Shown here piece by piece: positions 1 to 55,645 of a DNA stretch of 55,645 bases. Every line of letters starts with the position of its first letter. Position 1 is the stretch's first letter. Both the position numbers and the translations under genes were made by a program. The stretch is taken from the IMG/VR virus record IMGVR_UViG_3300012948_000295, positions 1 to 55,645 of that record, one strand, 5' to 3'. The notes under the pieces were generated by a model. It did not search any database. It saw nothing but the letters and a program-made list of their open reading frames with translations, and had not been told where the DNA came from. Source of the stretch: a virus (taxonomy: Duplodnaviria > Caudoviricetes).

Positions 1-123
1 AAGCAACTGAACGTGCCCCCAACGATTGAGAAGGACGCGCACGGCAAAGACCCGTTTGTGACAATACTGCTTGAAAAGAATCTGTCGTTTTACCGTACCC
101 CAAAGATTGTGAAATAGAGGAGA
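1..123. repeat. Terminal direct repeat (circular assembly overlap), copy 1
   Basis: Identical to 55523-55645; contains the 3' end of trbI. Confidence 0.97.
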
Positions 124-128
124 GCCGC

Positions 129-212
129 ATGTTGGCATTGATCATCCTGGTAGCATTCGCTGTCAGCCTTGGCCTTGCCTGTGGCTGGCTCCTGGGTAAA
201 TTCAATCTCTAA
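129..212 (+). CDS. 27-aa hydrophobic peptide between trbI and trbG
   Basis: MLALIILVAFAVSLGLACGWLLGKFNL; GAGGAG upstream; stop overlaps the AAGGAG RBS of the next gene. Confidence 0.45.
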   Translation: MLALIILVAFAVSLGLACGWLLGKFNL

Positions 213-223
213 GGAGACCCCCT

Positions 224-925
224 ATGCATCGCTTCCTGATATTTGCTCTGGCTGTGCCCTTAAGCGCATGTGCTCTCATCCCCAAAGAGGAGATACCCAC
301 CCAACCACCCACACAGGAGAGAGAAAACGTACCCCAGGTAACGCTTGCAGATTTGTTACCGTCTCCCGCACCTATAGAGTGCGTAAACGTGGTCCAGCTT
401 CCAGCCCTGGCAGAGCAACCCCAGCAGGCGAAGAAAGCCACACGAGGGGAGGCGAAGGCTACCCCTGTGGTCTTCAAAGCCGAGAGGCAACCCTCAGCCA
501 CCCAGATCGTCACCACAGCCCAGAAAGACGCCCTGGTGCAACCAGATACGAGTACGTACTTTGGTAAAAGCTTGAACGCCCGATACGTCTATCAGGCAGG
601 CAAAAATTACGAGATTCGGCTTGGCCCTGACGTGACCACAAGCATAACGTTTCCCCCCAAAGAGACACTGTCAATTGGTCTGGCACTGCGGCAAGACGAG
701 TTTTTACACGCGGAAAAAGTTGTAGGGACTGACGAGGCGAAACACGTTGTGGCGATTATTGCCCCGCAGAAGAACGATCAAGGCGAATATCCCAAGGGAA
801 CATACGATGTATCTCTCTTAACCGACGTAGGGCATGAATACCGCTTGCGGCTGATTGTGGGCAAGAGCGAAGAAGCCATGCGAGCAGTCATCTTTGAGAT
901 GCCGACCATGCACGAGGAGAAATAG
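224..925 (+). CDS. trbG: TrbG/VirB9-like T4SS core subunit, lipoprotein, short
   Basis: Lipobox LSAC; YVYQAGKNYEIRLGPDVTTSITFPPKETL resembles the VirB9/TrbG N-domain; follows trbI on the circle. Confidence 0.75.
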   Translation: MHRFLIFALAVPLSACALIPKEEIPTQPPTQERENVPQVTLADLLPSPAPIECVNVVQLPALAEQPQQAKKATRGEAKATPVVFKAERQPSATQIVTTAQKDALVQPDTSTYFGKSLNARYVYQAGKNYEIRLGPDVTTSITFPPKETLSIGLALRQDEFLHAEKVVGTDEAKHVVAIIAPQKNDQGEYPKGTYDVSLLTDVGHEYRLRLIVGKSEEAMRAVIFEMPTMHEEK

Positions 926-927
926 GT

Positions 928-1473
928 ATGCGACCCTTCCTGACATGCTGCATCCTCATATGCCTTGTGGCCACAACCGCCAACGCTGGAGACCTCGCCC
1001 TTGCGTGGGAATATGACGGCCCCGCCGTCAGCAGTTTTCTCGTCACCCTCGTAGGCGTAGGCACGGCACCCGTGCAGGTCACGATAGCGCCCAGCGCGCC
1101 CGGCGCTTGCAATCCGCTGGCAGGGGTGACGCCACGAACGTTTTGTGGTCTCTGGCCAGAGTGCCTCAAGCCTGGTCCCTGGACACTCACCGTGCAGGCC
1201 ATTGCCGGAAGCCAGCAGAGCGCCCCGAGCGTGCCCATGACCTGCACAGTGGATGCTGCCAACCCCTGTGCGTGTACGATGGGCCTTGTCCCGACTCCGC
1301 CTGCTCTGGTTTCCTCCACAGACACATCTGTGCCTGTGACCACACAACCAGCAACGCAGGCGCAACCAGTACCGTTTGCTGTCCAGGCGCAGCCCCAAGC
1401 GCCAGCAGCGGCGTTGTCGCCGCTCTTGCTCAGCCTCAGAAGTCCATCAGTCCCAACAGTCACCCCTACATGA
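928..1473 (+). CDS. Secreted Cys-rich beta-sandwich (Fn3-like) protein with Pro/Thr tail
   Basis: Signal peptide ending ANA; LAWEY...WTLTVQA pattern; paired Cys. Confidence 0.6.
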   Translation: MRPFLTCCILICLVATTANAGDLALAWEYDGPAVSSFLVTLVGVGTAPVQVTIAPSAPGACNPLAGVTPRTFCGLWPECLKPGPWTLTVQAIAGSQQSAPSVPMTCTVDAANPCACTMGLVPTPPALVSSTDTSVPVTTQPATQAQPVPFAVQAQPQAPAAALSPLLLSLRSPSVPTVTPT

Positions 1474-1516
1474 CACTAACATGCGGGCATGGCATGCTCG
1501 CAAAGAAGGGAAGATT

Positions 1517-2533
1517 ATGTATCGCTGGTTTCTCACGCTGCCCCTTGTCCTGCTTCCCGTGGTCACCGCCGCCGCCACCTTCGACGTGTCCGCTGGCGGC
1601 AGTATCGCCCAGGCCCTAAGCCGCATGGGCTCAGGCGATACCCTCACGATTCATGGAGGCACCTACGAGGAAAACAACCTCCAGCCCTCGAGCGGCTCGA
1701 CCGTGCAAGGCGCCCCAGGGGAACGTGTGGTCCTGCGTCCCTCCGGAAATACGGCGCCAGGCTTTGACCTCGGCACAGCTACCAATATCACGATCCGCAA
1801 CCTCACGATTGACGGCAGTGGAGGCGGGATCAGTTACGGGATTCGCATGGATGGGCAGAGTAATCTTGTCGAGAACGTGGACATTGCGAACGTGCAGAAT
1901 CAGGGCATTGCCATCTACTGTGCCGGCGGCAATGCCCATAATGGCTGTGGCCATGGGGGCAATACTCTCCGCAATGTGCACGTGCATGGCTCTGGCAGTG
2001 GCGGGTGTCACGGCACCACCGCCAAAGACGGCTACTGCCATGGCGTCTACGTGTACAGCGATGATAACGTGATTGATGGCGGGGAGTTCGACCACAATAA
2101 TGGCTGGGGTATCCAGCTCTATGGCTCCAATGAGACGGTAACGAATGTTACCGTCCATGAGAATGTCTCAGGGGGCATGACCGTTCCAGGCAGCGTCAAT
2201 GCCTCCAATAGTCTCTTTACCAACAACCAGGGGGCAGGCGTCTGGAGCCAGTACGGGGATTCCCGCTACGACAGCCTAACGCTAACGGGCAACGGTGGGC
2301 CAGGGCTGTATTTTCAGGCTGGCACCTCGTCACGCAGCGTTGCCGTGAATATCCGTGCCGAGGGCAATAGCCCGAATGTGCAGAACGATACAGGGGCGTC
2401 AGTCACGCCGGGGGGCAGTGGGGCGTCTCTCGTGCCAGGACAACCGAGCGCTGGCTTGCCAGTTCCAGCGCTTCCCACAGCGCCAACGCCCCTCCCCGCG
2501 CCGACACAACTGCGGGCCATGGTACGGCCCTGA
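1517..2533 (+). CDS. Secreted right-handed beta-helix (pectin-lyase fold) protein
   Basis: Signal peptide; SIAQAL..GDTLTIHGGTYEE; NITIRNLTIDG; paralogue of the N-domain of 5051-7723. Confidence 0.85.
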   Translation: MYRWFLTLPLVLLPVVTAAATFDVSAGGSIAQALSRMGSGDTLTIHGGTYEENNLQPSSGSTVQGAPGERVVLRPSGNTAPGFDLGTATNITIRNLTIDGSGGGISYGIRMDGQSNLVENVDIANVQNQGIAIYCAGGNAHNGCGHGGNTLRNVHVHGSGSGGCHGTTAKDGYCHGVYVYSDDNVIDGGEFDHNNGWGIQLYGSNETVTNVTVHENVSGGMTVPGSVNASNSLFTNNQGAGVWSQYGDSRYDSLTLTGNGGPGLYFQAGTSSRSVAVNIRAEGNSPNVQNDTGASVTPGGSGASLVPGQPSAGLPVPALPTAPTPLPAPTQLRAMVRP

Positions 2534-2614
2534 GTGCAGCGATGGACAAGCCAGCGTGCTACACTACACGAGGGGAAACACATTACAAGTGGTGTAGCAC
2601 AAGGGGGAAATACC

Positions 2615-3289
2615 ATGCAACGACTGGGATTTGCTGTGCTTGGACTCATGCTATGGGCAGGGAGTGTGGCAGCAGAGCAAACAATCGTCTGGCAGACCGC
2701 GACAGTGCCGACTTGCACGCCATCAAGTAGCTATGCCGGTGGGACAACGGCCTATCTGGAATGGGGGCCAGCAGGGACGATGCCAGCAGGCATGACCCCT
2801 GTAGGATATATACCGGAGCAACAGATTGGCGCGGGGGCATGGACCCCACTTCCCAGCGTCAATTACCAGACAACGCGCACGACAGTAGGGCCGCTGAGGC
2901 AAGAAGGGATGTATACTTTTCGTGTCAAAACACGGGCGAAAAAAGGCACGCAGACGATGGATTCCGCCTATGGGCCGGCCGGGGTACCCGCTCCCTGCTT
3001 ACAGGTAGTTGCGCCTGCGACGCAGCCACTCGTTCTCAGCGCCAAACCGTCCTGCGGGGCCACCTGCGTAGAACTGCGCTGGAATGCCACAGCGCCGATG
3101 GACCGCTTTACCATGCAACGCTCGAATCCGCAGGACCCAAGCGAGGCCGTCCAGACGAACGCGTATCCGATTATTGGTTCGAGTGCCAATGACGACACTG
3201 TACGGGCTGGCCGATCATATTGCTACCAGGTGGCACCAGAAGGCAGCACTGTTTGGAGCAATAAAGATTGCCTCACGCTCAGCCCGTAA
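2615..3289 (+). CDS. Secreted fibronectin-III-like protein
   Basis: Signal peptide; LEW..YTFRVK and VELRWNA..DDTVRAGRSYCYQV Fn3-type motifs. Confidence 0.7.
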   Translation: MQRLGFAVLGLMLWAGSVAAEQTIVWQTATVPTCTPSSSYAGGTTAYLEWGPAGTMPAGMTPVGYIPEQQIGAGAWTPLPSVNYQTTRTTVGPLRQEGMYTFRVKTRAKKGTQTMDSAYGPAGVPAPCLQVVAPATQPLVLSAKPSCGATCVELRWNATAPMDRFTMQRSNPQDPSEAVQTNAYPIIGSSANDDTVRAGRSYCYQVAPEGSTVWSNKDCLTLSP

Positions 3290-3326
3290 CTAGACGCGCA
3301 TATCCCTACCAGGTAGCAGTTGAGCG

Positions 3327-4379
3327 TCACTCCCTCCGATAGCGGCGCTGGTGCCGCCGCGGGGTATCCGTGGGCACGAGAAGAAAGGCATGGGGCTCTC
3401 CATTCAGAGTTCCCGTGCCCACAATGCGCCCAGTCTCACTGATGCCCACGGCTATTTCGAGCAGCCAGTCCCCCGTAGGAATCAGGGTATTGAGATCAAC
3501 AAAACGGTCATACTGATGGCGCAGAGCCCGAGCGCAGCAAATCCCAGGAGGAAGCGCCATGAAGCCCACCGCCACACCGGCGCTATTGACGGCGGTAAGA
3601 ACTGTTGCGTCCTGGCCAGGGATAATACCCAATTCCTCCAGTCCATCCGTCGGCGTCCAGCGAAAAGCCCCACTATCAAGTTCCCCGACCACTTCCCCGC
3701 TGTCACTGAGACCCAGGGCATTGCTATGCACCAAAGCCTCTGGAGTCAAGTCTACTGGCGCACTGCCATCTGCTGGCCACAGCGTGGCATGGATGCCAAA
3801 GCCTGCCAGCATGGATTGGCCTACTTTGGTGCCCGTCTGATTGATGGCCGTGATCGAGCCACGCACCCCGCCCAGGGTAGGCCGGGTTTGCGGACCCCCG
3901 CCAGCACGGAGCCAGAGGCAAGGAACTGGTTCGCCAAGAGCCTGCTCACAGGCGCCCACAATTTCTGTGCCATTGACTGCCGCGGCCGTAGAGGTCAGGG
4001 TGGGATCACTGTTCAGCGTGCCTAGATCAGTGAGGGTATTACTCGTCAGATCAAGAAGCAGGGCATGAGTCTGCAAGGCCCCTGGCCCGGTACTGCCCAC
4101 ACCCACGGCTACGGTGCCATCACCCCCGAAAAGTTCACTGGAAAATCCGCCTGGCAACACACCACTGAGGCGCGCCGGTTGGCCTTGTTGGACAAGAACC
4201 CCCTGATCGCCCAGTTTGCCCACCACGAGAGGCGGGTCCACATGGGTCACCAGGTGCAAGAGCCGCACCTGCGCCCCCAAGTCCACCACAGTATATTCAA
4301 TAGGGCCAGCCTGGACCTGGCCTATGATGAACCCGAAGATCAGCAGGGGCAGACTCCCTCTGCGAATGTAGCAGTGCAT
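3327..4379 (-). CDS. Secreted HAF-repeat extracellular protein
   Basis: Signal peptide; DLGTL, AINQTGTKVG, GAFRW, DLNTLIP..GISETGRIVG..HAFLL repeats. Confidence 0.85.
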   Translation of the reverse strand: MHCYIRRGSLPLLIFGFIIGQVQAGPIEYTVVDLGAQVRLLHLVTHVDPPLVVGKLGDQGVLVQQGQPARLSGVLPGGFSSELFGGDGTVAVGVGSTGPGALQTHALLLDLTSNTLTDLGTLNSDPTLTSTAAAVNGTEIVGACEQALGEPVPCLWLRAGGGPQTRPTLGGVRGSITAINQTGTKVGQSMLAGFGIHATLWPADGSAPVDLTPEALVHSNALGLSDSGEVVGELDSGAFRWTPTDGLEELGIIPGQDATVLTAVNSAGVAVGFMALPPGICCARALRHQYDRFVDLNTLIPTGDWLLEIAVGISETGRIVGTGTLNGEPHAFLLVPTDTPRRHQRRYRRE

Positions 4380-4439
4380 TGCATCTCCTTTTCCTATGCT
4401 CTGTACTCTCTGGTTCGCTTCTGACGAGAAAGGATTGCC

Positions 4440-4868
4440 ATGATACCACGCTGGGTCTTTGTTGACGAGCAGCGGTCACGGCGGGCGCGGCGGGCGCGCT
4501 GGTCCTGGGATGCCAAGTCCCAGGCCATGCGCAGACTGCGCCTCGCTCTACGTGCCTGTGGCGTGCAGCAGCCCATGCTGCTGCTGTACCTCTGGCGCGA
4601 CGACGGGACCCCTGACACCTTTGTGGCCATTCAACTGCGCCTGGGCCACGCCCTAGCGGGCTGGCAATTGGTGGGCCTGGGCACGAAGGTGCAGTACGAA
4701 CTGGCGCGGCTAGGACTGCCCTACCAAGCTATGATCAGTCCGACCACCAGAGGCCATATGCGTGACCAGGCCCGATACAGGGCCCATGTGGCTTCAGTTC
4801 TGGGTCTTACGGCAGCTTATGCTGTGGCAAGCCCGAAAGGTCCACATCCCCACCCAAACGCCAGTTGA
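4440..4868 (+). CDS. Hypothetical protein
   Basis: 142-aa ORF with AAGGA RBS; no recognisable motif. Confidence 0.4.
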   Translation: MIPRWVFVDEQRSRRARRARWSWDAKSQAMRRLRLALRACGVQQPMLLLYLWRDDGTPDTFVAIQLRLGHALAGWQLVGLGTKVQYELARLGLPYQAMISPTTRGHMRDQARYRAHVASVLGLTAAYAVASPKGPHPHPNAS

Positions 4869-5046
4869 TGCAGTCATGCAGAGCGGCAGTACCTGTGACA
4901 GTAACGGTATAGCGCAAGCCAAAAGGCAACATGTTCACGGACACAATACACGCAGAGACATGCGCTTCTTCGAGCACACGCGCGTAATGGGGCATGGTCC
5001 AGCAGCCGCCCAGGCTCAGCATACCCAGGAGCAGGAGCCAGCGCAT
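4807..5046 (-). CDS. Small lipoprotein, last gene of the virion operon
   Basis: MRWLLLLGMLSLGGC lipobox; directly follows the 5051 gene. Confidence 0.6.
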   Translation of the reverse strand: MRWLLLLGMLSLGGCWTMPHYARVLEEAHVSACIVSVNMLPFGLRYTVTVTGTAALHDCINWRLGGDVDLSGLPQHKLP

Positions 5047-5050
5047 GCCC

Positions 5051-7723
5051 CTACCTCCGCCGCAGGTTTGGCGCACTCTGCCAAGGATTAACCAGCCGCA
5101 GTGCTCCCGGCGGCGGGGGCGCAGCCACGACAAACTCAAACGCGCCGGCATCATAGCCACTGCCCTGTGGACGTGTATTCCCCTCAAAATCAAGGGGCAC
5201 TGCAGCGAGTGTCACCCCAATATCCAAGGCCGGGCTATTGCTTTGCAAGTGAAAGTCGCCCGTCGCGGCATTCACAAACTGGGGATTGCCGACCACCGCG
5301 CACCCGGTACCAGCGGCAGTACACACATTCCCGGCAAAGGTTGGGCTTGGGGAGGCATTACTGATCCCCCCCGTCGTGGCCACAATGTTATTTTGTGCAC
5401 TGACCCCAGTAATATCTGCGTCGAATTGCAGACCCGCAGTGGTTAGGTTGGCAATCGTATTGTTGAAAATCTGGGCGCTATTTTCGCCTTGCTGAAGGTG
5501 CAGGCCGCTACCGTCGAGGATATTGTTCATCGCCAGGAGACCCGTGCCTGACAAGGCCTCAATAGCCCACTGTGGGGTGCCAGCCGCCGCATGGATGCGG
5601 TTACTATCAATGGTAGTGTTGCTATTAAAGGCGACCCCAGCATTACTTGAGCTGATCACAATGCCCCGCCCAGTAAACCCCGACAGGTCATTATGCTGCA
5701 CAAAGGAGCCAGCTACCTCCATAATACGCAAGAGCCCGACATTCTGGGTGTTGTTTTGCAAGGTATTGCTGACCAGTTGGTGATTCGGACTCTCTACCTG
5801 GATAATCGCCCGCCCACTATTTTTGAGCGTCATATCCTGCAATTTAATATGGTGTGAGGCATTAAAGAAATAGACGACGTGGTCGCCGGTGCCACCGGCA
5901 TCAATCGTTATACCCTGGAATACGATATACTGACTGGTGCTGGCCTGGAGCACCACGGCGACCTGCGTACTGGAGAGGGTAGGCGCCCACGTCACCACCT
6001 CGCCACTGTAGCGGCTAATGGTGGTAGGAGCGGCAAAGCTAGAGCCCCCAGGGATGGCAAAGACGGTATCATCGACAATCTCAGTATACGTGCCCGCACG
6101 GTAGAAGAAAGTGGAGCCGCCCAGAGCACACTGAACGGCAGTGGCCAGAGTCGCCAGCGGGGTTGCTGGCGCCGTCGCTTGCGCACAGGTTCGCGTATCA
6201 TCGCCCGTCACCGCACCACTGCTGGGTCCAATATAGTAGGTGCCCAGGGCTGGAGTTCGAGAAATGGCTGAGTAGGTCACAGTCAGGGTATCGGTAGCCG
6301 TCTGGCTCTGGGCATCGCTGGCCGTGACAGTAATGGCATTGGAGCCACTGGTGAGCGGGATGCTGGCGACACTCCAGGTGACCGACGTACCACTGCTGCC
6401 ACAACTAGGACAGGAAACGGTAGGGGTCCCACAGGAGGGCGAGCAGCTCACGCTAACGCTTGTCACCCCAACATCATCTGTCGCCGTCCCAGCCAGGGTA
6501 GTGAGGGGGGTAGTTGAGGTACCATATGTTGTACCACTCGTTGGTGCGGTGATGGTAATGGCCGGGGGGGCGCTGGTGCTGGTGCCACCATACTCATAGG
6601 CCCCAGCATCATAGCAACAGCCCACCGGACGTGCAGCGCCGTCCATGTCAATATTATAGGGAGAGCCCAAGGTTGTGCCCTGATCAATGGCATTCGTTGC
6701 ACTAGAGGTAAGGTGGAAATCCTGAGCTCCGGCATTGACAAATGCCACGCTGGTGGTAACTGTGTTGGCGACAGAGGCCCCGGCATCATTTTGCACGTTG
6801 GGCGAGTTGTTGTTGCTAATCACATTGCGTGCGACACTAGAACTGGACGTTCCTGACTGAAAGTAGAGCCCGCCAGCGCTGTTGCCATAAATGGTGAGAC
6901 TGTAATACGTCGAGGGGTACCACTGGCTCCAGATGCCGTTGCCCTGGTTGCCCCAGAAGATCGAATTGTAGGCGGTCACAGAGGTGGGAACGGTCATGCC
7001 CCCAGAAAAATTGTCATGGCATACCGTGTTGCGTACAATGTTGTTGGCGCCATAGAACTGTAACCCCCAGCCGTTGTTGTGATCCGACTCGACGTTAATG
7101 ACACTATTGCCATCACTATAGTCATAGATACCGTGACAATACCCAGGCTGTGCCGTGGTGCCGTGACACCCAGTACTGCCCTGGCCGCTGTGGTGAATAT
7201 GGCTATTTTTAACCGTATTGTTACCCGCGCCGCAGCCAACGGCATTGGAATCACAAAACATGGCAATGCCTTGATTCCGGGCATAGGCGATTTCCACATC
7301 GTCAACAGTTGAGCCCGAGTTGGCGATGATACGCATGCCATAGCTAAAGACCTCACTGGCTCCATCACAGGTAAGGGATTTGATCGTGACGTTCGTGGTA
7401 CCACTCAGAATTTCGAAACAGGGATTGTTACTCCCGGCTGTAGGACGAATAATCGTTCCAGCCCTGGACTCGCCCTGCACAGTGGTACCCGACTTGGGGA
7501 AGAAGTTATTCTGGTCATAGGTGCCGGCGTGGATGAGGACCGTATCGCCACTCGTCGAGTTGTTAATTGCCTGGGTGATGCTGGAGCAGGGCGAGCCAGA
7601 AGTGCAGGCCGTGCCGCCTCCGCCAGACGCAACAACATGATAGGTTGCCGCCACCGCCAGGGAAGGGAGTAGCAGGACCAGGAAGAAAAGCCAACAGCGC
7701 GGCCAGGTCACAGAGCAAGACAT
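5051..7723 (-). CDS. Secreted multidomain protein: beta-helix, Ig-like, beta-helix, with choice-of-anchor-Q-like ends
   Basis: Signal peptide; GDTVLIHAGTY; DFHL..S.A.D.G...D.GA.E motif twice; PPAITITAPT..GSNAITVTASDA Ig-like domain. Confidence 0.85.
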   Translation of the reverse strand: MSCSVTWPRCWLFFLVLLLPSLAVAATYHVVASGGGGTACTSGSPCSSITQAINNSTSGDTVLIHAGTYDQNNFFPKSGTTVQGESRAGTIIRPTAGSNNPCFEILSGTTNVTIKSLTCDGASEVFSYGMRIIANSGSTVDDVEIAYARNQGIAMFCDSNAVGCGAGNNTVKNSHIHHSGQGSTGCHGTTAQPGYCHGIYDYSDGNSVINVESDHNNGWGLQFYGANNIVRNTVCHDNFSGGMTVPTSVTAYNSIFWGNQGNGIWSQWYPSTYYSLTIYGNSAGGLYFQSGTSSSSVARNVISNNNSPNVQNDAGASVANTVTTSVAFVNAGAQDFHLTSSATNAIDQGTTLGSPYNIDMDGAARPVGCCYDAGAYEYGGTSTSAPPAITITAPTSGTTYGTSTTPLTTLAGTATDDVGVTSVSVSCSPSCGTPTVSCPSCGSSGTSVTWSVASIPLTSGSNAITVTASDAQSQTATDTLTVTYSAISRTPALGTYYIGPSSGAVTGDDTRTCAQATAPATPLATLATAVQCALGGSTFFYRAGTYTEIVDDTVFAIPGGSSFAAPTTISRYSGEVVTWAPTLSSTQVAVVLQASTSQYIVFQGITIDAGGTGDHVVYFFNASHHIKLQDMTLKNSGRAIIQVESPNHQLVSNTLQNNTQNVGLLRIMEVAGSFVQHNDLSGFTGRGIVISSSNAGVAFNSNTTIDSNRIHAAAGTPQWAIEALSGTGLLAMNNILDGSGLHLQQGENSAQIFNNTIANLTTAGLQFDADITGVSAQNNIVATTGGISNASPSPTFAGNVCTAAGTGCAVVGNPQFVNAATGDFHLQSNSPALDIGVTLAAVPLDFEGNTRPQGSGYDAGAFEFVVAAPPPPGALRLVNPWQSAPNLRRR

Positions 7724-7731
7724 AGGCACTC

Positions 7732-8628
7732 CTATGGCCGCGCCCTTGGCGGCTTGAAAAAGAGCAGAAATTGGGAATTGCCAGGAGACACGGCTTGGAA
7801 CAGCACAGCTCGCAGGCCAGGAAAGACAAGCATTCCAGGGTCTCCCAGGCGTGAGAGGGTATAAACCTCCCAGATCTCTTTACCAGGGAGCAAGCGATTC
7901 CAAATTCGCACATCATCCATGGCGCCGTGAAAGGCCCGTGAAAATGACTCATTGCTACCAATGTATAGTGTACTATTGTTATCACTGCTGGCAGTCCCTA
8001 CTGGGGTCGTATTCACCGTGACACTCCCGGCATTGAAGCCATTGACATAGAATATCGGGAGGTTGCTGGTGCTGGTACGGTCATAACTCATACAGATGTG
8101 GGTCCAGGTATTCAGGGGAAAGAGACCCGCGACGTTCCAGGATCCCCCAGTAGTAGAAAAGTCATAATTGAGTTGCACCCCATTGCCATTATAAAAGAGC
8201 ATCCAGCCCGTGTTGTCGAACTTGTTAATAATGCGACCCGCACTGCTGCCCCCATAATCAATGGGATTGGTCCAGACGCAGACAGTTTTCTGATCCTGGT
8301 CTGTCACCCCGGAAGGCTTCCCCATATTAACAATATCATCGACCCCATCAAAGTTTAGTTGCCCCACGCCGCCTGGCCGCGTTGAGCCCGACCAGCCCGA
8401 GGCGCTCCCCACGGCCATATTCGTCAGCGTCCCAGGAAAGCCCCCGACCAGATCATAGAGGGTGAGGCTCCCGGTCCCCCCAGGAATGCCCCGCCACCAG
8501 CCCTGCAAACGCCGCAGGAGGGGATGATCCTTGGCGACCTGGCTAAATTGCTGCGTCTCGCCAAGCGTCACCCCGAGCACAGCAATAGCCAGCACTAGCG
8601 CGACACTGAGGCGACGAGCGAACGACAT
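7732..8628 (-). CDS. LamG/concanavalin-like domain protein with signal peptide
   Basis: LNFDGVDD, NTWTHIC, FYVNG, FHGAMDDVRIWNR. Confidence 0.85.
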   Translation of the reverse strand: MSFARRLSVALVLAIAVLGVTLGETQQFSQVAKDHPLLRRLQGWWRGIPGGTGSLTLYDLVGGFPGTLTNMAVGSASGWSGSTRPGGVGQLNFDGVDDIVNMGKPSGVTDQDQKTVCVWTNPIDYGGSSAGRIINKFDNTGWMLFYNGNGVQLNYDFSTTGGSWNVAGLFPLNTWTHICMSYDRTSTSNLPIFYVNGFNAGSVTVNTTPVGTASSDNNSTLYIGSNESFSRAFHGAMDDVRIWNRLLPGKEIWEVYTLSRLGDPGMLVFPGLRAVLFQAVSPGNSQFLLFFKPPRARP

Positions 8629-8641
8629 GTGTGTGGTCCCT

Positions 8642-9202
8642 TCAGGTATTCTGCATCTGTATGGGCATAGGCGTAAACACACACTTATGCTTGGTGGTCG
8701 AGGTCTCTACGGGTAAGGCGGAGCCATTAAAGAACCCCAGGGCAAAATACCGGGCAGGCAGGTAGATATTACGAAAGGTGGCGATCATGGTGGTATTCGT
8801 GGTAACCTGATCCACCACGAGGGTGCCAATCCAAGTGAGGTTGCGGCGCTTATCCGACGTGGCCCACGCGGCATTGGCGGTTACACCGCCATCCAGCGTA
8901 GCGCCATCCTGCGACGTGACAACGTAATATTCCAGACCCTGGCCAACCACATTGGTGCCAGTGAGGGAAATCGAGCACTGTGCCTGGAATAACGAGACAT
9001 GCGCTCCCGCACCCAGATCGGACAGAGCTGAGGTCTGTCCGCCCCCACTCGCCTTGGCACTGAAGGCCATGGTGACCGTACCACCCGAATCAGCAAAGGT
9101 AATCGCGGTGCCTGGCAGGGTCCACTGGGTAGAGGTAGCCCAGGCCACCATCGGCGACAAGAAGAGGGCAAAGGCCAGAGCAAGGGCAAGGTGTTTACGC
9201 AT
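8642..9202 (-). CDS. Tail-cluster beta-sandwich protein with signal peptide
   Basis: MRKHLALALAFALFLSPMVAWA; position in tail cluster. Confidence 0.65.
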   Translation of the reverse strand: MRKHLALALAFALFLSPMVAWATSTQWTLPGTAITFADSGGTVTMAFSAKASGGGQTSALSDLGAGAHVSLFQAQCSISLTGTNVVGQGLEYYVVTSQDGATLDGGVTANAAWATSDKRRNLTWIGTLVVDQVTTNTTMIATFRNIYLPARYFALGFFNGSALPVETSTTKHKCVFTPMPIQMQNT

Positions 9203-9211
9203 GGTCAATCC

Positions 9212-9811
9212 CTATGGCAACGGCACGTTGTCTATAGCGTGGGCAACGTCCAGGCTACTGATGAGTCCTTCATACCCAAGATTCGCTGGCGTCGCTGTCG
9301 AACCATTGCCCGAGCCCTGGATAATCAAGAGGGCCTCGCCCCGCAGTGCCTGACGCCTGGACAGCGAGAGCAAAAAGGCTTGTTGCGCAGCCGGTGCCCC
9401 TTGCCCACTAAAAATCTTGGTAAAGGCAGCCCGTGTCTGGCTGAGACTGGGGTTGACGATGCCGGGATGCATCATGGTATTCCAGGCATCGCGTTCCTGC
9501 ACGGATTGCTGAAGAAACGTAGTCCAGTTCCAGGTTGAACTATCCGGACTGACGGCCTCATAGATTTCTTTTTCGGGCATACTGGAACGCCACACCCAAA
9601 AAGCCGGGCTGGCCAGCGCGTTATATTTCGCCGCAAGACTGGCCCAATTTTTGGCGGCAACGTCAGCCGCCATTTCCGCCTGATTGGTCACCAGGATATC
9701 GTTGCGCAGGACATCATACTGCGCCGGCGTGAGACCGACGGCCCAGACATGCAGAGGCACAGCGAGCAGCAGGAGAAGCCCTATGACCTGGGGAAGCTTT
9801 GTACCATTCAT
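9212..9811 (-). CDS. Conserved phage tail-cluster protein with signal peptide
   Basis: LTPAQY..L..DI, YNALASPAFWVWRS, GSTATPANLGYEG; hydrophobic N-terminus ending VWA. Confidence 0.65.
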   Translation of the reverse strand: MNGTKLPQVIGLLLLLAVPLHVWAVGLTPAQYDVLRNDILVTNQAEMAADVAAKNWASLAAKYNALASPAFWVWRSSMPEKEIYEAVSPDSSTWNWTTFLQQSVQERDAWNTMMHPGIVNPSLSQTRAAFTKIFSGQGAPAAQQAFLLSLSRRQALRGEALLIIQGSGNGSTATPANLGYEGLISSLDVAHAIDNVPLP

Positions 9812-9818
9812 GTCATCC

Positions 9819-12800
9819 TCAATTCGTTGCAACGATTTGGGTTTTGGTCAGAACGCTCGAATACCGTAAACCAACCATCATCCATGTACTGACACCCGCA
9901 GGGCACGATACAGGGAGGGGCACATTGGGCGATGCAATATAGTTTGATTCCCAGACGATGCTTTGCGCATTGGTGCAGAGGAAGAGAAAAACCACCATAT
10001 CCCCGTCATTTTGATTCACCGTAATATTTTTGATCGTCAGTGTGCCACTTGCACCCGTCATTTGCATTTGACACTGGTCGCTTGTGTCCCAAGAACAGAG
10101 GAAGTTGACGCTACTGGTAAGAGTGGTAATGCGGTTCTGAGGTGCCCGTGTCGTCGCCATAAGACAGTATTTGCCGCTGGTGCTATTGAAGCTATAGAGA
10201 AAATGATTGTACGTAATATTGTCGCCGGTAATGCCTGTAGGCAGGGCAAGGCCACATTCGTTACTGTAGAGCGTGTCCCAGGTGATAGCCACAGGGGTGG
10301 CCCCTTTAAAGACAAGTTCGAGGCTTTGCTGATCCGTAGGCGTCCCAATCGGATTGGCGACGAAAGTGGCGACAGCCAGATCATAGCGGTAAGCCACGTC
10401 CGTCGTATCAATGTTGGGGGTGACAGTCGTCCTGGTCCCGAGCTGGACTACACGCGGAACAATCTCTTTGTTTGTGAGCACCGCCACTGCGCTATTCTTG
10501 GTCGCGTCACTCGTATTATCGACGTTCCCCAGGCCTACATCACTCTTAGTCGGCTGCGCCGTCGAAAGCACCCCTGTATCACTTAAGCCCGTGACAAACT
10601 GTGACGTCGCCGGGGTCAGCGAGCGCACCGTATGCGTGGCAATCCCGGCATCATCGAGCAGTTCCAGCACTTTAGCCGTACTATCGACGTAAAGCGTGGC
10701 TTTCCCGCTTGCTGGCGTTCCTGGCTGGACCATAGGCGTCAACGTGAGACGCTGGGAGGGTGTGGCATCGCTAAAACACGTCACAGTGACGCACGTTCCC
10801 ACGGTGTTTACAGCCGGAGGCGATCCGGCTAAATCCCCGTAGCTGAGCTGACTGACTGTGAACGCACCGCCTACGCTATTTTGGCGCACCACAAACGAGG
10901 CCCCCCCCGACGTACTAAAATCAGTGGTGCCCGCAGGAAACGTAATGGTATTCGCCCCAGAGACAGCAGGAGACTTCAGCGTCACTGTTCCCGACGTTGC
11001 GCCCGAGAGCAGGAGTTGCTTGACCGTCTGGCCTGTGGCACTCGTAAACACGTTGGCCGCTGTCAGATCTGCAGCATTGGTTACTTGCGCCGCCGTATAA
11101 TCCCCGCTGGCCGCTGTGACCGCGCCAGTACGGGTAAACACACTCGACACAGCACCTGTAGGAGGCGTGCCTGTCAGCTCACTATAGTCCAGCGTGGCAA
11201 CGGTAATCGCTCCCCCAGCAGTCGATTGGCGTAGAATTCTTCCAGCCCCACCCGTAGACGACAGATCAGTGGTGCCCGCTGGTAGTGTCAGCGTATTACT
11301 CCCCGCCACTGCTGCAGATTTGACCGTCAGTGATCCCGACGTGGATCCAGGCAAGATAAGCTGTTTCATCGACTGGCCAGCAGCACTCGTAAACACGTTT
11401 GCTGCCGTCAAGTCGGCAGCATTGGTCACGAGGGCCGCTGTATAGTCTCCTGTTTGTGCAGTAATAGCGCCGGTGCGGCCAAACACGCTGGCAACGGCAC
11501 CTGTAGGAGGCGTGCCTGTCAGCTCGCTATAGTCCAGTGTCGCAACGGTAATTGCTCCACCCGCAGTGGACTGGCGTAACAGTCTTCCAGGCCCACCCGT
11601 AGATGACAGGTCGGTTGTACCCGCTGGCAGAGTAAGCGTGTTACTCCCCGCCACTGCTGCAGATTTGACCGTCAGTGATCCCGACGTAGCCCCTGGCAGG
11701 ATAAGCTGTTTCATCGACTGGCCAGAGCCAGACGTAAAGATATTGGCGATCGTCACGTCAGCAGCGTTGGTCACCTGGCTTGCTGTATAGTCGCCTGTTT
11801 GCGCCACAACCGTTCCTGTGCGTCCAAAAACAGAACCCACTGATCCACTGGGGGGGACTCCTGTAATTTCGCTATAGTCGAGGGTTGAAACCGTAAACGG
11901 CCCCCCCACCGTCGCTTGCCTCACAACTTTTCCGGGCCCCCCGGTTCCCGAAAAATCAGTCGTGGCCGCAGGCAGTGTCAAAGTTTGCGCTCCACCCCCA
12001 GCAGGAATAAGCACCGTCAGCGTATTGGGCGCCGTGCCGAGAATAAGCCTACGCATCGTCTGGCCTGTGGCACTCGTAAACACGTTGGCCGCTGTCAGGT
12101 CCGCAGCATTAGTCACTTGTGCCGCCGTGTAGTCACCGTTGGTCGCAACCACAGCCCCTGTGCGACTAAAGACGCTCGCAACGGGCGCAGCAGGAGGTGT
12201 CCCGGTGAGTTCGCTATAGTCGAGCGTGCCCACAGTCAAGGGTGCTCCTGTGGCGACTTGCTTGACCACGCGGCCAACTCCCCCCGTCGTCGTGAAATCA
12301 GTACTCCCGGCTGGCAGCGTGAGCGTGCTAGCGCCTGCGACTGCTGCAGATTTGACAGTTAACGATCCAGACGTCGCCCCTGGCAAGATAAGTTGCTTCA
12401 TGCTTTGCCCAGTGGCACTACTAAACACGTTAGCCGCTGTCACGTCGGCAGCATTCGTCACTTGACTGGCGCTATAATCCCCGTTCGATGCGGCGACAAT
12501 GCCGGTGCGGCCAAACACACTCGCCACCGCACCAGCCGGAGGCGTCCCCGTCAGATCGCTATAGTCAAGCTGGCTGACTGTGAGTGCGCCTCCTACGCTG
12601 TTTTGCCGCACGACAAACGACGTGCCGCCCGACGTGCTGAAATCCGTGGTCCCGGCGGGCAGTGTGAGAGACTGCGCACCACCCGTGCCAGGCACTTGCA
12701 GCGTCACAGTATTAGGCGCCGTGCCTATCGTGAGCTTACGCACCGTTTGCCCGGTCGCGTTGGTAAACGTATTAGCGGCTGTGGTATCGGCAGCGTTCGT

Positions 12801-12986
12801 GACTTTTGCCGCTGTATAATCGCCTGGCTGGGCAATAACATCGCCAGTACGCCCGTACACGCTGCTCACAGCCCCCGTGCCAGCCGTGCCCGTAGGACGA
12901 CTCCCCACACTACCCGTTTGCAGAGCTGTGGCTGTAGAGCCTGTCAGGCACGCCAGAAGAAGGATTAAGAGGAGGAGGCGTCTCAC
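9819..12986 (-). CDS. Tail fibre-like protein with six ~115-aa repeats and signal peptide
   Basis: V.SVFGRTG.V.A..GDY repeats; KSDVGLGNVDNTSDATK fibre motif; NPIGTPTD..ITW C-terminal domain. Confidence 0.85.
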   Translation of the reverse strand: MRRLLLLILLLACLTGSTATALQTGSVGSRPTGTAGTGAVSSVYGRTGDVIAQPGDYTAAKVTNAADTTAANTFTNATGQTVRKLTIGTAPNTVTLQVPGTGGAQSLTLPAGTTDFSTSGGTSFVVRQNSVGGALTVSQLDYSDLTGTPPAGAVASVFGRTGIVAASNGDYSASQVTNAADVTAANVFSSATGQSMKQLILPGATSGSLTVKSAAVAGASTLTLPAGSTDFTTTGGVGRVVKQVATGAPLTVGTLDYSELTGTPPAAPVASVFSRTGAVVATNGDYTAAQVTNAADLTAANVFTSATGQTMRRLILGTAPNTLTVLIPAGGGAQTLTLPAATTDFSGTGGPGKVVRQATVGGPFTVSTLDYSEITGVPPSGSVGSVFGRTGTVVAQTGDYTASQVTNAADVTIANIFTSGSGQSMKQLILPGATSGSLTVKSAAVAGSNTLTLPAGTTDLSSTGGPGRLLRQSTAGGAITVATLDYSELTGTPPTGAVASVFGRTGAITAQTGDYTAALVTNAADLTAANVFTSAAGQSMKQLILPGSTSGSLTVKSAAVAGSNTLTLPAGTTDLSSTGGAGRILRQSTAGGAITVATLDYSELTGTPPTGAVSSVFTRTGAVTAASGDYTAAQVTNAADLTAANVFTSATGQTVKQLLLSGATSGTVTLKSPAVSGANTITFPAGTTDFSTSGGASFVVRQNSVGGAFTVSQLSYGDLAGSPPAVNTVGTCVTVTCFSDATPSQRLTLTPMVQPGTPASGKATLYVDSTAKVLELLDDAGIATHTVRSLTPATSQFVTGLSDTGVLSTAQPTKSDVGLGNVDNTSDATKNSAVAVLTNKEIVPRVVQLGTRTTVTPNIDTTDVAYRYDLAVATFVANPIGTPTDQQSLELVFKGATPVAITWDTLYSNECGLALPTGITGDNITYNHFLYSFNSTSGKYCLMATTRAPQNRITTLTSSVNFLCSWDTSDQCQMQMTGASGTLTIKNITVNQNDGDMVVFLFLCTNAQSIVWESNYIASPNVPLPVSCPAGVSTWMMVGLRYSSVLTKTQIVATN
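10800..12875 (-). repeat. Six tandem ~345-nt coding repeats in the fibre gene (boundaries approximate)
   Basis: SV(F/Y)xRTG motif recurs near 12855, 12510, 12165, 11820, 11478 and 11135. Confidence 0.9.
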
Positions 12987-13300
12987 TGGGGTTTCTCTCC
13001 TTCTTTCTTGTCTGGCAGTGGAGGCACTGCCGCTTGCCCTGGCGGGGGCGGTGGCACAAGAAGCGCGTCATACTGCTTTTTAAGCTCCATAGCTTGCGCC
13101 CACAGCTCGGCTAGGTTGTCTTCACACCGCGCCGTCGCTTCTCGACTGCGTTGCAAAGCAATCTTAAGAGCAGCAAGCGACGGCTCTTGTTTCTCGTGTT
13201 GCTCTTGTGCCCACAGGCGAGGGGAGGAGGAGAGCAGGTACAAACTCATCCCCAGGCCCAGCCAGCGTCCCATACGTCCCATGTGGCCCAGGAGAGTCAA
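12983..13300 (-). CDS. Small secreted/membrane coiled-coil protein
   Basis: Signal-like N-terminus (LWA), heptad-like segment, poly-Pro tail. Confidence 0.6.
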   Translation of the reverse strand: MTLLGHMGRMGRWLGLGMSLYLLSSSPRLWAQEQHEKQEPSLAALKIALQRSREATARCEDNLAELWAQAMELKKQYDALLVPPPPPGQAAVPPLPDKKEGEKPQ

Positions 13301-13302
13301 CG

Positions 13303-13554
13303 TTACCGCTCCTTGTCTGCCGCGAGTTGGCGTTCAAGCTCGGCCACCCGCGCCTCCGCTGTTTCCGCACGATCCAGCAAGAGCGCGGCAAGCTGCTTCG
13401 TATAGGCCAGGGTGTCTTGCTCAATGCGCAGCAGCATTTGACACTGCCTGAGGGGCTCCGGGGGCACCCGTGGCGCCTCGGCCCAGAGCACGGGACTGGC
13501 CAGGGTGAGCCCCAGGCTCAGACTAATTACAGGCATTACTGGCGGTACTCGCAC
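13303..13554 (-). CDS. Small secreted/membrane coiled-coil protein
   Basis: LSLGLTLASPVLWA then AEARVAELERQL coiled coil; GTG start with GGGGAG RBS. Confidence 0.55.
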   Translation of the reverse strand: MRVPPVMPVISLSLGLTLASPVLWAEAPRVPPEPLRQCQMLLRIEQDTLAYTKQLAALLLDRAETAEARVAELERQLAADKER

Positions 13555-15838
13555 GCAGTCTCCCCGTCGTTTGATCGACACACACGACCTTCCAGGCGGT
13601 GCCACCTCCAGGCGAGGTCGTCAAATCGCCCAGACGCACGGCCCCGGCCGCAACGTTCAGTGCCCAGATATTGGTCAGCGTCATGTTCGTACTCGCTAAG
13701 GGACTATTCGCTATATAGACGGTTGAGGCATCCGTTGTCGTCACAGGGGTATTGCGAGCGGTCACAGTAGGCCGTTGAAACGCGAACGCATTCAGCGTCG
13801 CTGCTGTCCCACTCGCCGCAGTATTTTCATCGTTAAAGGTCGCAGCCGTGAAGTCGGCTATCGCCCCAGCAGTCCCAGGATGAGCGGTCTGAGTACTGCC
13901 TAACGTCAGCAGGGTAGACATGGGGTGTGAACTACTCCCTGTCGCTTGTTTACTCAGGGTACTACTAAAGGTCAGGATCCCTGCTGTCCCCGTCCCTGAC
14001 CCTATGGCGGCTTGCACAAGAAAACTCGCTGCGGCACTGTTCGATCCACTCCGAGTCCCCCCTGTCACCCCTATGGACTGTAACTGGGGCGATGCGGCAA
14101 AGCCGGACCCTGACACGCGGAAGGACGCAGCCTGAATATTCGCATCGGCACTATCAGCAGCGTTTCTAATACCAGCGAGCGAGTTCGCGAAGTACTTGAG
14201 CCGTGCCCCATCAGCAGCAGTGCCCAGGAGAACCGACTGCGTACTCGGCATACTCAGCCCAAGATTAAAGACGTGCGTCCCGGTCCACACATAGTTGGCG
14301 GTTTGATCCACGACGCCCCCAGCCCCCACGATATCCGCCGCACAGATAATTTGATTCGAGGCGTTGACCGTCAGCTTGCCGCCATTACTGTCGCCCGTGC
14401 AGATACTTGTGGTCAGATTCCACAGAATGCCAAAGGGTGTCGTATAGCCAAAAAAGAGGGTACCAGAGGCCCCGCTGGTGGTATAGAGGTTGGTCGTATT
14501 GGGAGCATAATTCTGATAGACGTAGGCGGCATTCGCGCTGGAGTTATCAAAATGAAAGGCACCGACGCTGCCACTGGTATTGGTGCCGTAGAAGATATTG
14601 TCCTTGATATGGGCCATGGCCAGTCCGGTGGCAACAACGGCGGCGGCATTGCTCCCCGCCACATTCACCTGATTGTCTTCGATGACACTGTTGCGCAGAA
14701 ACCGGGCATTCATCCCCTGGCCCCCGGCGACCGCACTATTGCGCAAGGTAATGAGATTGCCGATGAGTTTAAAATCGTCCAGGAAGAGATTGTCAACCGC
14801 CGACGACTGGAGGGCAATAGCAATCGAGCTATTGGCAAAGGAAGCGCCGTAATCAATGACGTTATTGGCGACCAGGAAATTCCGAAAGGTGTTGCCGGTG
14901 GTGGCGGTGACCGTGGACGACGAGCCGATTTTGATGGCATTCCTGACGGCGGTCCCAGTGCCGGTAAAGACGATGGTGTTCCCCTGGACGGTCATATTAT
15001 AGTACGAATAATCATTGACGTTGGCGGGATCGAGATCGATGCAGATACTGCCACAGGAGATGTTGCCATCGACAATATGGTTATTGATAATCTTGACGTT
15101 CTTAACCTGACGTCCAGAGGCGCCGGATTGACTGAAGACCCCGATGCCGGCCGTCATCCGGGGCCGCGTCACAAAATTGGAACTGATCGTCACTCCCGAA
15201 ACCCCGTCTACTTCCATCTGGGTATCATCCAGCACGTTGCCAAAAATCAGCGCATCGGTATCCGTCCCGGCCTGATCGCCGGTAGCAATAAGGCCGAATT
15301 TATCATTGGTATTGGTAGTATTGAGGTTCGAGTCAAAGATATGGTTATAGAGCGCCTTAAAGCGCATCACATGCCCAAACTTCGGCCCACCACAGAAGTT
15401 CAGGCAGTTGTTCATGTCAAAGCCCAGATTTTGCACGGTAATATCGGTATTGCCAGCCCCCGAGAAGTAGAGCAGGGGCAGCGTATCATTGCCGCCGCTC
15501 CCCGGCGAGAGCCGTTTGAGAATCGACTGATTGGCGCCGGGGCTGTTAAACGTCAGCCCGTGGCGATTCGTGACGTTAATATTTTCGACGACATAGGTCC
15601 CAGGCGGAAACCACACCGTCCCCCCATCAGGCGTTGCCGCAATCGCGGCGATAATCGCCGCGGTGTCGTTCGTGGTGCCGTCGCCAGTCGCGCTATAGGG
15701 CGCATCTTTGACGTTCGTGACTAGGGTCTGCCCCACACCCCCGGTACCGCCCCCAGTTTCTCCACCCATAATGAGCGCAAACGCAGGAGAGACGCAGCAG
15801 AGAAGACAGAGAAGAATAAGCAGAGAGAGACGCTTCAC
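13523..15838 (-). CDS. Tailspike-like beta-helix protein (Pectate_lyase_3-type N-terminus) with signal peptide
   Basis: NVKDAPYSATGDGTTNDTAAI..GTVWFPPGTY; N-terminal MKRLSLLILLCLLCCVSPAFA. Confidence 0.9.
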   Translation of the reverse strand: MKRLSLLILLCLLCCVSPAFALIMGGETGGGTGGVGQTLVTNVKDAPYSATGDGTTNDTAAIIAAIAATPDGGTVWFPPGTYVVENINVTNRHGLTFNSPGANQSILKRLSPGSGGNDTLPLLYFSGAGNTDITVQNLGFDMNNCLNFCGGPKFGHVMRFKALYNHIFDSNLNTTNTNDKFGLIATGDQAGTDTDALIFGNVLDDTQMEVDGVSGVTISSNFVTRPRMTAGIGVFSQSGASGRQVKNVKIINNHIVDGNISCGSICIDLDPANVNDYSYYNMTVQGNTIVFTGTGTAVRNAIKIGSSSTVTATTGNTFRNFLVANNVIDYGASFANSSIAIALQSSAVDNLFLDDFKLIGNLITLRNSAVAGGQGMNARFLRNSVIEDNQVNVAGSNAAAVVATGLAMAHIKDNIFYGTNTSGSVGAFHFDNSSANAAYVYQNYAPNTTNLYTTSGASGTLFFGYTTPFGILWNLTTSICTGDSNGGKLTVNASNQIICAADIVGAGGVVDQTANYVWTGTHVFNLGLSMPSTQSVLLGTAADGARLKYFANSLAGIRNAADSADANIQAASFRVSGSGFAASPQLQSIGVTGGTRSGSNSAAASFLVQAAIGSGTGTAGILTFSSTLSKQATGSSSHPMSTLLTLGSTQTAHPGTAGAIADFTAATFNDENTAASGTAATLNAFAFQRPTVTARNTPVTTTDASTVYIANSPLASTNMTLTNIWALNVAAGAVRLGDLTTSPGGGTAWKVVCVDQTTGRLRASTASNACN

Positions 15839-16203
15839 GGCAAGCCCTCAACAACCGACACAATTGCATCATTGGCGCCAGCACGAATGCACTGCCACTG
15901 CCCCTGTCCCTCTAAATCCATGCCGAGCCATTTCCAGCCACCCACCACAAAGCCGCTTGATGCCGTAGGAGGCGCATCGTTTGTTACGTCCGAACAGCGA
16001 ATATCGTTAGGCGAATTGTTATAGATAATCGCCGCACACCGAGCCGTATTAGCCATTAAGACAGTCACAGGCGTACTGCTAATCTGAATATCTTGTTGCG
16101 TTGTGCCCTGCACGTTCGCTTTGACTTTCCGGCAATTCTGGGCGTCTACCTGTGATAAACAGATCAGGCTCCCAAGAATCGCTCCAATTGTCCACAGCCA
16201 CAT
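15835..16203 (-). CDS. Small tail-cluster beta-sandwich protein with signal peptide
   Basis: ANTARCAAIIYNNS motif; N-terminus ending VDA; GGAGG RBS. Confidence 0.65.
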   Translation of the reverse strand: MWLWTIGAILGSLICLSQVDAQNCRKVKANVQGTTQQDIQISSTPVTVLMANTARCAAIIYNNSPNDIRCSDVTNDAPPTASSGFVVGGWKWLGMDLEGQGQWQCIRAGANDAIVSVVEGLP

Positions 16204-16224
16204 AGCCACCTCCTAAGCCGCGTT

Positions 16225-17112
16225 CTAGCGCGAAGCTACCCCGCTATAATCCACATACCAGGCATCGGCCAGGACATAACTGGTTGCGGTATCGCCCGCA
16301 TCATCCCCTAAGCGAGAGACGTTAAACACGTAACCATCCCCAGGCTGGAGCGAGGCCCCGGCCTGCGTGAGTTGGATCACATGACAATTGGTGTCGCCTG
16401 GCGCAAAATTGATCGTCTGAATGCCGCCGGCCGCAATCGCGGTATTATCCCGAAAGATCGTAAATTGCCACTGCATACGCGCTGTCCCCACCCCCGACGT
16501 GTTGAAGCGCCGAAACAGGTTGAGAATAAGCGTGGTATTCGGCTGCCACCCGTCAGGAATAAAGCCGCGAAAGTTCCAAGCTGTGGAGCCGGTCGGACTC
16601 CAGGTCGCGTTTTCATCACTAATAGAGTTGACAGCCACAGGCATGTGCCGCCGGGTATACGTGGTACGCCAGGTCGGCGTGCCCTTCATCTCTTGCTCGA
16701 CAAAGCGCAACTCCTTAATTTCATCGGCCCCAGACTGGGCGAGCACTTCTGTTCCCGCCTCCCCTGGATCAAGCGTCTCGTTACTCTGCGCCACGGTACT
16801 CGAATAATCGTTGATTAATGTTAAGTCCCCTTGTGGGTTGACCACAAAATTATCGACTGTCCAGAGCGTCACCCCTGTGGAGTCTCTCTGGCGAATCTTA
16901 TAGGCCACGCCAACCGTGAAATAGATATTGGCTCTCCCCGAGGCATCGAGCACCACAGGATTCGTATTTGGCGTAGCACCCGCCGGATCACTATACGTGG
17001 CCAGCGGCGTAAACGTGCCAGCCGCAAACGTATCAACCAGGCCACCTGCCAGCATGGCCCCGTTATTATTTGCGGCCCGGTATACTGGAAACGGCGCTAA
17101 AGCCACAGCCAT
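16225..17112 (-). CDS. Head-binding/adaptor tail protein (no signal peptide)
   Basis: NGAMLAGG..AAGT.TPLATYSD..NTNPVVLDASGRA, typical N-terminus of tailspike anchors in P22-like phages. Confidence 0.8.
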   Translation of the reverse strand: MAVALAPFPVYRAANNNGAMLAGGLVDTFAAGTFTPLATYSDPAGATPNTNPVVLDASGRANIYFTVGVAYKIRQRDSTGVTLWTVDNFVVNPQGDLTLINDYSSTVAQSNETLDPGEAGTEVLAQSGADEIKELRFVEQEMKGTPTWRTTYTRRHMPVAVNSISDENATWSPTGSTAWNFRGFIPDGWQPNTTLILNLFRRFNTSGVGTARMQWQFTIFRDNTAIAAGGIQTINFAPGDTNCHVIQLTQAGASLQPGDGYVFNVSRLGDDAGDTATSYVLADAWYVDYSGVASR

Positions 17113-17264
17113 GTGCTATACTTTCTCTCAGGTAAAAACCTGCACGAATACTCAGGGGAGACACGTTATGTTTGAGGCATTTACCAGCGTCTGTTTAAGC
17201 ATCCTGTACGTCATGTTCATTTCCAAACTGGTGGAATCCGTCATGCCCAAGAAAGCGCCGCCTC

Positions 17265-20200
17265 CTAACGATCCACCGGGCCATCTGCCGCATCTGTCGA
17301 TTTCTGCCGCAGCCGCTCACGCATGGCGCCGAGAGCACCAGAGAGACCACCAACAATTTCCGGTGTCAGAATGCCCCCTGTGCGGTCTATCGCGCCAAGC
17401 AGCCACGGGCGCAGCGTTGGGGACAGGAATGCCTGTGACAGTAGATAATTAACCTGTGGGATGGCTTCTTTGGCCACCACAGCAGCAATAGGCAAATGCC
17501 CAAACATCGGACCAATGACCGGGATATGCTGGGCACCCGCCGCACCGCCAAGCTCTAAAAGCGCCGTTAAGGGATTGAACTGTGGCCGCGCCCCCAGTGT
17601 CGGCTCAAGCGCTGGGGGCACAGGCGGAAGCACAAGCGGCCCCTGCCCAGGCACCTGCACAGCGGGAGGACGCGGGGGCGGAAGCCCAGGCACCGGAGGT
17701 GTGCCAGGTATAGGCGCCACAGGGGCTATGCCAGGCGTAGGCGCCACAGGAGCTACGGGAAGCTGTGGCCGTGTGCCCCTTGGCATAGCTGGCGTTCCCG
17801 CAAAACTCGCCACATCAGCCCGAATCGCCGCTTGCTCTTCTGGCGGAAACCACCGCAGTACGTCTTTACTCGTGAGTTTGTTCAGCACCCCAGCAATATC
17901 AACCATGAGACGCCCCTGGTCATCTTGCCGCATGACGCCGCCTCTGCCGCGATTTTCGAGTATCCTATGCATCTCGTTGACGCCTTGCTCTTGCTTCCAT
18001 ACCCCGTGTGCTTGTTGCAGCAGGGGGAGCTGATCGGGGATAGACTCGCCGAGAGAATCATAAAACTTCCCAAAGAGTTCATTCGCGGCTTCCCGCGTGG
18101 CTCTATTGCCACTGCGGGTATAGGGGCCAAGCGCTTTAATATTCTCGTAGGCTTGTTTGCCGGTACTACCAGGCCCCTCTTTGGCGATGTTGCCGACGAG
18201 CGTTTGAAATTTGGGGTCCGCATATTCGAGACGTTTTTGCATCCCGGCAATAGCTTCCTGGACAGGCGATTGATCGACACTCGCACCACCGGCAATATCA
18301 AAGTAGCGCTGGTACATCTGGCTTGAGAGGCGCCCCTTGCCTCCTACTGAGACTTGCGGCGCTTCAGCCATTGCATGAAACTGCGGGGCTTCAAGCGTCG
18401 CATGGGTCGAGTAGACAGGGCGCCCCTCTTCAACGCTCGCCCGCACCGCATCCAGCAGCGATCCCTTATCATGAATATCGTAACCGCGCTGCATAAGTTC
18501 TTCGGCCATCTGGTCAGGCGTGAGTCCGTTTTGATTGAGGAGACGTGCCGTTTCTTTGCCGCCTTCACGCTTGCTAATAATGTGATAAAACTCTGTCCCA
18601 AGCTCAGGCTCTTTGCCCAAACTGATGCCGCCAAGCTCTTTAATTGCTGCCTGTAACTCTTGCGCTGGCTCGCCTGTTGGCATCTGCGGCTCTCTGCCAA
18701 CGACAGGCACGGCAGGACGCACAGCGGGTTGCGGCTTCGTCCCCATGCTGCCAGTCTGGGCATAGAGCGCCCCGCCTTCGTCAGCCAGCATCCGGGAAGC
18801 TGTGGCCACATCAGGCGCCCCGAGACGACGCAGGACGGCTTCAGACGCTGCTCCGCCCTGCTCCAGTCGCGCCATATCAAGACGCACGTCGTTAGGCGTT
18901 CTGGCAGGAGCCTGTGGCTTATACTGTTCGGGAAAACTTTCAAGACGTGTAGCCGCTTCTTGTTGGGCTTGCTGTGCTCGATCAAACGCTTGTTGTTTCT
19001 CCCAGGCTGTCCCATACTCCCCAACCTGCTTTTGATACGTCGCCTCCCCGGCTGCTGTCTCTTTTGTGTAGTCTTTCAGCTCGCCCGCGTACTCTTTTTG
19101 CTTGAGTGCTTCCCCCGCCTCAAAGGCTCTCTGCTCTGCGACGTTCGTTTTAGTATAGTCTTGCATACTTCTGGCATAGTCACGCTGACGCGACTTAGCT
19201 TCTTTCAGCGCAGCGGCATAGGCCGCAGCATCGCCCTTTTGCCTGGCATCCCGCAGCGCATCCACGCTCTTTTGCCAGGCTTGCTGTGCCTCAAACGTTT
19301 GCTGCTCAGCCGTCCTGACTGCCTGAGCCGCAGGACCTTGCCTGAGATAGCGCAAGCCTGCGGTTTCAGCGCCCTTAAACAGTCCTGGAATAGCCACAGC
19401 GGCGACATCACTCAGGTTGATCGGCACCGGCCCAACGTGCATCAGGGGTTGTTCTGGCTGGGTCAGTTCCAGACCCTTGTTGAGCCAGTTCGCCGCTATC
19501 CCTCCTGCTGCAGCACCCACAGTGGGAAATCCTACCAGGCTTCCCAGCGCAGCCCCGCCCATGCCCCCGGCGATTTGTACCGCTTCTGCCGCAAGTTGTT
19601 TCGGACCCCCGCCTACCCCTGTTGCCTCCCGAAACGTCTCAGGGGGAATAGGACGCAGCGGTTCAACCTGTGAAGCCTGGGAAGCCACAGGGGGGGAGGC
19701 ATCTCCTGCCCCTTCAATTGTCGCCGTTACCGAGCCTTCGCCATACTTTTCAGGCTCAGCAGGGAGGAGCGCATTAACCGCATCGTAGGGACTGCCCTCT
19801 TGTGGCGTCCCAGTGGGAGCGGGTGCTTGACTCCCACTGGGCAAGAGGGCATTTACCGCGTCATACGGGGAGGATGCTGGCTGCGCCTGTGCGACCTGTT
19901 GCGCTGGTGGGCCTGGCCGCAGGCCAGCCAGATGAGCGTAACGGGGATAGTGCTGCAGCACGTTTTGCGTAAAGTTGGGGTCACTGCCGCCGTTATACTG
20001 CATGAGTGCAGCGCCTACATCGCCCCTGTTCGCATCTAAGAGTTGCCGGAAGTGTTGCAAGCCAGCTCTGGCACTCACCTGTGGATCAGTCCTGGTTTGC
20101 GGCGTCTGGCCATACGCCGCACCTGTGGCATTCGTCACTTGCGCTAGTCCCTGCACGCCTGTGGGACTCTGGGCACTCGGATCAAAGCCCGATTCCTGAT

Positions 20201-20303
20201 GAATGAGCGAGAGTGCCAGAGCGGGATTAACCCCAGCCGCCAGAGCTTCCCGCACGACGACGCCTTCAAGGGGCGAGAGCGAGAGGGTTTGTGCTTCCGC
20301 CAC
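17265..20303 (-). CDS. Large DNA ejection/internal virion protein with N-terminal lytic transglycosylase (SLT) domain
   Basis: LIHQESGFDPSAQSPTGVQGLAQV..ALMQYNGG; third ejection-gene position. Confidence 0.85.
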   Translation of the reverse strand: MAEAQTLSLSPLEGVVVREALAAGVNPALALSLIHQESGFDPSAQSPTGVQGLAQVTNATGAAYGQTPQTRTDPQVSARAGLQHFRQLLDANRGDVGAALMQYNGGSDPNFTQNVLQHYPRYAHLAGLRPGPPAQQVAQAQPASSPYDAVNALLPSGSQAPAPTGTPQEGSPYDAVNALLPAEPEKYGEGSVTATIEGAGDASPPVASQASQVEPLRPIPPETFREATGVGGGPKQLAAEAVQIAGGMGGAALGSLVGFPTVGAAAGGIAANWLNKGLELTQPEQPLMHVGPVPINLSDVAAVAIPGLFKGAETAGLRYLRQGPAAQAVRTAEQQTFEAQQAWQKSVDALRDARQKGDAAAYAAALKEAKSRQRDYARSMQDYTKTNVAEQRAFEAGEALKQKEYAGELKDYTKETAAGEATYQKQVGEYGTAWEKQQAFDRAQQAQQEAATRLESFPEQYKPQAPARTPNDVRLDMARLEQGGAASEAVLRRLGAPDVATASRMLADEGGALYAQTGSMGTKPQPAVRPAVPVVGREPQMPTGEPAQELQAAIKELGGISLGKEPELGTEFYHIISKREGGKETARLLNQNGLTPDQMAEELMQRGYDIHDKGSLLDAVRASVEEGRPVYSTHATLEAPQFHAMAEAPQVSVGGKGRLSSQMYQRYFDIAGGASVDQSPVQEAIAGMQKRLEYADPKFQTLVGNIAKEGPGSTGKQAYENIKALGPYTRSGNRATREAANELFGKFYDSLGESIPDQLPLLQQAHGVWKQEQGVNEMHRILENRGRGGVMRQDDQGRLMVDIAGVLNKLTSKDVLRWFPPEEQAAIRADVASFAGTPAMPRGTRPQLPVAPVAPTPGIAPVAPIPGTPPVPGLPPPRPPAVQVPGQGPLVLPPVPPALEPTLGARPQFNPLTALLELGGAAGAQHIPVIGPMFGHLPIAAVVAKEAIPQVNYLLSQAFLSPTLRPWLLGAIDRTGGILTPEIVGGLSGALGAMRERLRQKSTDAADGPVDR

Positions 20304-22174
20304 TAATAGCTCCTCTCGATATGGCGCCCGATAAAGTTCTGCTCTGGGTGATCTTGTTCATAAAGCGCCCTGAGCTGATTTCTGGTAACGCTAGGGCGTG
20401 TCTTTTTGGCGTTTTGATATTCTTTTTCAAACTCAGCTTCTGACATTGTAGGCCGCACTGGGTATGGTGTCAGCGTTGTATGCCCTGGCGCCGCACTCAG
20501 CACTTTGTTGTACTCACCAAGATCCTGATACGCTTTGCGCCTGAGTGAGTCCACAAGGGTTTTGGCCACTTTTCTTGTGGGCACGTCGGCCATGCCCCCA
20601 GCTTGCTGGTCTAAAAACTTCATTTCTGATTCATTAGCCCGAATGGTTTGAGAGCCCATCGAGTCAGTCACGAGACGGCTGGCCAGGCTCTTAAATTCTC
20701 GCACTTTGGCAATTGCTTGCTCGGTCGTAATCCCCATCTGTTGCGCGATCTTCGCAACCGCCCCAGAGTCAAGCTTCGATTCAACCACTCCTTCGGGATA
20801 GCCCGAGCGAATCAGTTTATCCATCGCATCGAGCGTATGCAGCACACGCACCGCAGCTTGTGCCCTGCCCGTAAGCGGATCAATCTGTTTTTGCCAGGCT
20901 TCCATGGTGCGCGCTTGTTCTTGCTGGTACATCGCTGGCGTACTCAGTGCGGATTCTGCGGGTGACGCCTGTGACTGTGGCCCTGGAGCAGGAGGAGTAG
21001 CGCCTGCCCCAGGAACAGCCACGCCCCCAGTGGAGGGAGGAGGCGCAGTTTGTGGTGCTTGCGGAGCCGCGTAGCCGGGAATCTGAGGAGCCGCTGGCGG
21101 CACCTGGACACGTCGCCCTTGGGGCTGCACCCCTGGAGGGACCAGCTCGGGCACCCACACGGGGGTATTCCCAGAGTACATCCACTGGCCTTTGCCTGCT
21201 TCCATCGGTTGCGCCACGCCCCCCGCTGGACCTGGCAGAGGATGCGCAGCCCCGCCAAAGCGACTACTGGAAACAATCCCGCCTGGCGTGGGTGTCAGGA
21301 CTTGCTCTGTCCCTAAGCGCTGCTCAGCCCTGGCTTCGGTGCCTGCCCGCTGGCGCCCCGTGCGGGATTCAAACTCTTGAGTCTGGGCTTGATGCTCTTT
21401 GGTTTGCGCTTCCATAAATTTAATCGCATCTGCTGCCCTCTCTTCTGCTGTTCTCGCACTCGTAGCCAGCGCCCCAAGCCTGCCGGGATCATACTGGCGT
21501 GGTAATTGCTCGACACCTGGAAGCCCCCAGTGAGTTAACATGCCCAGCGTTTGCTGATAGGCGCCTGGACGCGCCGCTACTGGGAGGTCCTGAATTGCTG
21601 AGAGCTGCTGCGCAATCATCCCCATAGCTTCTTTTTGCATGGTAAATTGCTGCTTGCGCTGCTCCAAGTGCATCTGGTCGAGTTCCATCATGGGCTTTAA
21701 GAACCGCTCTGCCATGAGCGGATAGCGCGACAGGAGCGACTGATAGAGGTTCCGACGCTGCGTGATTTCGTCCATGGTCGATTGATCAATCTGAGGCGTC
21801 TCTTGGGGTTGCGCCAGCCCCGCAGAGGACGGCTCAGAGACTGGCGCGGCCTGACCCTGTACACCAGGCCCCCCTGGCGGCCACGAGCCGCCAACCGGGA
21901 GTGGTTCTTGGACAATCGGTCCTGGTGCTGGCGTAGGTGCTGGCGCCGTGGGCTGTGGCAGTTGCCCTGTCGTGTTCCTCGACAAGTCGGCCAGTCCTTG
22001 CAAGCCACCGCCTTGCAAGAAGCGTTGGTACTCCCCCATCTGGTAGCGCAGTTGTTGCGCTTGCAGCTCACGCATAGCAGCTTGTTGCTGCATATCCCTA
22101 AGCTGTGCCAGTTTGAGCATCTGGTCAGCCGGATTCGAGGGCGGAACCTGAATACTGAGTGGAATCGTTGCCAC
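20303..22174 (-). CDS. DNA ejection protein (gp20-like position)
   Basis: Q/A/P-rich helical protein between gp7-like and SLT proteins. Confidence 0.7.
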   Translation of the reverse strand: MATIPLSIQVPPSNPADQMLKLAQLRDMQQQAAMRELQAQQLRYQMGEYQRFLQGGGLQGLADLSRNTTGQLPQPTAPAPTPAPGPIVQEPLPVGGSWPPGGPGVQGQAAPVSEPSSAGLAQPQETPQIDQSTMDEITQRRNLYQSLLSRYPLMAERFLKPMMELDQMHLEQRKQQFTMQKEAMGMIAQQLSAIQDLPVAARPGAYQQTLGMLTHWGLPGVEQLPRQYDPGRLGALATSARTAEERAADAIKFMEAQTKEHQAQTQEFESRTGRQRAGTEARAEQRLGTEQVLTPTPGGIVSSSRFGGAAHPLPGPAGGVAQPMEAGKGQWMYSGNTPVWVPELVPPGVQPQGRRVQVPPAAPQIPGYAAPQAPQTAPPPSTGGVAVPGAGATPPAPGPQSQASPAESALSTPAMYQQEQARTMEAWQKQIDPLTGRAQAAVRVLHTLDAMDKLIRSGYPEGVVESKLDSGAVAKIAQQMGITTEQAIAKVREFKSLASRLVTDSMGSQTIRANESEMKFLDQQAGGMADVPTRKVAKTLVDSLRRKAYQDLGEYNKVLSAAPGHTTLTPYPVRPTMSEAEFEKEYQNAKKTRPSVTRNQLRALYEQDHPEQNFIGRHIERSY

Positions 22175-22186
22175 ACGCTACCCCTG

Positions 22187-23374
22187 TTAGAGCCATCCTC
22201 CGAGATTGCCCATCCCTGGCACACTACCAATACTCGATCCAGCATTTTGCATATTCTGTAAGGCTTGCAGCCAGGCATTGGTTGACCCCGCAATGCCCCC
22301 AGCTTGCGCTGTCCCCACCCCGGCCACAAACGGCGCAGCCCCTTGCAAGTATTGCATGGTCAAATTGGCCGCGTTCTGGCTTTGCGTCGCCCCCATCCCG
22401 GCCAGATTCGCCAACTCGTTATAGCGCTGCTGCCTGGCCTGTTGATTCACCTGAAACTCTTGCAAGGCACGTTGATACTGGTCTTGATTTTGCTGATACG
22501 CACGCCCGTAGCCAAGCTGATTGCGTTGCATTTCCTGCCCAAACGCGGTCCCTTGCTCTTGCATAACCCGGTTCCAGTAATCTTGATTGGCCTGGTAATC
22601 ACGCTGATAGCCGAGTTGATTCTCCTGGAGCCCACGCCCATACGCAAGCTGATTCGTTTCAAGCCCACGCTGATAGGCAAGCTGGTTCACGTCAAGACCG
22701 CGCCCATAAGCAAGCTGATTCTCGCCAAGGGCTCGCCCGTAGGCCAGTTGATTTTGCCCCAAAGCGCGATTATAGGCAGCGTCATATTCCTGACTGGCAA
22801 GCCCTTGGCCGTACTGCTGTCCAGCTTTCATCTGTCCCCCGCTAAACATTTGGCCAGCAGCCGCTCCTTGCTGATTCAGCGCTTTCATGCCCTGCTGCAG
22901 CCGAAATTGATAGCCAGGGTCTTGTTGCAACACTTGCTGAGGATTGGGCGCCCCAAAAGCGTACTGCTGGCCACTAAAGTTATAGGGCTGCTGCGAAAAG
23001 GCGTAGGGTTGAGCGCTAAACTGATACGGTGCACCACTAAACTGGTAGCCTTGAGGATTTAAATAGTTTTGCGAAGCGTCCGGCAAGGGTATGGGCGTCT
23101 GAAATCCGTACTGGTACGGGTCAAGCGCCCCTTGCCCCTGAAAGCTGGGCATGGGGATAGAGGCTTGCCCTTCGAGATTCTGCAAACCTGTGTGTCCGGC
23201 TGTTCGGTACGGCGCCCCGAAATCCAGCGCATTCCCGTAATAACCCTGATAGAGATTAGCAGCCGCTTGTTGTCCGGCTTGTTGCGCACCCGCCGCTTGC
23301 CTGGCTCCGTGTGAGCCTATCGCCCCCTGAATAGGCGACATGGCTAACCCCAATACGCCACCAAGAAAGCCCAT
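22187..23374 (-). CDS. DNA transfer/ejection protein (gp7-like)
   Basis: Gly-rich N-terminus; DPGYQFRLQQG..SGGQMKA..YGQGLASQEY motif. Confidence 0.85.
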   Translation of the reverse strand: MGFLGGVLGLAMSPIQGAIGSHGARQAAGAQQAGQQAAANLYQGYYGNALDFGAPYRTAGHTGLQNLEGQASIPMPSFQGQGALDPYQYGFQTPIPLPDASQNYLNPQGYQFSGAPYQFSAQPYAFSQQPYNFSGQQYAFGAPNPQQVLQQDPGYQFRLQQGMKALNQQGAAAGQMFSGGQMKAGQQYGQGLASQEYDAAYNRALGQNQLAYGRALGENQLAYGRGLDVNQLAYQRGLETNQLAYGRGLQENQLGYQRDYQANQDYWNRVMQEQGTAFGQEMQRNQLGYGRAYQQNQDQYQRALQEFQVNQQARQQRYNELANLAGMGATQSQNAANLTMQYLQGAAPFVAGVGTAQAGGIAGSTNAWLQALQNMQNAGSSIGSVPGMGNLGGWL

Positions 23375-23384
23375 ATGCTACCCC

Positions 23385-23708
23385 CTATGCCGCCAATTGG
23401 CGCCAAAAGTGCAGGGTGACCGGCGACCACACCCCGGCCTTACTATCCGCTTCAAGCGTCGCCATGACCGTGGGCGTAAACGCGACATGATGAAAGCGAC
23501 TGAGCGCGCCCAGAAACGCTGTCGTCACAGGTGACCACAGGCCGCGCCGCAAGTCTTCAGCCAGGACAATTACCACCGTGGCCGGAAATCCCACCCCGGC
23601 TGCGTCGGCTAACTGTCTCAAGAAATGGACTGTTAAGCGTGACCACTGCCCAGACTTAAACTCCCGTTGCAGCGTGGAAACAACCGTAGGTGAGAGTGCT
23701 GCACTCAT
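23385..23708 (-). CDS. Small protein with three internal ~36-aa repeats
   Basis: TV...L......G.WS..T..F...L three times. Confidence 0.65.
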   Translation of the reverse strand: MSAALSPTVVSTLQREFKSGQWSRLTVHFLRQLADAAGVGFPATVVIVLAEDLRRGLWSPVTTAFLGALSRFHHVAFTPTVMATLEADSKAGVWSPVTLHFWRQLAA

Positions 23709-25147
23709 ACCCCTAACACCTCAACTTCTGTCACGGCGCCCAGGATAACCCGCTTCACAGGATCGCTAATCCGTATCCGACACCGCCTGTCATACGCAGA
23801 GCCTAAGCGTGCCCACTGGACCCGTGTGGAAGTCTGGCCAATTTTCCCAATGCTCCTGGGCCGCTCGACTCCCCACGTGTGGCCACTATCGTTACTGAGC
23901 TGAAGGACCAATTGGGGATTCGTGCCAACTGTCGGGCTCGCGTCTAAGCCTACGCCTGTTTCTGCGTCAATTTGTAAGTACGATTGCAGCACACGATCCA
24001 GCGTCTGCGTATCAAAAAACGGTGGCAGTGTCGCTTCAAAGACAAGAGGGTCGCTCGCATCCGTATATGCCTGAGAGTCGAGCTGGTAGAGCCGGTTGTT
24101 GATATAATCCCCTACCAGATGCCTCCCAAACGCATACGTATAGGCATTCGCCCTATGCCTGGTAAACGTGCCACTGGCTGGCTGGAGATAGGCGCGCTCA
24201 TGCCACAGCCCCATAGCGAGGTCATAGACCCACGTATGCCCCGCCGTAGGAAAGGTCAGCCAGTAAAACAAGTGCCCGTCTTGCTGCTGTCCCCACCCTA
24301 TGGCATCACTCACCGTGGCATAGGTTTGGAGCGCACTAGCCACACTATACGTGGAAATGGGGAGCGCCTGGTAGCCTTGTGCCATCACCACCATTCTCTC
24401 GCCTTGATCGTTCGCTGAGAGCCACACAATCGCATCCCCAACGCGAGCTGGTGACTGCGGGGCAGCGCAGCCTTGTTGCACAAACGCGCCCTCAATACGC
24501 TGAAACGGATTGTTTAAATTGCCCGAATCAAACCACACTTCCGTACTCAGCGTGCCAAAGAGCCAGATTTCGCGTCTGACTACGAGTAAGCTCACCAAAT
24601 TGTCTGGGGAGCCCTCGACACTGGCAAAATTGAGGGCATCAAACACCGTCGAACTGACGTTCGTCCAGTAAAACTGCTGCGTCCCTGGCCGATTAAACAC
24701 CATGTACTGATCAATAAACCCAACCCGGTTCGCCCCAAAGAAGTTGGGGTCACTGATTTGCGCGAGCACGTTCGTGCTAAACGGCATCATATAGCCCGAG
24801 GGGCCATCGACAAGAAAGAGCACAGAACCGTTATCGTCAAAATCCACGGGGCCTGAATAGGAGTTGAGATTGCCCCTCGATACTGTCGAGCCATCGGCCA
24901 TAATTTCTGAGAGCACTTGCGCTGAGACAGCAAAACAGCGACCGTTTGACGCTGTAAACGCGCCCCTGACAGGGCCTGCCCCCGCGAGGCCAGCAAAGAG
25001 CGTGAGCCCAGGCGTGCCGTACAGCGCCACCGCCGTTTTGCCCTGTTTCGAGTCTTCAATTTCGGCGTAGCCATTGACCAGACGCAAATTGCTTACGTTG
25101 CTACTCTTTGGTGTGGCAGACTGACCCACCCAGGCAATACGCGGCAT
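23705..25147 (-). CDS. Packaged-DNA stabilisation/tail protein, P22 gp10-like
   Basis: LYGTPGL, FASVEGSPD, TWVYD..WHER, WARLG..RIRISDPVK. Confidence 0.92.
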   Translation of the reverse strand: MPRIAWVGQSATPKSSNVSNLRLVNGYAEIEDSKQGKTAVALYGTPGLTLFAGLAGAGPVRGAFTASNGRCFAVSAQVLSEIMADGSTVSRGNLNSYSGPVDFDDNGSVLFLVDGPSGYMMPFSTNVLAQISDPNFFGANRVGFIDQYMVFNRPGTQQFYWTNVSSTVFDALNFASVEGSPDNLVSLLVVRREIWLFGTLSTEVWFDSGNLNNPFQRIEGAFVQQGCAAPQSPARVGDAIVWLSANDQGERMVVMAQGYQALPISTYSVASALQTYATVSDAIGWGQQQDGHLFYWLTFPTAGHTWVYDLAMGLWHERAYLQPASGTFTRHRANAYTYAFGRHLVGDYINNRLYQLDSQAYTDASDPLVFEATLPPFFDTQTLDRVLQSYLQIDAETGVGLDASPTVGTNPQLVLQLSNDSGHTWGVERPRSIGKIGQTSTRVQWARLGSAYDRRCRIRISDPVKRVILGAVTEVEVLGV

Positions 25148-25149
25148 AC

Positions 25150-25353
25150 CTATCTCCCGCTTTGTGGCGTGGGCGTGGGCGTTGGTGTCTCAGGCGCCGT
25201 GGGATGTGTCGGCTCTCCCGGCACGGGAGGGACAATAGGATGCTCTGGTGTCCCCTCATCCGGTTCTTCTATAGGGTGCGTGGGCTCTCCAGGACCTGGA
25301 GCCGTGGGATGCTCTGGATGCTCTGGATGCTCTGGATGCGTTGGCTGTGCCAT
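25150..25353 (-). CDS. Small Pro/His/Glu-rich (PEHP/PTHP) protein; start may extend to 25518
   Basis: HPEHPEHPEHP..EPTHPI; GGAG RBS. Confidence 0.55.
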   Translation of the reverse strand: MAQPTHPEHPEHPEHPTAPGPGEPTHPIEEPDEGTPEHPIVPPVPGEPTHPTAPETPTPTPTPQSGR

Positions 25354-25517
25354 GTTTCTATGCTCCATGTCTATAACCCATTTGAGGCGCCAATCGCCAC
25401 AGGTGCAGGGCGTCCCAGGATAGATCGTCAGGCAGTAGCGCCCCATGTCTGGATCGCCATGCGAAAAATAGGGGATGCGGCTATCATCCACAATCCGCAA
25501 CACCACCTCACCCAGCA

Positions 25518-26234
25518 TTACCGAAAGCCTCCATGCTGTATCCAGTTGGGGTCCGTTACCCCAGCCCCTGGCAGTCGTGGATCTGTAATTGCTATGACTG
25601 GCCGATGATTGACTTTTGCAAGCGCGTTCTCTGTTCTCCGCCAATCGTCCATAAATTCAGCACTGAGGGTGCGCCCGTATTCTGGCGCTAAGCGCTTGCC
25701 CAGCGCATAGACCAGACCATCAGCATAACTGGGCGGAAACGATAGCAGGTCTGTGACCGCGCTAAATGCCGAAAACGGCATGTCGACCTGCACATGCAAT
25801 TCCCCCGCCGCCGCAGGTATGGGATAAAACGTAATCACCCCCAGGGGAAAGGCCGGATCGTAGTAGAGCACCGTGGGCCAGAACGTTTGCAGGCTTTTGA
25901 GCCCGATATTGGCGTACTGGTCCGCGTAAAATATATCTATCGGGTAATCAATCGTGCCAATCTTGAAATACGCCTCACGAATCGCCAGCGGCCGCGCTAT
26001 GGGAATATCCCCCCCAGGGCCAATAGTCAGGCTAGGAACCCCTGGCGTCACCGTTTTGGTCGCAGCCAGGCGCCGAAAGACGAGCCGACGCTGCGCCGTC
26101 CAGGTTTCGAGCATACGGTTGAGTTCGTCAATCGCGTCTTGCGCTTCGTCCGCTTCGGGCGCTTCCCCCGAAGGATGCACGCCAATTTTGCGCAAACTCG
26201 CCGTAATAAGATCGAGTACTGTGCTGGTTGCCAC
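25518..26234 (-). CDS. Head completion protein, P22 gp4-like
   Basis: DLITASLRKIGV..GE.P.ADEAQDAI..LN.ML..W; LAPEYG. Confidence 0.88.
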   Translation of the reverse strand: MATSTVLDLITASLRKIGVHPSGEAPEADEAQDAIDELNRMLETWTAQRRLVFRRLAATKTVTPGVPSLTIGPGGDIPIARPLAIREAYFKIGTIDYPIDIFYADQYANIGLKSLQTFWPTVLYYDPAFPLGVITFYPIPAAAGELHVQVDMPFSAFSAVTDLLSFPPSYADGLVYALGKRLAPEYGRTLSAEFMDDWRRTENALAKVNHRPVIAITDPRLPGAGVTDPNWIQHGGFR

Positions 26235-26237
26235 TCT

Positions 26238-26507
26238 TTAGACATACCCCCGGAGTCGCCCAAATCCCTCGCACTCTTGTTGCTGCGCCAGCGGCACGCG
26301 CAGAGCCGCCCTCATGAAGCAATCCCGCGCTTCCAGCAGCTTTCTGAGCCCCATTGTCACCTCTGGCGCAGCAATAGGATCTGCACTATCAAGCAGTGCG
26401 GCCATCTCAAAGCCTATATCGCCCACGCGCCGCGAAATCTTTTGGAGATAAGGCGGATAAAGATTCGACGCAAACAGCTCTAAGAGATGCACAGAGTCAA
26501 TATTCAT
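26238..26507 (-). CDS. Conserved small helical phage protein
   Basis: PEVTMGLRKLLEARDCFMRA motif; start overlaps upstream stop. Confidence 0.65.
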   Translation of the reverse strand: MNIDSVHLLELFASNLYPPYLQKISRRVGDIGFEMAALLDSADPIAAPEVTMGLRKLLEARDCFMRAALRVPLAQQQECEGFGRLRGYV

Positions 26508-26848
26508 ATCCCGCGCCCGCGCCTGCTCCTGGCTGCTTCCTCTTCCAGCGCTGCCACACTCTGTTGCGCTTCCTGTGGCGGGGTTGGCTCCGGCGCTTTG
26601 GCTGTTTGCGGGGCCACGTAGCCCGCCCCGTAAAAGCCACCCGCGACTGCTTGCGGCGCCGCTGGACACGTTTCGACGCCGTATTCAGCAGGAGATTCAT
26701 GCCAGTCTTTCCCGGCCGCTTGCTGTTCTTCCTTGCTGTGGACCACCATAATTTGCCCATTTGGATTAAACAGCATTTTGGGGTAATCCTGGTGAATATA
26801 CTCTTGCCCCTGTGGATAATCTGTGTAGACATAACTTTCCGTTGCCAT
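26504..26848 (-). CDS. Conserved small protein downstream of coat gene
   Basis: YPKMLF..VVHSKEEQQAAG.DW..SP; GAGGTG RBS. Confidence 0.7.
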   Translation of the reverse strand: MATESYVYTDYPQGQEYIHQDYPKMLFNPNGQIMVVHSKEEQQAAGKDWHESPAEYGVETCPAAPQAVAGGFYGAGYVAPQTAKAPEPTPPQEAQQSVAALEEEAARSRRGRGI

Positions 26849-26858
26849 CGCTTCACCT

Positions 26859-27452
26859 CTAGGTTACATGTCGCCAAATCTTCCCCGTGCGTATCTCGGA
26901 AATTGTCGCTTCTGATACGCCCTTATCCTGAGCCAAAAACTTGCCGGGAAGCTTGCTAGCCCGAATCTCCCGGATATCATCAGGCGTAAGAATGCTCTGG
27001 CGATGCCCAGGCCGTCTATAGCCACGACCAGAACTATACATATCGTTAATATTCTGTGTCTGTGTTCCCACATACAAATGCTCAGGGTTCACGCATGACG
27101 GGTTGTCGCATTTGTGCAAAATATTCCTATCTATAGGAATACCACTTGCGCCACTAAAAAGTAGCCAACTTAAACGATGCGCCAGTGTTGGCGAATCCTT
27201 GATATTCAAGCGGCCATACCCGTTTTTATCTTTTGACCCGATCCACAGCCAGCATGTGTCTGTCTTTTTGACATACTTTAAGAACCGCTCCCGTACGGAA
27301 AGCCCATGCCATTGCTGCTGCTTTTGTGCCAACGGATCACCATACAACTCCATGGCCCGTGCATGTGACCGACAATAGCCCGTTGTGCGATATTGCTCTT
27401 TCTCACACATCACCACGCCACAAAGTCCTTTTACTTGCTTCCGTTTCATCAT
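26859..27452 (-). CDS. Free-standing HNH endonuclease (HNH_3 type)
   Basis: CWLWIG..GYG..AHRLSW..LHKCDNPSCVNPEHL..GT..QN..DM; C-terminal HTH. Confidence 0.92.
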   Translation of the reverse strand: MMKRKQVKGLCGVVMCEKEQYRTTGYCRSHARAMELYGDPLAQKQQQWHGLSVRERFLKYVKKTDTCWLWIGSKDKNGYGRLNIKDSPTLAHRLSWLLFSGASGIPIDRNILHKCDNPSCVNPEHLYVGTQTQNINDMYSSGRGYRRPGHRQSILTPDDIREIRASKLPGKFLAQDKGVSEATISEIRTGKIWRHVT

Positions 27453-27534
27453 CTTCCTCCACGATAAAAGATGGTGTCATGCAACAAAACACCATATTTT
27501 ACCATGGAGTTTTTACCATGGCTAGTCAATTAAA

Positions 27535-28682
27535 CTACCCAGCAATGGCGCACGACATCTCCGGAAGCAAGGGAGCCCATCCGTATAAAACGTCAAACCG
27601 TGCAGGTATCGTATCCGTCGAAATCGCGTACTGACGTACCATCCTGATACTAAGCCCCAGTTGCTTATCGCTGACCCGCCCGCTAAAATGCACGCCCTCT
27701 GGTAACTCTAAATCGGCCATACCCAGCACAAAGGCATCCCGGTGATAGCCAATATTCCTGGGAGATACGGTATTGGCCGTGCCGACGACCGTAATGGGCG
27801 CCCCGGCAGCAGGCCGCGCGGTCACGTTCTGAAACTGCCCGCCGCCAATAATCGCTGGTCGGACGCGGACTGTGGCGTTCCCCGACACATCAGAAGATAC
27901 GTTCCCTTCGGTCGTGGACGACACCACAAACGTGCGCAAGCGTCCAACACTGGCGCGGTTTCTTGGGTTCACTGCCGTTACCCCCGCTATCGTGATAATA
28001 TCGCCAACGTTGAGCCGGGTTGCTGCAGCAGCCGTCCAACCGCTGGTTGCTACGTCAGTAAAATCGGCCCAGCCTACGATAATCCCCTGGTTGGCGCCTA
28101 ACGTCTGGGGCGTCCCCCCCAGCGGTCCTGTCGTATGCACGGCAATATTCTGATCTTCCGCCCATTTAAAGCCCAGGGCCCGGCCCATCAGCCCTTGCAT
28201 ATACTGCTCGCCGATTTCGTCACTCTGCTGGAATAAACCCTTGAGCGCATCAACAATCGTCGCCATAGCAAGAGGCTCTAAGATCATCGACCTGAGGCCG
28301 TCTCTCGGCGTTCCCTCCTGGCTCATATACGCCCCGGCTGTCGCATAGGTGAGAAGGGCATTAGGCGTAGCCCCAGGAGTACCCACAACGTTAGCGGTCC
28401 GGTTTTTAGCCATCAGCAAACCATCCGCATCGATTTTATTGGCGATTTCTGCAATGGCAGGCGCAAGCACGCGCTCAGAAAAGTCTTGCAGATTGAGCGT
28501 GAGTTCTTGCGTGGTAAACGTCACGTCCACATGAAACTGGGTATTAAGCGATAGCGACCGACTCACTTCGGTCTGATCTTCAACACTCAGCGCCGCGCCT
28601 GTCGTACCAACGTACCTGGCAGGCAGACGCATGTTGATTGTATTGCCGACTTTGGCGCCACCGAGCATAAATTTATCATCGT
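27535..28682 (-). CDS. Major capsid protein (P22 coat-like), exon 2
   Basis: GAKVGNTINMRLP, DFSERVLAPA, RFDVLYGW; joins exon 1 as ..NRQ-Y-DDKFMLGGAK. Confidence 0.93.
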
Positions 28683-29426
28683 CCTATATGTTCTATGCGG
28701 CTCGCTACTTCCGCACACGCCTTCGTAACAAGGCTGCTGCATCTTTCAATGCAGAGCAGACTATCTCTTCATCCCCCGAACGTGGGGAGCTGGGCGCTTC
28801 GAGACGCTTGTCTCTACTGGCATCGCTGCCATAGTCGTTACACGTTCCTTGATGGGGACAGATACCCTGATTCATACGCTTGCCGTGCTGGCAATTCATG
28901 CAGAGCACCTGATAGCCCGGAGGAAAATCCTGACGAAAGAGCACCGTATAGGTTTGATACCCCGCCGATGTCCGTTTTCCGCCTATTTTCCGCCGCTCTT
29001 CTGCCCCGTTGTTCTCGACATGATCGAGCGTCAGGAACAGTCGTTCTGTTTCCCCACAGCATGCACACTGCCAACCACCATATGCCTGGAAGGTCGCTTC
29101 CTTGATCACCGCACGACGCCAGAACATGTATTCCCGCTCTTGCGCACGTGCCGCGAGAAGTCTTTTTTGCCGATTCTCGTGGGTACGCTGTCTCCGGCAT
29201 GGCTTGCATGGCGACAGACATTTGCCACGTCGATTGACGTAAAAATCCTTCTCGATGTTCCTGGGATGGCCACATTGTCTGCATACTTTCTTCAAGGCTT
29301 CGCTCGGGATTGTCATAGGTACCCCCATAGTTAATTGACATACTATGGTAAGTTTACCCTTAGAGTTCCCCCGATTTCACCCAGTTTTTCACCTGACAAT
29401 TACTCGTCAGGGCAGCATGTATGTCT
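28683..29426 (-). ncRNA. Group I intron (744 nt) in the coat gene
   Basis: 5' exon ends in U, intron ends in G; P1 GGCAGU/GCUGCC with U-G pair; P4 UCGGG/CCCGA; P3 CUGGG/CCCAG; P7 GACUA/UAGUC; splicing restores the frame. Confidence 0.92.
28705..29328 (-). CDS. Intron-encoded HNH homing endonuclease
   Basis: CACCGE..LTLDHVENNG..QVLCMNC..CPH; lies mainly between Q and R elements. Confidence 0.88.
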   Translation of the reverse strand: MGVPMTIPSEALKKVCRQCGHPRNIEKDFYVNRRGKCLSPCKPCRRQRTHENRQKRLLAARAQEREYMFWRRAVIKEATFQAYGGWQCACCGETERLFLTLDHVENNGAEERRKIGGKRTSAGYQTYTVLFRQDFPPGYQVLCMNCQHGKRMNQGICPHQGTCNDYGSDASRDKRLEAPSSPRSGDEEIVCSALKDAAALLRRRVRK

Positions 29427-29523
29427 ACTGCCTATTGACCCCTTTACTAAAAGCCAGGTTGTTATAAAGTATCCGCGCGGCTTCCCGCGTTACTTGCGTT
29501 GGCGTGAGTATCGTATTGGCCAC
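29427..29523 (-). CDS. Major capsid protein, exon 1
   Basis: GTG start with GGGAG RBS; MANTILTPTQVTREAARILYNNLAFSKGVNRQ. Confidence 0.9.
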
Positions 29524-29537
29524 AGGCTATGTGCTCC

Positions 29538-30521
29538 CTAGCCTCGCCGCCTGCGCTCCTCTTTATTTCTCGCCTCAAAAAACTCTTGTAGGCTCATCTG
29601 GTCGTAATCCCGCACCGCCACAGCGCCGTTACCCCGCGTCGGCTGAATCGGCGGCGGGGCGTTACTTGTCGCTGGGGCTGGGGGATGTGCTGGCGCGGGC
29701 TCTGGGGCTGGAGTCTCGGTTGACACGAGCGATTCGAGACGCCCTATGGCCAGATAGGCCGCTAGACCGTTTAAGTTTTCTAAGGCCATCGCTTCATCAG
29801 GATGCGTGGCAAGGCGATAAATGAGTTGATGCTTGTGGGCGGACGCAAGCACCGCCTGACTCACATCATTGTTGAGTCTTACAGGCGTGTTGCGTACCAC
29901 TTCGTCATAGTCAGAGTGATTCTCACGCATCTGTCTGAGCGCCTGTTCTTCTTGCGTCCTCAGACGTTCCTGTGCCAGCGCCTGGCTTACGTGCCACTGA
30001 ATATTGGCACTGTTATAAAGACTTTGCGCCCGCACAAAATCGTCATGATTGGCAAAGCCCTCTTCTTGCGGCGGAATAGGCTCCCCACTGGGATAGCGGG
30101 GTATGCCCGCTGGTTGCTGCGCTGGCTGCCCTGGCTGGTCAGCGCCATTCTGCGGGGGCTGTCCCCCGTCAAGAGCTCGCCTACGCCAGTATTCCGCTTC
30201 TTGCCTGGCCAGGTTGCGTTCGTGCGTGAGGTCACTAAAACGTGCATCAAATGAGCGCTTGCGCCGTGCCTGTGGCGGAGGAGTTTCTTGCGGTTCCTCC
30301 CCGTCGCTCTCCGTATCGTCCTCGCCGTCCTGCTCTTCCCCTTCGTCACCCTCTTGGGGAGGAGGAGGCGCCTCTGCGGGAGCCGCTGCCTCACTGTCCC
30401 CCTCGTCCGCCACAGGCACCGCTGGCACTGCGGGAGCCGCGCTCGGATCAAGGGGTAACACGTTTGGCCCAACTACCACCGCATTGGCTAAAATATCCTG
30501 TGCAGCTTCACTCATGGCCAC
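29538..30521 (-). CDS. Scaffolding protein
   Basis: Acidic N-terminus, RFSDLT.ER, YRLATHPDEA..IGRLE, SNAPPPIQP; immediately upstream of coat. Confidence 0.88.
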   Translation of the reverse strand: MAMSEAAQDILANAVVVGPNVLPLDPSAAPAVPAVPVADEGDSEAAAPAEAPPPPQEGDEGEEQDGEDDTESDGEEPQETPPPQARRKRSFDARFSDLTHERNLARQEAEYWRRRALDGGQPPQNGADQPGQPAQQPAGIPRYPSGEPIPPQEEGFANHDDFVRAQSLYNSANIQWHVSQALAQERLRTQEEQALRQMRENHSDYDEVVRNTPVRLNNDVSQAVLASAHKHQLIYRLATHPDEAMALENLNGLAAYLAIGRLESLVSTETPAPEPAPAHPPAPATSNAPPPIQPTRGNGAVAVRDYDQMSLQEFFEARNKEERRRRG

Positions 30522-30577
30522 ACTCCATGTGGTGCTCTCTTACGCAGCCAGGGTCGAGCACTCCCTGACGCGAAGGG

Positions 30578-31423
30578 TTAGGCCGTCTCGATAAGGGGCA
30601 ATTGTGCGGCTGGCCAGCGATATGGCAACGCCAATTGTCGATTGTGCGTTGCCGCTTCCAGCATGTCTTCATAATGCTGATTGCTTTGTGCCCCTGTCGC
30701 CAGGCCATTCATAAAGGCTGTCATCGCCACAACGACCAACTCATCAAGGACCTGATGATGCGCTTTCGCCCCTAAGCGATCTGCCCGCGCTTTCAGCTCG
30801 GCATACATCTTTGTGCCGAGAAACGCATCGTACATTTCTGCAATGCGATTGGGCACCACTCCAGCGACTTTGACAGAGCCAATATCTGTTGGAAGCTTGG
30901 GGATGCCTTGCTTCGTTTTTGTATTCAACGCATTAATTTTGCCTGCAAGCTCCCCCTGAAACCTTGCCACAAAGTCTGCTGGCTCATTGAGCAGCCACCG
31001 CTCTAAAATGGACGAAGGCATAGGCGCCTCGGCTTGGGACTTAAGCAACGCCATCTTGTCGTCCCGTTCCTGAATAAAATAATCCCGTATCTCACTGCCT
31101 TTGTCTTCATCAGCCATCATGCCGACATGCTCACAACAGCGCTGCGTCAAAAAGTACTCTTTGCTGTTTGGAGTACCTCTTGAGGATTTATACTCAGTTT
31201 TGAGTAAAACTACATAATCTTTATTCTCAATCATTTGAGCATATTCAAGCGCTCTATGTATCCAATCGTTATAGCGCGTTTTGATCCCAAGAAATTTATG
31301 GAGGTCTCTTCCATTGATGGTGTCAACGGTTACCTGCATAAGCGTCTGCGGCGTGACGCGAAATAATGCTTTTTTCCCCTGTTGCGCTGAGGCCATTTCT
31401 TCTCTACCCTTCTCGGTAGCCAT
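30578..31423 (-). CDS. antA: AntA/AntB-family antirepressor-domain protein
   Basis: INGRDLHKFLGIKTRYNDWI..ENKDY..KEYFLT..GSEIRDYFIQ. Confidence 0.8.
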   Translation of the reverse strand: MATEKGREEMASAQQGKKALFRVTPQTLMQVTVDTINGRDLHKFLGIKTRYNDWIHRALEYAQMIENKDYVVLLKTEYKSSRGTPNSKEYFLTQRCCEHVGMMADEDKGSEIRDYFIQERDDKMALLKSQAEAPMPSSILERWLLNEPADFVARFQGELAGKINALNTKTKQGIPKLPTDIGSVKVAGVVPNRIAEMYDAFLGTKMYAELKARADRLGAKAHHQVLDELVVVAMTAFMNGLATGAQSNQHYEDMLEAATHNRQLALPYRWPAAQLPLIETA

Positions 31424-31585
31424 TGTGTACCTCCTGTGTATACGATGGTTAGTGTGCTGGGCGTGTACTATCCATGCTCAGCACATGCTTATCCCTCACT
31501 CCCTGATTTCTCTGTCATGCGCTTCAGTTGCGCAAGAATCGCCTGGAGTTCACGCACAATAGCCCGCAAAGCGTCAAGATGCGCA

Positions 31586-33676
31586 TCACTCACCACTGCC
31601 ACCCTCCGGTGCATGCGCTTCAGCCTGAGCCGCTCTCAGCTCTAAAATATCGCCTTCGTGTTGCGCCCGTATTTTCGCCATCTCCGCTTCATGCCGAAGC
31701 AGCATATCTTCACGCTGCAGCCGGAGTTCTTCTTCTTTCATGGCGAGTTCACGACGCTTCAGCTCAAGCTCCGCCATATCGACTTGAATTTCCCCGGCTT
31801 TACTCTGCGCCTTCACTTTCAGCTCTCTGTTTTCTGCGTCAAGTTGTTGCGCGTGGGCGTAGAGCGCTTGCAGTTGCATCTGGCCATTCCTGAGTTGCCC
31901 TTGCATGGCTGTGATCATGCCCCGCATCTGGCCAGGATTTGGCCCTTCACCGTCTTTGAGCGGCGGAGGAGGCTCACCCTGCATGAGCTTATCGGCAATT
32001 TGTTCGCTCCCCGGCCAATCCATCTGTCGCACCATGTCAGAGCCCGCAATATCTAAGAGCTTGGGCCAGCCCTTGGCCAGTTCGATCATGTTCGCTACAG
32101 CACTTTCCCGCTTCGTCTGATAGCTTGGACCTGTCGAGAGCACGACGTCATAATCGCCTACTGTCACGTCGTTTAAGACCACACCAATACCGTCTTGTCC
32201 GACGCCTTGCGGCTGGTTGAGCTGGGCAGGCTGGGCCTGGCCATCTTCGCCTAAGATTCTCACCACACGGGGCGTGTCATAATACGACGGGAGCCAGCCC
32301 ATCATCACGCGCCAAGCATGAATGAGCGACACGGCCGCATTCGCGTAGTAGTGATAACTGGCCATGTCGCCCTGCATATCTTCTTGCTGGATACTCTCGC
32401 CGCTTCTGGGATTGCCCGCCGTAAGCCTCACAGGCTGGTGTATCCCTGTGACAATTTGCATATAGCCTTGCGCCGTGCCCGCCGCTTCGATAATCCCCGT
32501 AGGAGGCTGCGGAAACGGCATGCGAGTAGGCGGCTGCATGGGTGTGCCACGTAAATCATCCACCGCGTTATATTCGAGCGCCACAATATTGGACTGATTC
32601 GCTGACTTCCAGTCTTGCTCAAAACCGTCCATAAACCCGGCTGGGCCTACCCATGGCGCACGGGGTTGCAGCGCCAAGAGTTCTGTCTTGGTGGTTTCCC
32701 AGTAGTTCAGCATGGTTTGTGGATCTCTGAGCAAGCGAATGAGTCCAAACCGGCGCTTTTTGCCACGTATAAGCACTGTATTGCCGTACACGGGAATGAC
32801 CGGGATAAACTTGCCCGGAATAATCTTTTCGTCCAGGATATCCACACCCGAGCAGAGATACCACTTAATGACTTTGCGCTGTACGCGCCGCTGCTGGATA
32901 AACTGAGGCGTCTCAGGTGTGCGAGGGACCTGAGACGCCCACACGTGCTGCCCTTGTGCGGTCAGGAGCAACACGTCCTCGACGTATTCACAGCGGTAAT
33001 ATTCGGCAATCTGGATACTGTCTTCCGTAATCCACTCCGGGCCTAGCTCCGCTGAACCAATCAGAGAGAGTGTCGAGGCGTCCGCGCCCGGATATTTACG
33101 CTCGAACTCTTTACGGGGCACCATCTCAGTGATGGCACACTGAGTAGCGTCAGCGCCGTCCCTGGTCACGCTATGCGGATCAAAATACACACTAAACGTG
33201 TTAGGAAGAGCACCAAATTTGATTTCTTGCAGGAAGCTATCCTCAGAGACGTACTCGGTATACAGCCGGTAGTAGCCCCAGCCAATATCGACCGCCGATT
33301 CTAGAGCCAGGTCACAGGCGCTTTCGCCGCCACTGGCATACACAATATGGCGACCCAGGCCAGCGATCACTTCAGCAATTTTGGGCTGCGCGCCACTCCC
33401 CACGGGATGCACCTGCACGTCTGGCCGGTTCTGGCGATAATCATTCACAATTTGATTGATAAAGCCAGGAATTTCGTTGATCGTCAGACACGGCCGCGGA
33501 TTATCCCCGGCCTCTCTGGCAGTACGTACTGTTGCTGGCCACTGATCCCCGGCCTTAAAGAGCAAATCTTGCTCGCCCGCGTTCCGGTTCTCGCTTTCGG
33601 CATCGGTCACCAGCCGCACGAAGTCACGCACCCCATCAATCACATCGTCTCTGGCTAAATACGCAGTCTCGCCCAT
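31586..33676 (-). CDS. Portal protein, P22-like
   Basis: GDQWP..RPCLTIN, RQNRP, G.YDV....GPSYQTKR; C-terminal coiled coil. Confidence 0.95.
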   Translation of the reverse strand: MGETAYLARDDVIDGVRDFVRLVTDAESENRNAGEQDLLFKAGDQWPATVRTAREAGDNPRPCLTINEIPGFINQIVNDYRQNRPDVQVHPVGSGAQPKIAEVIAGLGRHIVYASGGESACDLALESAVDIGWGYYRLYTEYVSEDSFLQEIKFGALPNTFSVYFDPHSVTRDGADATQCAITEMVPRKEFERKYPGADASTLSLIGSAELGPEWITEDSIQIAEYYRCEYVEDVLLLTAQGQHVWASQVPRTPETPQFIQQRRVQRKVIKWYLCSGVDILDEKIIPGKFIPVIPVYGNTVLIRGKKRRFGLIRLLRDPQTMLNYWETTKTELLALQPRAPWVGPAGFMDGFEQDWKSANQSNIVALEYNAVDDLRGTPMQPPTRMPFPQPPTGIIEAAGTAQGYMQIVTGIHQPVRLTAGNPRSGESIQQEDMQGDMASYHYYANAAVSLIHAWRVMMGWLPSYYDTPRVVRILGEDGQAQPAQLNQPQGVGQDGIGVVLNDVTVGDYDVVLSTGPSYQTKRESAVANMIELAKGWPKLLDIAGSDMVRQMDWPGSEQIADKLMQGEPPPPLKDGEGPNPGQMRGMITAMQGQLRNGQMQLQALYAHAQQLDAENRELKVKAQSKAGEIQVDMAELELKRRELAMKEEELRLQREDMLLRHEAEMAKIRAQHEGDILELRAAQAEAHAPEGGSGE

Positions 33677-34014
33677 TATTCGTGCATCTCAAAAGCTAGA
33701 CGTACTTCCCGTTCCCGGTCAAGAATCTCTTGGGGAATCATCTCGCCAATCGCCTTAAAGCCCGCCACAATTTGTTTCATGCCCACACAGAGCAAGAACA
33801 GATCGCGCCGACTCGCCCCCTTCGTCGGCATCGTCAGCATAAGCGACATGAGCCCGTTTTCTGGCACTTCTGGCGTCCACGCACGCATCGCCAGAATAAC
33901 ATTAGCATAGGCTCCATCGTGTGGGAATAAGCGCTCCTGAATAGCCACGCTAGTCTTTCTTGCCTTTGCCACTAACCGAGCCATAACCACAGCCAATATT
34001 TTTGTTGGTATCAA
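33676..34014 (-). CDS. Hypothetical protein (start uncertain)
   Basis: Stop overlaps portal start (TAATG). Confidence 0.5.
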   Translation of the reverse strand: MIPTKILAVVMARLVAKARKTSVAIQERLFPHDGAYANVILAMRAWTPEVPENGLMSLMLTMPTKGASRRDLFLLCVGMKQIVAGFKAIGEMIPQEILDREREVRLAFEMHE

Positions 34015-34159
34015 GCTCCGAGCGCCCGATCACGCCACTATCGTAGACGCCAAAGCCCCCCTTGTTGGGTGCTGTCCCCGTAGGCTTCTGGCCGTTATCG
34101 CCAATCCGCGTATCATAACCAGGGTCAGGCTTATGACTGTTCCCATTGCTGCGTGGCAT
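33950..34159 (-). CDS. Small Gly-rich hypothetical protein
   Basis: MPRSNGNSHKP..; GAAGGGG upstream. Confidence 0.45.
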   Translation of the reverse strand: MPRSNGNSHKPDPGYDTRIGDNGQKPTGTAPNKGGFGVYDSGVIGRSELDTNKNIGCGYGSVSGKGKKD

Positions 34160-34197
34160 TATTTCTTCCCCTTCTTGGCTTTGCACATTAAAACTCT

Positions 34198-34226
34198 TTG
34201 ACATAGAGAACTCTTAGCATTACAAT
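34198..34226 (+). promoter_or_regulatory. Sigma70-type promoter, probably leaderless, for the antisense HNH gene
   Basis: TTGACA-17nt-TACAAT; ATG 7 nt after the -10 box. Confidence 0.7.
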
Positions 34227-34233
34227 CTCGTCC

Positions 34234-34782
34234 ATGGACATATGCAACGATTGCAAAACCGAACTCACCAAAGATAACTGGTACCCAAGTCTACAAAAAA
34301 TTAATCGCCGTTTGTGCAACCTATGCAGTGTGAAAAGAAACGCTGCCTGGCGCGCCGAAAACCCCTTGGCTGCAAAACTGCACCAACGACACCACTACCA
34401 GCGATGGCGCGATAAACACAGAGAAGAGTCCGCACGCTGGAAGAGAAACAACCCGGAACGCGACAAAGAAACTCAAGACAAACACCGCAAAGCACTGCGA
34501 CAAGCGGTCTTGGCTGCATATGGCTCTTGCTGCGCTTGCTGCGGAGAAACCAGACAAGAGTTTTTGTCTGTAGACCACACGAACGGCGACGGGGCAAAAC
34601 ACCGCAAAGAGCTTAAGAGCCGCGCTATGGCACATCTGTACCGCTATCTCAGGGATCAAGGCTTTCCCAAAGATCGCTTCCGTCTTCTGTGCTATAACTG
34701 CAACATGTCCCGTGGCCATTATGGCTACTGTCCCCATGAACACGAGCGCACTACTTCTTTGCCTTCTTCCGATCCTTTTTAA
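34234..34782 (+). CDS. Free-standing HNH endonuclease, same family as the intron ORF
   Basis: AYGSCCACCGETRQEFLSVDH..RLLCYNCN..CPH. Confidence 0.88.
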   Translation: MDICNDCKTELTKDNWYPSLQKINRRLCNLCSVKRNAAWRAENPLAAKLHQRHHYQRWRDKHREESARWKRNNPERDKETQDKHRKALRQAVLAAYGSCCACCGETRQEFLSVDHTNGDGAKHRKELKSRAMAHLYRYLRDQGFPKDRFRLLCYNCNMSRGHYGYCPHEHERTTSLPSSDPF

Positions 34783-34918
34783 AATCGCTCGGACTGTGAA
34801 CGGCGCCTGTCTCTAAATTCTTGGCTTCGTTGACTTTCCCGGACGGCGTAAAATGCAAGCGCACTTTTTTGCCACTTTCCGTTGTTTTGACTCTGTAGCG
34901 TCCCTTGCCAACAGGCAT
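34751..34918 (-). CDS. 55-aa basic protein
   Basis: MPVGKGRYRVKTTESGKKVRLHF..EAKNLETG; GGAGG RBS; not in the ORF track. Confidence 0.6.
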   Translation of the reverse strand: MPVGKGRYRVKTTESGKKVRLHFTPSGKVNEAKNLETGAVHSPSDFKKDRKKAKK

Positions 34919-34921
34919 ACG

Positions 34922-35070
34922 TCACACCCTCCCCATGGAAGCAAGATTACCAGGACAAGCACGATCACCCCGAAAATGCCGCTAGGCGCGTAGTCGTAAA
35001 TGTGATACCCCCATGTAGGCAGGCCACCGAGCGCCAGCACCAGCAAGACCACGATCAGGATCAGCAGCAT
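34922..35070 (-). pseudogene. DUF3309-like small membrane protein with apparent 1-nt deletion near the 3' end
   Basis: LGGLPTWGY..YAPSGIFG; one added base restores the ..LMGRV* terminus. Confidence 0.55.
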
Positions 35071-35205
35071 TTATTTTTTGGCCTTGTCTTTGGCCTTGCC
35101 CACATAGACTTTCTCGCCCTTTTTGGTGAGAACGTGCTTTGTGGTCAAGCCCTCCCGACTCTCCATGTCTTTGACTTCCCGGAGCTTTGCCTTGCTTTTA
35201 GCCAC
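35071..35205 (-). CDS. 44-aa Lys-rich protein
   Basis: MAKSKAKLREVKD..KAKK; fills the gap between flanking genes. Confidence 0.45.
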   Translation of the reverse strand: MAKSKAKLREVKDMESREGLTTKHVLTKKGEKVYVGKAKDKAKK

Positions 35206-35214
35206 AGACACCCC

Positions 35215-35541
35215 CTAGCCCCACTTATCAGCCATGTAGATATAGACACGCCCACTGGCCAGCGTTGTCAGAGCAAAATCTTGCATCCAGAGACGCTCTA
35301 TGAGATCAGCAACAGTCGAGTTAGGCCCCGCCGCCACAGCTTCCCAGTACACTTTGCCGTTGGACGCAGTAATCACACAAGCATGCCCAGCCACCGCCGC
35401 TGGCGAAACCCACCTGATCCCCTTAACGCGAATCATCGGCATCATACCGTAGCTCTGCTGCTGGAGCGTCTGCTTAATGAGCGATGCTCCGGGCGTGTCG
35501 AGGATAAATTGATTTTCAAAAAAGTCATTCGCCATAGTCAC
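35215..35541 (-). CDS. Small virion-associated hypothetical protein
   Basis: VKGIRWV..L..L.SG.VYIY beta-rich pattern; within the packaging operon. Confidence 0.65.
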   Translation of the reverse strand: MTMANDFFENQFILDTPGASLIKQTLQQQSYGMMPMIRVKGIRWVSPAAVAGHACVITASNGKVYWEAVAAGPNSTVADLIERLWMQDFALTTLASGRVYIYMADKWG

Positions 35542-35710
35542 GCTTCCACACCGCTACCAGCTCCCCCAGCGAGAGCCGACCGACCAAATACGCTTTGCGA
35601 ATCTCTGTATCCAGCTCCTGAAACTCATACACATGGTGACTAAACAGCCGCTTTTCGTATGAGTCGCCCTCTTCTTCGTAGCTCGCTTCATTGCTTCGTG
35701 GCTCCATCAC
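35525..35710 (-). CDS. Hypothetical protein
   Basis: ORF between terL and the next gene. Confidence 0.4.
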   Translation of the reverse strand: MMEPRSNEASYEEEGDSYEKRLFSHHVYEFQELDTEIRKAYLVGRLSLGELVAVWKRDYGE

Positions 35711-35740
35711 TCAACTCATACGCAAAGAGAGATTTCTGTA

Positions 35741-37153
35741 TCAGACCATCCACCCGGCGCCAGCCTGTACTTCTTGCCGACGTCTGCGCACCGGAGGTTG
35801 CAAGCGTTGCACAGCTCGCTTCTCAATCGCATCCACACGCCCAAGAGCCCCTGCCAGCGTCCGTATCGCATCAGCCGCATGTGATGACCAATCGTGATCG
35901 GCTTTCGGCAAAAAGACGCGATTGGCAGCGTCCCACTCGTGATGATAGGAGCGCAGACACCCTATGCCCTTTTCGCACGCCTCACGATCAAACATGAGCC
36001 TCGGGAACATGGCACGCACTTGATCAATTCCAGAGATGACTGGCGCCCGCTCGATAATATACACCTCTCCGCGCACCAGGCGGGCAAATACGGCGTCTCG
36101 CTCCTCAGCCCGACCTCCGACACCTGCCGCAGAGAAGTCTCGTTGTCGGCCATCGTGAGGCCAAAAATGGGCACTGTACTCATACGGCAAGTTATTCAGG
36201 TAATCCGCGTAGTGTTTTGAGGCATACCCGTGGTTCTCGTAGTAGTGGATGAGGCACACCTGGCGCCCCACGAATTGCACGCACCAGAGCGCTGTCATGT
36301 CATCGACGCCAATATCCCAGGCCGTGTATACGGGATAGCTCGGATCATAGGGCACGCGAGTAATACGGCGTTCTTGATCGACCTGGCGAAATTCGTTGGC
36401 ATAGTAGGCGCCAGGAATAGCCGCGTCAAATGAGCAGCGATATTCCTGGTCCACCATATCCTGGCTCATGCCCTCGCGCTTGTCCGCTTCGATATCGGCC
36501 TGGGAGACCACAGGGGAGAAGTCTTCGCCCGGCGCGTCACGCTGCGTATCGTCGACCGTGCGCAGATCAGCGTACCACTCTGGGTTATCCTGATTCTCGC
36601 TCCAGAGCGTATAGCCATGATTTTTCCCACGCGGGGTATAGCAGAACGCGGCCCACCCGCCATTTTCACGCAGAATAGGCTGAGCAAGCTCCCAGGCTTG
36701 GGGATTTTGCAGGGCATATTCTGAGTACACCAGCCCCACGGCATTGCCACCCACCAGCACGTTCATGTTACGGTCAGTGCCGAGGATTTGATACGTACTG
36801 CCAGGCTTCGAGCGATCCGCAGGGTTGACAAACGTGATACTCATCTCAGCTTGATTTGGTGGGCTATAAAGCAGGCCAGGGGGAAAGTGATCAAGGTAGC
36901 GCCCGCCGGCCCGGTCGATCCCGGTCCAGATGACGCGGCGGCCCTGATTGAGTTGTGGGAAGATGTGGTAGTAGTTGCCGACGCGCCCTAGCATGCGTTC
37001 GACGGTGAAATTGAGCAGGGCTTTGTCTTTGCCAGCCCGCCGATGCCACACGAGGAGAAAGCGACGAATGCCAGCATCCCAGGCGTCCCAGATGGGCCAC
37101 TGGTACGAACGAGGTTCAAAGAGATAGGGCAGGCTTATTTCATTTGTCGCCAC
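35741..37153 (-). CDS. terL: Terminase large subunit
   Basis: VWHRRAGKD ATPase motif, SEYA, YTPRGKNH, QEYRCSF, AWDIG, HDWSSHAADAIR. Confidence 0.96.
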   Translation of the reverse strand: MATNEISLPYLFEPRSYQWPIWDAWDAGIRRFLLVWHRRAGKDKALLNFTVERMLGRVGNYYHIFPQLNQGRRVIWTGIDRAGGRYLDHFPPGLLYSPPNQAEMSITFVNPADRSKPGSTYQILGTDRNMNVLVGGNAVGLVYSEYALQNPQAWELAQPILRENGGWAAFCYTPRGKNHGYTLWSENQDNPEWYADLRTVDDTQRDAPGEDFSPVVSQADIEADKREGMSQDMVDQEYRCSFDAAIPGAYYANEFRQVDQERRITRVPYDPSYPVYTAWDIGVDDMTALWCVQFVGRQVCLIHYYENHGYASKHYADYLNNLPYEYSAHFWPHDGRQRDFSAAGVGGRAEERDAVFARLVRGEVYIIERAPVISGIDQVRAMFPRLMFDREACEKGIGCLRSYHHEWDAANRVFLPKADHDWSSHAADAIRTLAGALGRVDAIEKRAVQRLQPPVRRRRQEVQAGAGWMV

Positions 37154-37406
37154 GTCTGCGCACCCTCACCACAAGGGGGGCATCAGGATTGCCAGAGAGC
37201 ACAATGTCAGACGCTTTAAGCTGTGGCTGCACGTATTTTGCCAGGCTATTGGCTGCATGTAAGCGCAACTCATGGGTCAGCGTAACATCAGCGATCACAT
37301 CAGCCATGTATTTGAACGGATCGGCCCCGATCTCATCCACGTATGCCTGGAGGCGTTCCCGAAAGGGAGCAGTCGCCTTATTACGTGAGCTCTTAGGCCG
37401 CGCCAT
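37140..37406 (-). CDS. terS: Terminase small subunit (putative)
   Basis: RPK.SRNK..LRLHAA..LAKYVQPQLKA..LSG.PDAPL; overlaps the terL start. Confidence 0.7.
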   Translation of the reverse strand: MARPKSSRNKATAPFRERLQAYVDEIGADPFKYMADVIADVTLTHELRLHAANSLAKYVQPQLKASDIVLSGNPDAPLVVRVRRRGDK

Positions 37407-37660
37407 AACCTATGATTCTTCACGTTTCTACACGTTCTTTACTGCCACACAGGAAGCGCGAGCGGTATCGCCCACCACAAGCGCACCGCTGGCGCCAAGA
37501 TCCCAGAGACATTGTCACCCGCAAAAAAATACGCCATTCCAGGCCGCAAGAAAAGCACAAAATGTATCCTCGCAGTACATACCGCTATTATTACAGACCG
37601 TTTAGGTATATGGGGTACAAAATAATAATCGTCCAACACGCGATAAAGCAAAGAGTTAAG

Positions 37661-37968
37661 AAAAAAAAGTTACTAAAGTTACTAAAAGTTAGTAAAAAGT
37701 TATCATTTTTTCGCTTGACACGACAGCCACAACATATTGATAGTAAGGCGATTATTCTATCCCACTATAAAAAGTTACTAAAGTTACTTCTACTTCCATA
37801 AAACCCCCCCCTACAATACACACACGCGAACTTATGGATATTCTAGTAACATTAGTAACTTTTTTATATACGTACCTATAAATATATGAATTTATTATAG
37901 TTATATAAGTTACTACTTTTTTTTACAAGTAAAAAAACAATAACTTTTTAGTAACTTTAGTAACTTTT
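37661..37968. repeat. AT-rich candidate replication origin with direct and inverted AAGTTACT repeats
   Basis: AAAAGTTACTAAAGTTACT near 37665 and 37770; inverted copies near 37845-37862 and 37941-37968; non-coding divergent region. Confidence 0.7.
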
Positions 37969-38179
37969 ATGGGTTAATGTATTGATATATAAGAGAAATA
38001 ATTTGTTCCCCAGGTACACATATGAGCAGGTATAAAAACGCAGCACGCGAGCCCGATGCAGTCCCTCACCTGGAGAACTGTCTTTTTTGTTGACGAGGGG
38101 TCATGCATAATAGCCATTGTGGCTAGAATAGCTATTGTGGTCACTCCAAAACTTTTTTCTCTCCCCCTCAAAATAACTC

Positions 38180-38208
38180 TTGCGATCCGATCATAAATTC
38201 ACTATAAT
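38180..38208 (+). promoter_or_regulatory. Sigma70-type promoter for the rightward early operon
   Basis: TTGCGA-17nt-TATAAT. Confidence 0.7.
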
Positions 38209-38254
38209 ATAGATAGTGAATGAAACAACACCCCTGGCAAGTGGAGACGAAGCG

Positions 38255-38878
38255 ATGAAGATGGGCCATGTAACGGGCGAGAAGATGGAGAAGGCTGGCA
38301 GCCAAGACTGGTATAACGAGTATGCCGAGCAGTGGCTAGCCCAGATTGAGCAGGGATGGCAAGCCCCCACAGTTGCGCAGGCCGAGCAGCCAGCCGCCCA
38401 GGCGGAACCCCTGTGTGGTATTACAGTTGAGTTCGAAATTGCGGGTCAGAAGGCGTGGGCGAAAGGCCAGGGCCAGACACCGGACGAAGCCACAACGAAC
38501 ATGCAAGCGACCATGGCGAGAGCCATCATTGCTCTGGAAACTCCACAGCCAGCGCAAGGGCCCAACTACTACGAGAAGTTAGGGCGCCTGATCACCTGTG
38601 GGTACGAGAAGGCGAAGGGCGACGCGAAGCTCACAGAACGCTTTAGCAAAGCGATTCAGCTTGTCGTAGGCGGACACGTAAGCCAGGGGATGACGAGCGA
38701 CCAGATTTTTTACGTGGGGAGCCAGCAAGCCGATACGACCACGCAGTATTACGTAAACGGTCAGACCTACACGTGTACCTGTGCTGACGCCCAGCGGCAC
38801 CAAGACGAGACGGGCTATCTGTGCAAGCACGCGCTAGCCGTGAAGCTTACCCAGAAGTTAGCGCACTCAAGCAAGTAG
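38255..38878 (+). CDS. SWIM zinc-finger protein
   Basis: YYV....TCTC.D.........CKHALAV. Confidence 0.8.
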   Translation: MKMGHVTGEKMEKAGSQDWYNEYAEQWLAQIEQGWQAPTVAQAEQPAAQAEPLCGITVEFEIAGQKAWAKGQGQTPDEATTNMQATMARAIIALETPQPAQGPNYYEKLGRLITCGYEKAKGDAKLTERFSKAIQLVVGGHVSQGMTSDQIFYVGSQQADTTTQYYVNGQTYTCTCADAQRHQDETGYLCKHALAVKLTQKLAHSSK

Positions 38879-38928
38879 CGAGGAGAGGCGGGGGAATCCC
38901 CGCCTTGTACCAGAGAGGAGCCACTCCT

Positions 38929-39195
38929 GTGCCAATACCGACGTATACCCTGATGACAGGACTGAAACAAGCTCGCAAAGCGGCGGGTTACACGCAGACG
39001 GAATTAGGCCGGCACCTGGGCGTCTGTCTGGGTGCCGTATCGAGCTGGGAAACGGGCAGGAACCTGCCCTCGATCCCGACGCTTTTTGCCATGGCTGATT
39101 TGCTAGGCGTAGCGCCTACGGACCTGATGCCATCACTGGCGCATCGTCTAGGCGCGCTCGAGGCCGCCCTGGGCGGAAGCGAGGTAGAGTCATGA
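38929..39195 (+). CDS. XRE/Cro-like HTH regulator
   Basis: LKQARKAAGYTQTELG..LGV...AVSSWETGRNLP. Confidence 0.9.
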   Translation: MPIPTYTLMTGLKQARKAAGYTQTELGRHLGVCLGAVSSWETGRNLPSIPTLFAMADLLGVAPTDLMPSLAHRLGALEAALGGSEVES

Positions 39196-39608
39196 CAGGC
39201 TGCACATGTTCACGCTTTACGCCGCACTATTGCCCGCAGTGTCAAGCGCTGGCAGCGAGGGCAGGGCTCATCCTGCCCCAGGCCCCAGGGGCACGCCAGC
39301 AGCCAGCAGACGAGAGCGAAGCCGCGCTGGAAAGCACACTCAGAACCTATCTTGCGAACACCGGCTACTTAGCCTATCACACGCATAATTCCAAGCGTTC
39401 AGCACCGGGGTTTCCAGACTGGGCGGTGATACGCCCGGACGGCGGACCCCTCTTTCTGTGGGAGCTTAAGAGCCAGAGCCAGAGCGCCCAGCCGAGCCCG
39501 GCGCAGCGGCGCTGGTTAGAGGCGCTGGCCAAGGCCACGAGTGTTAGCGTCGGGCTGTACCGTCCTTCCGACTGGCCTAGTATGCAACGGCTACTAGAAA
39601 GGGCTTAG
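39192..39608 (+). CDS. VRR-NUC (PD-(D/E)xK) nuclease
   Basis: HTHNSKRS.PGFPD..ELKS..SPAQRRWL..L. Confidence 0.85.
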   Translation: MTGCTCSRFTPHYCPQCQALAARAGLILPQAPGARQQPADESEAALESTLRTYLANTGYLAYHTHNSKRSAPGFPDWAVIRPDGGPLFLWELKSQSQSAQPSPAQRRWLEALAKATSVSVGLYRPSDWPSMQRLLERA

Positions 39609-39765
39609 GGGACAATCCTAAGCCTTTGCACAGGGCATGGATAATTTCGGTATTCATCGGCGTCCCACTCGCCTGAGACCGCGCCCGGATGACTGCTGCC
39701 AGTTCTGGTGGCAGCTTCATTGTAAATTGGACATAGGTACTTGCAATGGTCTTTGGACGTGCCAT
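39577..39765 (-). CDS. Arc-like ribbon-helix-helix regulator
   Basis: QFTMKLPPEL...I......G..MNTEII..L. Confidence 0.8.
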   Translation of the reverse strand: MARPKTIASTYVQFTMKLPPELAAVIRARSQASGTPMNTEIIHALCKGLGLSPKPFLVAVAY

Positions 39766-39851
39766 AATGCCCCCTCAGTACACAAGGATAAAACAGGTTA
39801 TTTCCTTATGAATAACTATACCATGAACGTTCTCACCAGGAAAGGCACGCC

Positions 39852-42467
39852 ATGTATGCAGGCATAACGCCCGCCGCATACGCGGCACTCCCCTCTGATC
39901 TCACCAGCCTTGACCAGTGGGTGCTGTGGCGTGGGCGCCTCGACCAGCTCTCAGACGGCACCACGCGGTACAACAAGATTCCCATTGATCCGCAAAGTCT
40001 CTTGAACGCTGATACGACTAATCCGCTCACCTGGAGCGACCCGGAAACGGCCTACGCAGCGCTTCCTACAGCCCTGGAAGAGTGGGAAGGCCAGCCAGGC
40101 TACTGTGGCGGAGGCATAGGGTTTGTCTTTACGGCTCGCGATCCCTACGTAGGCATAGACTTCGATCACTGTATAGACGCAAGTGGAGCGCTTGCCCCGC
40201 ACATGCAGGAGTGGGTAGAGCGCCTGGCAAGCTATACGGAGGTAACGCCGTCTGGCACGGGATTGCACGTGATTGTGCGGGGCACCCTGCCCAAGGAGCA
40301 CCGCAAGAAAAGCGGGATAGAGCTATACGATACGGGCAGATTTTTTACGATGACGGGCGAGCACTACGCTGGCACGCCCCTGACAATTACGCAGGAACAG
40401 GGGGCTCTTGACGCCCTGTGGTGTTCTCTCTTTGGTGCGCAGGCAGGCCAGGCGGTGTGGTTACTCGACGAGAGCCAGGCTATTACAAATCCGCATCCCT
40501 ACGCCATTACGCACACCCAGCCAGACACGCACGGCACCCCCTACGCCTTCTTTCAGGAGACCACAACGGGTTGGCCCCTCGTGCGCTGCGAAGTCGCCAC
40601 CCAGGCACCCGCCACAACCACCCCTGCCATGACCGACACCGAAGTCCTCACCCGCGCCATGCACGCCTCGAACGGCGCCAAAGTAAAAAAACTCTATAAC
40701 GGCAACTGGCAGCAGGACTACCCGAGCCAATCGGAGGCGGACTTAGCGCTGTGTATCCTGTTTGCGTTTTGGACCAGAGACGAGGAGCAGCTTGCACGCC
40801 TCATGGAGTCAAGCGCCCTCACTGACCGCGCCAAGTGGACAAGGCGCGACGGGAGTGGAACCTACGGCAGCCGCACGATTGGACAAGCCCTAGCCAGACA
40901 GCAAGTCTTTTATACGGGCATGCCATCGCCCCAGCCCGCCGCGCCTCTCACGCCTCTCACGCCTCTCACGCCTCTCACGCCTCTCACGCCTCTCACGCCT
41001 CTCACGCCTCTCACGCCTCTCGCCCCTGTGGCTATAAACGGCACGACACCGCAACCACAGCAGACACCCCCTACGCCTCCGCCAGCGCAACCCAGCCAGC
41101 GCAGCAGCCAGCCACCGCCTACGCCCCTGGGTGACGTGTATAACGCCGAATGGCTGATCGCCCGCTACGGCCATGACATCAGGTATTGCCCACCCTGGAA
41201 AACGTGGCTCACCTGGCAAGGGACGCACTGGCAAAGAGACGTGGGGGAAAAATCAGGGGGGGCAGCGCTGCAGCACATGGCCAGAGAGACGCTCAAACAC
41301 TTAGGCCATCAGGCCATAGACGACGACAACAAAGCGCTCATGAAACACTACGTAAAGAGCATGAACGCTGGTCCGCTGGCCGCGATGGTGGCGCAAGCTG
41401 CTACCATGTTTCCCACGCAAGCCACTCCAGAGCAATTTGACGCCCAGAAGATGCTTCTCAACTGCACGAATGGCACGCTTGATTTAACCACAGGTGCGCT
41501 CCGGCCCCACGTCAGGAGTGAGTACCTCGCCCGGTGCCTGTCTGTGGCCTACGACGCGGACGCGACATGTCCGACGTGGGACAGTTTTCTTGATCGCATC
41601 ATGGCAAACAATCATCGCCTCACCCAGTTTTTACAGAAAGCGGCGGGGTATAGTCTCACGGGCGACACGAGTGAAGAATGTCTGTTTCTCCTCTATGGTG
41701 AAGGCAGAAACGGCAAGAGCAAATTCTTGCAGGCACTCCAGGCCATGCTTGGCCCCTACGCCAAGACGGCCAGTATGTACAGCTTTCTGCACAAAGAGAA
41801 AGAGGGAGTTAGAAACGATCTGGCTGATCTTTTTGGGGCACGCCTCGTGTGCGCCAGTGAGACGAGCGAACACACAAAGCTTGCAAGTGGGCTCGTGAAG
41901 CAACTCACCGGCAACGATCCCGTCAAAGCCAGGTTCCTGTTTCAAGAGTTTTTTGAGTATATGCCCAGCTTCAAGCTCTTTTTAGCGTTTAATAGCAAGC
42001 CAGCTATAACCGCGAGTGACCAGGCCATTTGGGCCAGAGTGCATCTCATCCCGTTTACCGTGCGTATCCCAGACGACGAGCAAGATAAGCACTTAGCCGA
42101 TAAACTCCAGCAGGAACTCTCCGGCATTCTTGCCTGGTGCGTCAGAGGGTGTCTCCTGTGGCAACAGGAGGGGCTCACCCCACCCCCTGAAGTACAACTG
42201 GCCACGCAGGAATACCGCGACGAAAACGATAGCGTGCAGCGCTTCCTCACCGAGTGTTGCGTGACGAACCCAGGAGGGACCACACCCCAGGTAGCCTTTA
42301 GCGATCTCTACGACGCCTATAAACGCTGGTGTGAGCAGGGCTCTGAAGGCTTCTTAAGTAAAATTGCGCTGGGCAAAACCATGACTCAGAAAGGCTTTAC
42401 TGAATACCGCAGTACGACGCATCACAACAAACAGTTTCGCCAGGGGCTTGGTCTCATCGTTCCCTGA
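39852..42467 (+). CDS. Primase-polymerase/helicase (NrS-1-like prim-pol plus P4/D5-type SF3 helicase)
   Basis: GIDFDHC, YTEVTPSGTGLH, IELYD.GRFFTMTG, SQSEADLAL, LNCTNGTLDL, GEGRNGKS, C-terminal wHTH-like region. Confidence 0.95.
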   Translation: MYAGITPAAYAALPSDLTSLDQWVLWRGRLDQLSDGTTRYNKIPIDPQSLLNADTTNPLTWSDPETAYAALPTALEEWEGQPGYCGGGIGFVFTARDPYVGIDFDHCIDASGALAPHMQEWVERLASYTEVTPSGTGLHVIVRGTLPKEHRKKSGIELYDTGRFFTMTGEHYAGTPLTITQEQGALDALWCSLFGAQAGQAVWLLDESQAITNPHPYAITHTQPDTHGTPYAFFQETTTGWPLVRCEVATQAPATTTPAMTDTEVLTRAMHASNGAKVKKLYNGNWQQDYPSQSEADLALCILFAFWTRDEEQLARLMESSALTDRAKWTRRDGSGTYGSRTIGQALARQQVFYTGMPSPQPAAPLTPLTPLTPLTPLTPLTPLTPLTPLAPVAINGTTPQPQQTPPTPPPAQPSQRSSQPPPTPLGDVYNAEWLIARYGHDIRYCPPWKTWLTWQGTHWQRDVGEKSGGAALQHMARETLKHLGHQAIDDDNKALMKHYVKSMNAGPLAAMVAQAATMFPTQATPEQFDAQKMLLNCTNGTLDLTTGALRPHVRSEYLARCLSVAYDADATCPTWDSFLDRIMANNHRLTQFLQKAAGYSLTGDTSEECLFLLYGEGRNGKSKFLQALQAMLGPYAKTASMYSFLHKEKEGVRNDLADLFGARLVCASETSEHTKLASGLVKQLTGNDPVKARFLFQEFFEYMPSFKLFLAFNSKPAITASDQAIWARVHLIPFTVRIPDDEQDKHLADKLQQELSGILAWCVRGCLLWQQEGLTPPPEVQLATQEYRDENDSVQRFLTECCVTNPGGTTPQVAFSDLYDAYKRWCEQGSEGFLSKIALGKTMTQKGFTEYRSTTHHNKQFRQGLGLIVP
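40944..41023 (+). repeat. Perfect 9-nt tandem repeat (CCTCTCACG)x8 plus a partial copy, encoding (PLT)n
   Basis: Directly visible; in the linker between prim-pol and helicase. Confidence 0.97.
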
Positions 42468-42475
42468 TTTTATTC

Positions 42476-42504
42476 TTGCAGGTTTTTACCTGATAGAATA
42501 CAAT
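42476..42504 (+). promoter_or_regulatory. Sigma70-type promoter
   Basis: TTGCAG-17nt-TACAAT in an intergenic gap. Confidence 0.6.
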
Positions 42505-42595
42505 ATCTCAACTGCGCATGATGGCCATGCAGCAGGCACAACCAGTCAGGCGCCAACCTGGCATTCAATGACAACCAGGGACAAGGAACACACAC

Positions 42596-43165
42596 ATGCC
42601 GTACATGCCCGATTCCAAAGATCCGTTTTATGGTGGCGAGAAAACCCCTTCTCTCTCCTGGAAATCCCTCCCCGTTGGGACAATCTTCACCGTTAAAATC
42701 TTAGAGCCTGCCAAAGCCCTTCAGTCAACGAACTTTGAAACAGGAGAAATGGCCTACTGGGATAAAGAGCACACGCGGCCCATTATGGCCGCAGTCTTAA
42801 ACGTGCTTGTCCTCCATGGTCCGCATAGTGTCGGAGAAAAGCGCAGCATCTGGGCGACTATCCCGAGCAATCTCTTTGCGGCTCTTAAGCAAGCGCAAGT
42901 AGACGCGGACGCACCCTTTATGGCGGAGGGGATTTTGCACCTCAAATTTGTGGGCGAAACGCCACACCAAAATCCGCGCTTTAACGCGATCAAGCAATAC
43001 GCTGCGAAATACGAGCCACCCGCCCAGGCCACACAGACAGACCCTTTTGCCACGCCCCCACCCGTGGCTGCTGGCACGCCCCCCGCTCCGCAACCTGGCA
43101 TGCAAACGTGGCAAGGGGCACCGCGCCCCCAGGCTCCGAGCACCTCGAACGTTCCCAACTTCTAG
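42596..43165 (+). CDS. Putative ssDNA-binding (OB-fold-like) protein
   Basis: PSLSWK..GT.., beta-rich core, KQYAAKYEPP, disordered tail ending in F; next to the primase. Confidence 0.55.
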   Translation: MPYMPDSKDPFYGGEKTPSLSWKSLPVGTIFTVKILEPAKALQSTNFETGEMAYWDKEHTRPIMAAVLNVLVLHGPHSVGEKRSIWATIPSNLFAALKQAQVDADAPFMAEGILHLKFVGETPHQNPRFNAIKQYAAKYEPPAQATQTDPFATPPPVAAGTPPAPQPGMQTWQGAPRPQAPSTSNVPNF

Positions 43166-43177
43166 GAGATAACGCGC

Positions 43178-43390
43178 ATGAAGGCCCGACGCCTGAAGCC
43201 CCAGACTGATGCCTATGTCCGCCTCGATCTGGGGCATGGGTGTCTGCTCATTCTGCTCTTTGACGAGTATAAACGGGCACTGTGGCGCGGCAAGATGGAG
43301 AAACGCGCTGCCCGCCGTGCCCTCGCTTCCCAACGCACCATGGCCAGAGCGGAGGCGTTCGGCCTCCGCTGGCTGGAGGAAAGACCCTGA
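43178..43390 (+). CDS. Hypothetical protein
   Basis: AGGAG RBS; stop overlaps next start. Confidence 0.55.
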   Translation: MKARRLKPQTDAYVRLDLGHGCLLILLFDEYKRALWRGKMEKRAARRALASQRTMARAEAFGLRWLEERP

Positions 43391-43971
43391 TGTCTACACT
43401 TATTGCACCCCCAAGTGCCCCCATGCTCGCTATGCCTGTGACCAGTAACGCTGAGCGTATCCAGGCAACTCTCGCAGCCGAAGGCAGACCCGAGCCCGAC
43501 GATATCCCCGAACCGGAAACACCCCCTGAAACGCTCCAGGACGGTCCAGGAGACACGACAGACTCGACAGGCCCCACCACACCCCCAGGCAGCACGTTTG
43601 CCGAGCATGAGGCGCTTCTGAAGGGCTTCTGTGACTATCTGCAAAAGCGCATCACCACTGCTGCTATCGATCAATACAAGGATGGCGCTAAAGCCGTCGA
43701 TGATCTCTGCAGCTACATGAAGGGCTGGGCTGATATGCTGCTGGCGAAGATGCCGGACGCGACCCGGCAACTTGGCGAGACGTTTGATAAGCTTGCCCAG
43801 CACGGCCTGAAGCTCCAGCATGATCCCTATACTGCCACAGTCCAGACCGTGAGCCCGGAGGGCTTTCCGGTGTCGATTACGTTAGCCAAACAAGACACTG
43901 GGGCACTTATCTCTGCGCTGCCCATCCTCACGGCCTGGTTGCGCGAGCATGGCTACACGCCTATGCCCTAA
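43390..43971 (+). CDS. Hypothetical protein
   Basis: GGAGG RBS; translationally coupled. Confidence 0.65.
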   Translation: MSTLIAPPSAPMLAMPVTSNAERIQATLAAEGRPEPDDIPEPETPPETLQDGPGDTTDSTGPTTPPGSTFAEHEALLKGFCDYLQKRITTAAIDQYKDGAKAVDDLCSYMKGWADMLLAKMPDATRQLGETFDKLAQHGLKLQHDPYTATVQTVSPEGFPVSITLAKQDTGALISALPILTAWLREHGYTPMP

Positions 43972-44359
43972 ACACTGTAAGCACGGGGAAGGATGCATCC
44001 TTCCCCGAAAGGCACGCATGCACACTGTCACGCATACCCCAGGATGCTATACTGCACAAACTTTGATTCTCGTTATACAGCTAGTATTCACGCGGCGCTA
44101 TCCCAACTACTGCCGCACGTGCGATGGGTGGGGCACGCTGCCCGAGTTGTACGACCCATCACCAGACGGCGTGAGCCTCAGCCCTGGATTTTGTGTTATG
44201 CACGCCCCATGCTACGCCTGTGAAGGAAGCTGCGGTATCCCAACCTGTAGCCTGTGTGGCCAGATTATGAGCAGTGAGAGATATCGGCTGTGTACGTGCC
44301 CCCTGAATATGGGCTATCCCGTAACGCCCCCCTGTGAGTGCTGGGAAGAAGAACTATGA
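43949..44359 (+). CDS. Cys-rich putative zinc-binding protein
   Basis: CRTCDGWG, CYAC, CSLCG motifs. Confidence 0.55.
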   Translation: MATRLCPKHCKHGEGCILPRKARMHTVTHTPGCYTAQTLILVIQLVFTRRYPNYCRTCDGWGTLPELYDPSPDGVSLSPGFCVMHAPCYACEGSCGIPTCSLCGQIMSSERYRLCTCPLNMGYPVTPPCECWEEEL

Positions 44360-44583
44360 CACTGCCCTACGACCCGATGGATCATGTCTATGATGAGCTG
44401 CTCTTAAGTGACACGTTTCACAAGCCCTGGCACCAGTGGAGCGACGAAGAAAAAACCCGCTACCGCGCCTATCTCTACCGGCATGATCGCTTAACACTGG
44501 AGAGAAGCGTGTGGGGCAAGCCTGAATGCCAGGGGAGACTTGCACACCTGTGGACATGGCTGAAAGCCTGGAGACGTAGGTGA
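44356..44583 (+). CDS. Hypothetical protein
   Basis: ATGA overlap with the upstream gene. Confidence 0.5.
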   Translation: MTLPYDPMDHVYDELLLSDTFHKPWHQWSDEEKTRYRAYLYRHDRLTLERSVWGKPECQGRLAHLWTWLKAWRRR

Positions 44584-44629
44584 CTATGCCTGACACCTGA
44601 GCTTGCAATAAATATGTAACCTTTTTTGC

Positions 44630-44658
44630 TTGCACCTGAGATCTAGGTAGGCTACACT
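44630..44658 (+). promoter_or_regulatory. Sigma70-type promoter upstream of the sigma-factor gene
   Basis: TTGCAC-17nt-TACACT. Confidence 0.6.
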
Positions 44659-44749
44659 GAGAGGCAGGATACATGAACTGGTGAGAGGGAAAACGCGGCT
44701 AACACGGCCCCTCTCACCATAGCAGAAATCCCTGGAAAAGGATTTTGCG

Positions 44750-45264
44750 ATGAGTAGTATACCACATCTGGCGTATGATTCCCCCTGCTCCGCTATTCCC
44801 CTTGAAGATATTCAGAAAGCCCTGACCCAGGCCAGGCGCCTGGCACGGCACCAGTGGCGACACGATCAGCATAGTGTGGACCTCGCCGAGTACGAAGACG
44901 TTGCCGCCGAAGCGCTTAGCCGCTGCCTGGAGCGCTTCGAGCCCTCCAAGGCCCGTTTCACACCTACTGTGCGCACCGCATACGCGGCGCCCTGCTCGAC
45001 GCCAAAGCCGCCTATCTGCGCTGGCGTACCCTGCCACCGTCCACTCCTGTAGGCGTACAAGCCGACCGTGAACTCCTCCCCTGGCTGGCCACGGTATCCC
45101 CCTGGTTGCACCGCTACGCGACCCTCGCGCTTGATGGCTACACCCAACGCGACATTGCTGCTCATCTGGGCATTACAGAGAGTGCCGTCTCAAAGCGCCT
45201 CGCCTGGTGGAGAGCCAGGCTGTCTGGGGCAACACCTGTGCAGGGCACAAAGGGGCAGGGATAA
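44750..45264 (+). pseudogene. Sigma70-family sigma factor with a 1-nt frameshift at ~44961
   Basis: ERFEPSKARF / TYCAHRIRGALLD (region 2) and GYTQRDIAAHLGITESAVSKRL (region 4) lie in two frames. Confidence 0.8.
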
Positions 45265-45821
45265 TGCGAAAACTCCCGGAAAATGAGTGGAAATTATTTC
45301 ACGGTGATTGTGTCTATGTTATCCAGATGGAGGGTCATCCCTGGCTCAAAATCGGCTATACCAGGTCCGTCCTTGATCGGATATCTGGTATGCAGGTCTC
45401 ATGTCCGCTCCCGCTTACCCTCCTCAAAGTCTATGCCTGTGGTGACGGTCATAGACTTGAACAGCATCTTCACCGTTTACTGGCCAAGGACCGCCGGCGC
45501 GGTGAGTGGTTTGAGACCACCGTTGAGGCGATTGACGCCGCCTTTGCGACTGTGGCAGGACATGAGGGTGATGTTACTTTTGGCCTTCTTCCCCAGACTA
45601 TAGCACGACTCAAGGAACGCCAGGCACAACTCGAGGAGAAGAGACAAAAACGCCAGGCACAACTCGAGGAGAAGAGACAACTTAGCCTCAAAATGGACCT
45701 TGATCGTTACTGGGGCTCACAACCATCTATCTCCTGGCGTGAACGACGCGCGGCTTGGTTTGCATGGGGTAGACATCTGCTCTTTCGTGCAGGTCTTTTA
45801 CCTATCCCTCATAAGTACTAA
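45264..45821 (+). CDS. T5orf172/GIY-YIG-like domain protein
   Basis: VYVIQ..KIGYT..R...Q..LEQHLH..RGEWF; contains a 33-nt duplication at 45616-45680. Confidence 0.88.
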   Translation: MRKLPENEWKLFHGDCVYVIQMEGHPWLKIGYTRSVLDRISGMQVSCPLPLTLLKVYACGDGHRLEQHLHRLLAKDRRRGEWFETTVEAIDAAFATVAGHEGDVTFGLLPQTIARLKERQAQLEEKRQKRQAQLEEKRQLSLKMDLDRYWGSQPSISWRERRAAWFAWGRHLLFRAGLLPIPHKY

Positions 45822-45838
45822 AAGAATTAAGGGAAAAA

Positions 45839-45871
45839 CTGGCGCGGTAGGAGTATCTCTGCGAGATACTC
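45839..45871 (-). other. Candidate MOBQ oriT
   Basis: GAGTATCTC-GCA-GAGATACTC hairpin then CTACCGCG/CC, 20 nt upstream of the relaxase start. Confidence 0.55.
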
Positions 45872-45891
45872 AGAAAAAAGGTTAAGGCACG

Positions 45892-46983
45892 ATGGCTATT
45901 CTCCACGTATCCCGCACTGTGCATACGAGCAGTAGCCGCAAAGCCGGAAACGCGCAAGCGCGGATTGTCTATATCACGAGGCAAGACGAGCGGACGTATG
46001 ACCCGAGCACGCGGCAACTGCGCTACATCGCTGGCGACCGCGAGGACCTCGTATACACGAACCAGCGTAATTTTCCGCAGTGGGCCAGAGATAATCCACA
46101 CGTCTTTTTTAGCGCGGCAGAAACCTACGAGGGAGGGAAGCAGGCCACACACAAAAACGGTAAGCGCATCATGTGGGAAGAATGGAAGGTTACATTGCCA
46201 CGGGAATTAACACACGGCGAAAACCTAAAGTTGACGAGGGACATCATAGACGCGATGTGTGGCAAAAACATTCCTGTGGTCTACGCCCTCCATGATCCGC
46301 TCGCAAGTGATCAAGGTCAGCAGCCACACCTGCACATAATGCTCTCAAGCAGGAAGACAGACGGTATTAATCGTTTACCCTCGCAGCATTTTAAGCGCTG
46401 GAATGCCAGCGATCGAAGCAAGGGAGGTGCGCAGAAATCTGAACTGTACGCCCACAAGGGCATGGTCAAAGCCTGGAGAGTCATGCTCTCCGATATCACC
46501 AATCTGCACTTGGAGGCAACGGGCAAGCAAGAGCGAGTCTCACCAGAAACCCTGCAAAGCCAGGGGATCAAGCGAGCCCCAGAACCCAAGATAGGCACAA
46601 ATGGAGGACAAAGAGTCAAGCAGGCTGTGGCTTCCATTCGTGCTCGACGCGATCGCCAGAAAGAATTGCTTGCCGCGCAGACCTACTGGAATAGTCGCAA
46701 GGCGCAGCTAGGCATTACGTCAACTATGACACAGCATGAGAAGCTTCAAGCTATCTACGCAGCGAGAAAGGCGCTGCTCACGCAAACACCACAGACACTC
46801 CAGGCCGCAGCTATGACGCTTAGGATGGCCGAGCGTCACGCTGCCTACGAGGAACACTTGCAAAGGCGTCAGGAGGAACGCCGCAGCGAGACCACGCACA
46901 AGAAGTATTGGAGTGACCTTGCAGCCAGGAAGAAGGGCCTAACACCAGAAGGCCGCATATTTGACCAGAGCAGAGGGAGATAA
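45892..46983 (+). CDS. mobA: MobA/MobL (MOBQ) relaxase
   Basis: MAILH..YITR (catalytic Tyr), E..VTLPREL, ALH....QPHLHIMLSSR. Confidence 0.93.
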   Translation: MAILHVSRTVHTSSSRKAGNAQARIVYITRQDERTYDPSTRQLRYIAGDREDLVYTNQRNFPQWARDNPHVFFSAAETYEGGKQATHKNGKRIMWEEWKVTLPRELTHGENLKLTRDIIDAMCGKNIPVVYALHDPLASDQGQQPHLHIMLSSRKTDGINRLPSQHFKRWNASDRSKGGAQKSELYAHKGMVKAWRVMLSDITNLHLEATGKQERVSPETLQSQGIKRAPEPKIGTNGGQRVKQAVASIRARRDRQKELLAAQTYWNSRKAQLGITSTMTQHEKLQAIYAARKALLTQTPQTLQAAAMTLRMAERHAAYEEHLQRRQEERRSETTHKKYWSDLAARKKGLTPEGRIFDQSRGR

Positions 46984-46987
46984 CCAT

Positions 46988-47191
46988 ATGGAACAGATCG
47001 ACTTCTTGGACACCCAGGAATCCTTACCCTTAAAAGAGCGCATCGAGGAAACCGCAAAGCAGATTATCGAGGACCTCCACGACGAACACGGCATCCCCTC
47101 CGCCGGCTACCTGAAACTGTTACGCGATATTGCTGGACGCAGGCAGAGCCAGAACCAGGAACAGAGTAGAGGGCACTCCCGTGGCTTCTGA
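46988..47191 (+). CDS. Small protein with relaxase-like Arg-rich C-terminus
   Basis: GGGAG RBS; ends QEQSRGHSRGF. Confidence 0.6.
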   Translation: MEQIDFLDTQESLPLKERIEETAKQIIEDLHDEHGIPSAGYLKLLRDIAGRRQSQNQEQSRGHSRGF

Positions 47192-47600
47192 TCCCTTCAC
47201 ACTAGAACAGGACAGCGCAGGACAAGCGAAAGAGTTAGCCCTGCTCAAAGGCATTGTGAAGCGTCAAGAGCTGCAACTTGCGGCCATGGAAGATTTAAAA
47301 GAGACACTCACTGTCGATATTGCCGGGGTGCTGATCCGCCTTGACCAACGCCCCGAGCTTGACGTAGACGACCTGAAGCGGCGCATGGATGAAGCAATAG
47401 ATAGCGTTGACAGAGTCACCAGGCAGCGTATCCCCAGGCTTGTATCACGTCGCTGGTATGTCGCCTGGCTATGGCTTATGACTGGCCTACTGCTGGGGAT
47501 TATGGGCTATCACGCCGCCACACAGACGGCACTAGGGAAGCAGGCTTTAGCGCTGATACTTCCACACGCGCAACCACTGACTCCCAGGAAGGGAAAGTAG
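47181..47600 (+). CDS. Coiled-coil protein with C-terminal transmembrane segment (MobB-like architecture)
   Basis: Heptad-like N-half, WYVAWLWLMTGLLLGIMGY; between relaxase and coupling protein. Confidence 0.6.
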   Translation: MASDPFTLEQDSAGQAKELALLKGIVKRQELQLAAMEDLKETLTVDIAGVLIRLDQRPELDVDDLKRRMDEAIDSVDRVTRQRIPRLVSRRWYVAWLWLMTGLLLGIMGYHAATQTALGKQALALILPHAQPLTPRKGK

Positions 47601-48872
47601 ATGCAGAATGCCACATGGGCAGGACCGCTCTCACTTATCCATCATGGTCTCATGAGCCACAGAGGCGTGATCTTAGGCCGCGCCTATCACCGTGTGCTGC
47701 GTGATAACGGAGACGCACACTTGCTGTGTGTGGCAGAAACAGGCTCCGGCAAGACTTCGAGCTTTGTACTGCCGAACCTGCTCTATGGGTGGGACGGCTC
47801 CTGTGTGGCGTTTGATCCCAAGGGCGAACTCTACGAGAAATCAGGCTCGCACCGTGCTCTGTGGTCACGAGTTGTCCACCTTGACCCGTGCGCCATGAAC
47901 TCAGACGCATTTAACCCCTTAAGTGCGATTAGACGCGGTACTGAATACGAAGTGCGCGATAGCCAGCTTGTAGGGGAAATGCTGGCGGACCCAGGCGCCA
48001 AAGGCGCAGATCAGATGAGTGACACGGGCTCTCACTTTACCGAGCTTGCCAGCGAGGGCATCGGCGGACTAGTGCTCTACGGGCTTTATACCCAGCTAGC
48101 AACCACACTCCCCGCTCTCAACTGGCTGACGGTGAATGAGAAATGGGCTGACCTGCTTCAAGCCATGGGGAGATATCCCCATCCGGCCATTAGGCGGGCA
48201 GGCGCTATCTTGAAAGGCATCAAAGGCGAAGGAGAAGCATCAGGCATCTTTTCAAGTCTCACAAAGACACTGCGCATTTACACTGATCCCATGTTAGCGA
48301 GATGTGCAAGCAGGAACTCTTTTACCTGGCGCGACTTAAGAGAACGCGCCAGACCCATGACGTTGTATATAACCGTGCCGTTTAGCGATAGAGAACGCCT
48401 CAGGCCATGGGCACGGCTTATTCTGCGCCAACTCTTAGATTACGTGGGGCGCCAGTTAGAGGACTGGGAACATCCACTACTGGGGATGCTTGACGAATTT
48501 CACAGCCTGGGGCACATGCGAGCCCTAGCCAATGCCGTGCTGGAAGTGCGAGGCTACGGTTTTAGACTCGTCCTCATTACTCCGAGTATCAAGAAATTAG
48601 AGGAGCTATACGGGAAAAATCACACGTTCTTTGAAGCGTCACACACAAAGTTAGCGATGGGTATTAGAGACCCTGACATCGCCCGCGAAGTGTCGTCCTG
48701 GATAGGAGAAAGAACCCGCTACCATGGCACCGGACCCCACAGGATACCCCGGAGAGAGCCCCTGTGGAGCCCTACAGCAGTCACCAACATGCACCCGCGC
48801 CGTATGGTCATTGTGTCTGGCAGGACACGGACCCTCGCCACGCAGGTGTATTACAAAACTTACGCAGTATAG
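47601..48872 (+). CDS. virD4: Type IV coupling protein VirD4/TraG, lacking N-terminal TM segments
   Basis: HLLCVAETGSGKT, FDPKGEL, FNPL, LDEFHSLG, RGYG, LYG. Confidence 0.92.
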   Translation: MQNATWAGPLSLIHHGLMSHRGVILGRAYHRVLRDNGDAHLLCVAETGSGKTSSFVLPNLLYGWDGSCVAFDPKGELYEKSGSHRALWSRVVHLDPCAMNSDAFNPLSAIRRGTEYEVRDSQLVGEMLADPGAKGADQMSDTGSHFTELASEGIGGLVLYGLYTQLATTLPALNWLTVNEKWADLLQAMGRYPHPAIRRAGAILKGIKGEGEASGIFSSLTKTLRIYTDPMLARCASRNSFTWRDLRERARPMTLYITVPFSDRERLRPWARLILRQLLDYVGRQLEDWEHPLLGMLDEFHSLGHMRALANAVLEVRGYGFRLVLITPSIKKLEELYGKNHTFFEASHTKLAMGIRDPDIAREVSSWIGERTRYHGTGPHRIPRREPLWSPTAVTNMHPRRMVIVSGRTRTLATQVYYKTYAV

Positions 48873-48883
48873 CAGGAGAAAGT

Positions 48884-49291
48884 ATGTTCGACCTGAGTTT
48901 TCTTACGAGTGTTGGCAGTGCCCTGGCTGGCACCGGAACCGAAGCAGACGGCGCGATGAGTCGTAGTATGGGCCTGATGGTCGGCTTAGGCGTTATGGGC
49001 ATTGGCGGCAGCATTGTTTTTGCCGGGATTAAGCACGCCCACAACAGCGAGCATATTACGGCCACAACCGCAACTGCAATTGGCACTGGCGCCACGATGG
49101 TGGCAGGTGGGGCAGGGCTTGCCGCCTATCTCACTGGACACGCCATGGGCGCCACGGGGGCGAACGCCGCAGTGTCTGTTGTTGGCGCAGCACTGAGTGA
49201 ACTCTTGAACCCGATTGGCCCTCTCTCCGTCATGCTTCTCTATCGCTACTACCGCGTGCGGCAGTCGCTGAGTAGCCATGCCGCGCGCTAG
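48884..49291 (+). CDS. Putative pilin, TrbC/VirB2 position
   Basis: Gly/Ala-rich hydrophobic segments; directly upstream of trbD; AGGAG RBS. Confidence 0.55.
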   Translation: MFDLSFLTSVGSALAGTGTEADGAMSRSMGLMVGLGVMGIGGSIVFAGIKHAHNSEHITATTATAIGTGATMVAGGAGLAAYLTGHAMGATGANAAVSVVGAALSELLNPIGPLSVMLLYRYYRVRQSLSSHAAR

Positions 49292-49553
49292 GACCCAAAC
49301 AGGGAGCGTCTTGCCTGGCTGGCAGGCGCCCTGCTACCAGGCCACAAGTGGACCCATCATCATGGGTGGGGTACCGCAGATGCTCTTTTTTGGGCTGATT
49401 GGCGCGAGCGCACTGGGAGGCATGCTCTACCCGCGAATCCTGTGGGTGACAGGGAGCATATATCTGGCATCAGTGATTGGCACGATGTGGGAACCCAACT
49501 GGTATCCCATGCTGAAAGAATATCTGGGATATGGGAGCGTGTACGAAGCATGA
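49278..49553 (+). CDS. trbD: TrbD/VirB3
   Basis: GW.AP.YQA...PI.MGGVP followed by two TM segments; upstream of VirB4. Confidence 0.8.
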   Translation: MPRARTQTGSVLPGWQAPCYQATSGPIIMGGVPQMLFFGLIGASALGGMLYPRILWVTGSIYLASVIGTMWEPNWYPMLKEYLGYGSVYEA

Positions 49554-51703
49554 ATTTACACCGTCTACTGAGATGGGACATTGCCGAATGCCCCGCAGCC
49601 CTCCGCTTGAAAAACGGCTCTCTCATGACCTGTTTGCGCGTGGTAGGGCATGACTTGCATAGCGCCCTTGGTGAAGTATTGGTGGCGCAGGCAGACCAAC
49701 TCAATAGCATCTTGAGGCGCCTAGAAGGCTCGTGGATGCTGCAGAGCGAATCGAGACGGCAGGAAGTCAGCGACTACCCAGCAAATCCCCACACAAACCC
49801 CCTGACACGCCTGATAGACGACGAACGCCGAGAAACATATACCACACCAGGGAAGCATTGGGAGACCGTTTCCACCCTCACGCTGACGTGGAAAGGCGCC
49901 CATAAGCAGAGTGGGAGCTGGAAACAGTTTATCTATAAGAACCTGCCCAAGAGCTCCGGCGCCGACGTTCCCAGGTTTCTTGAAGAAGTCGAACGCTTAC
50001 ATGGGCTCTTAGGCGAGTGGGTTGAATCACTTACGATGCTAGAGGGAGAGGAAACCCTCCGCTATCTGCACAGTACGATAAGCATGAAAGATCACCCTGT
50101 CAGCATGCCGGACATCCCAGCCTACCTCGATCAATACCTGACCGACATGGATGTAACGAGGGTCTATCTGCCGCCTTCACTGGTGCGCTGGCCGAAGCTT
50201 GGTGAGTATTTCATCCGCTGCGTTGGCGTCAAGCGCTATCCCCGTGCGTCCCATCCTGGCGTGTTTGAAATTTTGGATGAGTTGACCATCCCGTACAGAG
50301 CCTGCATACGCTGGCTTCCCCTAGCCAGTGGGCAAGCGATTAGTGAAACCCGCAAAGCGGCTGGCGCCTACTGGAGTAACAAAGAAGAAGGCACCCGCAT
50401 TAATAAAGCTGCCCTGTCGCTTTTCGAACAGGCTGCAACGTTTCAACAATCCCTGGAAGAGCATGATGTCTCAGCCGGACGCAATACCCAGACTGTGGTT
50501 GTGTGGGGTGAAACGTTCGAGGAGGCGACCGACCGCGCCCGCCTGATCGAGCGAACGCTTAACAGTGCTGGTTGTGTGGCCAAGTTAGAAACTGTCAATA
50601 CCATGTCAGCATTTCTAGGCACTCTGCCAGGCGAGCATCAGCGCAATACGCGCAAACAACTCCAGCATACCCGCAACTTAAGCCACATGGGACCGTGGCA
50701 TAGCCAGAGCCGAGGGACACGCTTTAACCTGCACCTGAAGGGCTTCCCCCTCATGCAAGTAACGGCAAGAGGTGCGACGCCCTACGGCTTTGATACCTAC
50801 AGCGATGATGTCGGGCACTTCTTTGTCATAGGGCCCAATGGGTCTGGTAAATCGTTTTTGCTCATGAGTATGGCGCTTGCCTGGCTTCAGTACGAGGGGG
50901 CCAACGTGCGTATCTTTGATAAAGACAAGTCGGCCATGGTTGGAACGTACAGTGTAGGAGGTAAATGGTTTGACTTAGGCGAAGAGATAGAAAAGACCAA
51001 CCTGACCTCCAAGCATATGGACTCCCCAGGCTTTACCCCGTGGGGGACCCTGTGGGAACCACCACAGGGGCACTGGCTGTGCTTTGAAACCAACAGCTTG
51101 TTTGACACGCCGGAGATGGTTCCAAGGATACTCGAACCCCTTATACGCAGTATCAAAGGCGCTTTGCACGGTCAACCGACAATGATCTTGCTCGATGAAG
51201 GCTGGCGCTATCTCCGTGACAGCTTTTTCGAGGGAAAAATTGAAGATTTCTTTTTGACCCTCAGAAAAGCCAACGGCATGGTGGGCTTTGCCACCCAAAA
51301 CCCCGTACATCTCACGCAAAGCACGATTGGTATGAGCATCTATCAGCAGTGCGCGACCCAGATATTTTTGGCGGACCCGAAAGCCACAAGTCCCGGTTTG
51401 GCGCCACACTACGAGACACTTGGCTGTAACGAACGGCAGAGAGAGATTATCGCCTCACTCGCTGCGAAGAGACAATACTACGTCGTGAAAGGAGACGACT
51501 GCGCAGTCATAGATCTGGAAGCTGGACCGATACAAAGAGCCATAGCCGGAAGCTCAAGAAAGACGGACTTAGCAAAAGCTTCAGAACTCTACGAGAAAGA
51601 CCCCGAACGCTTCGGCTATGAATGGTTGATGCATAAGAACCTTCCTGACGCCGTACTGCGGCTAGAGGAGCTATCGTGGAAAAGCAGAGAAGAAACAGAA
51701 TAA
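49550..51703 (+). CDS. trbE: TrbE/VirB4 ATPase
   Basis: KNGSL, DVGHFFVIGPNGSGKS, IFDKDKS, LLDEGW, TLRKAN..V.FATQ. Confidence 0.95.
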   Translation: MNLHRLLRWDIAECPAALRLKNGSLMTCLRVVGHDLHSALGEVLVAQADQLNSILRRLEGSWMLQSESRRQEVSDYPANPHTNPLTRLIDDERRETYTTPGKHWETVSTLTLTWKGAHKQSGSWKQFIYKNLPKSSGADVPRFLEEVERLHGLLGEWVESLTMLEGEETLRYLHSTISMKDHPVSMPDIPAYLDQYLTDMDVTRVYLPPSLVRWPKLGEYFIRCVGVKRYPRASHPGVFEILDELTIPYRACIRWLPLASGQAISETRKAAGAYWSNKEEGTRINKAALSLFEQAATFQQSLEEHDVSAGRNTQTVVVWGETFEEATDRARLIERTLNSAGCVAKLETVNTMSAFLGTLPGEHQRNTRKQLQHTRNLSHMGPWHSQSRGTRFNLHLKGFPLMQVTARGATPYGFDTYSDDVGHFFVIGPNGSGKSFLLMSMALAWLQYEGANVRIFDKDKSAMVGTYSVGGKWFDLGEEIEKTNLTSKHMDSPGFTPWGTLWEPPQGHWLCFETNSLFDTPEMVPRILEPLIRSIKGALHGQPTMILLDEGWRYLRDSFFEGKIEDFFLTLRKANGMVGFATQNPVHLTQSTIGMSIYQQCATQIFLADPKATSPGLAPHYETLGCNERQREIIASLAAKRQYYVVKGDDCAVIDLEAGPIQRAIAGSSRKTDLAKASELYEKDPERFGYEWLMHKNLPDAVLRLEELSWKSREETE

Positions 51704-51870
51704 TGGGAATAGTCATTGGCGCAATCATAGGATTTGGGATTGTAGCGCTGTTCATGCTTATGACTGGCTGCGCAGACCCGAGCTATCTCTTGCAACGTGC
51801 CATGTTGAACGCGGATTGTCGCCCTGGCCATCTGCAACCTGATGGTCAATGTACCCCACTGACGAAGTAG
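51703..51870 (+). CDS. Small lipoprotein (TrbK entry-exclusion or VirB7-like)
   Basis: Lipobox LMTGC; within the trb operon. Confidence 0.55.
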   Translation: MGIVIGAIIGFGIVALFMLMTGCADPSYLLQRAMLNADCRPGHLQPDGQCTPLTK

Positions 51871-51879
51871 GAGAGAAAG

Positions 51880-52620
51880 ATGAAGAGAGCCGTTACAGCA
51901 GTAGCGCTCCTGTGGCTATCAGCCGCACCAAGCTACGCACAGTACCCTGTGACCGATGGCGCCGCACTGACGCAGCGTTTGGCCATCTGGGGGCAAGAAG
52001 CGATCAGATGGGGTGACAGCCTGGCGCAGCAAAAACAGATTATTACGGACCAACTCACGATGGTTACGCAGGGGGCCAAGCAACTCTTAGCAACGCCAAT
52101 GGATATTGCCGGACAAATCAATGGTCTCATGACCACGTACAACAGCGCCCTGGCCGATGTGAAAGGGATTAGCTACACCATCGACAGCGCCAAACAAGAG
52201 TGGGAGAGTCTCTATGGAGCAACGACGAGCGGGGCGAGTCTACCAGCCAAAGCGGCGGCAATTGCGCAGGCAATACAGCAAGCAAGTAGTCAGGCGAACC
52301 AAGCTGAGGCGATCTATGCCCGCCTCTGTGCCGATACGGCACAGATACAAAACCTACTGGCAGCGAGTAAAGCCGCACCGGGTAGCCTTGCTGCCCTGCA
52401 AGTACAGACGCAGGTAAACGCCCTCTTAGCTGGCCAGATGCAAACGCTCACGCAAATCGAAATGACTGAAGCCAGAGCCCACATAATGCAGATTGCTGAC
52501 GACGCCCGTACGACCGAACAGAGCGTAAAAAATAGTCAGAACTGGATTTCCGGCTTTACTGATCCAAGCCTTACCCCGGTGCCGTTTGGGCAGGGCAAGG
52601 GCAACCTGTTACCACAGTAG
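51880..52620 (+). CDS. trbJ: TrbJ/VirB5
   Basis: Signal peptide, PVTD, L...S..A.G.LAALQ...Q..AL...Q. Confidence 0.8.
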   Translation: MKRAVTAVALLWLSAAPSYAQYPVTDGAALTQRLAIWGQEAIRWGDSLAQQKQIITDQLTMVTQGAKQLLATPMDIAGQINGLMTTYNSALADVKGISYTIDSAKQEWESLYGATTSGASLPAKAAAIAQAIQQASSQANQAEAIYARLCADTAQIQNLLAASKAAPGSLAALQVQTQVNALLAGQMQTLTQIEMTEARAHIMQIADDARTTEQSVKNSQNWISGFTDPSLTPVPFGQGKGNLLPQ

Positions 52621-52628
52621 GAGACATC

Positions 52629-52853
52629 ATGTACCGCCGTAACCGTCGCCAGATGCGTTTTGCCAGAAACCTCATGCTAGGTCGTATCCTCGCCAAGATG
52701 CGGTTCTTGTGTATGGGCCTCGCTCTCATGTCGATGGTCAGCCTCACCCTCACTGGGAATCTCACCAGCGCTATCGTGATGGCCATAAGCCTCTACGTCG
52801 TGAGTAAGCTGTTCAACTATGGCCTGTACCTGCTCACAGGAGAAAGCGACTAA
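52629..52853 (+). CDS. Small membrane protein in the trb operon
   Basis: AGGAG RBS; two hydrophobic segments; coupled to trbL. Confidence 0.55.
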   Translation: MYRRNRRQMRFARNLMLGRILAKMRFLCMGLALMSMVSLTLTGNLTSAIVMAISLYVVSKLFNYGLYLLTGESD

Positions 52854-53782
52854 TGCCATTTACCGCGATACTCAACGCCTTTATTGGGAGGTTTATTGAT
52901 GCCACAGAGCTCCTTACCCCTGTGGCCTTGGGGCTCCTCACGTTCTTTCTGGCTATCGAGTTTATCCTGATTGGAATTTACTACGCGATGCACCAGGAAA
53001 TCGACGTGAAGCCACTTATCTCCAAGGTGATCGCAACCAATGTGCTCATGTGGGTGATTCTCAATTGGGCATGGCTTACCAAGCAACTGGTAAATATCTG
53101 GGTAGCGTGGGGGCTCCGGAGTAGCCAGGGCGTCATGCTCGTGAGGGACTTTACCGACCCCGACAATATCGCCAAGTTTGGCTTTGCGGCGACGGGCGTT
53201 ATTTTTCAGCACTTAAGCCAGTATAGCGGGTGGGAACAGCTCAAGAATCTGTTGGAAGTATGGCTCTCAGGAGGCGTAGCCCTGCTGGTCATTCTGTTTT
53301 ACTTCACGCTGGCCGCGTGGGCTATGGTGAGCCTCTTAGAGTTTTATATGGGCGCCGCCGCGACCACGATCTTGCTGCCTCTGGGCGTGTCAGGGCTGTT
53401 CTCGTTTGTGCCCGAGCGGGCCATAGGCCACATGATTTGTGGAGGCGTGAGACTCTTTACGCTGGCGCTTATTCTCGCCATTGCCTTGCTTTTCATGATT
53501 GAGCTGCAACTCAAAGCGCCAACGAATATCTCTATCCCCCTCATAGGCCCAAACTTCGTGCAAGCCCTCTACAGCCTGGGAGGGGCGATTGCCCTTGGTG
53601 CTCTGTGCTGGAGGGCTGGAGCGTTTAGCGCCGGCCTGATGGGAGGCTACTCTTGGATGGCGCCCCGCGACATGACGCAGCACGTGCAAAACCTTATTAC
53701 TCACGCCACAAAGTTAGGGAACGCGCTTGATGCCATGAACGAGAAGTTAGGCATGGGAGCCACACCGGGGAGAAGGATATGA
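52853..53782 (+). CDS. trbL: TrbL/VirB6
   Basis: Polytopic; DF..P..IA..G, LLEF......ILLPLG....SFV.ERAIG. Confidence 0.88.
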   Translation: MPFTAILNAFIGRFIDATELLTPVALGLLTFFLAIEFILIGIYYAMHQEIDVKPLISKVIATNVLMWVILNWAWLTKQLVNIWVAWGLRSSQGVMLVRDFTDPDNIAKFGFAATGVIFQHLSQYSGWEQLKNLLEVWLSGGVALLVILFYFTLAAWAMVSLLEFYMGAAATTILLPLGVSGLFSFVPERAIGHMICGGVRLFTLALILAIALLFMIELQLKAPTNISIPLIGPNFVQALYSLGGAIALGALCWRAGAFSAGLMGGYSWMAPRDMTQHVQNLITHATKLGNALDAMNEKLGMGATPGRRI

Positions 53783-54429
53783 ACACGTCAGAGCATGACA
53801 TCGAAATTGCAGCAACGATCCGTGATAACGAACTCGAAAGCTCTAAAACGACCATCCGTAAACAGACCTATACCCAGTGGGGGCTAACAGCCCTCCTGGC
53901 AATAGCGACCATAGGCAATATCTATCAGGGCACGCAACACCGCTGGATTATTCGCTACGTCGAAGTTGACAAAGCCAGCATGCAAGCCCGTGTCATTGAC
54001 CCCGCCGCCGAGCGTTACGAGCCCTCGCAGGCAATTGTGAAAAGCGTCCTGAGTAGCTACGTGAGAACACTCCGCTACGCCTCAGAAGATCGTCAGGCGA
54101 TGGACGACGACTTAAACGTCTTAAGGATATGCTCGACGCCTGCGGCCAGGCAGCGTATCCGCACCTATGAAACCACGCCTGATGCCCCTAAGCAACAGAG
54201 ATTCCCGAGGGAAGTGCAAATTATCAGCAAACTCGCGTTAGGCGCGCGCAGTTATACCATGCGCTGGCAGGAGTGGAAATACGGCCAGGATAAACGGCAA
54301 GATGGACCACCCACGTTTTATAGTGCCCGCCTGACGTTTGAGCGAAGAGACCCCAAAACCGAACAAGAGCTGACCAACTGTCCCACGGGCATTTTTCTGG
54401 ACGAATGGACACTAGGAAAGGATCAGTAA
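53779..54429 (+). CDS. trbF: TrbF/VirB8
   Basis: TM then YVEVD, SY..RWQE..Y, PTGIF...W. Confidence 0.85.
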   Translation: MNTSEHDIEIAATIRDNELESSKTTIRKQTYTQWGLTALLAIATIGNIYQGTQHRWIIRYVEVDKASMQARVIDPAAERYEPSQAIVKSVLSSYVRTLRYASEDRQAMDDDLNVLRICSTPAARQRIRTYETTPDAPKQQRFPREVQIISKLALGARSYTMRWQEWKYGQDKRQDGPPTFYSARLTFERRDPKTEQELTNCPTGIFLDEWTLGKDQ

Positions 54430-54430
54430 C

Positions 54431-55639
54431 ATGGCATCCCCCGAAGCAGCACCACGGCTTGCGTGGGAAATTGTGATTCCAGCAGGATTGCTTGTACTCG
54501 CCTTGATTTACGGTATCTACTGGTACGTGACTACAGTAGGCACCGCCCTCATGACGCCCCCCAAGAGTGACGACAAGACGACAGTAACTTCAACTGTGGA
54601 TGACGTGAAACCACGCGACTGGACAAGACACGGCAGCGTAGAGGAGCCAGCACAGACGACGCCAGAGATACCGAGAGGGCAAATTGTCAGCCAGGGGGTA
54701 GGGGCGGCAACGCCACCCCCTGAACCTGTCCTACTGTTGGTTGCACAACAACTCCAGGCTAACACAAAAGTCACCGAGACACAAACCGGCTTGCTGCAGC
54801 GCATGGCGCTTGCTCTTGCGAGCATGGGACAGACGCAACAAGCCCAGAAAGCCCAGATGACGCAGCAAGCCACACAGGCGTCCCATGCGACGCAGACACA
54901 ACAACCAGAGAAGCCCAGGGCAACCCCCCTGGTGTTTCTCGTCAACAACAAGTCAGACGTGATGCAGGAGCAGCAGGCCAGCCTTGAAAAAGAGAAAGAC
55001 TCACTGCTCGAACCGGCACATCAGGTACGCCCGTTTGACCGCAAGAAAGTGCTCTACCGGCGTCAACAACTGGCAGGGAGAATCTTGGATTCGATTAATA
55101 GCGACTTGCCAGGCACCGTGCGTATCGAACTGACCGTCCCTGTGTATAGCCCCTACGCCAAGGATGGCGATGCCCCTTTGCTGGATAAAGCCACAGTCAT
55201 TATTGCCCGCTACAGTGGCGAGGTGAAATACGGGCAAGTGCGCATCCCCATTCAGGTTGAAGAGGCACAGCCCCCCAACGGTGACATTATTGAAATGAAA
55301 GCGATGGGAGGCGACCAGGACGGACGCCCCGGTGCCACAGGCACCGTCAATAATCACCTGGGAAAACTGGGGCTATCTGTGGCCATTAACGCCGTGTTGC
55401 AGCTTGGCGTCAAAGGTCTAGCAGGCACGCCCGGACAGGGCCAATACTACCAAAATCCAGTACAACAGGCGGCCCAGGAGAGCGCCAGTAGTGCAGCCCA
55501 GAGCATTAACGGCATGGCGCAAAAGCAACTGAACGTGCCCCCAACGATTGAGAAGGACGCGCACGGCAAAGACCCGTTTGTGACAATACTGCTTGAAAAG
55601 AATCTGTCGTTTTACCGTACCCCAAAGATTGTGAAATAG
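54431..55639 (+). CDS. trbI: TrbI/VirB10
   Basis: TM, INSDLPG, Y...V.YGQ.R, D.DG..G..G.VNNH, LNVPPTI. Confidence 0.92.
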   Translation: MASPEAAPRLAWEIVIPAGLLVLALIYGIYWYVTTVGTALMTPPKSDDKTTVTSTVDDVKPRDWTRHGSVEEPAQTTPEIPRGQIVSQGVGAATPPPEPVLLLVAQQLQANTKVTETQTGLLQRMALALASMGQTQQAQKAQMTQQATQASHATQTQQPEKPRATPLVFLVNNKSDVMQEQQASLEKEKDSLLEPAHQVRPFDRKKVLYRRQQLAGRILDSINSDLPGTVRIELTVPVYSPYAKDGDAPLLDKATVIIARYSGEVKYGQVRIPIQVEEAQPPNGDIIEMKAMGGDQDGRPGATGTVNNHLGKLGLSVAINAVLQLGVKGLAGTPGQGQYYQNPVQQAAQESASSAAQSINGMAQKQLNVPPTIEKDAHGKDPFVTILLEKNLSFYRTPKIVK

Positions 55640-55645
55640 AGGAGA
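55523..55645. repeat. Terminal direct repeat, copy 2
   Basis: Identical to 1-123. Confidence 0.97.

Follow-up and report, generated by a model that had tools for sequence, protein, structure and literature searches.

The window, i.e. the whole 55,645-bp stretch of DNA analyzed here, is an entire virus record (G000) that was circularly assembled in IMG/VR and originates from soil, and it probably represents one real circular replicon belonging to a conserved P22-type lineage of tailed phages. It is close to certain that its virion and conjugation genes are physically linked in a conserved architecture. Since a full P22-type particle set and a full mating set share this conserved layout, the element may, judged by its gene content, have two ways of spreading, one as a virus and one through contact between cells; the chance that both transfer routes are functional is put at even or slightly better. 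The 123 bases at the start are the same as the 123 at the end, which therefore describes an assembly circle of 55,522 unique bases (55.5 kb). No integrase (PF00589) was matched in the window, so that an extrachromosomal state is plausible. The first-pass annotation had described a lone replication protein and module borders free of integrase, att sites and transposases, and Pfam and repeat searches bear this out: the window has a single replication module, the 50 ORFs scanned with Pfam include no transposase family and no att-like repeats were found at the module borders.

The ORF map displays an uninterrupted plus-strand run from 38216 through the origin (55645/1) to 3289, confirming that the conjugation genes continue the early gene run. 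Reads of run X1 cover 30 of 30 bins of 35700-55645 (terL to trbI) at a depth of 7-21, and the even coverage across the modules that was anticipated is thus observed without a break. This check is confined to 35700-55645, where Logan contigs are short and no single record crosses the interval, and X1, the only high-share run, is not independent because it is probably the source sample of the window itself. A variant contig in X1 connects positions 45217-45260, the 3' end of the sigma-like gene, with the oriT/mobA region from 45840 on and omits 45261-45839, i.e. just the T5orf172 gene. In tetranucleotide composition, the correlation of the virion arm with the T4SS core is 0.80, exceeding the maxima of 85 control loci (0.747 versus the virion arm and 0.676 versus the T4SS core). 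Additionally, both arms contain a beta-helix domain (1994-2252 and, on the opposite strand, 6922-7180) that is 68% identical.

Two further hybrids hold both modules in the same order, as the first-pass annotation would predict, and share the interleaved layout at 25-45% protein identity. One of them, G029, is circular (58,743 bp including a 123-bp end overlap) and was matched by 20 of the 54 window proteins in tblastn searches, colinear on the circle and with strands kept. The other consists of two records joined in this analysis: G028, one 29.5-kb contig with T4CP, relaxase, VRR-NUC, SWIM and P22 portal genes, and L032, which carries the T4SS and a beta-helix protein and overlaps G028 over 3,054 bp at 100% identity. 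G028 and G029 each carry one integrase (PF00589) and may therefore be integrative. Selection was likewise as expected of a maintained element, with dN/dS far below 1 in both modules: between G028/L032 and G029 it is 0.056 for TerL, 0.137 for the portal and 0.077 for VirB4 (dS 0.59-0.99), and between the window and L033 it is 0.03 for the T4CP, 0.09 for the VirB3-like protein and 0.11 for VirB4. The VirB4 tree places the three hybrids within one 13-row clade (support 100), separate from ordinary TrbE, and this T4SS clade also includes the plasmid-like G006, which is devoid of virion genes. In the portal tree, the hybrids fall into an 11-row group (support 87), separate from 23 IMG/VR relatives whose records yielded no VirB4 match, and require two changes among the labelled rows.

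The gene lists of the first-pass annotation stand for the main virion and conjugation genes, which are backed by family hits (Table 1); for trbC and trbD there are only positional candidates. On sequence evidence, the coat gene of the window is interrupted by a group I intron: the coat ORF at 27535-28668 matches PF11651 only from profile position 41 on, and the coat gene of G029 is uninterrupted. In terS, 16 of the 18 listed differences in X2 are at third codon positions. Among the early genes, those for SWIM, HTH and VRR-NUC and the homologues of the 42596 and 43282 genes are found in identical order in G029, and the sigma-r4-like gene is spread over two frames.

Table 1. Features of the window (+, plus strand; -, minus strand;., no strand)
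Feature	Position	Strand	Evidence or remark
Assembly overlap, circle-closing	1..123	.	identical to 55523-55645, within trbI 3' end
VirB9/TrbG-like outer-membrane protein	224-925	+	signal peptide; CagX 20.9 bits, cut-off 34.2
Three signal-peptide proteins extending the T4SS operon	928..3289	+
Signal-peptide ORF	928-1473	+	homologue adjoins VirB9 in L031
Beta-helix protein	1376-2533	+	signal peptide
fn3-like protein	2534-3289	+	signal peptide
Ten ORFs past the tail-fibre gene	3327..16209	-	9/10 with signal-peptide-like N-termini
Probable tail fibre or spike	16225..17112	-	phrog_26190; no signal peptide; N-terminus (particle-binding part) conserved in L013, G029
Three ejection/internal virion proteins	17265..23374	-	PF01464, phrog_598; homologues in G029; 1012 aa (17265-20303, SLT domain), 623 aa, 395 aa (22187-23374)
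gp10-like tail hub	23705-25147	-	phrog_578, E 1.6e-109
ORF without assignment	25150-25644	-	between gp10-like hub and adaptor
gp4-like adaptor	25518-26234	-	PF24175
Free-standing HNH endonuclease	26859..27452	-	PF13392; between coat and adaptor genes
Major capsid gene, P22 coat family, two exons	27535..29523	-	PF11651, E 5.9e-40
Coat exon 2	ends at 27535	-
Intron-borne HNH-type ORF	28705-29328	-	phrog_2255
Group I intron in coat gene	28737-29437	-	Intron_gpI, 46.4 bits (below gathering score of 50), E 2e-10
Coat exon 1	29428-29523	-	resembles N-termini of 6/6 relatives
Scaffolding protein	29538-30521	-	phrog_8865, E 7.8e-31
AntA-type antirepressor	30578..31423	-	PF08346; within late operon
P22-type portal	31586-33676	-	PF16510, E 2.4e-151
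terL	35741-37153	-	phrog_2, E 1.5e-24; no Pfam match
terS	37140-37406	-	phrog_641, E 1.7e-4, weak
Predicted AT-rich divergent control region	37407..38215	.	GC 0.49-0.50; repeats D9; late versus early operons
Early genes	38216..45264	+	SWIM, XRE HTH, VRR-NUC, primase-helicase, unknowns, sigma-r4-like
D5/NrS-1-type primase-helicase	39852-42467	+
T5orf172/MUG113 gene	45265..45821	+	PF13455, PF10544; varies between strains
oriT candidate	45842..45871	.	GCGCGGTAG motif, then perfect 9-bp inverted repeat with 3-nt loop (45851-45871)
MOBQ-type relaxase (MobA_MobL)	45892-46983	+	PF03389, 66.7 bits, cut-off 26.7
Coiled-coil protein, C-terminal membrane segment	47286..47600	+	5' of T4CP
T4CP (TraG/VirD4 family)	47601-48872	+	PF02534, 172.7 bits
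trbC/pilin candidate	48884-49291	+	hydrophobic; position only; no family match
VirB3-like (trbD candidate)	49278-49553	+	position; no family match
VirB4/TrbE ATPase	49442-51703	+	PF03135; TrbE NF010447 E 2.6e-140, below cut-off
Small lipoprotein	51703-51870	+
TrbJ/VirB5-like	51880-52620	+	NCBIfam E 1.9e-18, under its cut-off
TrbL/VirB6	52853-53782	+	PF04610
VirB8/TrbF	53779-54429	+	PF04335
TrbI/VirB10	54431-55639	+	PF03743

A GCGCG.TA motif and a hairpin with a perfect 9-10-bp stem and a 3-nt loop are located 5' of the relaxase gene in all three hybrids, the hairpin arms differing in sequence among the window, G029 and G028. The window hairpin, with its 3-nt loop beside a GCGC-containing motif, presumably resembles the oriT of RSF1010. 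The relaxase also matches the MobQ model NF041496 (E 6.8e-15, under the model's cut-off). The virD4 gene proposed by the first-pass annotation is confirmed as a coupling protein by its family match, but not as a membrane-anchored one: no membrane segment was detected in the protein, its N-terminal membrane domain is missing and the IncP TraG profile matches solely from position 109 on. Directly upstream, the TAG stop of the coiled-coil protein gene adjoins the T4CP start codon, and a homologue of this protein is likewise encoded upstream of the T4CP in G029. The region 48884..49553 (candidate pilin and VirB3-like) is 80% identical to L033. Homologues of the VirB3-like protein were found in G006, G029, L031 and L032, where VirB9-like homologues adjoin VirB10. 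VirB11 is absent from the window, no NCBIfam pilin profile matched in it and all its NCBIfam conjugation matches lie under the curated cut-offs.

The ORFs between the T4SS and the tail fibre are a separate matter. The ten minus-strand ORFs at 3327-16209 contain beta-helix, Big_7, LamG and pectate-lyase-like domains and include one 345-nt-repeat protein; relatives are present in the virion-less G006 and none were found at 26 portal loci without a T4SS. Judging from these features, they probably encode exported proteins that sit on the surface or act on glycans, and not virion parts. An assignment of the ORFs at 928-16209 as tail genes was rejected, and the earlier tail-gene reading of 0.9-16.2 kb went too far, given the signal peptides, the relatives that accompany a T4SS in a virion-less plasmid and their absence from the T4SS-less loci.

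A working model of both routes can be proposed from this gene content. The early operon would continue into oriT, the MOBQ relaxase, the coupling protein and a P-type (Trb-like) T4SS. On the virus route, the coat message would be spliced, followed by TerS/TerL headful packaging into a P22-type capsid and completion of the particle by portal, adaptor, hub, ejection proteins and a short tail fibre. On the conjugation route, the relaxase would nick beside the conserved hairpin 5' of its gene, and the anchor-less T4CP, which the small membrane protein of the preceding gene may tether to the membrane, would pass the strand on to a channel driven by VirB4 and working without VirB11, so that a DNA copy would move into a touching cell without lysis. 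The exported beta-helix/Ig/lectin-like block, located between the two arms, would be a partner of the T4SS, probably acting on surface glycans at contact.

It is unlikely that the hybrid, while real and conserved, is moved as a whole by conjugation only, with a P22-type head that holds less than 55-59 kb and gives particles with partial genomes (gene transfer agent-like), or with virion genes that have another purpose. The window is ~15 kb larger than its T4SS-less relatives, and its 55.5 kb may exceed the capacity of a P22-size head: portal relatives without a T4SS measure 33.6-41.8 kb (33.6-40.0 kb in 15 phage records among the matches listed, 39.6 and 41.8 kb in two closed IMG/VR relatives), the hybrids 55.5-58.6 kb. 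In addition, Pfam and PHROG-type profile searches of the window recognized no holin or endolysin, and CheckV puts the completeness of G029 at only 61% despite its end overlap. However, comparison of G028 with G029 shows strong purifying selection on TerL and portal, the window and G029 retain a full complement of genes for head, connector, ejection and fibre, and the similar hybrid sizes (55.5, 55.6 and 58.6 kb; n = 3 only) fit a packaging limit. A T4SS that serves protein export, DNA release or uptake, mobilization of other DNA or a superinfection block, and not self-transfer, is improbable. The relaxase with the conserved hairpin and motif directly upstream in all three hybrids argues against such uses, as does the order of relaxase, T4CP and VirB4, which is that of conjugative elements, even though the anchor-less T4CP, the missing VirB11 and the unrecognized pilin would suit them. 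Many exported proteins are encoded beside the T4SS, but they bear Sec-type signals, making the T4SS unnecessary for their export.

It is very improbable that the circle was excised as a phage-ICE tandem or that a phage and a conjugative plasmid recently formed a cointegrate. Such composites are described in PMC13651849 and 10.1101/2025.03.14.643293, and the plasmid-like G006 has a T4SS of the same clade; yet G028 and G029 have just one integrase each and the window none, border att-like repeats are lacking, there is one replication module, the interleaved order persists across the divergence of the hybrids, TerL, portal and VirB4 have similar dS between G028/L032 and G029, and the arms match in composition. 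A chimeric assembly of phage and plasmid from one sample is scarcely credible: the window is a short-read metagenome contig and the sole high-share run probably comes from the sample that yielded it, but two further assemblies have the identical layout, the variant contig spans the early/MOB border, and depth (35700-55645) is even and composition matching. The preferred reading of an integrated element, put forward by the first-pass annotation in place of a chance cointegrate or chimera, is thus favoured by coverage, relatives and selection alike.

Several known systems combine some of these features. Phage-plasmids of the P1, N15 and SSU5 groups (surveyed by Pfeifer et al., 2021, PMC7969092; reviewed in PMC12282955) resemble the window in being one replicon with a full tailed-phage set and plasmid-type functions; unlike them, the window encodes a relaxase, T4CP and T4SS, and no partition gene or plasmid Rep family was recognized in it. 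Streptomyces pZL12 (Zhong et al., 2010, J Bacteriol) is, according to papers citing it (PMC3583192, PMC4487206, PMC7157519), a conjugal plasmid and lytic phage and was termed a singleton without close relatives by a citing paper (PMC3583192/PMC4487206/PMC7157519); its transfer is of the actinomycete Tra type (FtsK-like, double-strand), whereas the window has a relaxase and T4SS. Escherichia coli p1002-1, a 'conjugative phage-plasmid' in the SegMantX preprint (10.1101/2025.03.14.643293), likewise unites conjugation and phage-plasmid genes on one replicon; set against it, the window has an interleaved layout that deeply diverged relatives retain, and no parental halves were seen. Phage genomes that move by a conjugation system are also known from streptococcal phage-ICE tandems, worded as 'rather than a hybrid element' (Sci Adv 2026; PMC13651849), and from prophage-carrying 'Hodor' conjugative megaplasmids of >300 kb, which combine a T4SS with a surface-protein module (PMC12934698). 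Both consist of separate elements that lie side by side or one within the other, whereas the hybrids are compact single genomes of 55-59 kb, each having one replication module and no more than one integrase.

The best family matches of the window are to P-type systems (IncP/Ti Trb, TraG) and RSF1010-type MobA/MOBQ, namely TrbE, TrbJ, TrbL, TrbI/VirB10, IncP TraG and MobQ, in a Trb-like order, with TrbE ~31-33% identical to sequenced plasmids (15 records, among the matches listed). Unlike IncP/Ti Trb, the window lacks TrbB/VirB11 and the T4CP membrane domain, its trbG-like gene comes after trbI and its NCBIfam scores lie far below cut-off. Portal, coat, scaffold, adaptor, hub and ejection genes follow the P22 order; unlike P22-like podoviruses, the window has the larger genome described above, an intron-split coat gene, no recognized lysis cassette and, save for the 295-aa fibre, no recognized tailspike free of a signal peptide. 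The closest cultured portal among the matches listed is that of Xanthomonas phage PBR31 (MT119766.1; at most 41% identity), to which the window portal is 41% identical, compared with only 30-32% to the portals of G028 and G029.

The virion genes of a P22-type phage and a set of relaxase, coupling protein (T4CP) and type IV secretion system (T4SS) genes share one circle in the window. This was the central claim of the first-pass annotation, and it is confirmed by family scans and by the closing overlap of the record. Pfam and PHROG profiles recover the P22-type portal, coat, scaffold and terminase, the connector and hub proteins (gp4, gp10) and the ejection proteins. The window is one complete IMG/VR virus record of 55,645 bases. 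Its bases 1-123 are identical to the last 123, an overlap that falls within the 3' end of the trbI-like gene; it therefore reflects closure of an assembly circle with 55,522 non-redundant bases and not a physical terminal repeat. GC content along the circle is 0.49-0.61, with an AT-rich dip at 37-39 kb, and no tRNAs were found in the window.

Features of the virion, early and conjugation regions of the window, with the profile matches behind them
Feature	Position	Strand	Basis
terS		minus	weak match (PHROG)
terL		minus	phrog_2; no Pfam match
P22-type portal		minus	PF16510, E 2.4e-151
Scaffold		minus	phrog_8865
P22-type coat	27535-29523	minus	PF11651; ORF begins only at profile position 41
Coat N-terminus	29428-29523		matches coat N-termini of 6/6 relatives
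Group I intron	28737-29437		RF00028, full-length, 46.4 bits, E 2e-10
SU10/gp4-like adaptor		minus	PF24175
gp10-like hub		minus	phrog_578, E 1.6e-109
Three ejection-type proteins, one with SLT domain		minus	phrog_598, SLT
295-aa protein	16225-17112	minus	N-terminus common to tail proteins of related phages
Four homing-endonuclease-type genes	26859-27452, 28705-29328, 34234-34782, 45265-45821		two HNH, one EndoVII-like, one T5orf172; one within the packaging region, on the opposite strand
Early run	from SWIM gene at 38216 into relaxase	plus	continuous plus-strand genes
Sigma-like gene	44750-45264		two frames: ORFs 44750-45052 and 45106-45264
MobA/MobL relaxase		plus	PF03389, 66.7 bits (cut-off 26.7); MobQ NF041496, E 6.8e-15, below cut-off
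TraG/VirD4 coupling protein		plus	PF02534, 172.7 bits
VirB4/TrbE ATPase		plus	PF03135, 45.8 bits (cut-off 21)
TrbL/VirB6, VirB8, TrbI/VirB10		plus	PF04610, PF04335, PF03743, all above cut-offs
TrbJ/VirB5-like		plus	NCBIfam, E 1.9e-18, below cut-off
CagX/VirB9-like	after wrap-around	plus	weak, 20.9 bits (cut-off 34.2)
Hydrophobic 135-aa pilin candidate, VirB3-like ORF, small lipoprotein, small membrane protein	among T4SS genes		no family match

Within the virion arm, the coat gene is interrupted. The segment missing from the N-terminus of its ORF lies beyond a group I intron that separates the two coat exons, so that the coat would be intact only if this intron is spliced. The Rfam match is just under the RF00028 gathering score of 50, and nothing in the window reaches gathering scores; an HNH-type ORF lies inside the intron. 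The coat gene of G029, a distant hybrid that also combines virion and T4SS genes, is uninterrupted.

The early genes run in the order SWIM, XRE regulator, VRR-NUC, D5/NrS-1-type primase-helicase, sigma-region-4-like gene and T5orf172 before reaching the relaxase, and the uninterrupted plus-strand run described by the first-pass annotation holds over this whole length. The two-frame structure of the sigma-like gene, whose downstream ORF carries the region-4 HTH, could reflect a frameshift, a pseudogene or an assembly indel. The primase-helicase gene contains about 12 units of the 9-nt tandem repeat CGCCTCTCA at 40924-41036, which encodes a short peptide repeat.

In the conjugation block, the relaxase has an N-terminal Tyr and an HxH motif, both presumably catalytic. 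NCBIfam assigns the names MobQ, IncP-type TraG, TrbE, TrbJ, TrbL and VirB10, every score lying far below the curated cut-off, and the VirB9-like, VirB3-like and VirB5-like (TrbJ) proteins, all without an above-cut-off family match, are kept by position in the relatives. VirB11/TrbB (PF00437) has no match in the window or in G006, a plasmid-like T4SS relative without virion genes; the same profile matches 14 of 14 control genomes. The T4CP has no membrane segment, its usual N-terminal membrane domain being missing in the window as in G029. An in-frame ORF immediately upstream ends with a membrane segment, followed by TAG and then the T4CP start codon. Recoding of this TAG, and its recent origin as a nonsense mutation that split a formerly fused T4CP, are both rejected: TAG is the commonest stop (24 of 53 ORFs), and the upstream homologue in G029 is a separate gene next to an equally anchor-less T4CP. 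Upstream of the relaxase, all three hybrids (the window, G029 and the pair G028 and L032) carry an oriT candidate in which GCGCG.TA precedes a perfect inverted repeat (arms of 9-10 bp, 3-nt loop). These arms differ in sequence among the three, so the structure is conserved and the letters are not. Ahead of the G006 relaxase, no such hairpin was found.

The physical linkage of the two modules was assessed with short-read contigs. Of the words sampled from the window, sequencing run X1 contains a fraction of 0.92 and is probably the source sample; X2, from another study, contains 0.06. Even coverage across 45.8-45.9 kb had been named as a check on the junction, and X1 contigs do cover 30 of 30 bins on 35700-55645 evenly, at a depth of 7-21. 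This assessment applies to that stretch, outside which the junction at 0.9-16.2 kb lies, and since Logan contigs are short it is spanned by no single X1 contig. One variant X1 contig bridges the early operon and the oriT/relaxase region: it aligns to 45217-45260 in the 3'-terminal part of the sigma-like gene, continues with 21 other letters and resumes at 45840, thereby skipping exactly the T5orf172 gene. Together with the window sequence, it shows the early operon joined to the oriT/relaxase region in two haplotypes. The T5orf172/MUG113 gene is thus present or absent between coexisting strains (45261-45839 being replaced), and the edge of the gap lies 2 nt from the conserved oriT motif. In X2, pieces about 90-95% alike cover terL, terS, the control region, 42.6 kb, the mobA region and some T4SS bins, and 16 of the 18 listed terS differences from the window fall at third codon positions; X2 therefore attests only to the co-occurrence of both modules in a second study and says nothing on linkage. 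The tetranucleotide correlation between virion arm and T4SS core is 0.80, above the maximum for 85 control loci with either the virion arm (0.747) or the T4SS core (0.676).

The decisive evidence for an integrated element, as opposed to a chance cointegrate, is the existence of the hybrid relatives retrieved by alignment-based IMG/VR scans; the first-pass annotation had asked whether relatives carry both modules, and two do. G029 is 58,743 bp long and closes with an overlap of 123 bp. It matches 20 of the 54 window proteins at identities of 25-45%, and both the order around the circle and the strands are conserved. One G029 strand encodes hub, adaptor, coat, scaffold and portal. The other encodes SWIM, HTH and the 42596- and 43282-homologues in its early part, then relaxase, a small upstream protein, T4CP, VirB3-like, VirB4, VirB8, VirB10 and VirB9 in its transfer part; the fibre N-terminus, an SLT ejection protein and a gp7-like protein converge on the T4SS. 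The second relative is assembled from G028, a single contig of 29,501 bp with T4CP, relaxase, VRR-NUC, SWIM, TerL and P22 portal (PF16510, E 6e-139), and L032, which is the final 15.3 kb of a metagenome contig of 55,619 bp and has VirB4, VirB10, VirB9 and a beta-helix protein; the first 3,054 bases of G028 match the end of L032 at 100% identity. Unlike the window, G028 also has RecT, an exonuclease and a methylase.

Both modules appear to be under purifying selection, dN/dS being far below 1 in TerL, portal, VirB4 and T4CP, where a value near 1 in either module had been named as evidence against an integrated element. Between G028/L032 and G029, dN/dS is 0.056 for TerL, 0.137 for portal and 0.077 for VirB4 (dS 0.59, 0.74 and 0.99, respectively); relaxase, T4CP and VirB10 are more diverged, with saturated dS. 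For the window and L033, a 1.76-kb fragment with T4SS genes, the values are 0.03 for T4CP, 0.09 for the VirB3-like gene and 0.11 for VirB4. Relative to each other, G028 and G029 are mosaic, with identities of 96% for TerL, 89% for VirB4 and 85% for portal, and of 57% for T4CP, 61% for VirB10 and 67% for relaxase.

How often the combination arose is addressed by the two trees. In the VirB4 tree, the three hybrids, L031 (a further T4SS-gene relative), the closest VirB4 homologues P0002-P0009 (41-70% identity) and G006 form a 13-row clade with support 100, in which G006 is sister to G028/G029. In the portal tree, the three hybrids and 8 proteins of unknown context form an 11-row group with moderate support (87), apart from 23 IMG/VR relatives without a VirB4 match, mostly fragment records. 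The closest portal homologues (P0045-P0052) are 41-78% identical to that of the window, which is 41% identical to the portal of Xanthomonas phage PBR31 and only 30-32% to those of G028 and G029. The portal tree is compatible with a single origin of the hybrids. G006 carries ParB, a Rep-like protein, primase/helicase, methyltransferase, the T4SS and large beta-helix/Big_7 proteins; portal, coat and integrase were not found in it, and it looks like a conjugative plasmid. Its position inside the T4SS clade implies either that virion genes were lost there or that the T4SS block moves between plasmids and phages.

VirB4 was matched in 0 of 26 IMG/VR portal-relative records, only 2 of which are at least 90% complete, and among 50,697 phage records only in 4, all unannotated faecal fragments. 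A single-protein VirB4 scan of IMG/VR gave no match, in contrast to the alignment-based scans, and an exact search of IMG/VR with the 40 bases 4001-4040 of L032, which are not part of the 3,054 bases common to G028 and L032, also gave none. In GTDB genomes, the VirB4 alignment gave no close relatives, and the T4CP alignment gave 80 loci of at most 32% identity, none with matches to window virion proteins in its flanks. The TrbE proteins of sequenced plasmids are about 31-33% identical among the 15 matches listed. Virion matches within about 10 kb occur at 0 of 80 metagenome VirB4 loci, which is weak evidence because L032 itself belongs to a hybrid with its portal further away.

The tail region requires a revised reading. 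Of the tail genes proposed in the first-pass annotation, a candidate for the fibre stands, namely the 295-aa protein, and the genes at 928-16209 probably do not, as they encode signal-peptide proteins with relatives in the virion-less G006. By a crude in-house rule, signal-peptide-like N-termini occur in 13 of 14 ORFs at 224-16209 and in 3 of the 21 ORFs at 16225-37406, where the flags are weak (two hydrophobic N-termini and one small membrane protein at 34813-35070) and none is convincing among the canonical virion proteins. Phage tail parts are assembled in the cytoplasm. Beta_helix/Big_7 proteins of the same make-up are present in G006, and matches to this region occur at 0 of 26 loci around T4SS-less portal relatives. 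On these grounds, the products of 928-16209 are read here as putative exported proteins, located at the surface or acting on glycans, that belong with the T4SS, and not as tail proteins. The large beta-helix proteins having signal peptides, the 295-aa protein is the sole one that fits a cytoplasmic tailspike or fibre and, given this reading, is likely the fibre. One signal-peptide protein of 1055 aa contains five copies of a ~345-nt repeat (60-72% alike) at 10811-12824 and matches phrog_16348 in four stretches.

The main physical objection to packaging of the whole hybrid genome is capsid capacity. The 55,522 bp of the window compare with 33.6-41.8 kb in T4SS-less relatives and lie outside the 34-44 kb P22-like range; among the matches listed, records of phages with related portals, cultured or not, measure 33.6-40.0 kb, and the hybrids exceed their relatives without a T4SS by about 15 kb. 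The hybrid genomes themselves are close in size (55.5, 55.6 and 58.6 kb), which fits a packaging limit, although three values carry little weight. Pfam and PHROG scans of the window gave no holin, endolysin or spanin family, and an 85-aa protein with two hydrophobic/membrane segments (34813-35070), between the portal region and terL, is its only holin-like candidate. Among the 50 window ORFs scanned with Pfam there is no ParA/ParB or plasmid Rep family, and the primase-helicase is the sole replication-type protein.

Known combinations of phage and conjugation genes offer a composite of separate elements as the rival account. Citing papers present Streptomyces pZL12 as a lytic phage that also has conjugal transfer of the Tra type (PMC3583192, PMC4487206, PMC7157519), E. 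coli p1002-1 is described as a conjugative plasmid fused with a phage-plasmid (10.1101/2025.03.14.643293), and phage-ICE tandems (PMC13651849) and prophage-bearing conjugative megaplasmids (PMC12934698) are composites of separate elements; a single-cell genomics preprint mentions "conjugative phage-plasmids". A phage-ICE tandem or ICE carries an integrase and att sites, one set per element, whereas scans of the window gave neither a PF00589 match nor border repeats at the module junctions, in line with the first-pass annotation, which had noted no integrase or att scar. G028 and G029 each have one tyrosine integrase. With both modules collinear in relatives, the comparative evidence from G029 and from G028 and L032 supports the reading of the window as an integrated phage/conjugation hybrid of phage-plasmid/ICE type, and function by both virion and conjugation routes is plausible. 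No compact tailed-phage genome family with a relaxase/T4SS module was found in the literature covered, which did not extend to supplementary tables that may list such elements (S4 of PMC7969092; 3 of 10.64898/2025.12.20.690322).

A tentative model, held with somewhat less than even confidence, is that of a conserved temperate P22-type lineage that made a relaxase-dependent P-type T4SS its own second, lysis-free transmission route. Its members would be true conjugative phages, plasmid-like in the window and integrase-bearing in G028/L032 and G029, with exported glycan-acting proteins that came with the T4SS. If this is true, host entry would be independent of the phage receptor, and spread in dense soil biofilms would not kill the donor. 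The most likely working of the element itself is that of a temperate-type P22-like phage, with an XRE regulator and an AntA antirepressor, whose early operon extends into the conjugation operon. It would be packaged by headful and then injected; in a carrier cell, it could also be nicked at the hairpin-adjacent site, and the strand would reach a neighbouring cell in contact via a channel driven by VirB4 and lacking VirB11, with exported beta-helix, Ig and lectin proteins clearing or binding surface glycans.

Virus particles and conjugation are treated as two distinct routes for DNA between bacteria. With a compact family that keeps both machineries under purifying selection, the boundary between phage and plasmid would become less sharp, lysogenic host range would no longer be tied to receptor specificity, and how lytic burst trades off against contact transfer could be tested in one element. 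Binary virus/plasmid classifiers file such hybrids, and even the virion-less G006, as viruses. G006 is rated 100% complete as a virus in IMG/VR, and its VirB4 ORF, at 1082 aa, is about 330 aa longer than the VirB4 of its relatives.

Follow-up and report, generated by a model that had tools for sequence, protein, structure and literature searches.

In the window, that is, the whole stretch of 55,645 nucleotides that we analyzed, eleven consecutive genes on the minus strand, from position 16203 down to 3327 (B to L), encode proteins with Sec-type leaders at their N-termini. The accepted view of tailed phages is that their fibers and spikes fold in the cytoplasm and are assembled there. The families of the module are of phage type, comprising a repeat fiber (F), beta-helix enzymes (C and J), lectin-like proteins (H and I) and small phage-specific proteins (B and G). 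Sequence comparisons support the view that the leaders are real features, kept in orthologues though their own sequences are not conserved, and make export from the cell very probable. More tentatively, with a likelihood that we put a little short of even, the block could be a conserved, mobile set of exported fibers, depolymerases and lectins acting from the envelope or the medium. The genes concerned are the following.

A, 16225..17112, minus strand: leaderless, 295 aa, N-terminal tailspike head-binding domain; final cytoplasmic tail gene, ahead of the exported block
B, 15835..16203, minus strand: 122 aa, leader, 4 Cys in the mature part; AGGAGG upstream of ATG
C, 13523..15838, minus strand: 771 aa, pectate-lyase fold (tailspike-like), leader; GAGG upstream; GTGA overlap with B
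D, 13303..13554, minus strand: small, leader, coiled-coil-like remainder
E, 12983..13300, minus strand: small, weaker leader, coiled-coil-like middle, Pro-rich tail; AGGAG upstream of TTG
F, 9819..12986, minus strand: 1055-aa fiber, leader, five 345-nt repeats, Cys-containing C-terminal tip domain
G, 9212..9811, minus strand: 199 aa, helical, large phage-specific family, leader here
H, 8642..9202, minus strand: 186-aa jelly-roll protein, leader, Cys pair
I, 7732..8628, minus strand: 298 aa, LamG/concanavalin-like lectin fold (PF13385, E 1.5e-23), leader
J, 5051..7723, minus strand: 890 aa, two beta-helix regions, Ig-like domain, choice-of-anchor Q domains, leader, 19 Cys
K, 4807..5046, minus strand: 79-aa lipoprotein, lipobox L-G-G-C; GGAGG upstream
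L, 3327..4379, minus strand: 350-aa HAF extracellular repeat protein (TIGR02913, HAF homologues), leader
224-925, plus strand: VirB9-like lipoprotein, leader present too
928-1473, plus strand: gene with leader, end of T4SS operon; internal start
1517-2533, plus strand: gene with leader, paralogous to the N-terminal half of J (beta-helix, PF13229), end of T4SS operon; internal start
2615-3289, plus strand: gene with leader, end of T4SS operon; internal start

Leaders and start sites

In the leaders of the B to L products, a short n-region leads into about 11-16 hydrophobic residues free of charge, followed by a small-x-small site; several, as read from the translations, end in P-x-x-WA. This anatomy agrees with that of leaders cleaved by signal peptidase I (a short, usually positively charged n-region, about 7-15 hydrophobic residues as h-region, and small amino acids at positions -3 and -1), B and E being the weaker cases; the n-region of B has no positive charge. 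By a home-made heuristic signal-peptide score with a cut-off of 2.4, ten of the eleven genes scored at or above the cut-off, the sole exception being E (2.0), as against 2 of 39 other genes of the window (33676-34014 and 51880-52620; Fisher p = 6.7e-8, with three plus-strand genes at 224-3289 left aside). In lipoproteins the h-region ends in a lipobox, consensus [LVI][ASTVIG][GAS]C, and K carries such a signal, namely MRWLLLLGMLSLGG directly before C.

An earlier sequence-only reading of this DNA had listed ten starts (16203, 15838, 13554, 13300, 12986, 9811, 9202, 8628, 7723 and 5046), the last of them as a lipoprotein. All ten exist, and the one at 5046 is indeed a lipoprotein; the run is longer than it had noted, extending to L and to the plus-strand genes.

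The same reading had allowed that the true starts might lie downstream of the leaders. The hydrophobic N-termini would then be artefacts of upstream starts or, in a related version, uncleaved anchors. The stored gene calls of C (P0001, 748 aa) and F (P0006, 1013 aa) do begin 3' of the leader, that of C at M24, the in-frame ATG at residue 24, and one B-like protein of contig G001 has an anchor-like segment of about 19 residues. However, the leader-including starts are preceded, at a distance of 6-10 nt, by AGGAG-like motifs, no Shine-Dalgarno motif precedes the downstream alternatives, and stop and start codons overlap (GTGA) at B/C and at E/F, so that the leader-including starts are supported. 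In G, H, I and J, the in-frame starts that would drop the leader fall within it or within conserved mature sequence, which they would truncate. Moreover, the 11-16-residue h-regions run into small-x-small sites, and leaders recur in orthologues that are 30-56% identical and come from independent contigs. The stored call of L (P0126) retains its leader, and the leader-including forms of G (199 aa) and B (122 aa) are identical, letter for letter, to Atlas entries. We regard artefactual or anchoring N-termini as very improbable.

The mature exported proteins contain 68 Cys in 4570 residues versus 46 in 7430 for the cytoplasmic ones (p = 3.7e-6), an excess that fits an oxidizing compartment. The motifs on which the sequence-only reading had based the same suggestion do occur, CSWDTSDQC in F and the other two, CTSGSPC and CDSNAVGC, in J, and the suggestion gains from H, whose two paired Cys occur in 4/4 leader-bearing and 0/4 leaderless members.

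Relatives with and without leaders

The module B-F-G-H-I-J recurs, leaders included, in other viral or metagenome contigs (G001, L081 and G002, the last an IMG/VR record and the same contig as L082), where the orthologues of G, H, I, B and F have differing leaders before conserved mature starts. In the window, in G001 and in G002 the module opens with B. Leader-bearing homologues of B are found in G001 (two copies, the second with the leader present in the full ORF) and in L082, and its Atlas matches are viral 'hypothetical' clusters. Two homologues of C (P0002 and P0003) have leaders of their own, as do 20 of the 24 closest homologues of F (P0007-P0030), several of which share its tip domain. 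F-like fibers with leaders are also encoded in G006 and G007.

Whether homologues in ordinary phages lack the leader had been proposed as a check, and for G, H and I they do. Leaderless forms of G were found in L161, L162, L163, L166, L167 and L171, of H in L166, L167, L168/L169 and L171, and I-like ones in L162 and L169. These proteins begin exactly at the conserved mature N-terminus, and their location inside operons for structural proteins in other phages suggests an ancestry tied to the virion. For J, beta-helix proteins of L162 were considered as leaderless homologues and set aside, their similarity to it being not significant.

G and H change leader state together in all seven loci that hold both. 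The G family comprises 1085 cluster representatives; among the best 150 of these, 36 have leaders, and the well-supported (starred) branches of their tree imply at least 5 gains or losses of the leader. Because leader state has changed repeatedly, the function of the G family appears to tolerate either route out of the cell.

Genomic setting and site of action

The label of head-binding adaptor, given earlier to 16225-17112, proved apt: residues 11-87 of A match PDB 7eeq ('Tailspike head-binding domain', E 1.6e-5) and 9vyg (E 0.005), and by tblastn residues 1-130 are 40-49% identical to the N-termini of podophage tailspikes in 10 phage records, including PBR31 and P26218. C belongs to the pectate lyase superfamily (PF12708, E 3e-11, 43.9 bits against a cut-off of 27), its beta-helix beginning about 20 residues past the predicted cleavage site. 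F matched phrog_16348 (E 7e-30), and J matched PF13229, PF17957 and NF041518 and had no match in phage records. Domain and family searches returned no family for D or E, and PDB sequence searches no match for F, J or P0026. The AF2 model of G (pLDDT 88.6) found no match in fold searches of PDB, BFVD and VIA-wide (best Z 5.0); that of H (pLDDT 76.6) gave weak matches to Eph-LBD/TNF-like jelly rolls (TM 0.47 or less). Single-protein scans of viral contigs with C, A and F yielded nothing useful, and a scan of genome contigs with the C alignment caught the generic YGATGDGTTNDTAAI motif of PF12708, in unrelated bacteria only.

B lies 21 nt behind A, and the B to K genes overlap or are separated by 21 nt or less; within the stretch from A through B to K, promoter and terminator signals are at shuffle (chance) level. 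L, preceded by a 427-nt gap and a promoter-like site at 4468-4440, is probably a separate transcription unit. The description of the whole block as tail-region genes, made in the sequence-only reading, suits part of it; J (choice-of-anchor Q) and L (HAF) carry signatures of bacterial surface proteins.

Head and tail genes of P22-like type form a complete module in the window, where they are accompanied by a relaxase and a T4SS on one phage-like replicon of 55.5 kb; according to a 2025 review, such a phage/T4SS combination had not yet been found (PMC12282955). The best matches of L and VirB4, at about 32-38% identity, come from diverse sources and indicate no host. The window is listed for a single sequencing run, a DNA run from soil that may be the source sample, and for no RNA run.

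The explanation that we prefer is that each module protein gained an N-terminal Sec-type signal peptide in this lineage, and K a lipoprotein signal. Judging from gene spacing, the genes behind the tail gene A would be tightly coupled in translation. Their products would be exported by the Sec translocon and cleaved by signal peptidase I (II for K), as the leader anatomy implies, and would fold in the periplasm with disulfide bonds, in keeping with their extra, mostly even Cys numbers. Finally, and least certainly, the set of fibers, depolymerases and lectins may bind and cut surface polysaccharide outside the cytoplasm, acting from the producer's envelope or as free proteins and aiding the spread of the element, rather than being assembled onto virions in the cytoplasm.

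Against action from the envelope stands the position of the module, directly behind the ejection genes and A, where related phages carry tailspikes and lysis genes; this position, together with the 21-nt spacing from A and the chance-level promoter and terminator signals, fits virion or late-stage roles. After folding in the periplasm, the exported fibers and spikes might attach to A or to the tail once lysis has mixed the compartments, or in the medium, as true receptor-binding proteins, an alternative that we place on the unlikely side. A is short (295 aa) and adaptor-like, and P22 heads accept purified tailspikes in vitro. A similar order occurs in the phage-like contig G007, where an SLT ejection protein is followed by a leaderless 434-aa fiber/adaptor and then by the leader-bearing fiber, and G001, a DTR-complete P22-like phage with TerL and no VirB4 or T4SS, keeps the whole module along with a full-length homologue of A. 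The leaderless G, H and I of other phages' structural operons count on the same side. However, mature C, F and J have no N-terminal particle-binding (docking) domain, their sequences starting with beta-helix or repeats. A conserved partner is also missing: A-like proteins occur in the window and in G001 but not in G002, and tblastn of A against the relatives of the window found A-like genes only. Dilution after lysis would make such an assembly inefficient, and the literature that we searched holds no precedent for it. Furthermore, G002 holds the module together with T4CP, VirB4, VirB10 and MobA, and had no match to six head and packaging profiles (phrog_2, phrog_15, PF05065, PF04860, PF16510 and phrog_283); the head-gene negatives of G002 and G006 refer to these six profiles only, G006 is estimated to be 77% complete, and IMG/VR classes both as linear.

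We favor action from the envelope or as free proteins over the arming of virions because the module is present in the T4SS-bearing G002, because a docking domain is missing from mature C and F, and because the MAT fibers of Bdellovibrio, compared below, are a precedent. We lean further in this direction because a leader-bearing paralogue of J ends the T4SS operon on the opposite strand, and because of the choice-of-anchor Q domains of J and the HAF repeats of L. The proposal of the sequence-only reading that these appendages are exported is thus strengthened by leaders that recur here and are absent in other phages; of the two fates it had offered, attachment to the virion (in the periplasm or after release) or action as cell-surface adhesins, the evidence leans to the latter.

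It is conceivable, if unlikely, that a podovirus-like/conjugative lineage of soil has turned a complete host-recognition set of phage origin, namely the fiber, tailspike-like enzymes and lectins with their small partners, into Sec-exported, disulfide-bonded proteins. These would either join virions once outside the cytoplasm or be shown by the donor to recognize recipients for the T4SS of the same replicon, so that phage receptor-binding hardware would serve infection and conjugation alike. A link to conjugation cannot be general, because G001 and G007 (the latter with TerL) are phage-like and lack VirB4, yet have leader-bearing fibers.

C and J are beta-helix proteins of polysaccharide-lyase type, and lectin-like folds are predicted for H and I. 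Exported depolymerases and lectins might accordingly serve to remove or cover the receptor polysaccharide on the producing cell, preventing the loss of progeny on debris or superinfection. Late co-expression is likely from the gene spacing, and exported phage proteins with exclusion roles are known (T5 Llp, Cor). On the other hand, a 1055-aa fiber and at least ten genes would be a heavy investment for masking, and we identified no route across the outer membrane, a Sec leader reaching the periplasm only; this last point also counts against our preferred reading. We consider this role quite improbable.

Implications and known systems

Each protein of this conserved module bears an export signal, other phages possess counterparts without leaders, and the signal was repeatedly gained or lost. 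If the proteins are exported, either virion assembly includes a new extracytoplasmic step, or phage receptor-binding proteins have become surface or secreted adhesins and depolymerases of a mobile element. Host-range prediction from genomes would be affected, because the callers of receptor-binding proteins and genes currently trim or ignore leaders.

A partial search of the literature, confined to main texts without supplements, found no report of a signal-peptide fiber or spike module; in parts of one review, signal peptides are mentioned for endolysins only and not for fibers, spikes or depolymerases (PMC6116005). Secreted and SAR endolysins, spanins and the antiholin RI are likewise made late by phages, rely on the Sec system of the host and function in the envelope, but they are lysis proteins. 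Two-component spanins pair an i-spanin, which has an N-terminal TMD and a coiled coil in the periplasm, with an adjacent or embedded o-spanin lipoprotein inside a lysis cassette; in the window, D and E do combine a leader with coiled-coil-like sequence; the lipoprotein K is 8 kb away, and we found no holin or endolysin nearby, nor any endolysin or holin family among the window proteins scanned, a set that omits some small ORFs.

Morons such as lambda Lom and Bor and T5 Llp are leader-bearing genes among phage structural genes, and in this respect resemble the genes described here. However, a moron is a single gene that has a promoter and a terminator to itself and is independent of the late operon, whereas B to K are ten tightly coupled genes of phage type in which such signals are at chance level; B to K are thus not morons, although L may be one.

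The MAT fibers of Bdellovibrio bacteriovorus are described, in one report, as surface-located, long and phage-tail-fiber-like, with a signal peptide, immediately behind it an invariant N-terminal domain (beta-rich, about 130 aa), and variable tips (S74, TNF-like, lectin) (PMC10769870). In the closest homologues of F, similarly, the leader runs straight into a conserved domain of about 150 residues, whereas F itself has the leader without a conserved N-terminal domain. MAT genes are chromosomal in a predatory bacterium, while in the window the genes form part of the late operon in a P22-like, phage-like element, alongside genes for beta-helix enzymes and for small phage-specific proteins; the likeness is drawn from descriptions of MAT fibers.

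Finally, the tailspikes of P22/Sf6 type and the multi-tailspike sets borne by podophage adaptors share folds and genomic position with the block (the domain of A, the beta-helix of C). Known tailspikes are leaderless and have an N-terminal particle-binding domain, whereas in the window a separate protein without a leader, A, carries this domain, and the spikes and the fiber bear leaders.

Leader-bearing genes behind the head-binding adaptor

The sequence-only reading had placed a head-binding adaptor at 16225-17112, followed by a run of genes with Sec-type leaders, and both claims were borne out. The N-terminus of the adaptor (gene A) matches a tailspike head-binding domain and resembles tailspike N-termini of related podophages. 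Directly behind A, and co-directional with it, lie eleven genes (B to L). At the N-terminus of each product, a short n-region is followed by 11-16 uncharged hydrophobic residues and then by a small-x-small site.

Gene A and the leader-bearing genes B to L of the window
16225-17112, minus strand: A, leaderless; first ~100 residues match tailspike head-binding domain 7eeq (E 1.6e-5)
15835-16203, minus strand: B, member of a viral 'hypothetical' cluster
13523-15838, minus strand: C, pectate-lyase fold
13303-13554, minus strand: D, small; leader plus coiled-coil-like sequence, no relatives found
12983-13300, minus strand: E, small; leader plus coiled-coil-like sequence, no relatives found
9819-12986, minus strand: F, repeat fibre
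9212-9811, minus strand: G, member of a viral 'hypothetical' cluster
8642-9202, minus strand: H, predicted jelly-roll; only weak Eph-LBD/TNF-like matches of the model
7732-8628, minus strand: I, LamG-like
5051-7723, minus strand: J, two beta-helix regions, an Ig-like domain and choice-of-anchor Q domains
4807-5046, minus strand: K, lipobox present
3327-4379, minus strand: L, HAF extracellular repeat protein

By a single home-made heuristic, the signal-peptide score reached threshold for 10 of the 11 genes B to L, as against 2 of the 39 other genes (Fisher p = 6.7e-8); the one exception, E, fell just below. AGGAG-like motifs sit before the leader-including starts. Genes B to K are tightly packed, with GTGA overlaps at B/C and E/F and intergenic gaps of at most 21 nt, while L is preceded by a 427-nt gap holding one promoter-like site; promoter-like and terminator-like sites did not exceed their frequency in shuffled DNA. 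However, the stored gene calls of C and F start past the leader, whereas those of L, G and B include it. The leader pattern is real, non-random and conserved, and export of the B to L products is a prediction well backed by their sequences and by comparison with homologues.

The cysteine content, earlier thought to suit an oxidising compartment, fits folding there. In the mature proteins predicted to be exported, Cys accounts for 68 of 4570 residues, compared with 46 of 7430 in a set of fifteen cytoplasmic proteins of the window (p = 3.7e-6); for the virion proteins spanning A to the portal, summed protein by protein, the figure is 10 of 4550. In an alignment of H, both cysteines are present in all four leader-bearing members and in none of the four leaderless ones.

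In two related podophage records, PBR31 and P26218, holin, endolysin and spanin genes directly follow the tailspike. None of these families was recognised among the scanned window proteins (17265-37153 and 3327-16209, with the small ORFs covered in part), and the only spanin-like candidates, judged by their predicted features, would be D and E and the putative lipoprotein K.

The element carrying the module

The first 123 bases of the window (1-123) are repeated exactly at its end (55523-55645), which points to an element of ~55.5 kb that is either circular or terminally redundant. On the minus strand, positions 37153 to 3327 hold a P22-like morphogenesis operon. One record joins a complete P22-like head/tail/ejection module with a MobA relaxase and type IV secretion (T4SS) genes.

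Main components of the element
16225-37153, minus strand: large terminase; P22-type portal (Pfam E 2e-151); scaffold, major head protein, gp4-like adaptor and gp10-like head closure; three ejection proteins (lytic transglycosylase domain in the last of them), then A
within 38216-55639, plus strand: D5/NrS-1-type primase-helicase, MobA relaxase, coupling protein (T4CP), VirB4, VirB6, VirB8 and VirB10
224-925, plus strand: VirB9/CagX-like lipoprotein (weak match), on the far side of the record junction

At the end of the plus-strand T4SS operon we found three further leader-bearing genes, one of which is paralogous to J's N-terminal half. The scanned window proteins included no recognised integrase. 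The mixed phage/T4SS content may reflect an assembly chimera; MobA (41%), T4CP, VirB4 and VirB10 are also common to the window and G002, another virus record.

Three HNH/endonuclease VII-type genes, which may be homing endonucleases, are scattered through the head module (26859-27452, minus; 28705-29328, minus; 34234-34782, plus), in the major head protein/adaptor interval, in the scaffold/head protein interval and near the portal. Within the D5-like primase-helicase gene (39852-42467), the 9-nt unit CGCCTCTCA is repeated in tandem some nine times or more (40924-41036), encoding a short peptide repeat that separates the domains. An exact 32-nt repeat with 33-nt spacing (45616-45680), just 5' of the MobA gene and within or at the end of a T5orf172-domain gene, is a possible oriT or iteron-like element.

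Homologues with and without the leader

The arrangement B, F-like, G, H, I, J-like, with every gene leader-bearing, recurred in metagenome and IMG/VR scans: in G001 (54,145 bp, direct terminal repeats, CheckV 100%), in G002 (67,012 bp) and in the fragment L081. F-like fibres with leaders are also found in the virus records G006 and G007. Two homologues of C (32-37% identity) each have a different leader of their own. Among the 24 closest F homologues (P0007-P0030), 20 open with a leader of the MRR-poly-Leu type and continue into a conserved domain that contains Cys, the exceptions being P0011, P0017, P0025 and P0028, of which two lack an initial Met. Homologues of F further away have the usual tail-fibre N-terminus, with no leader. 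The leader sequence varies in every case and the mature start is conserved, that of G always being (V/Q)GL(T/S)xAQY. In G001, the last ejection gene and the B-like gene are 480 nt apart, with a small ORF (104 aa) on the opposite strand between them (contig L160, 5866-6343), and the ejection genes have the A-like gene on their upstream side, so that the exported module there may be a separate transcription unit.

Whether homologues in ordinary phages lack the leader had been posed as a check, and they do: it is absent from G, H and I-like relatives in other phage contigs. Leaderless forms of G (L161, L162, L163, i.e. record G003, L166, L167 and L171) and of H (L166, L167, L168/L169 and L171) place their Met at the conserved mature start, and I-like LamG proteins align from residue 11 (L162) or 21 (L169) to residues 29 and 33 of I, respectively. 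The leader state of G equalled that of H in 7/7 loci holding both.

A confident AF2 model of G (pLDDT 88.6) has a helical domain; G had no Pfam or PHROG match, and neither PDB nor BFVD yielded a structural neighbour. With an E-value limit of 1e-3, its profile retrieved 1085 cluster representatives, and this large family is an uncharacterised, phage-specific fold common in uncultured phages. A clear leader was present in 36 of the best 150 representatives. On a FastTree phylogeny of 145 of these, the leader label requires 17 changes, at least five forced by well-supported branches; shuffled labels required 32.2 on average, and none of 500 shuffles was as low as 17.

Possible roles of the exported proteins

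One possibility is that the exported proteins arm virions. The module lies behind tail and ejection genes, G001 and G007 are phage-like elements devoid of VirB4, and leaderless relatives sit in structural operons: between portal and head protease in L166, flanked by a tail-terminator-like gene and the tape measure gene in L169, and upstream of terminase and portal in G003. We nonetheless regard virion arming as the less likely reading, and tentatively prefer, at slightly short of an even chance, that the B to L set acts bound to the envelope or free. This preference rests in part on G002, which holds the module alongside T4CP, VirB4, VirB10, MobA and a RecT-like gene, and gave no match to the six head/packaging profiles searched, all of which detect G001. 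In addition, a docking domain is missing from mature C and F, the T4SS operon includes the leader-bearing J paralogue, and J and L bear bacterial surface-protein signatures. Also, the leader has repeatedly been gained or lost, which is easier for proteins that work only outside the cell.

A full-text literature search of partial coverage turned up no tailed phage described as having fibre or spike modules with leaders, and the consulted portion of one review mentions signal peptides for endolysins only (PMC6116005). A precedent for envelope-bound or free action is offered by the MAT fibres of Bdellovibrio, which are surface-located and have signal peptides (PMC10769870).
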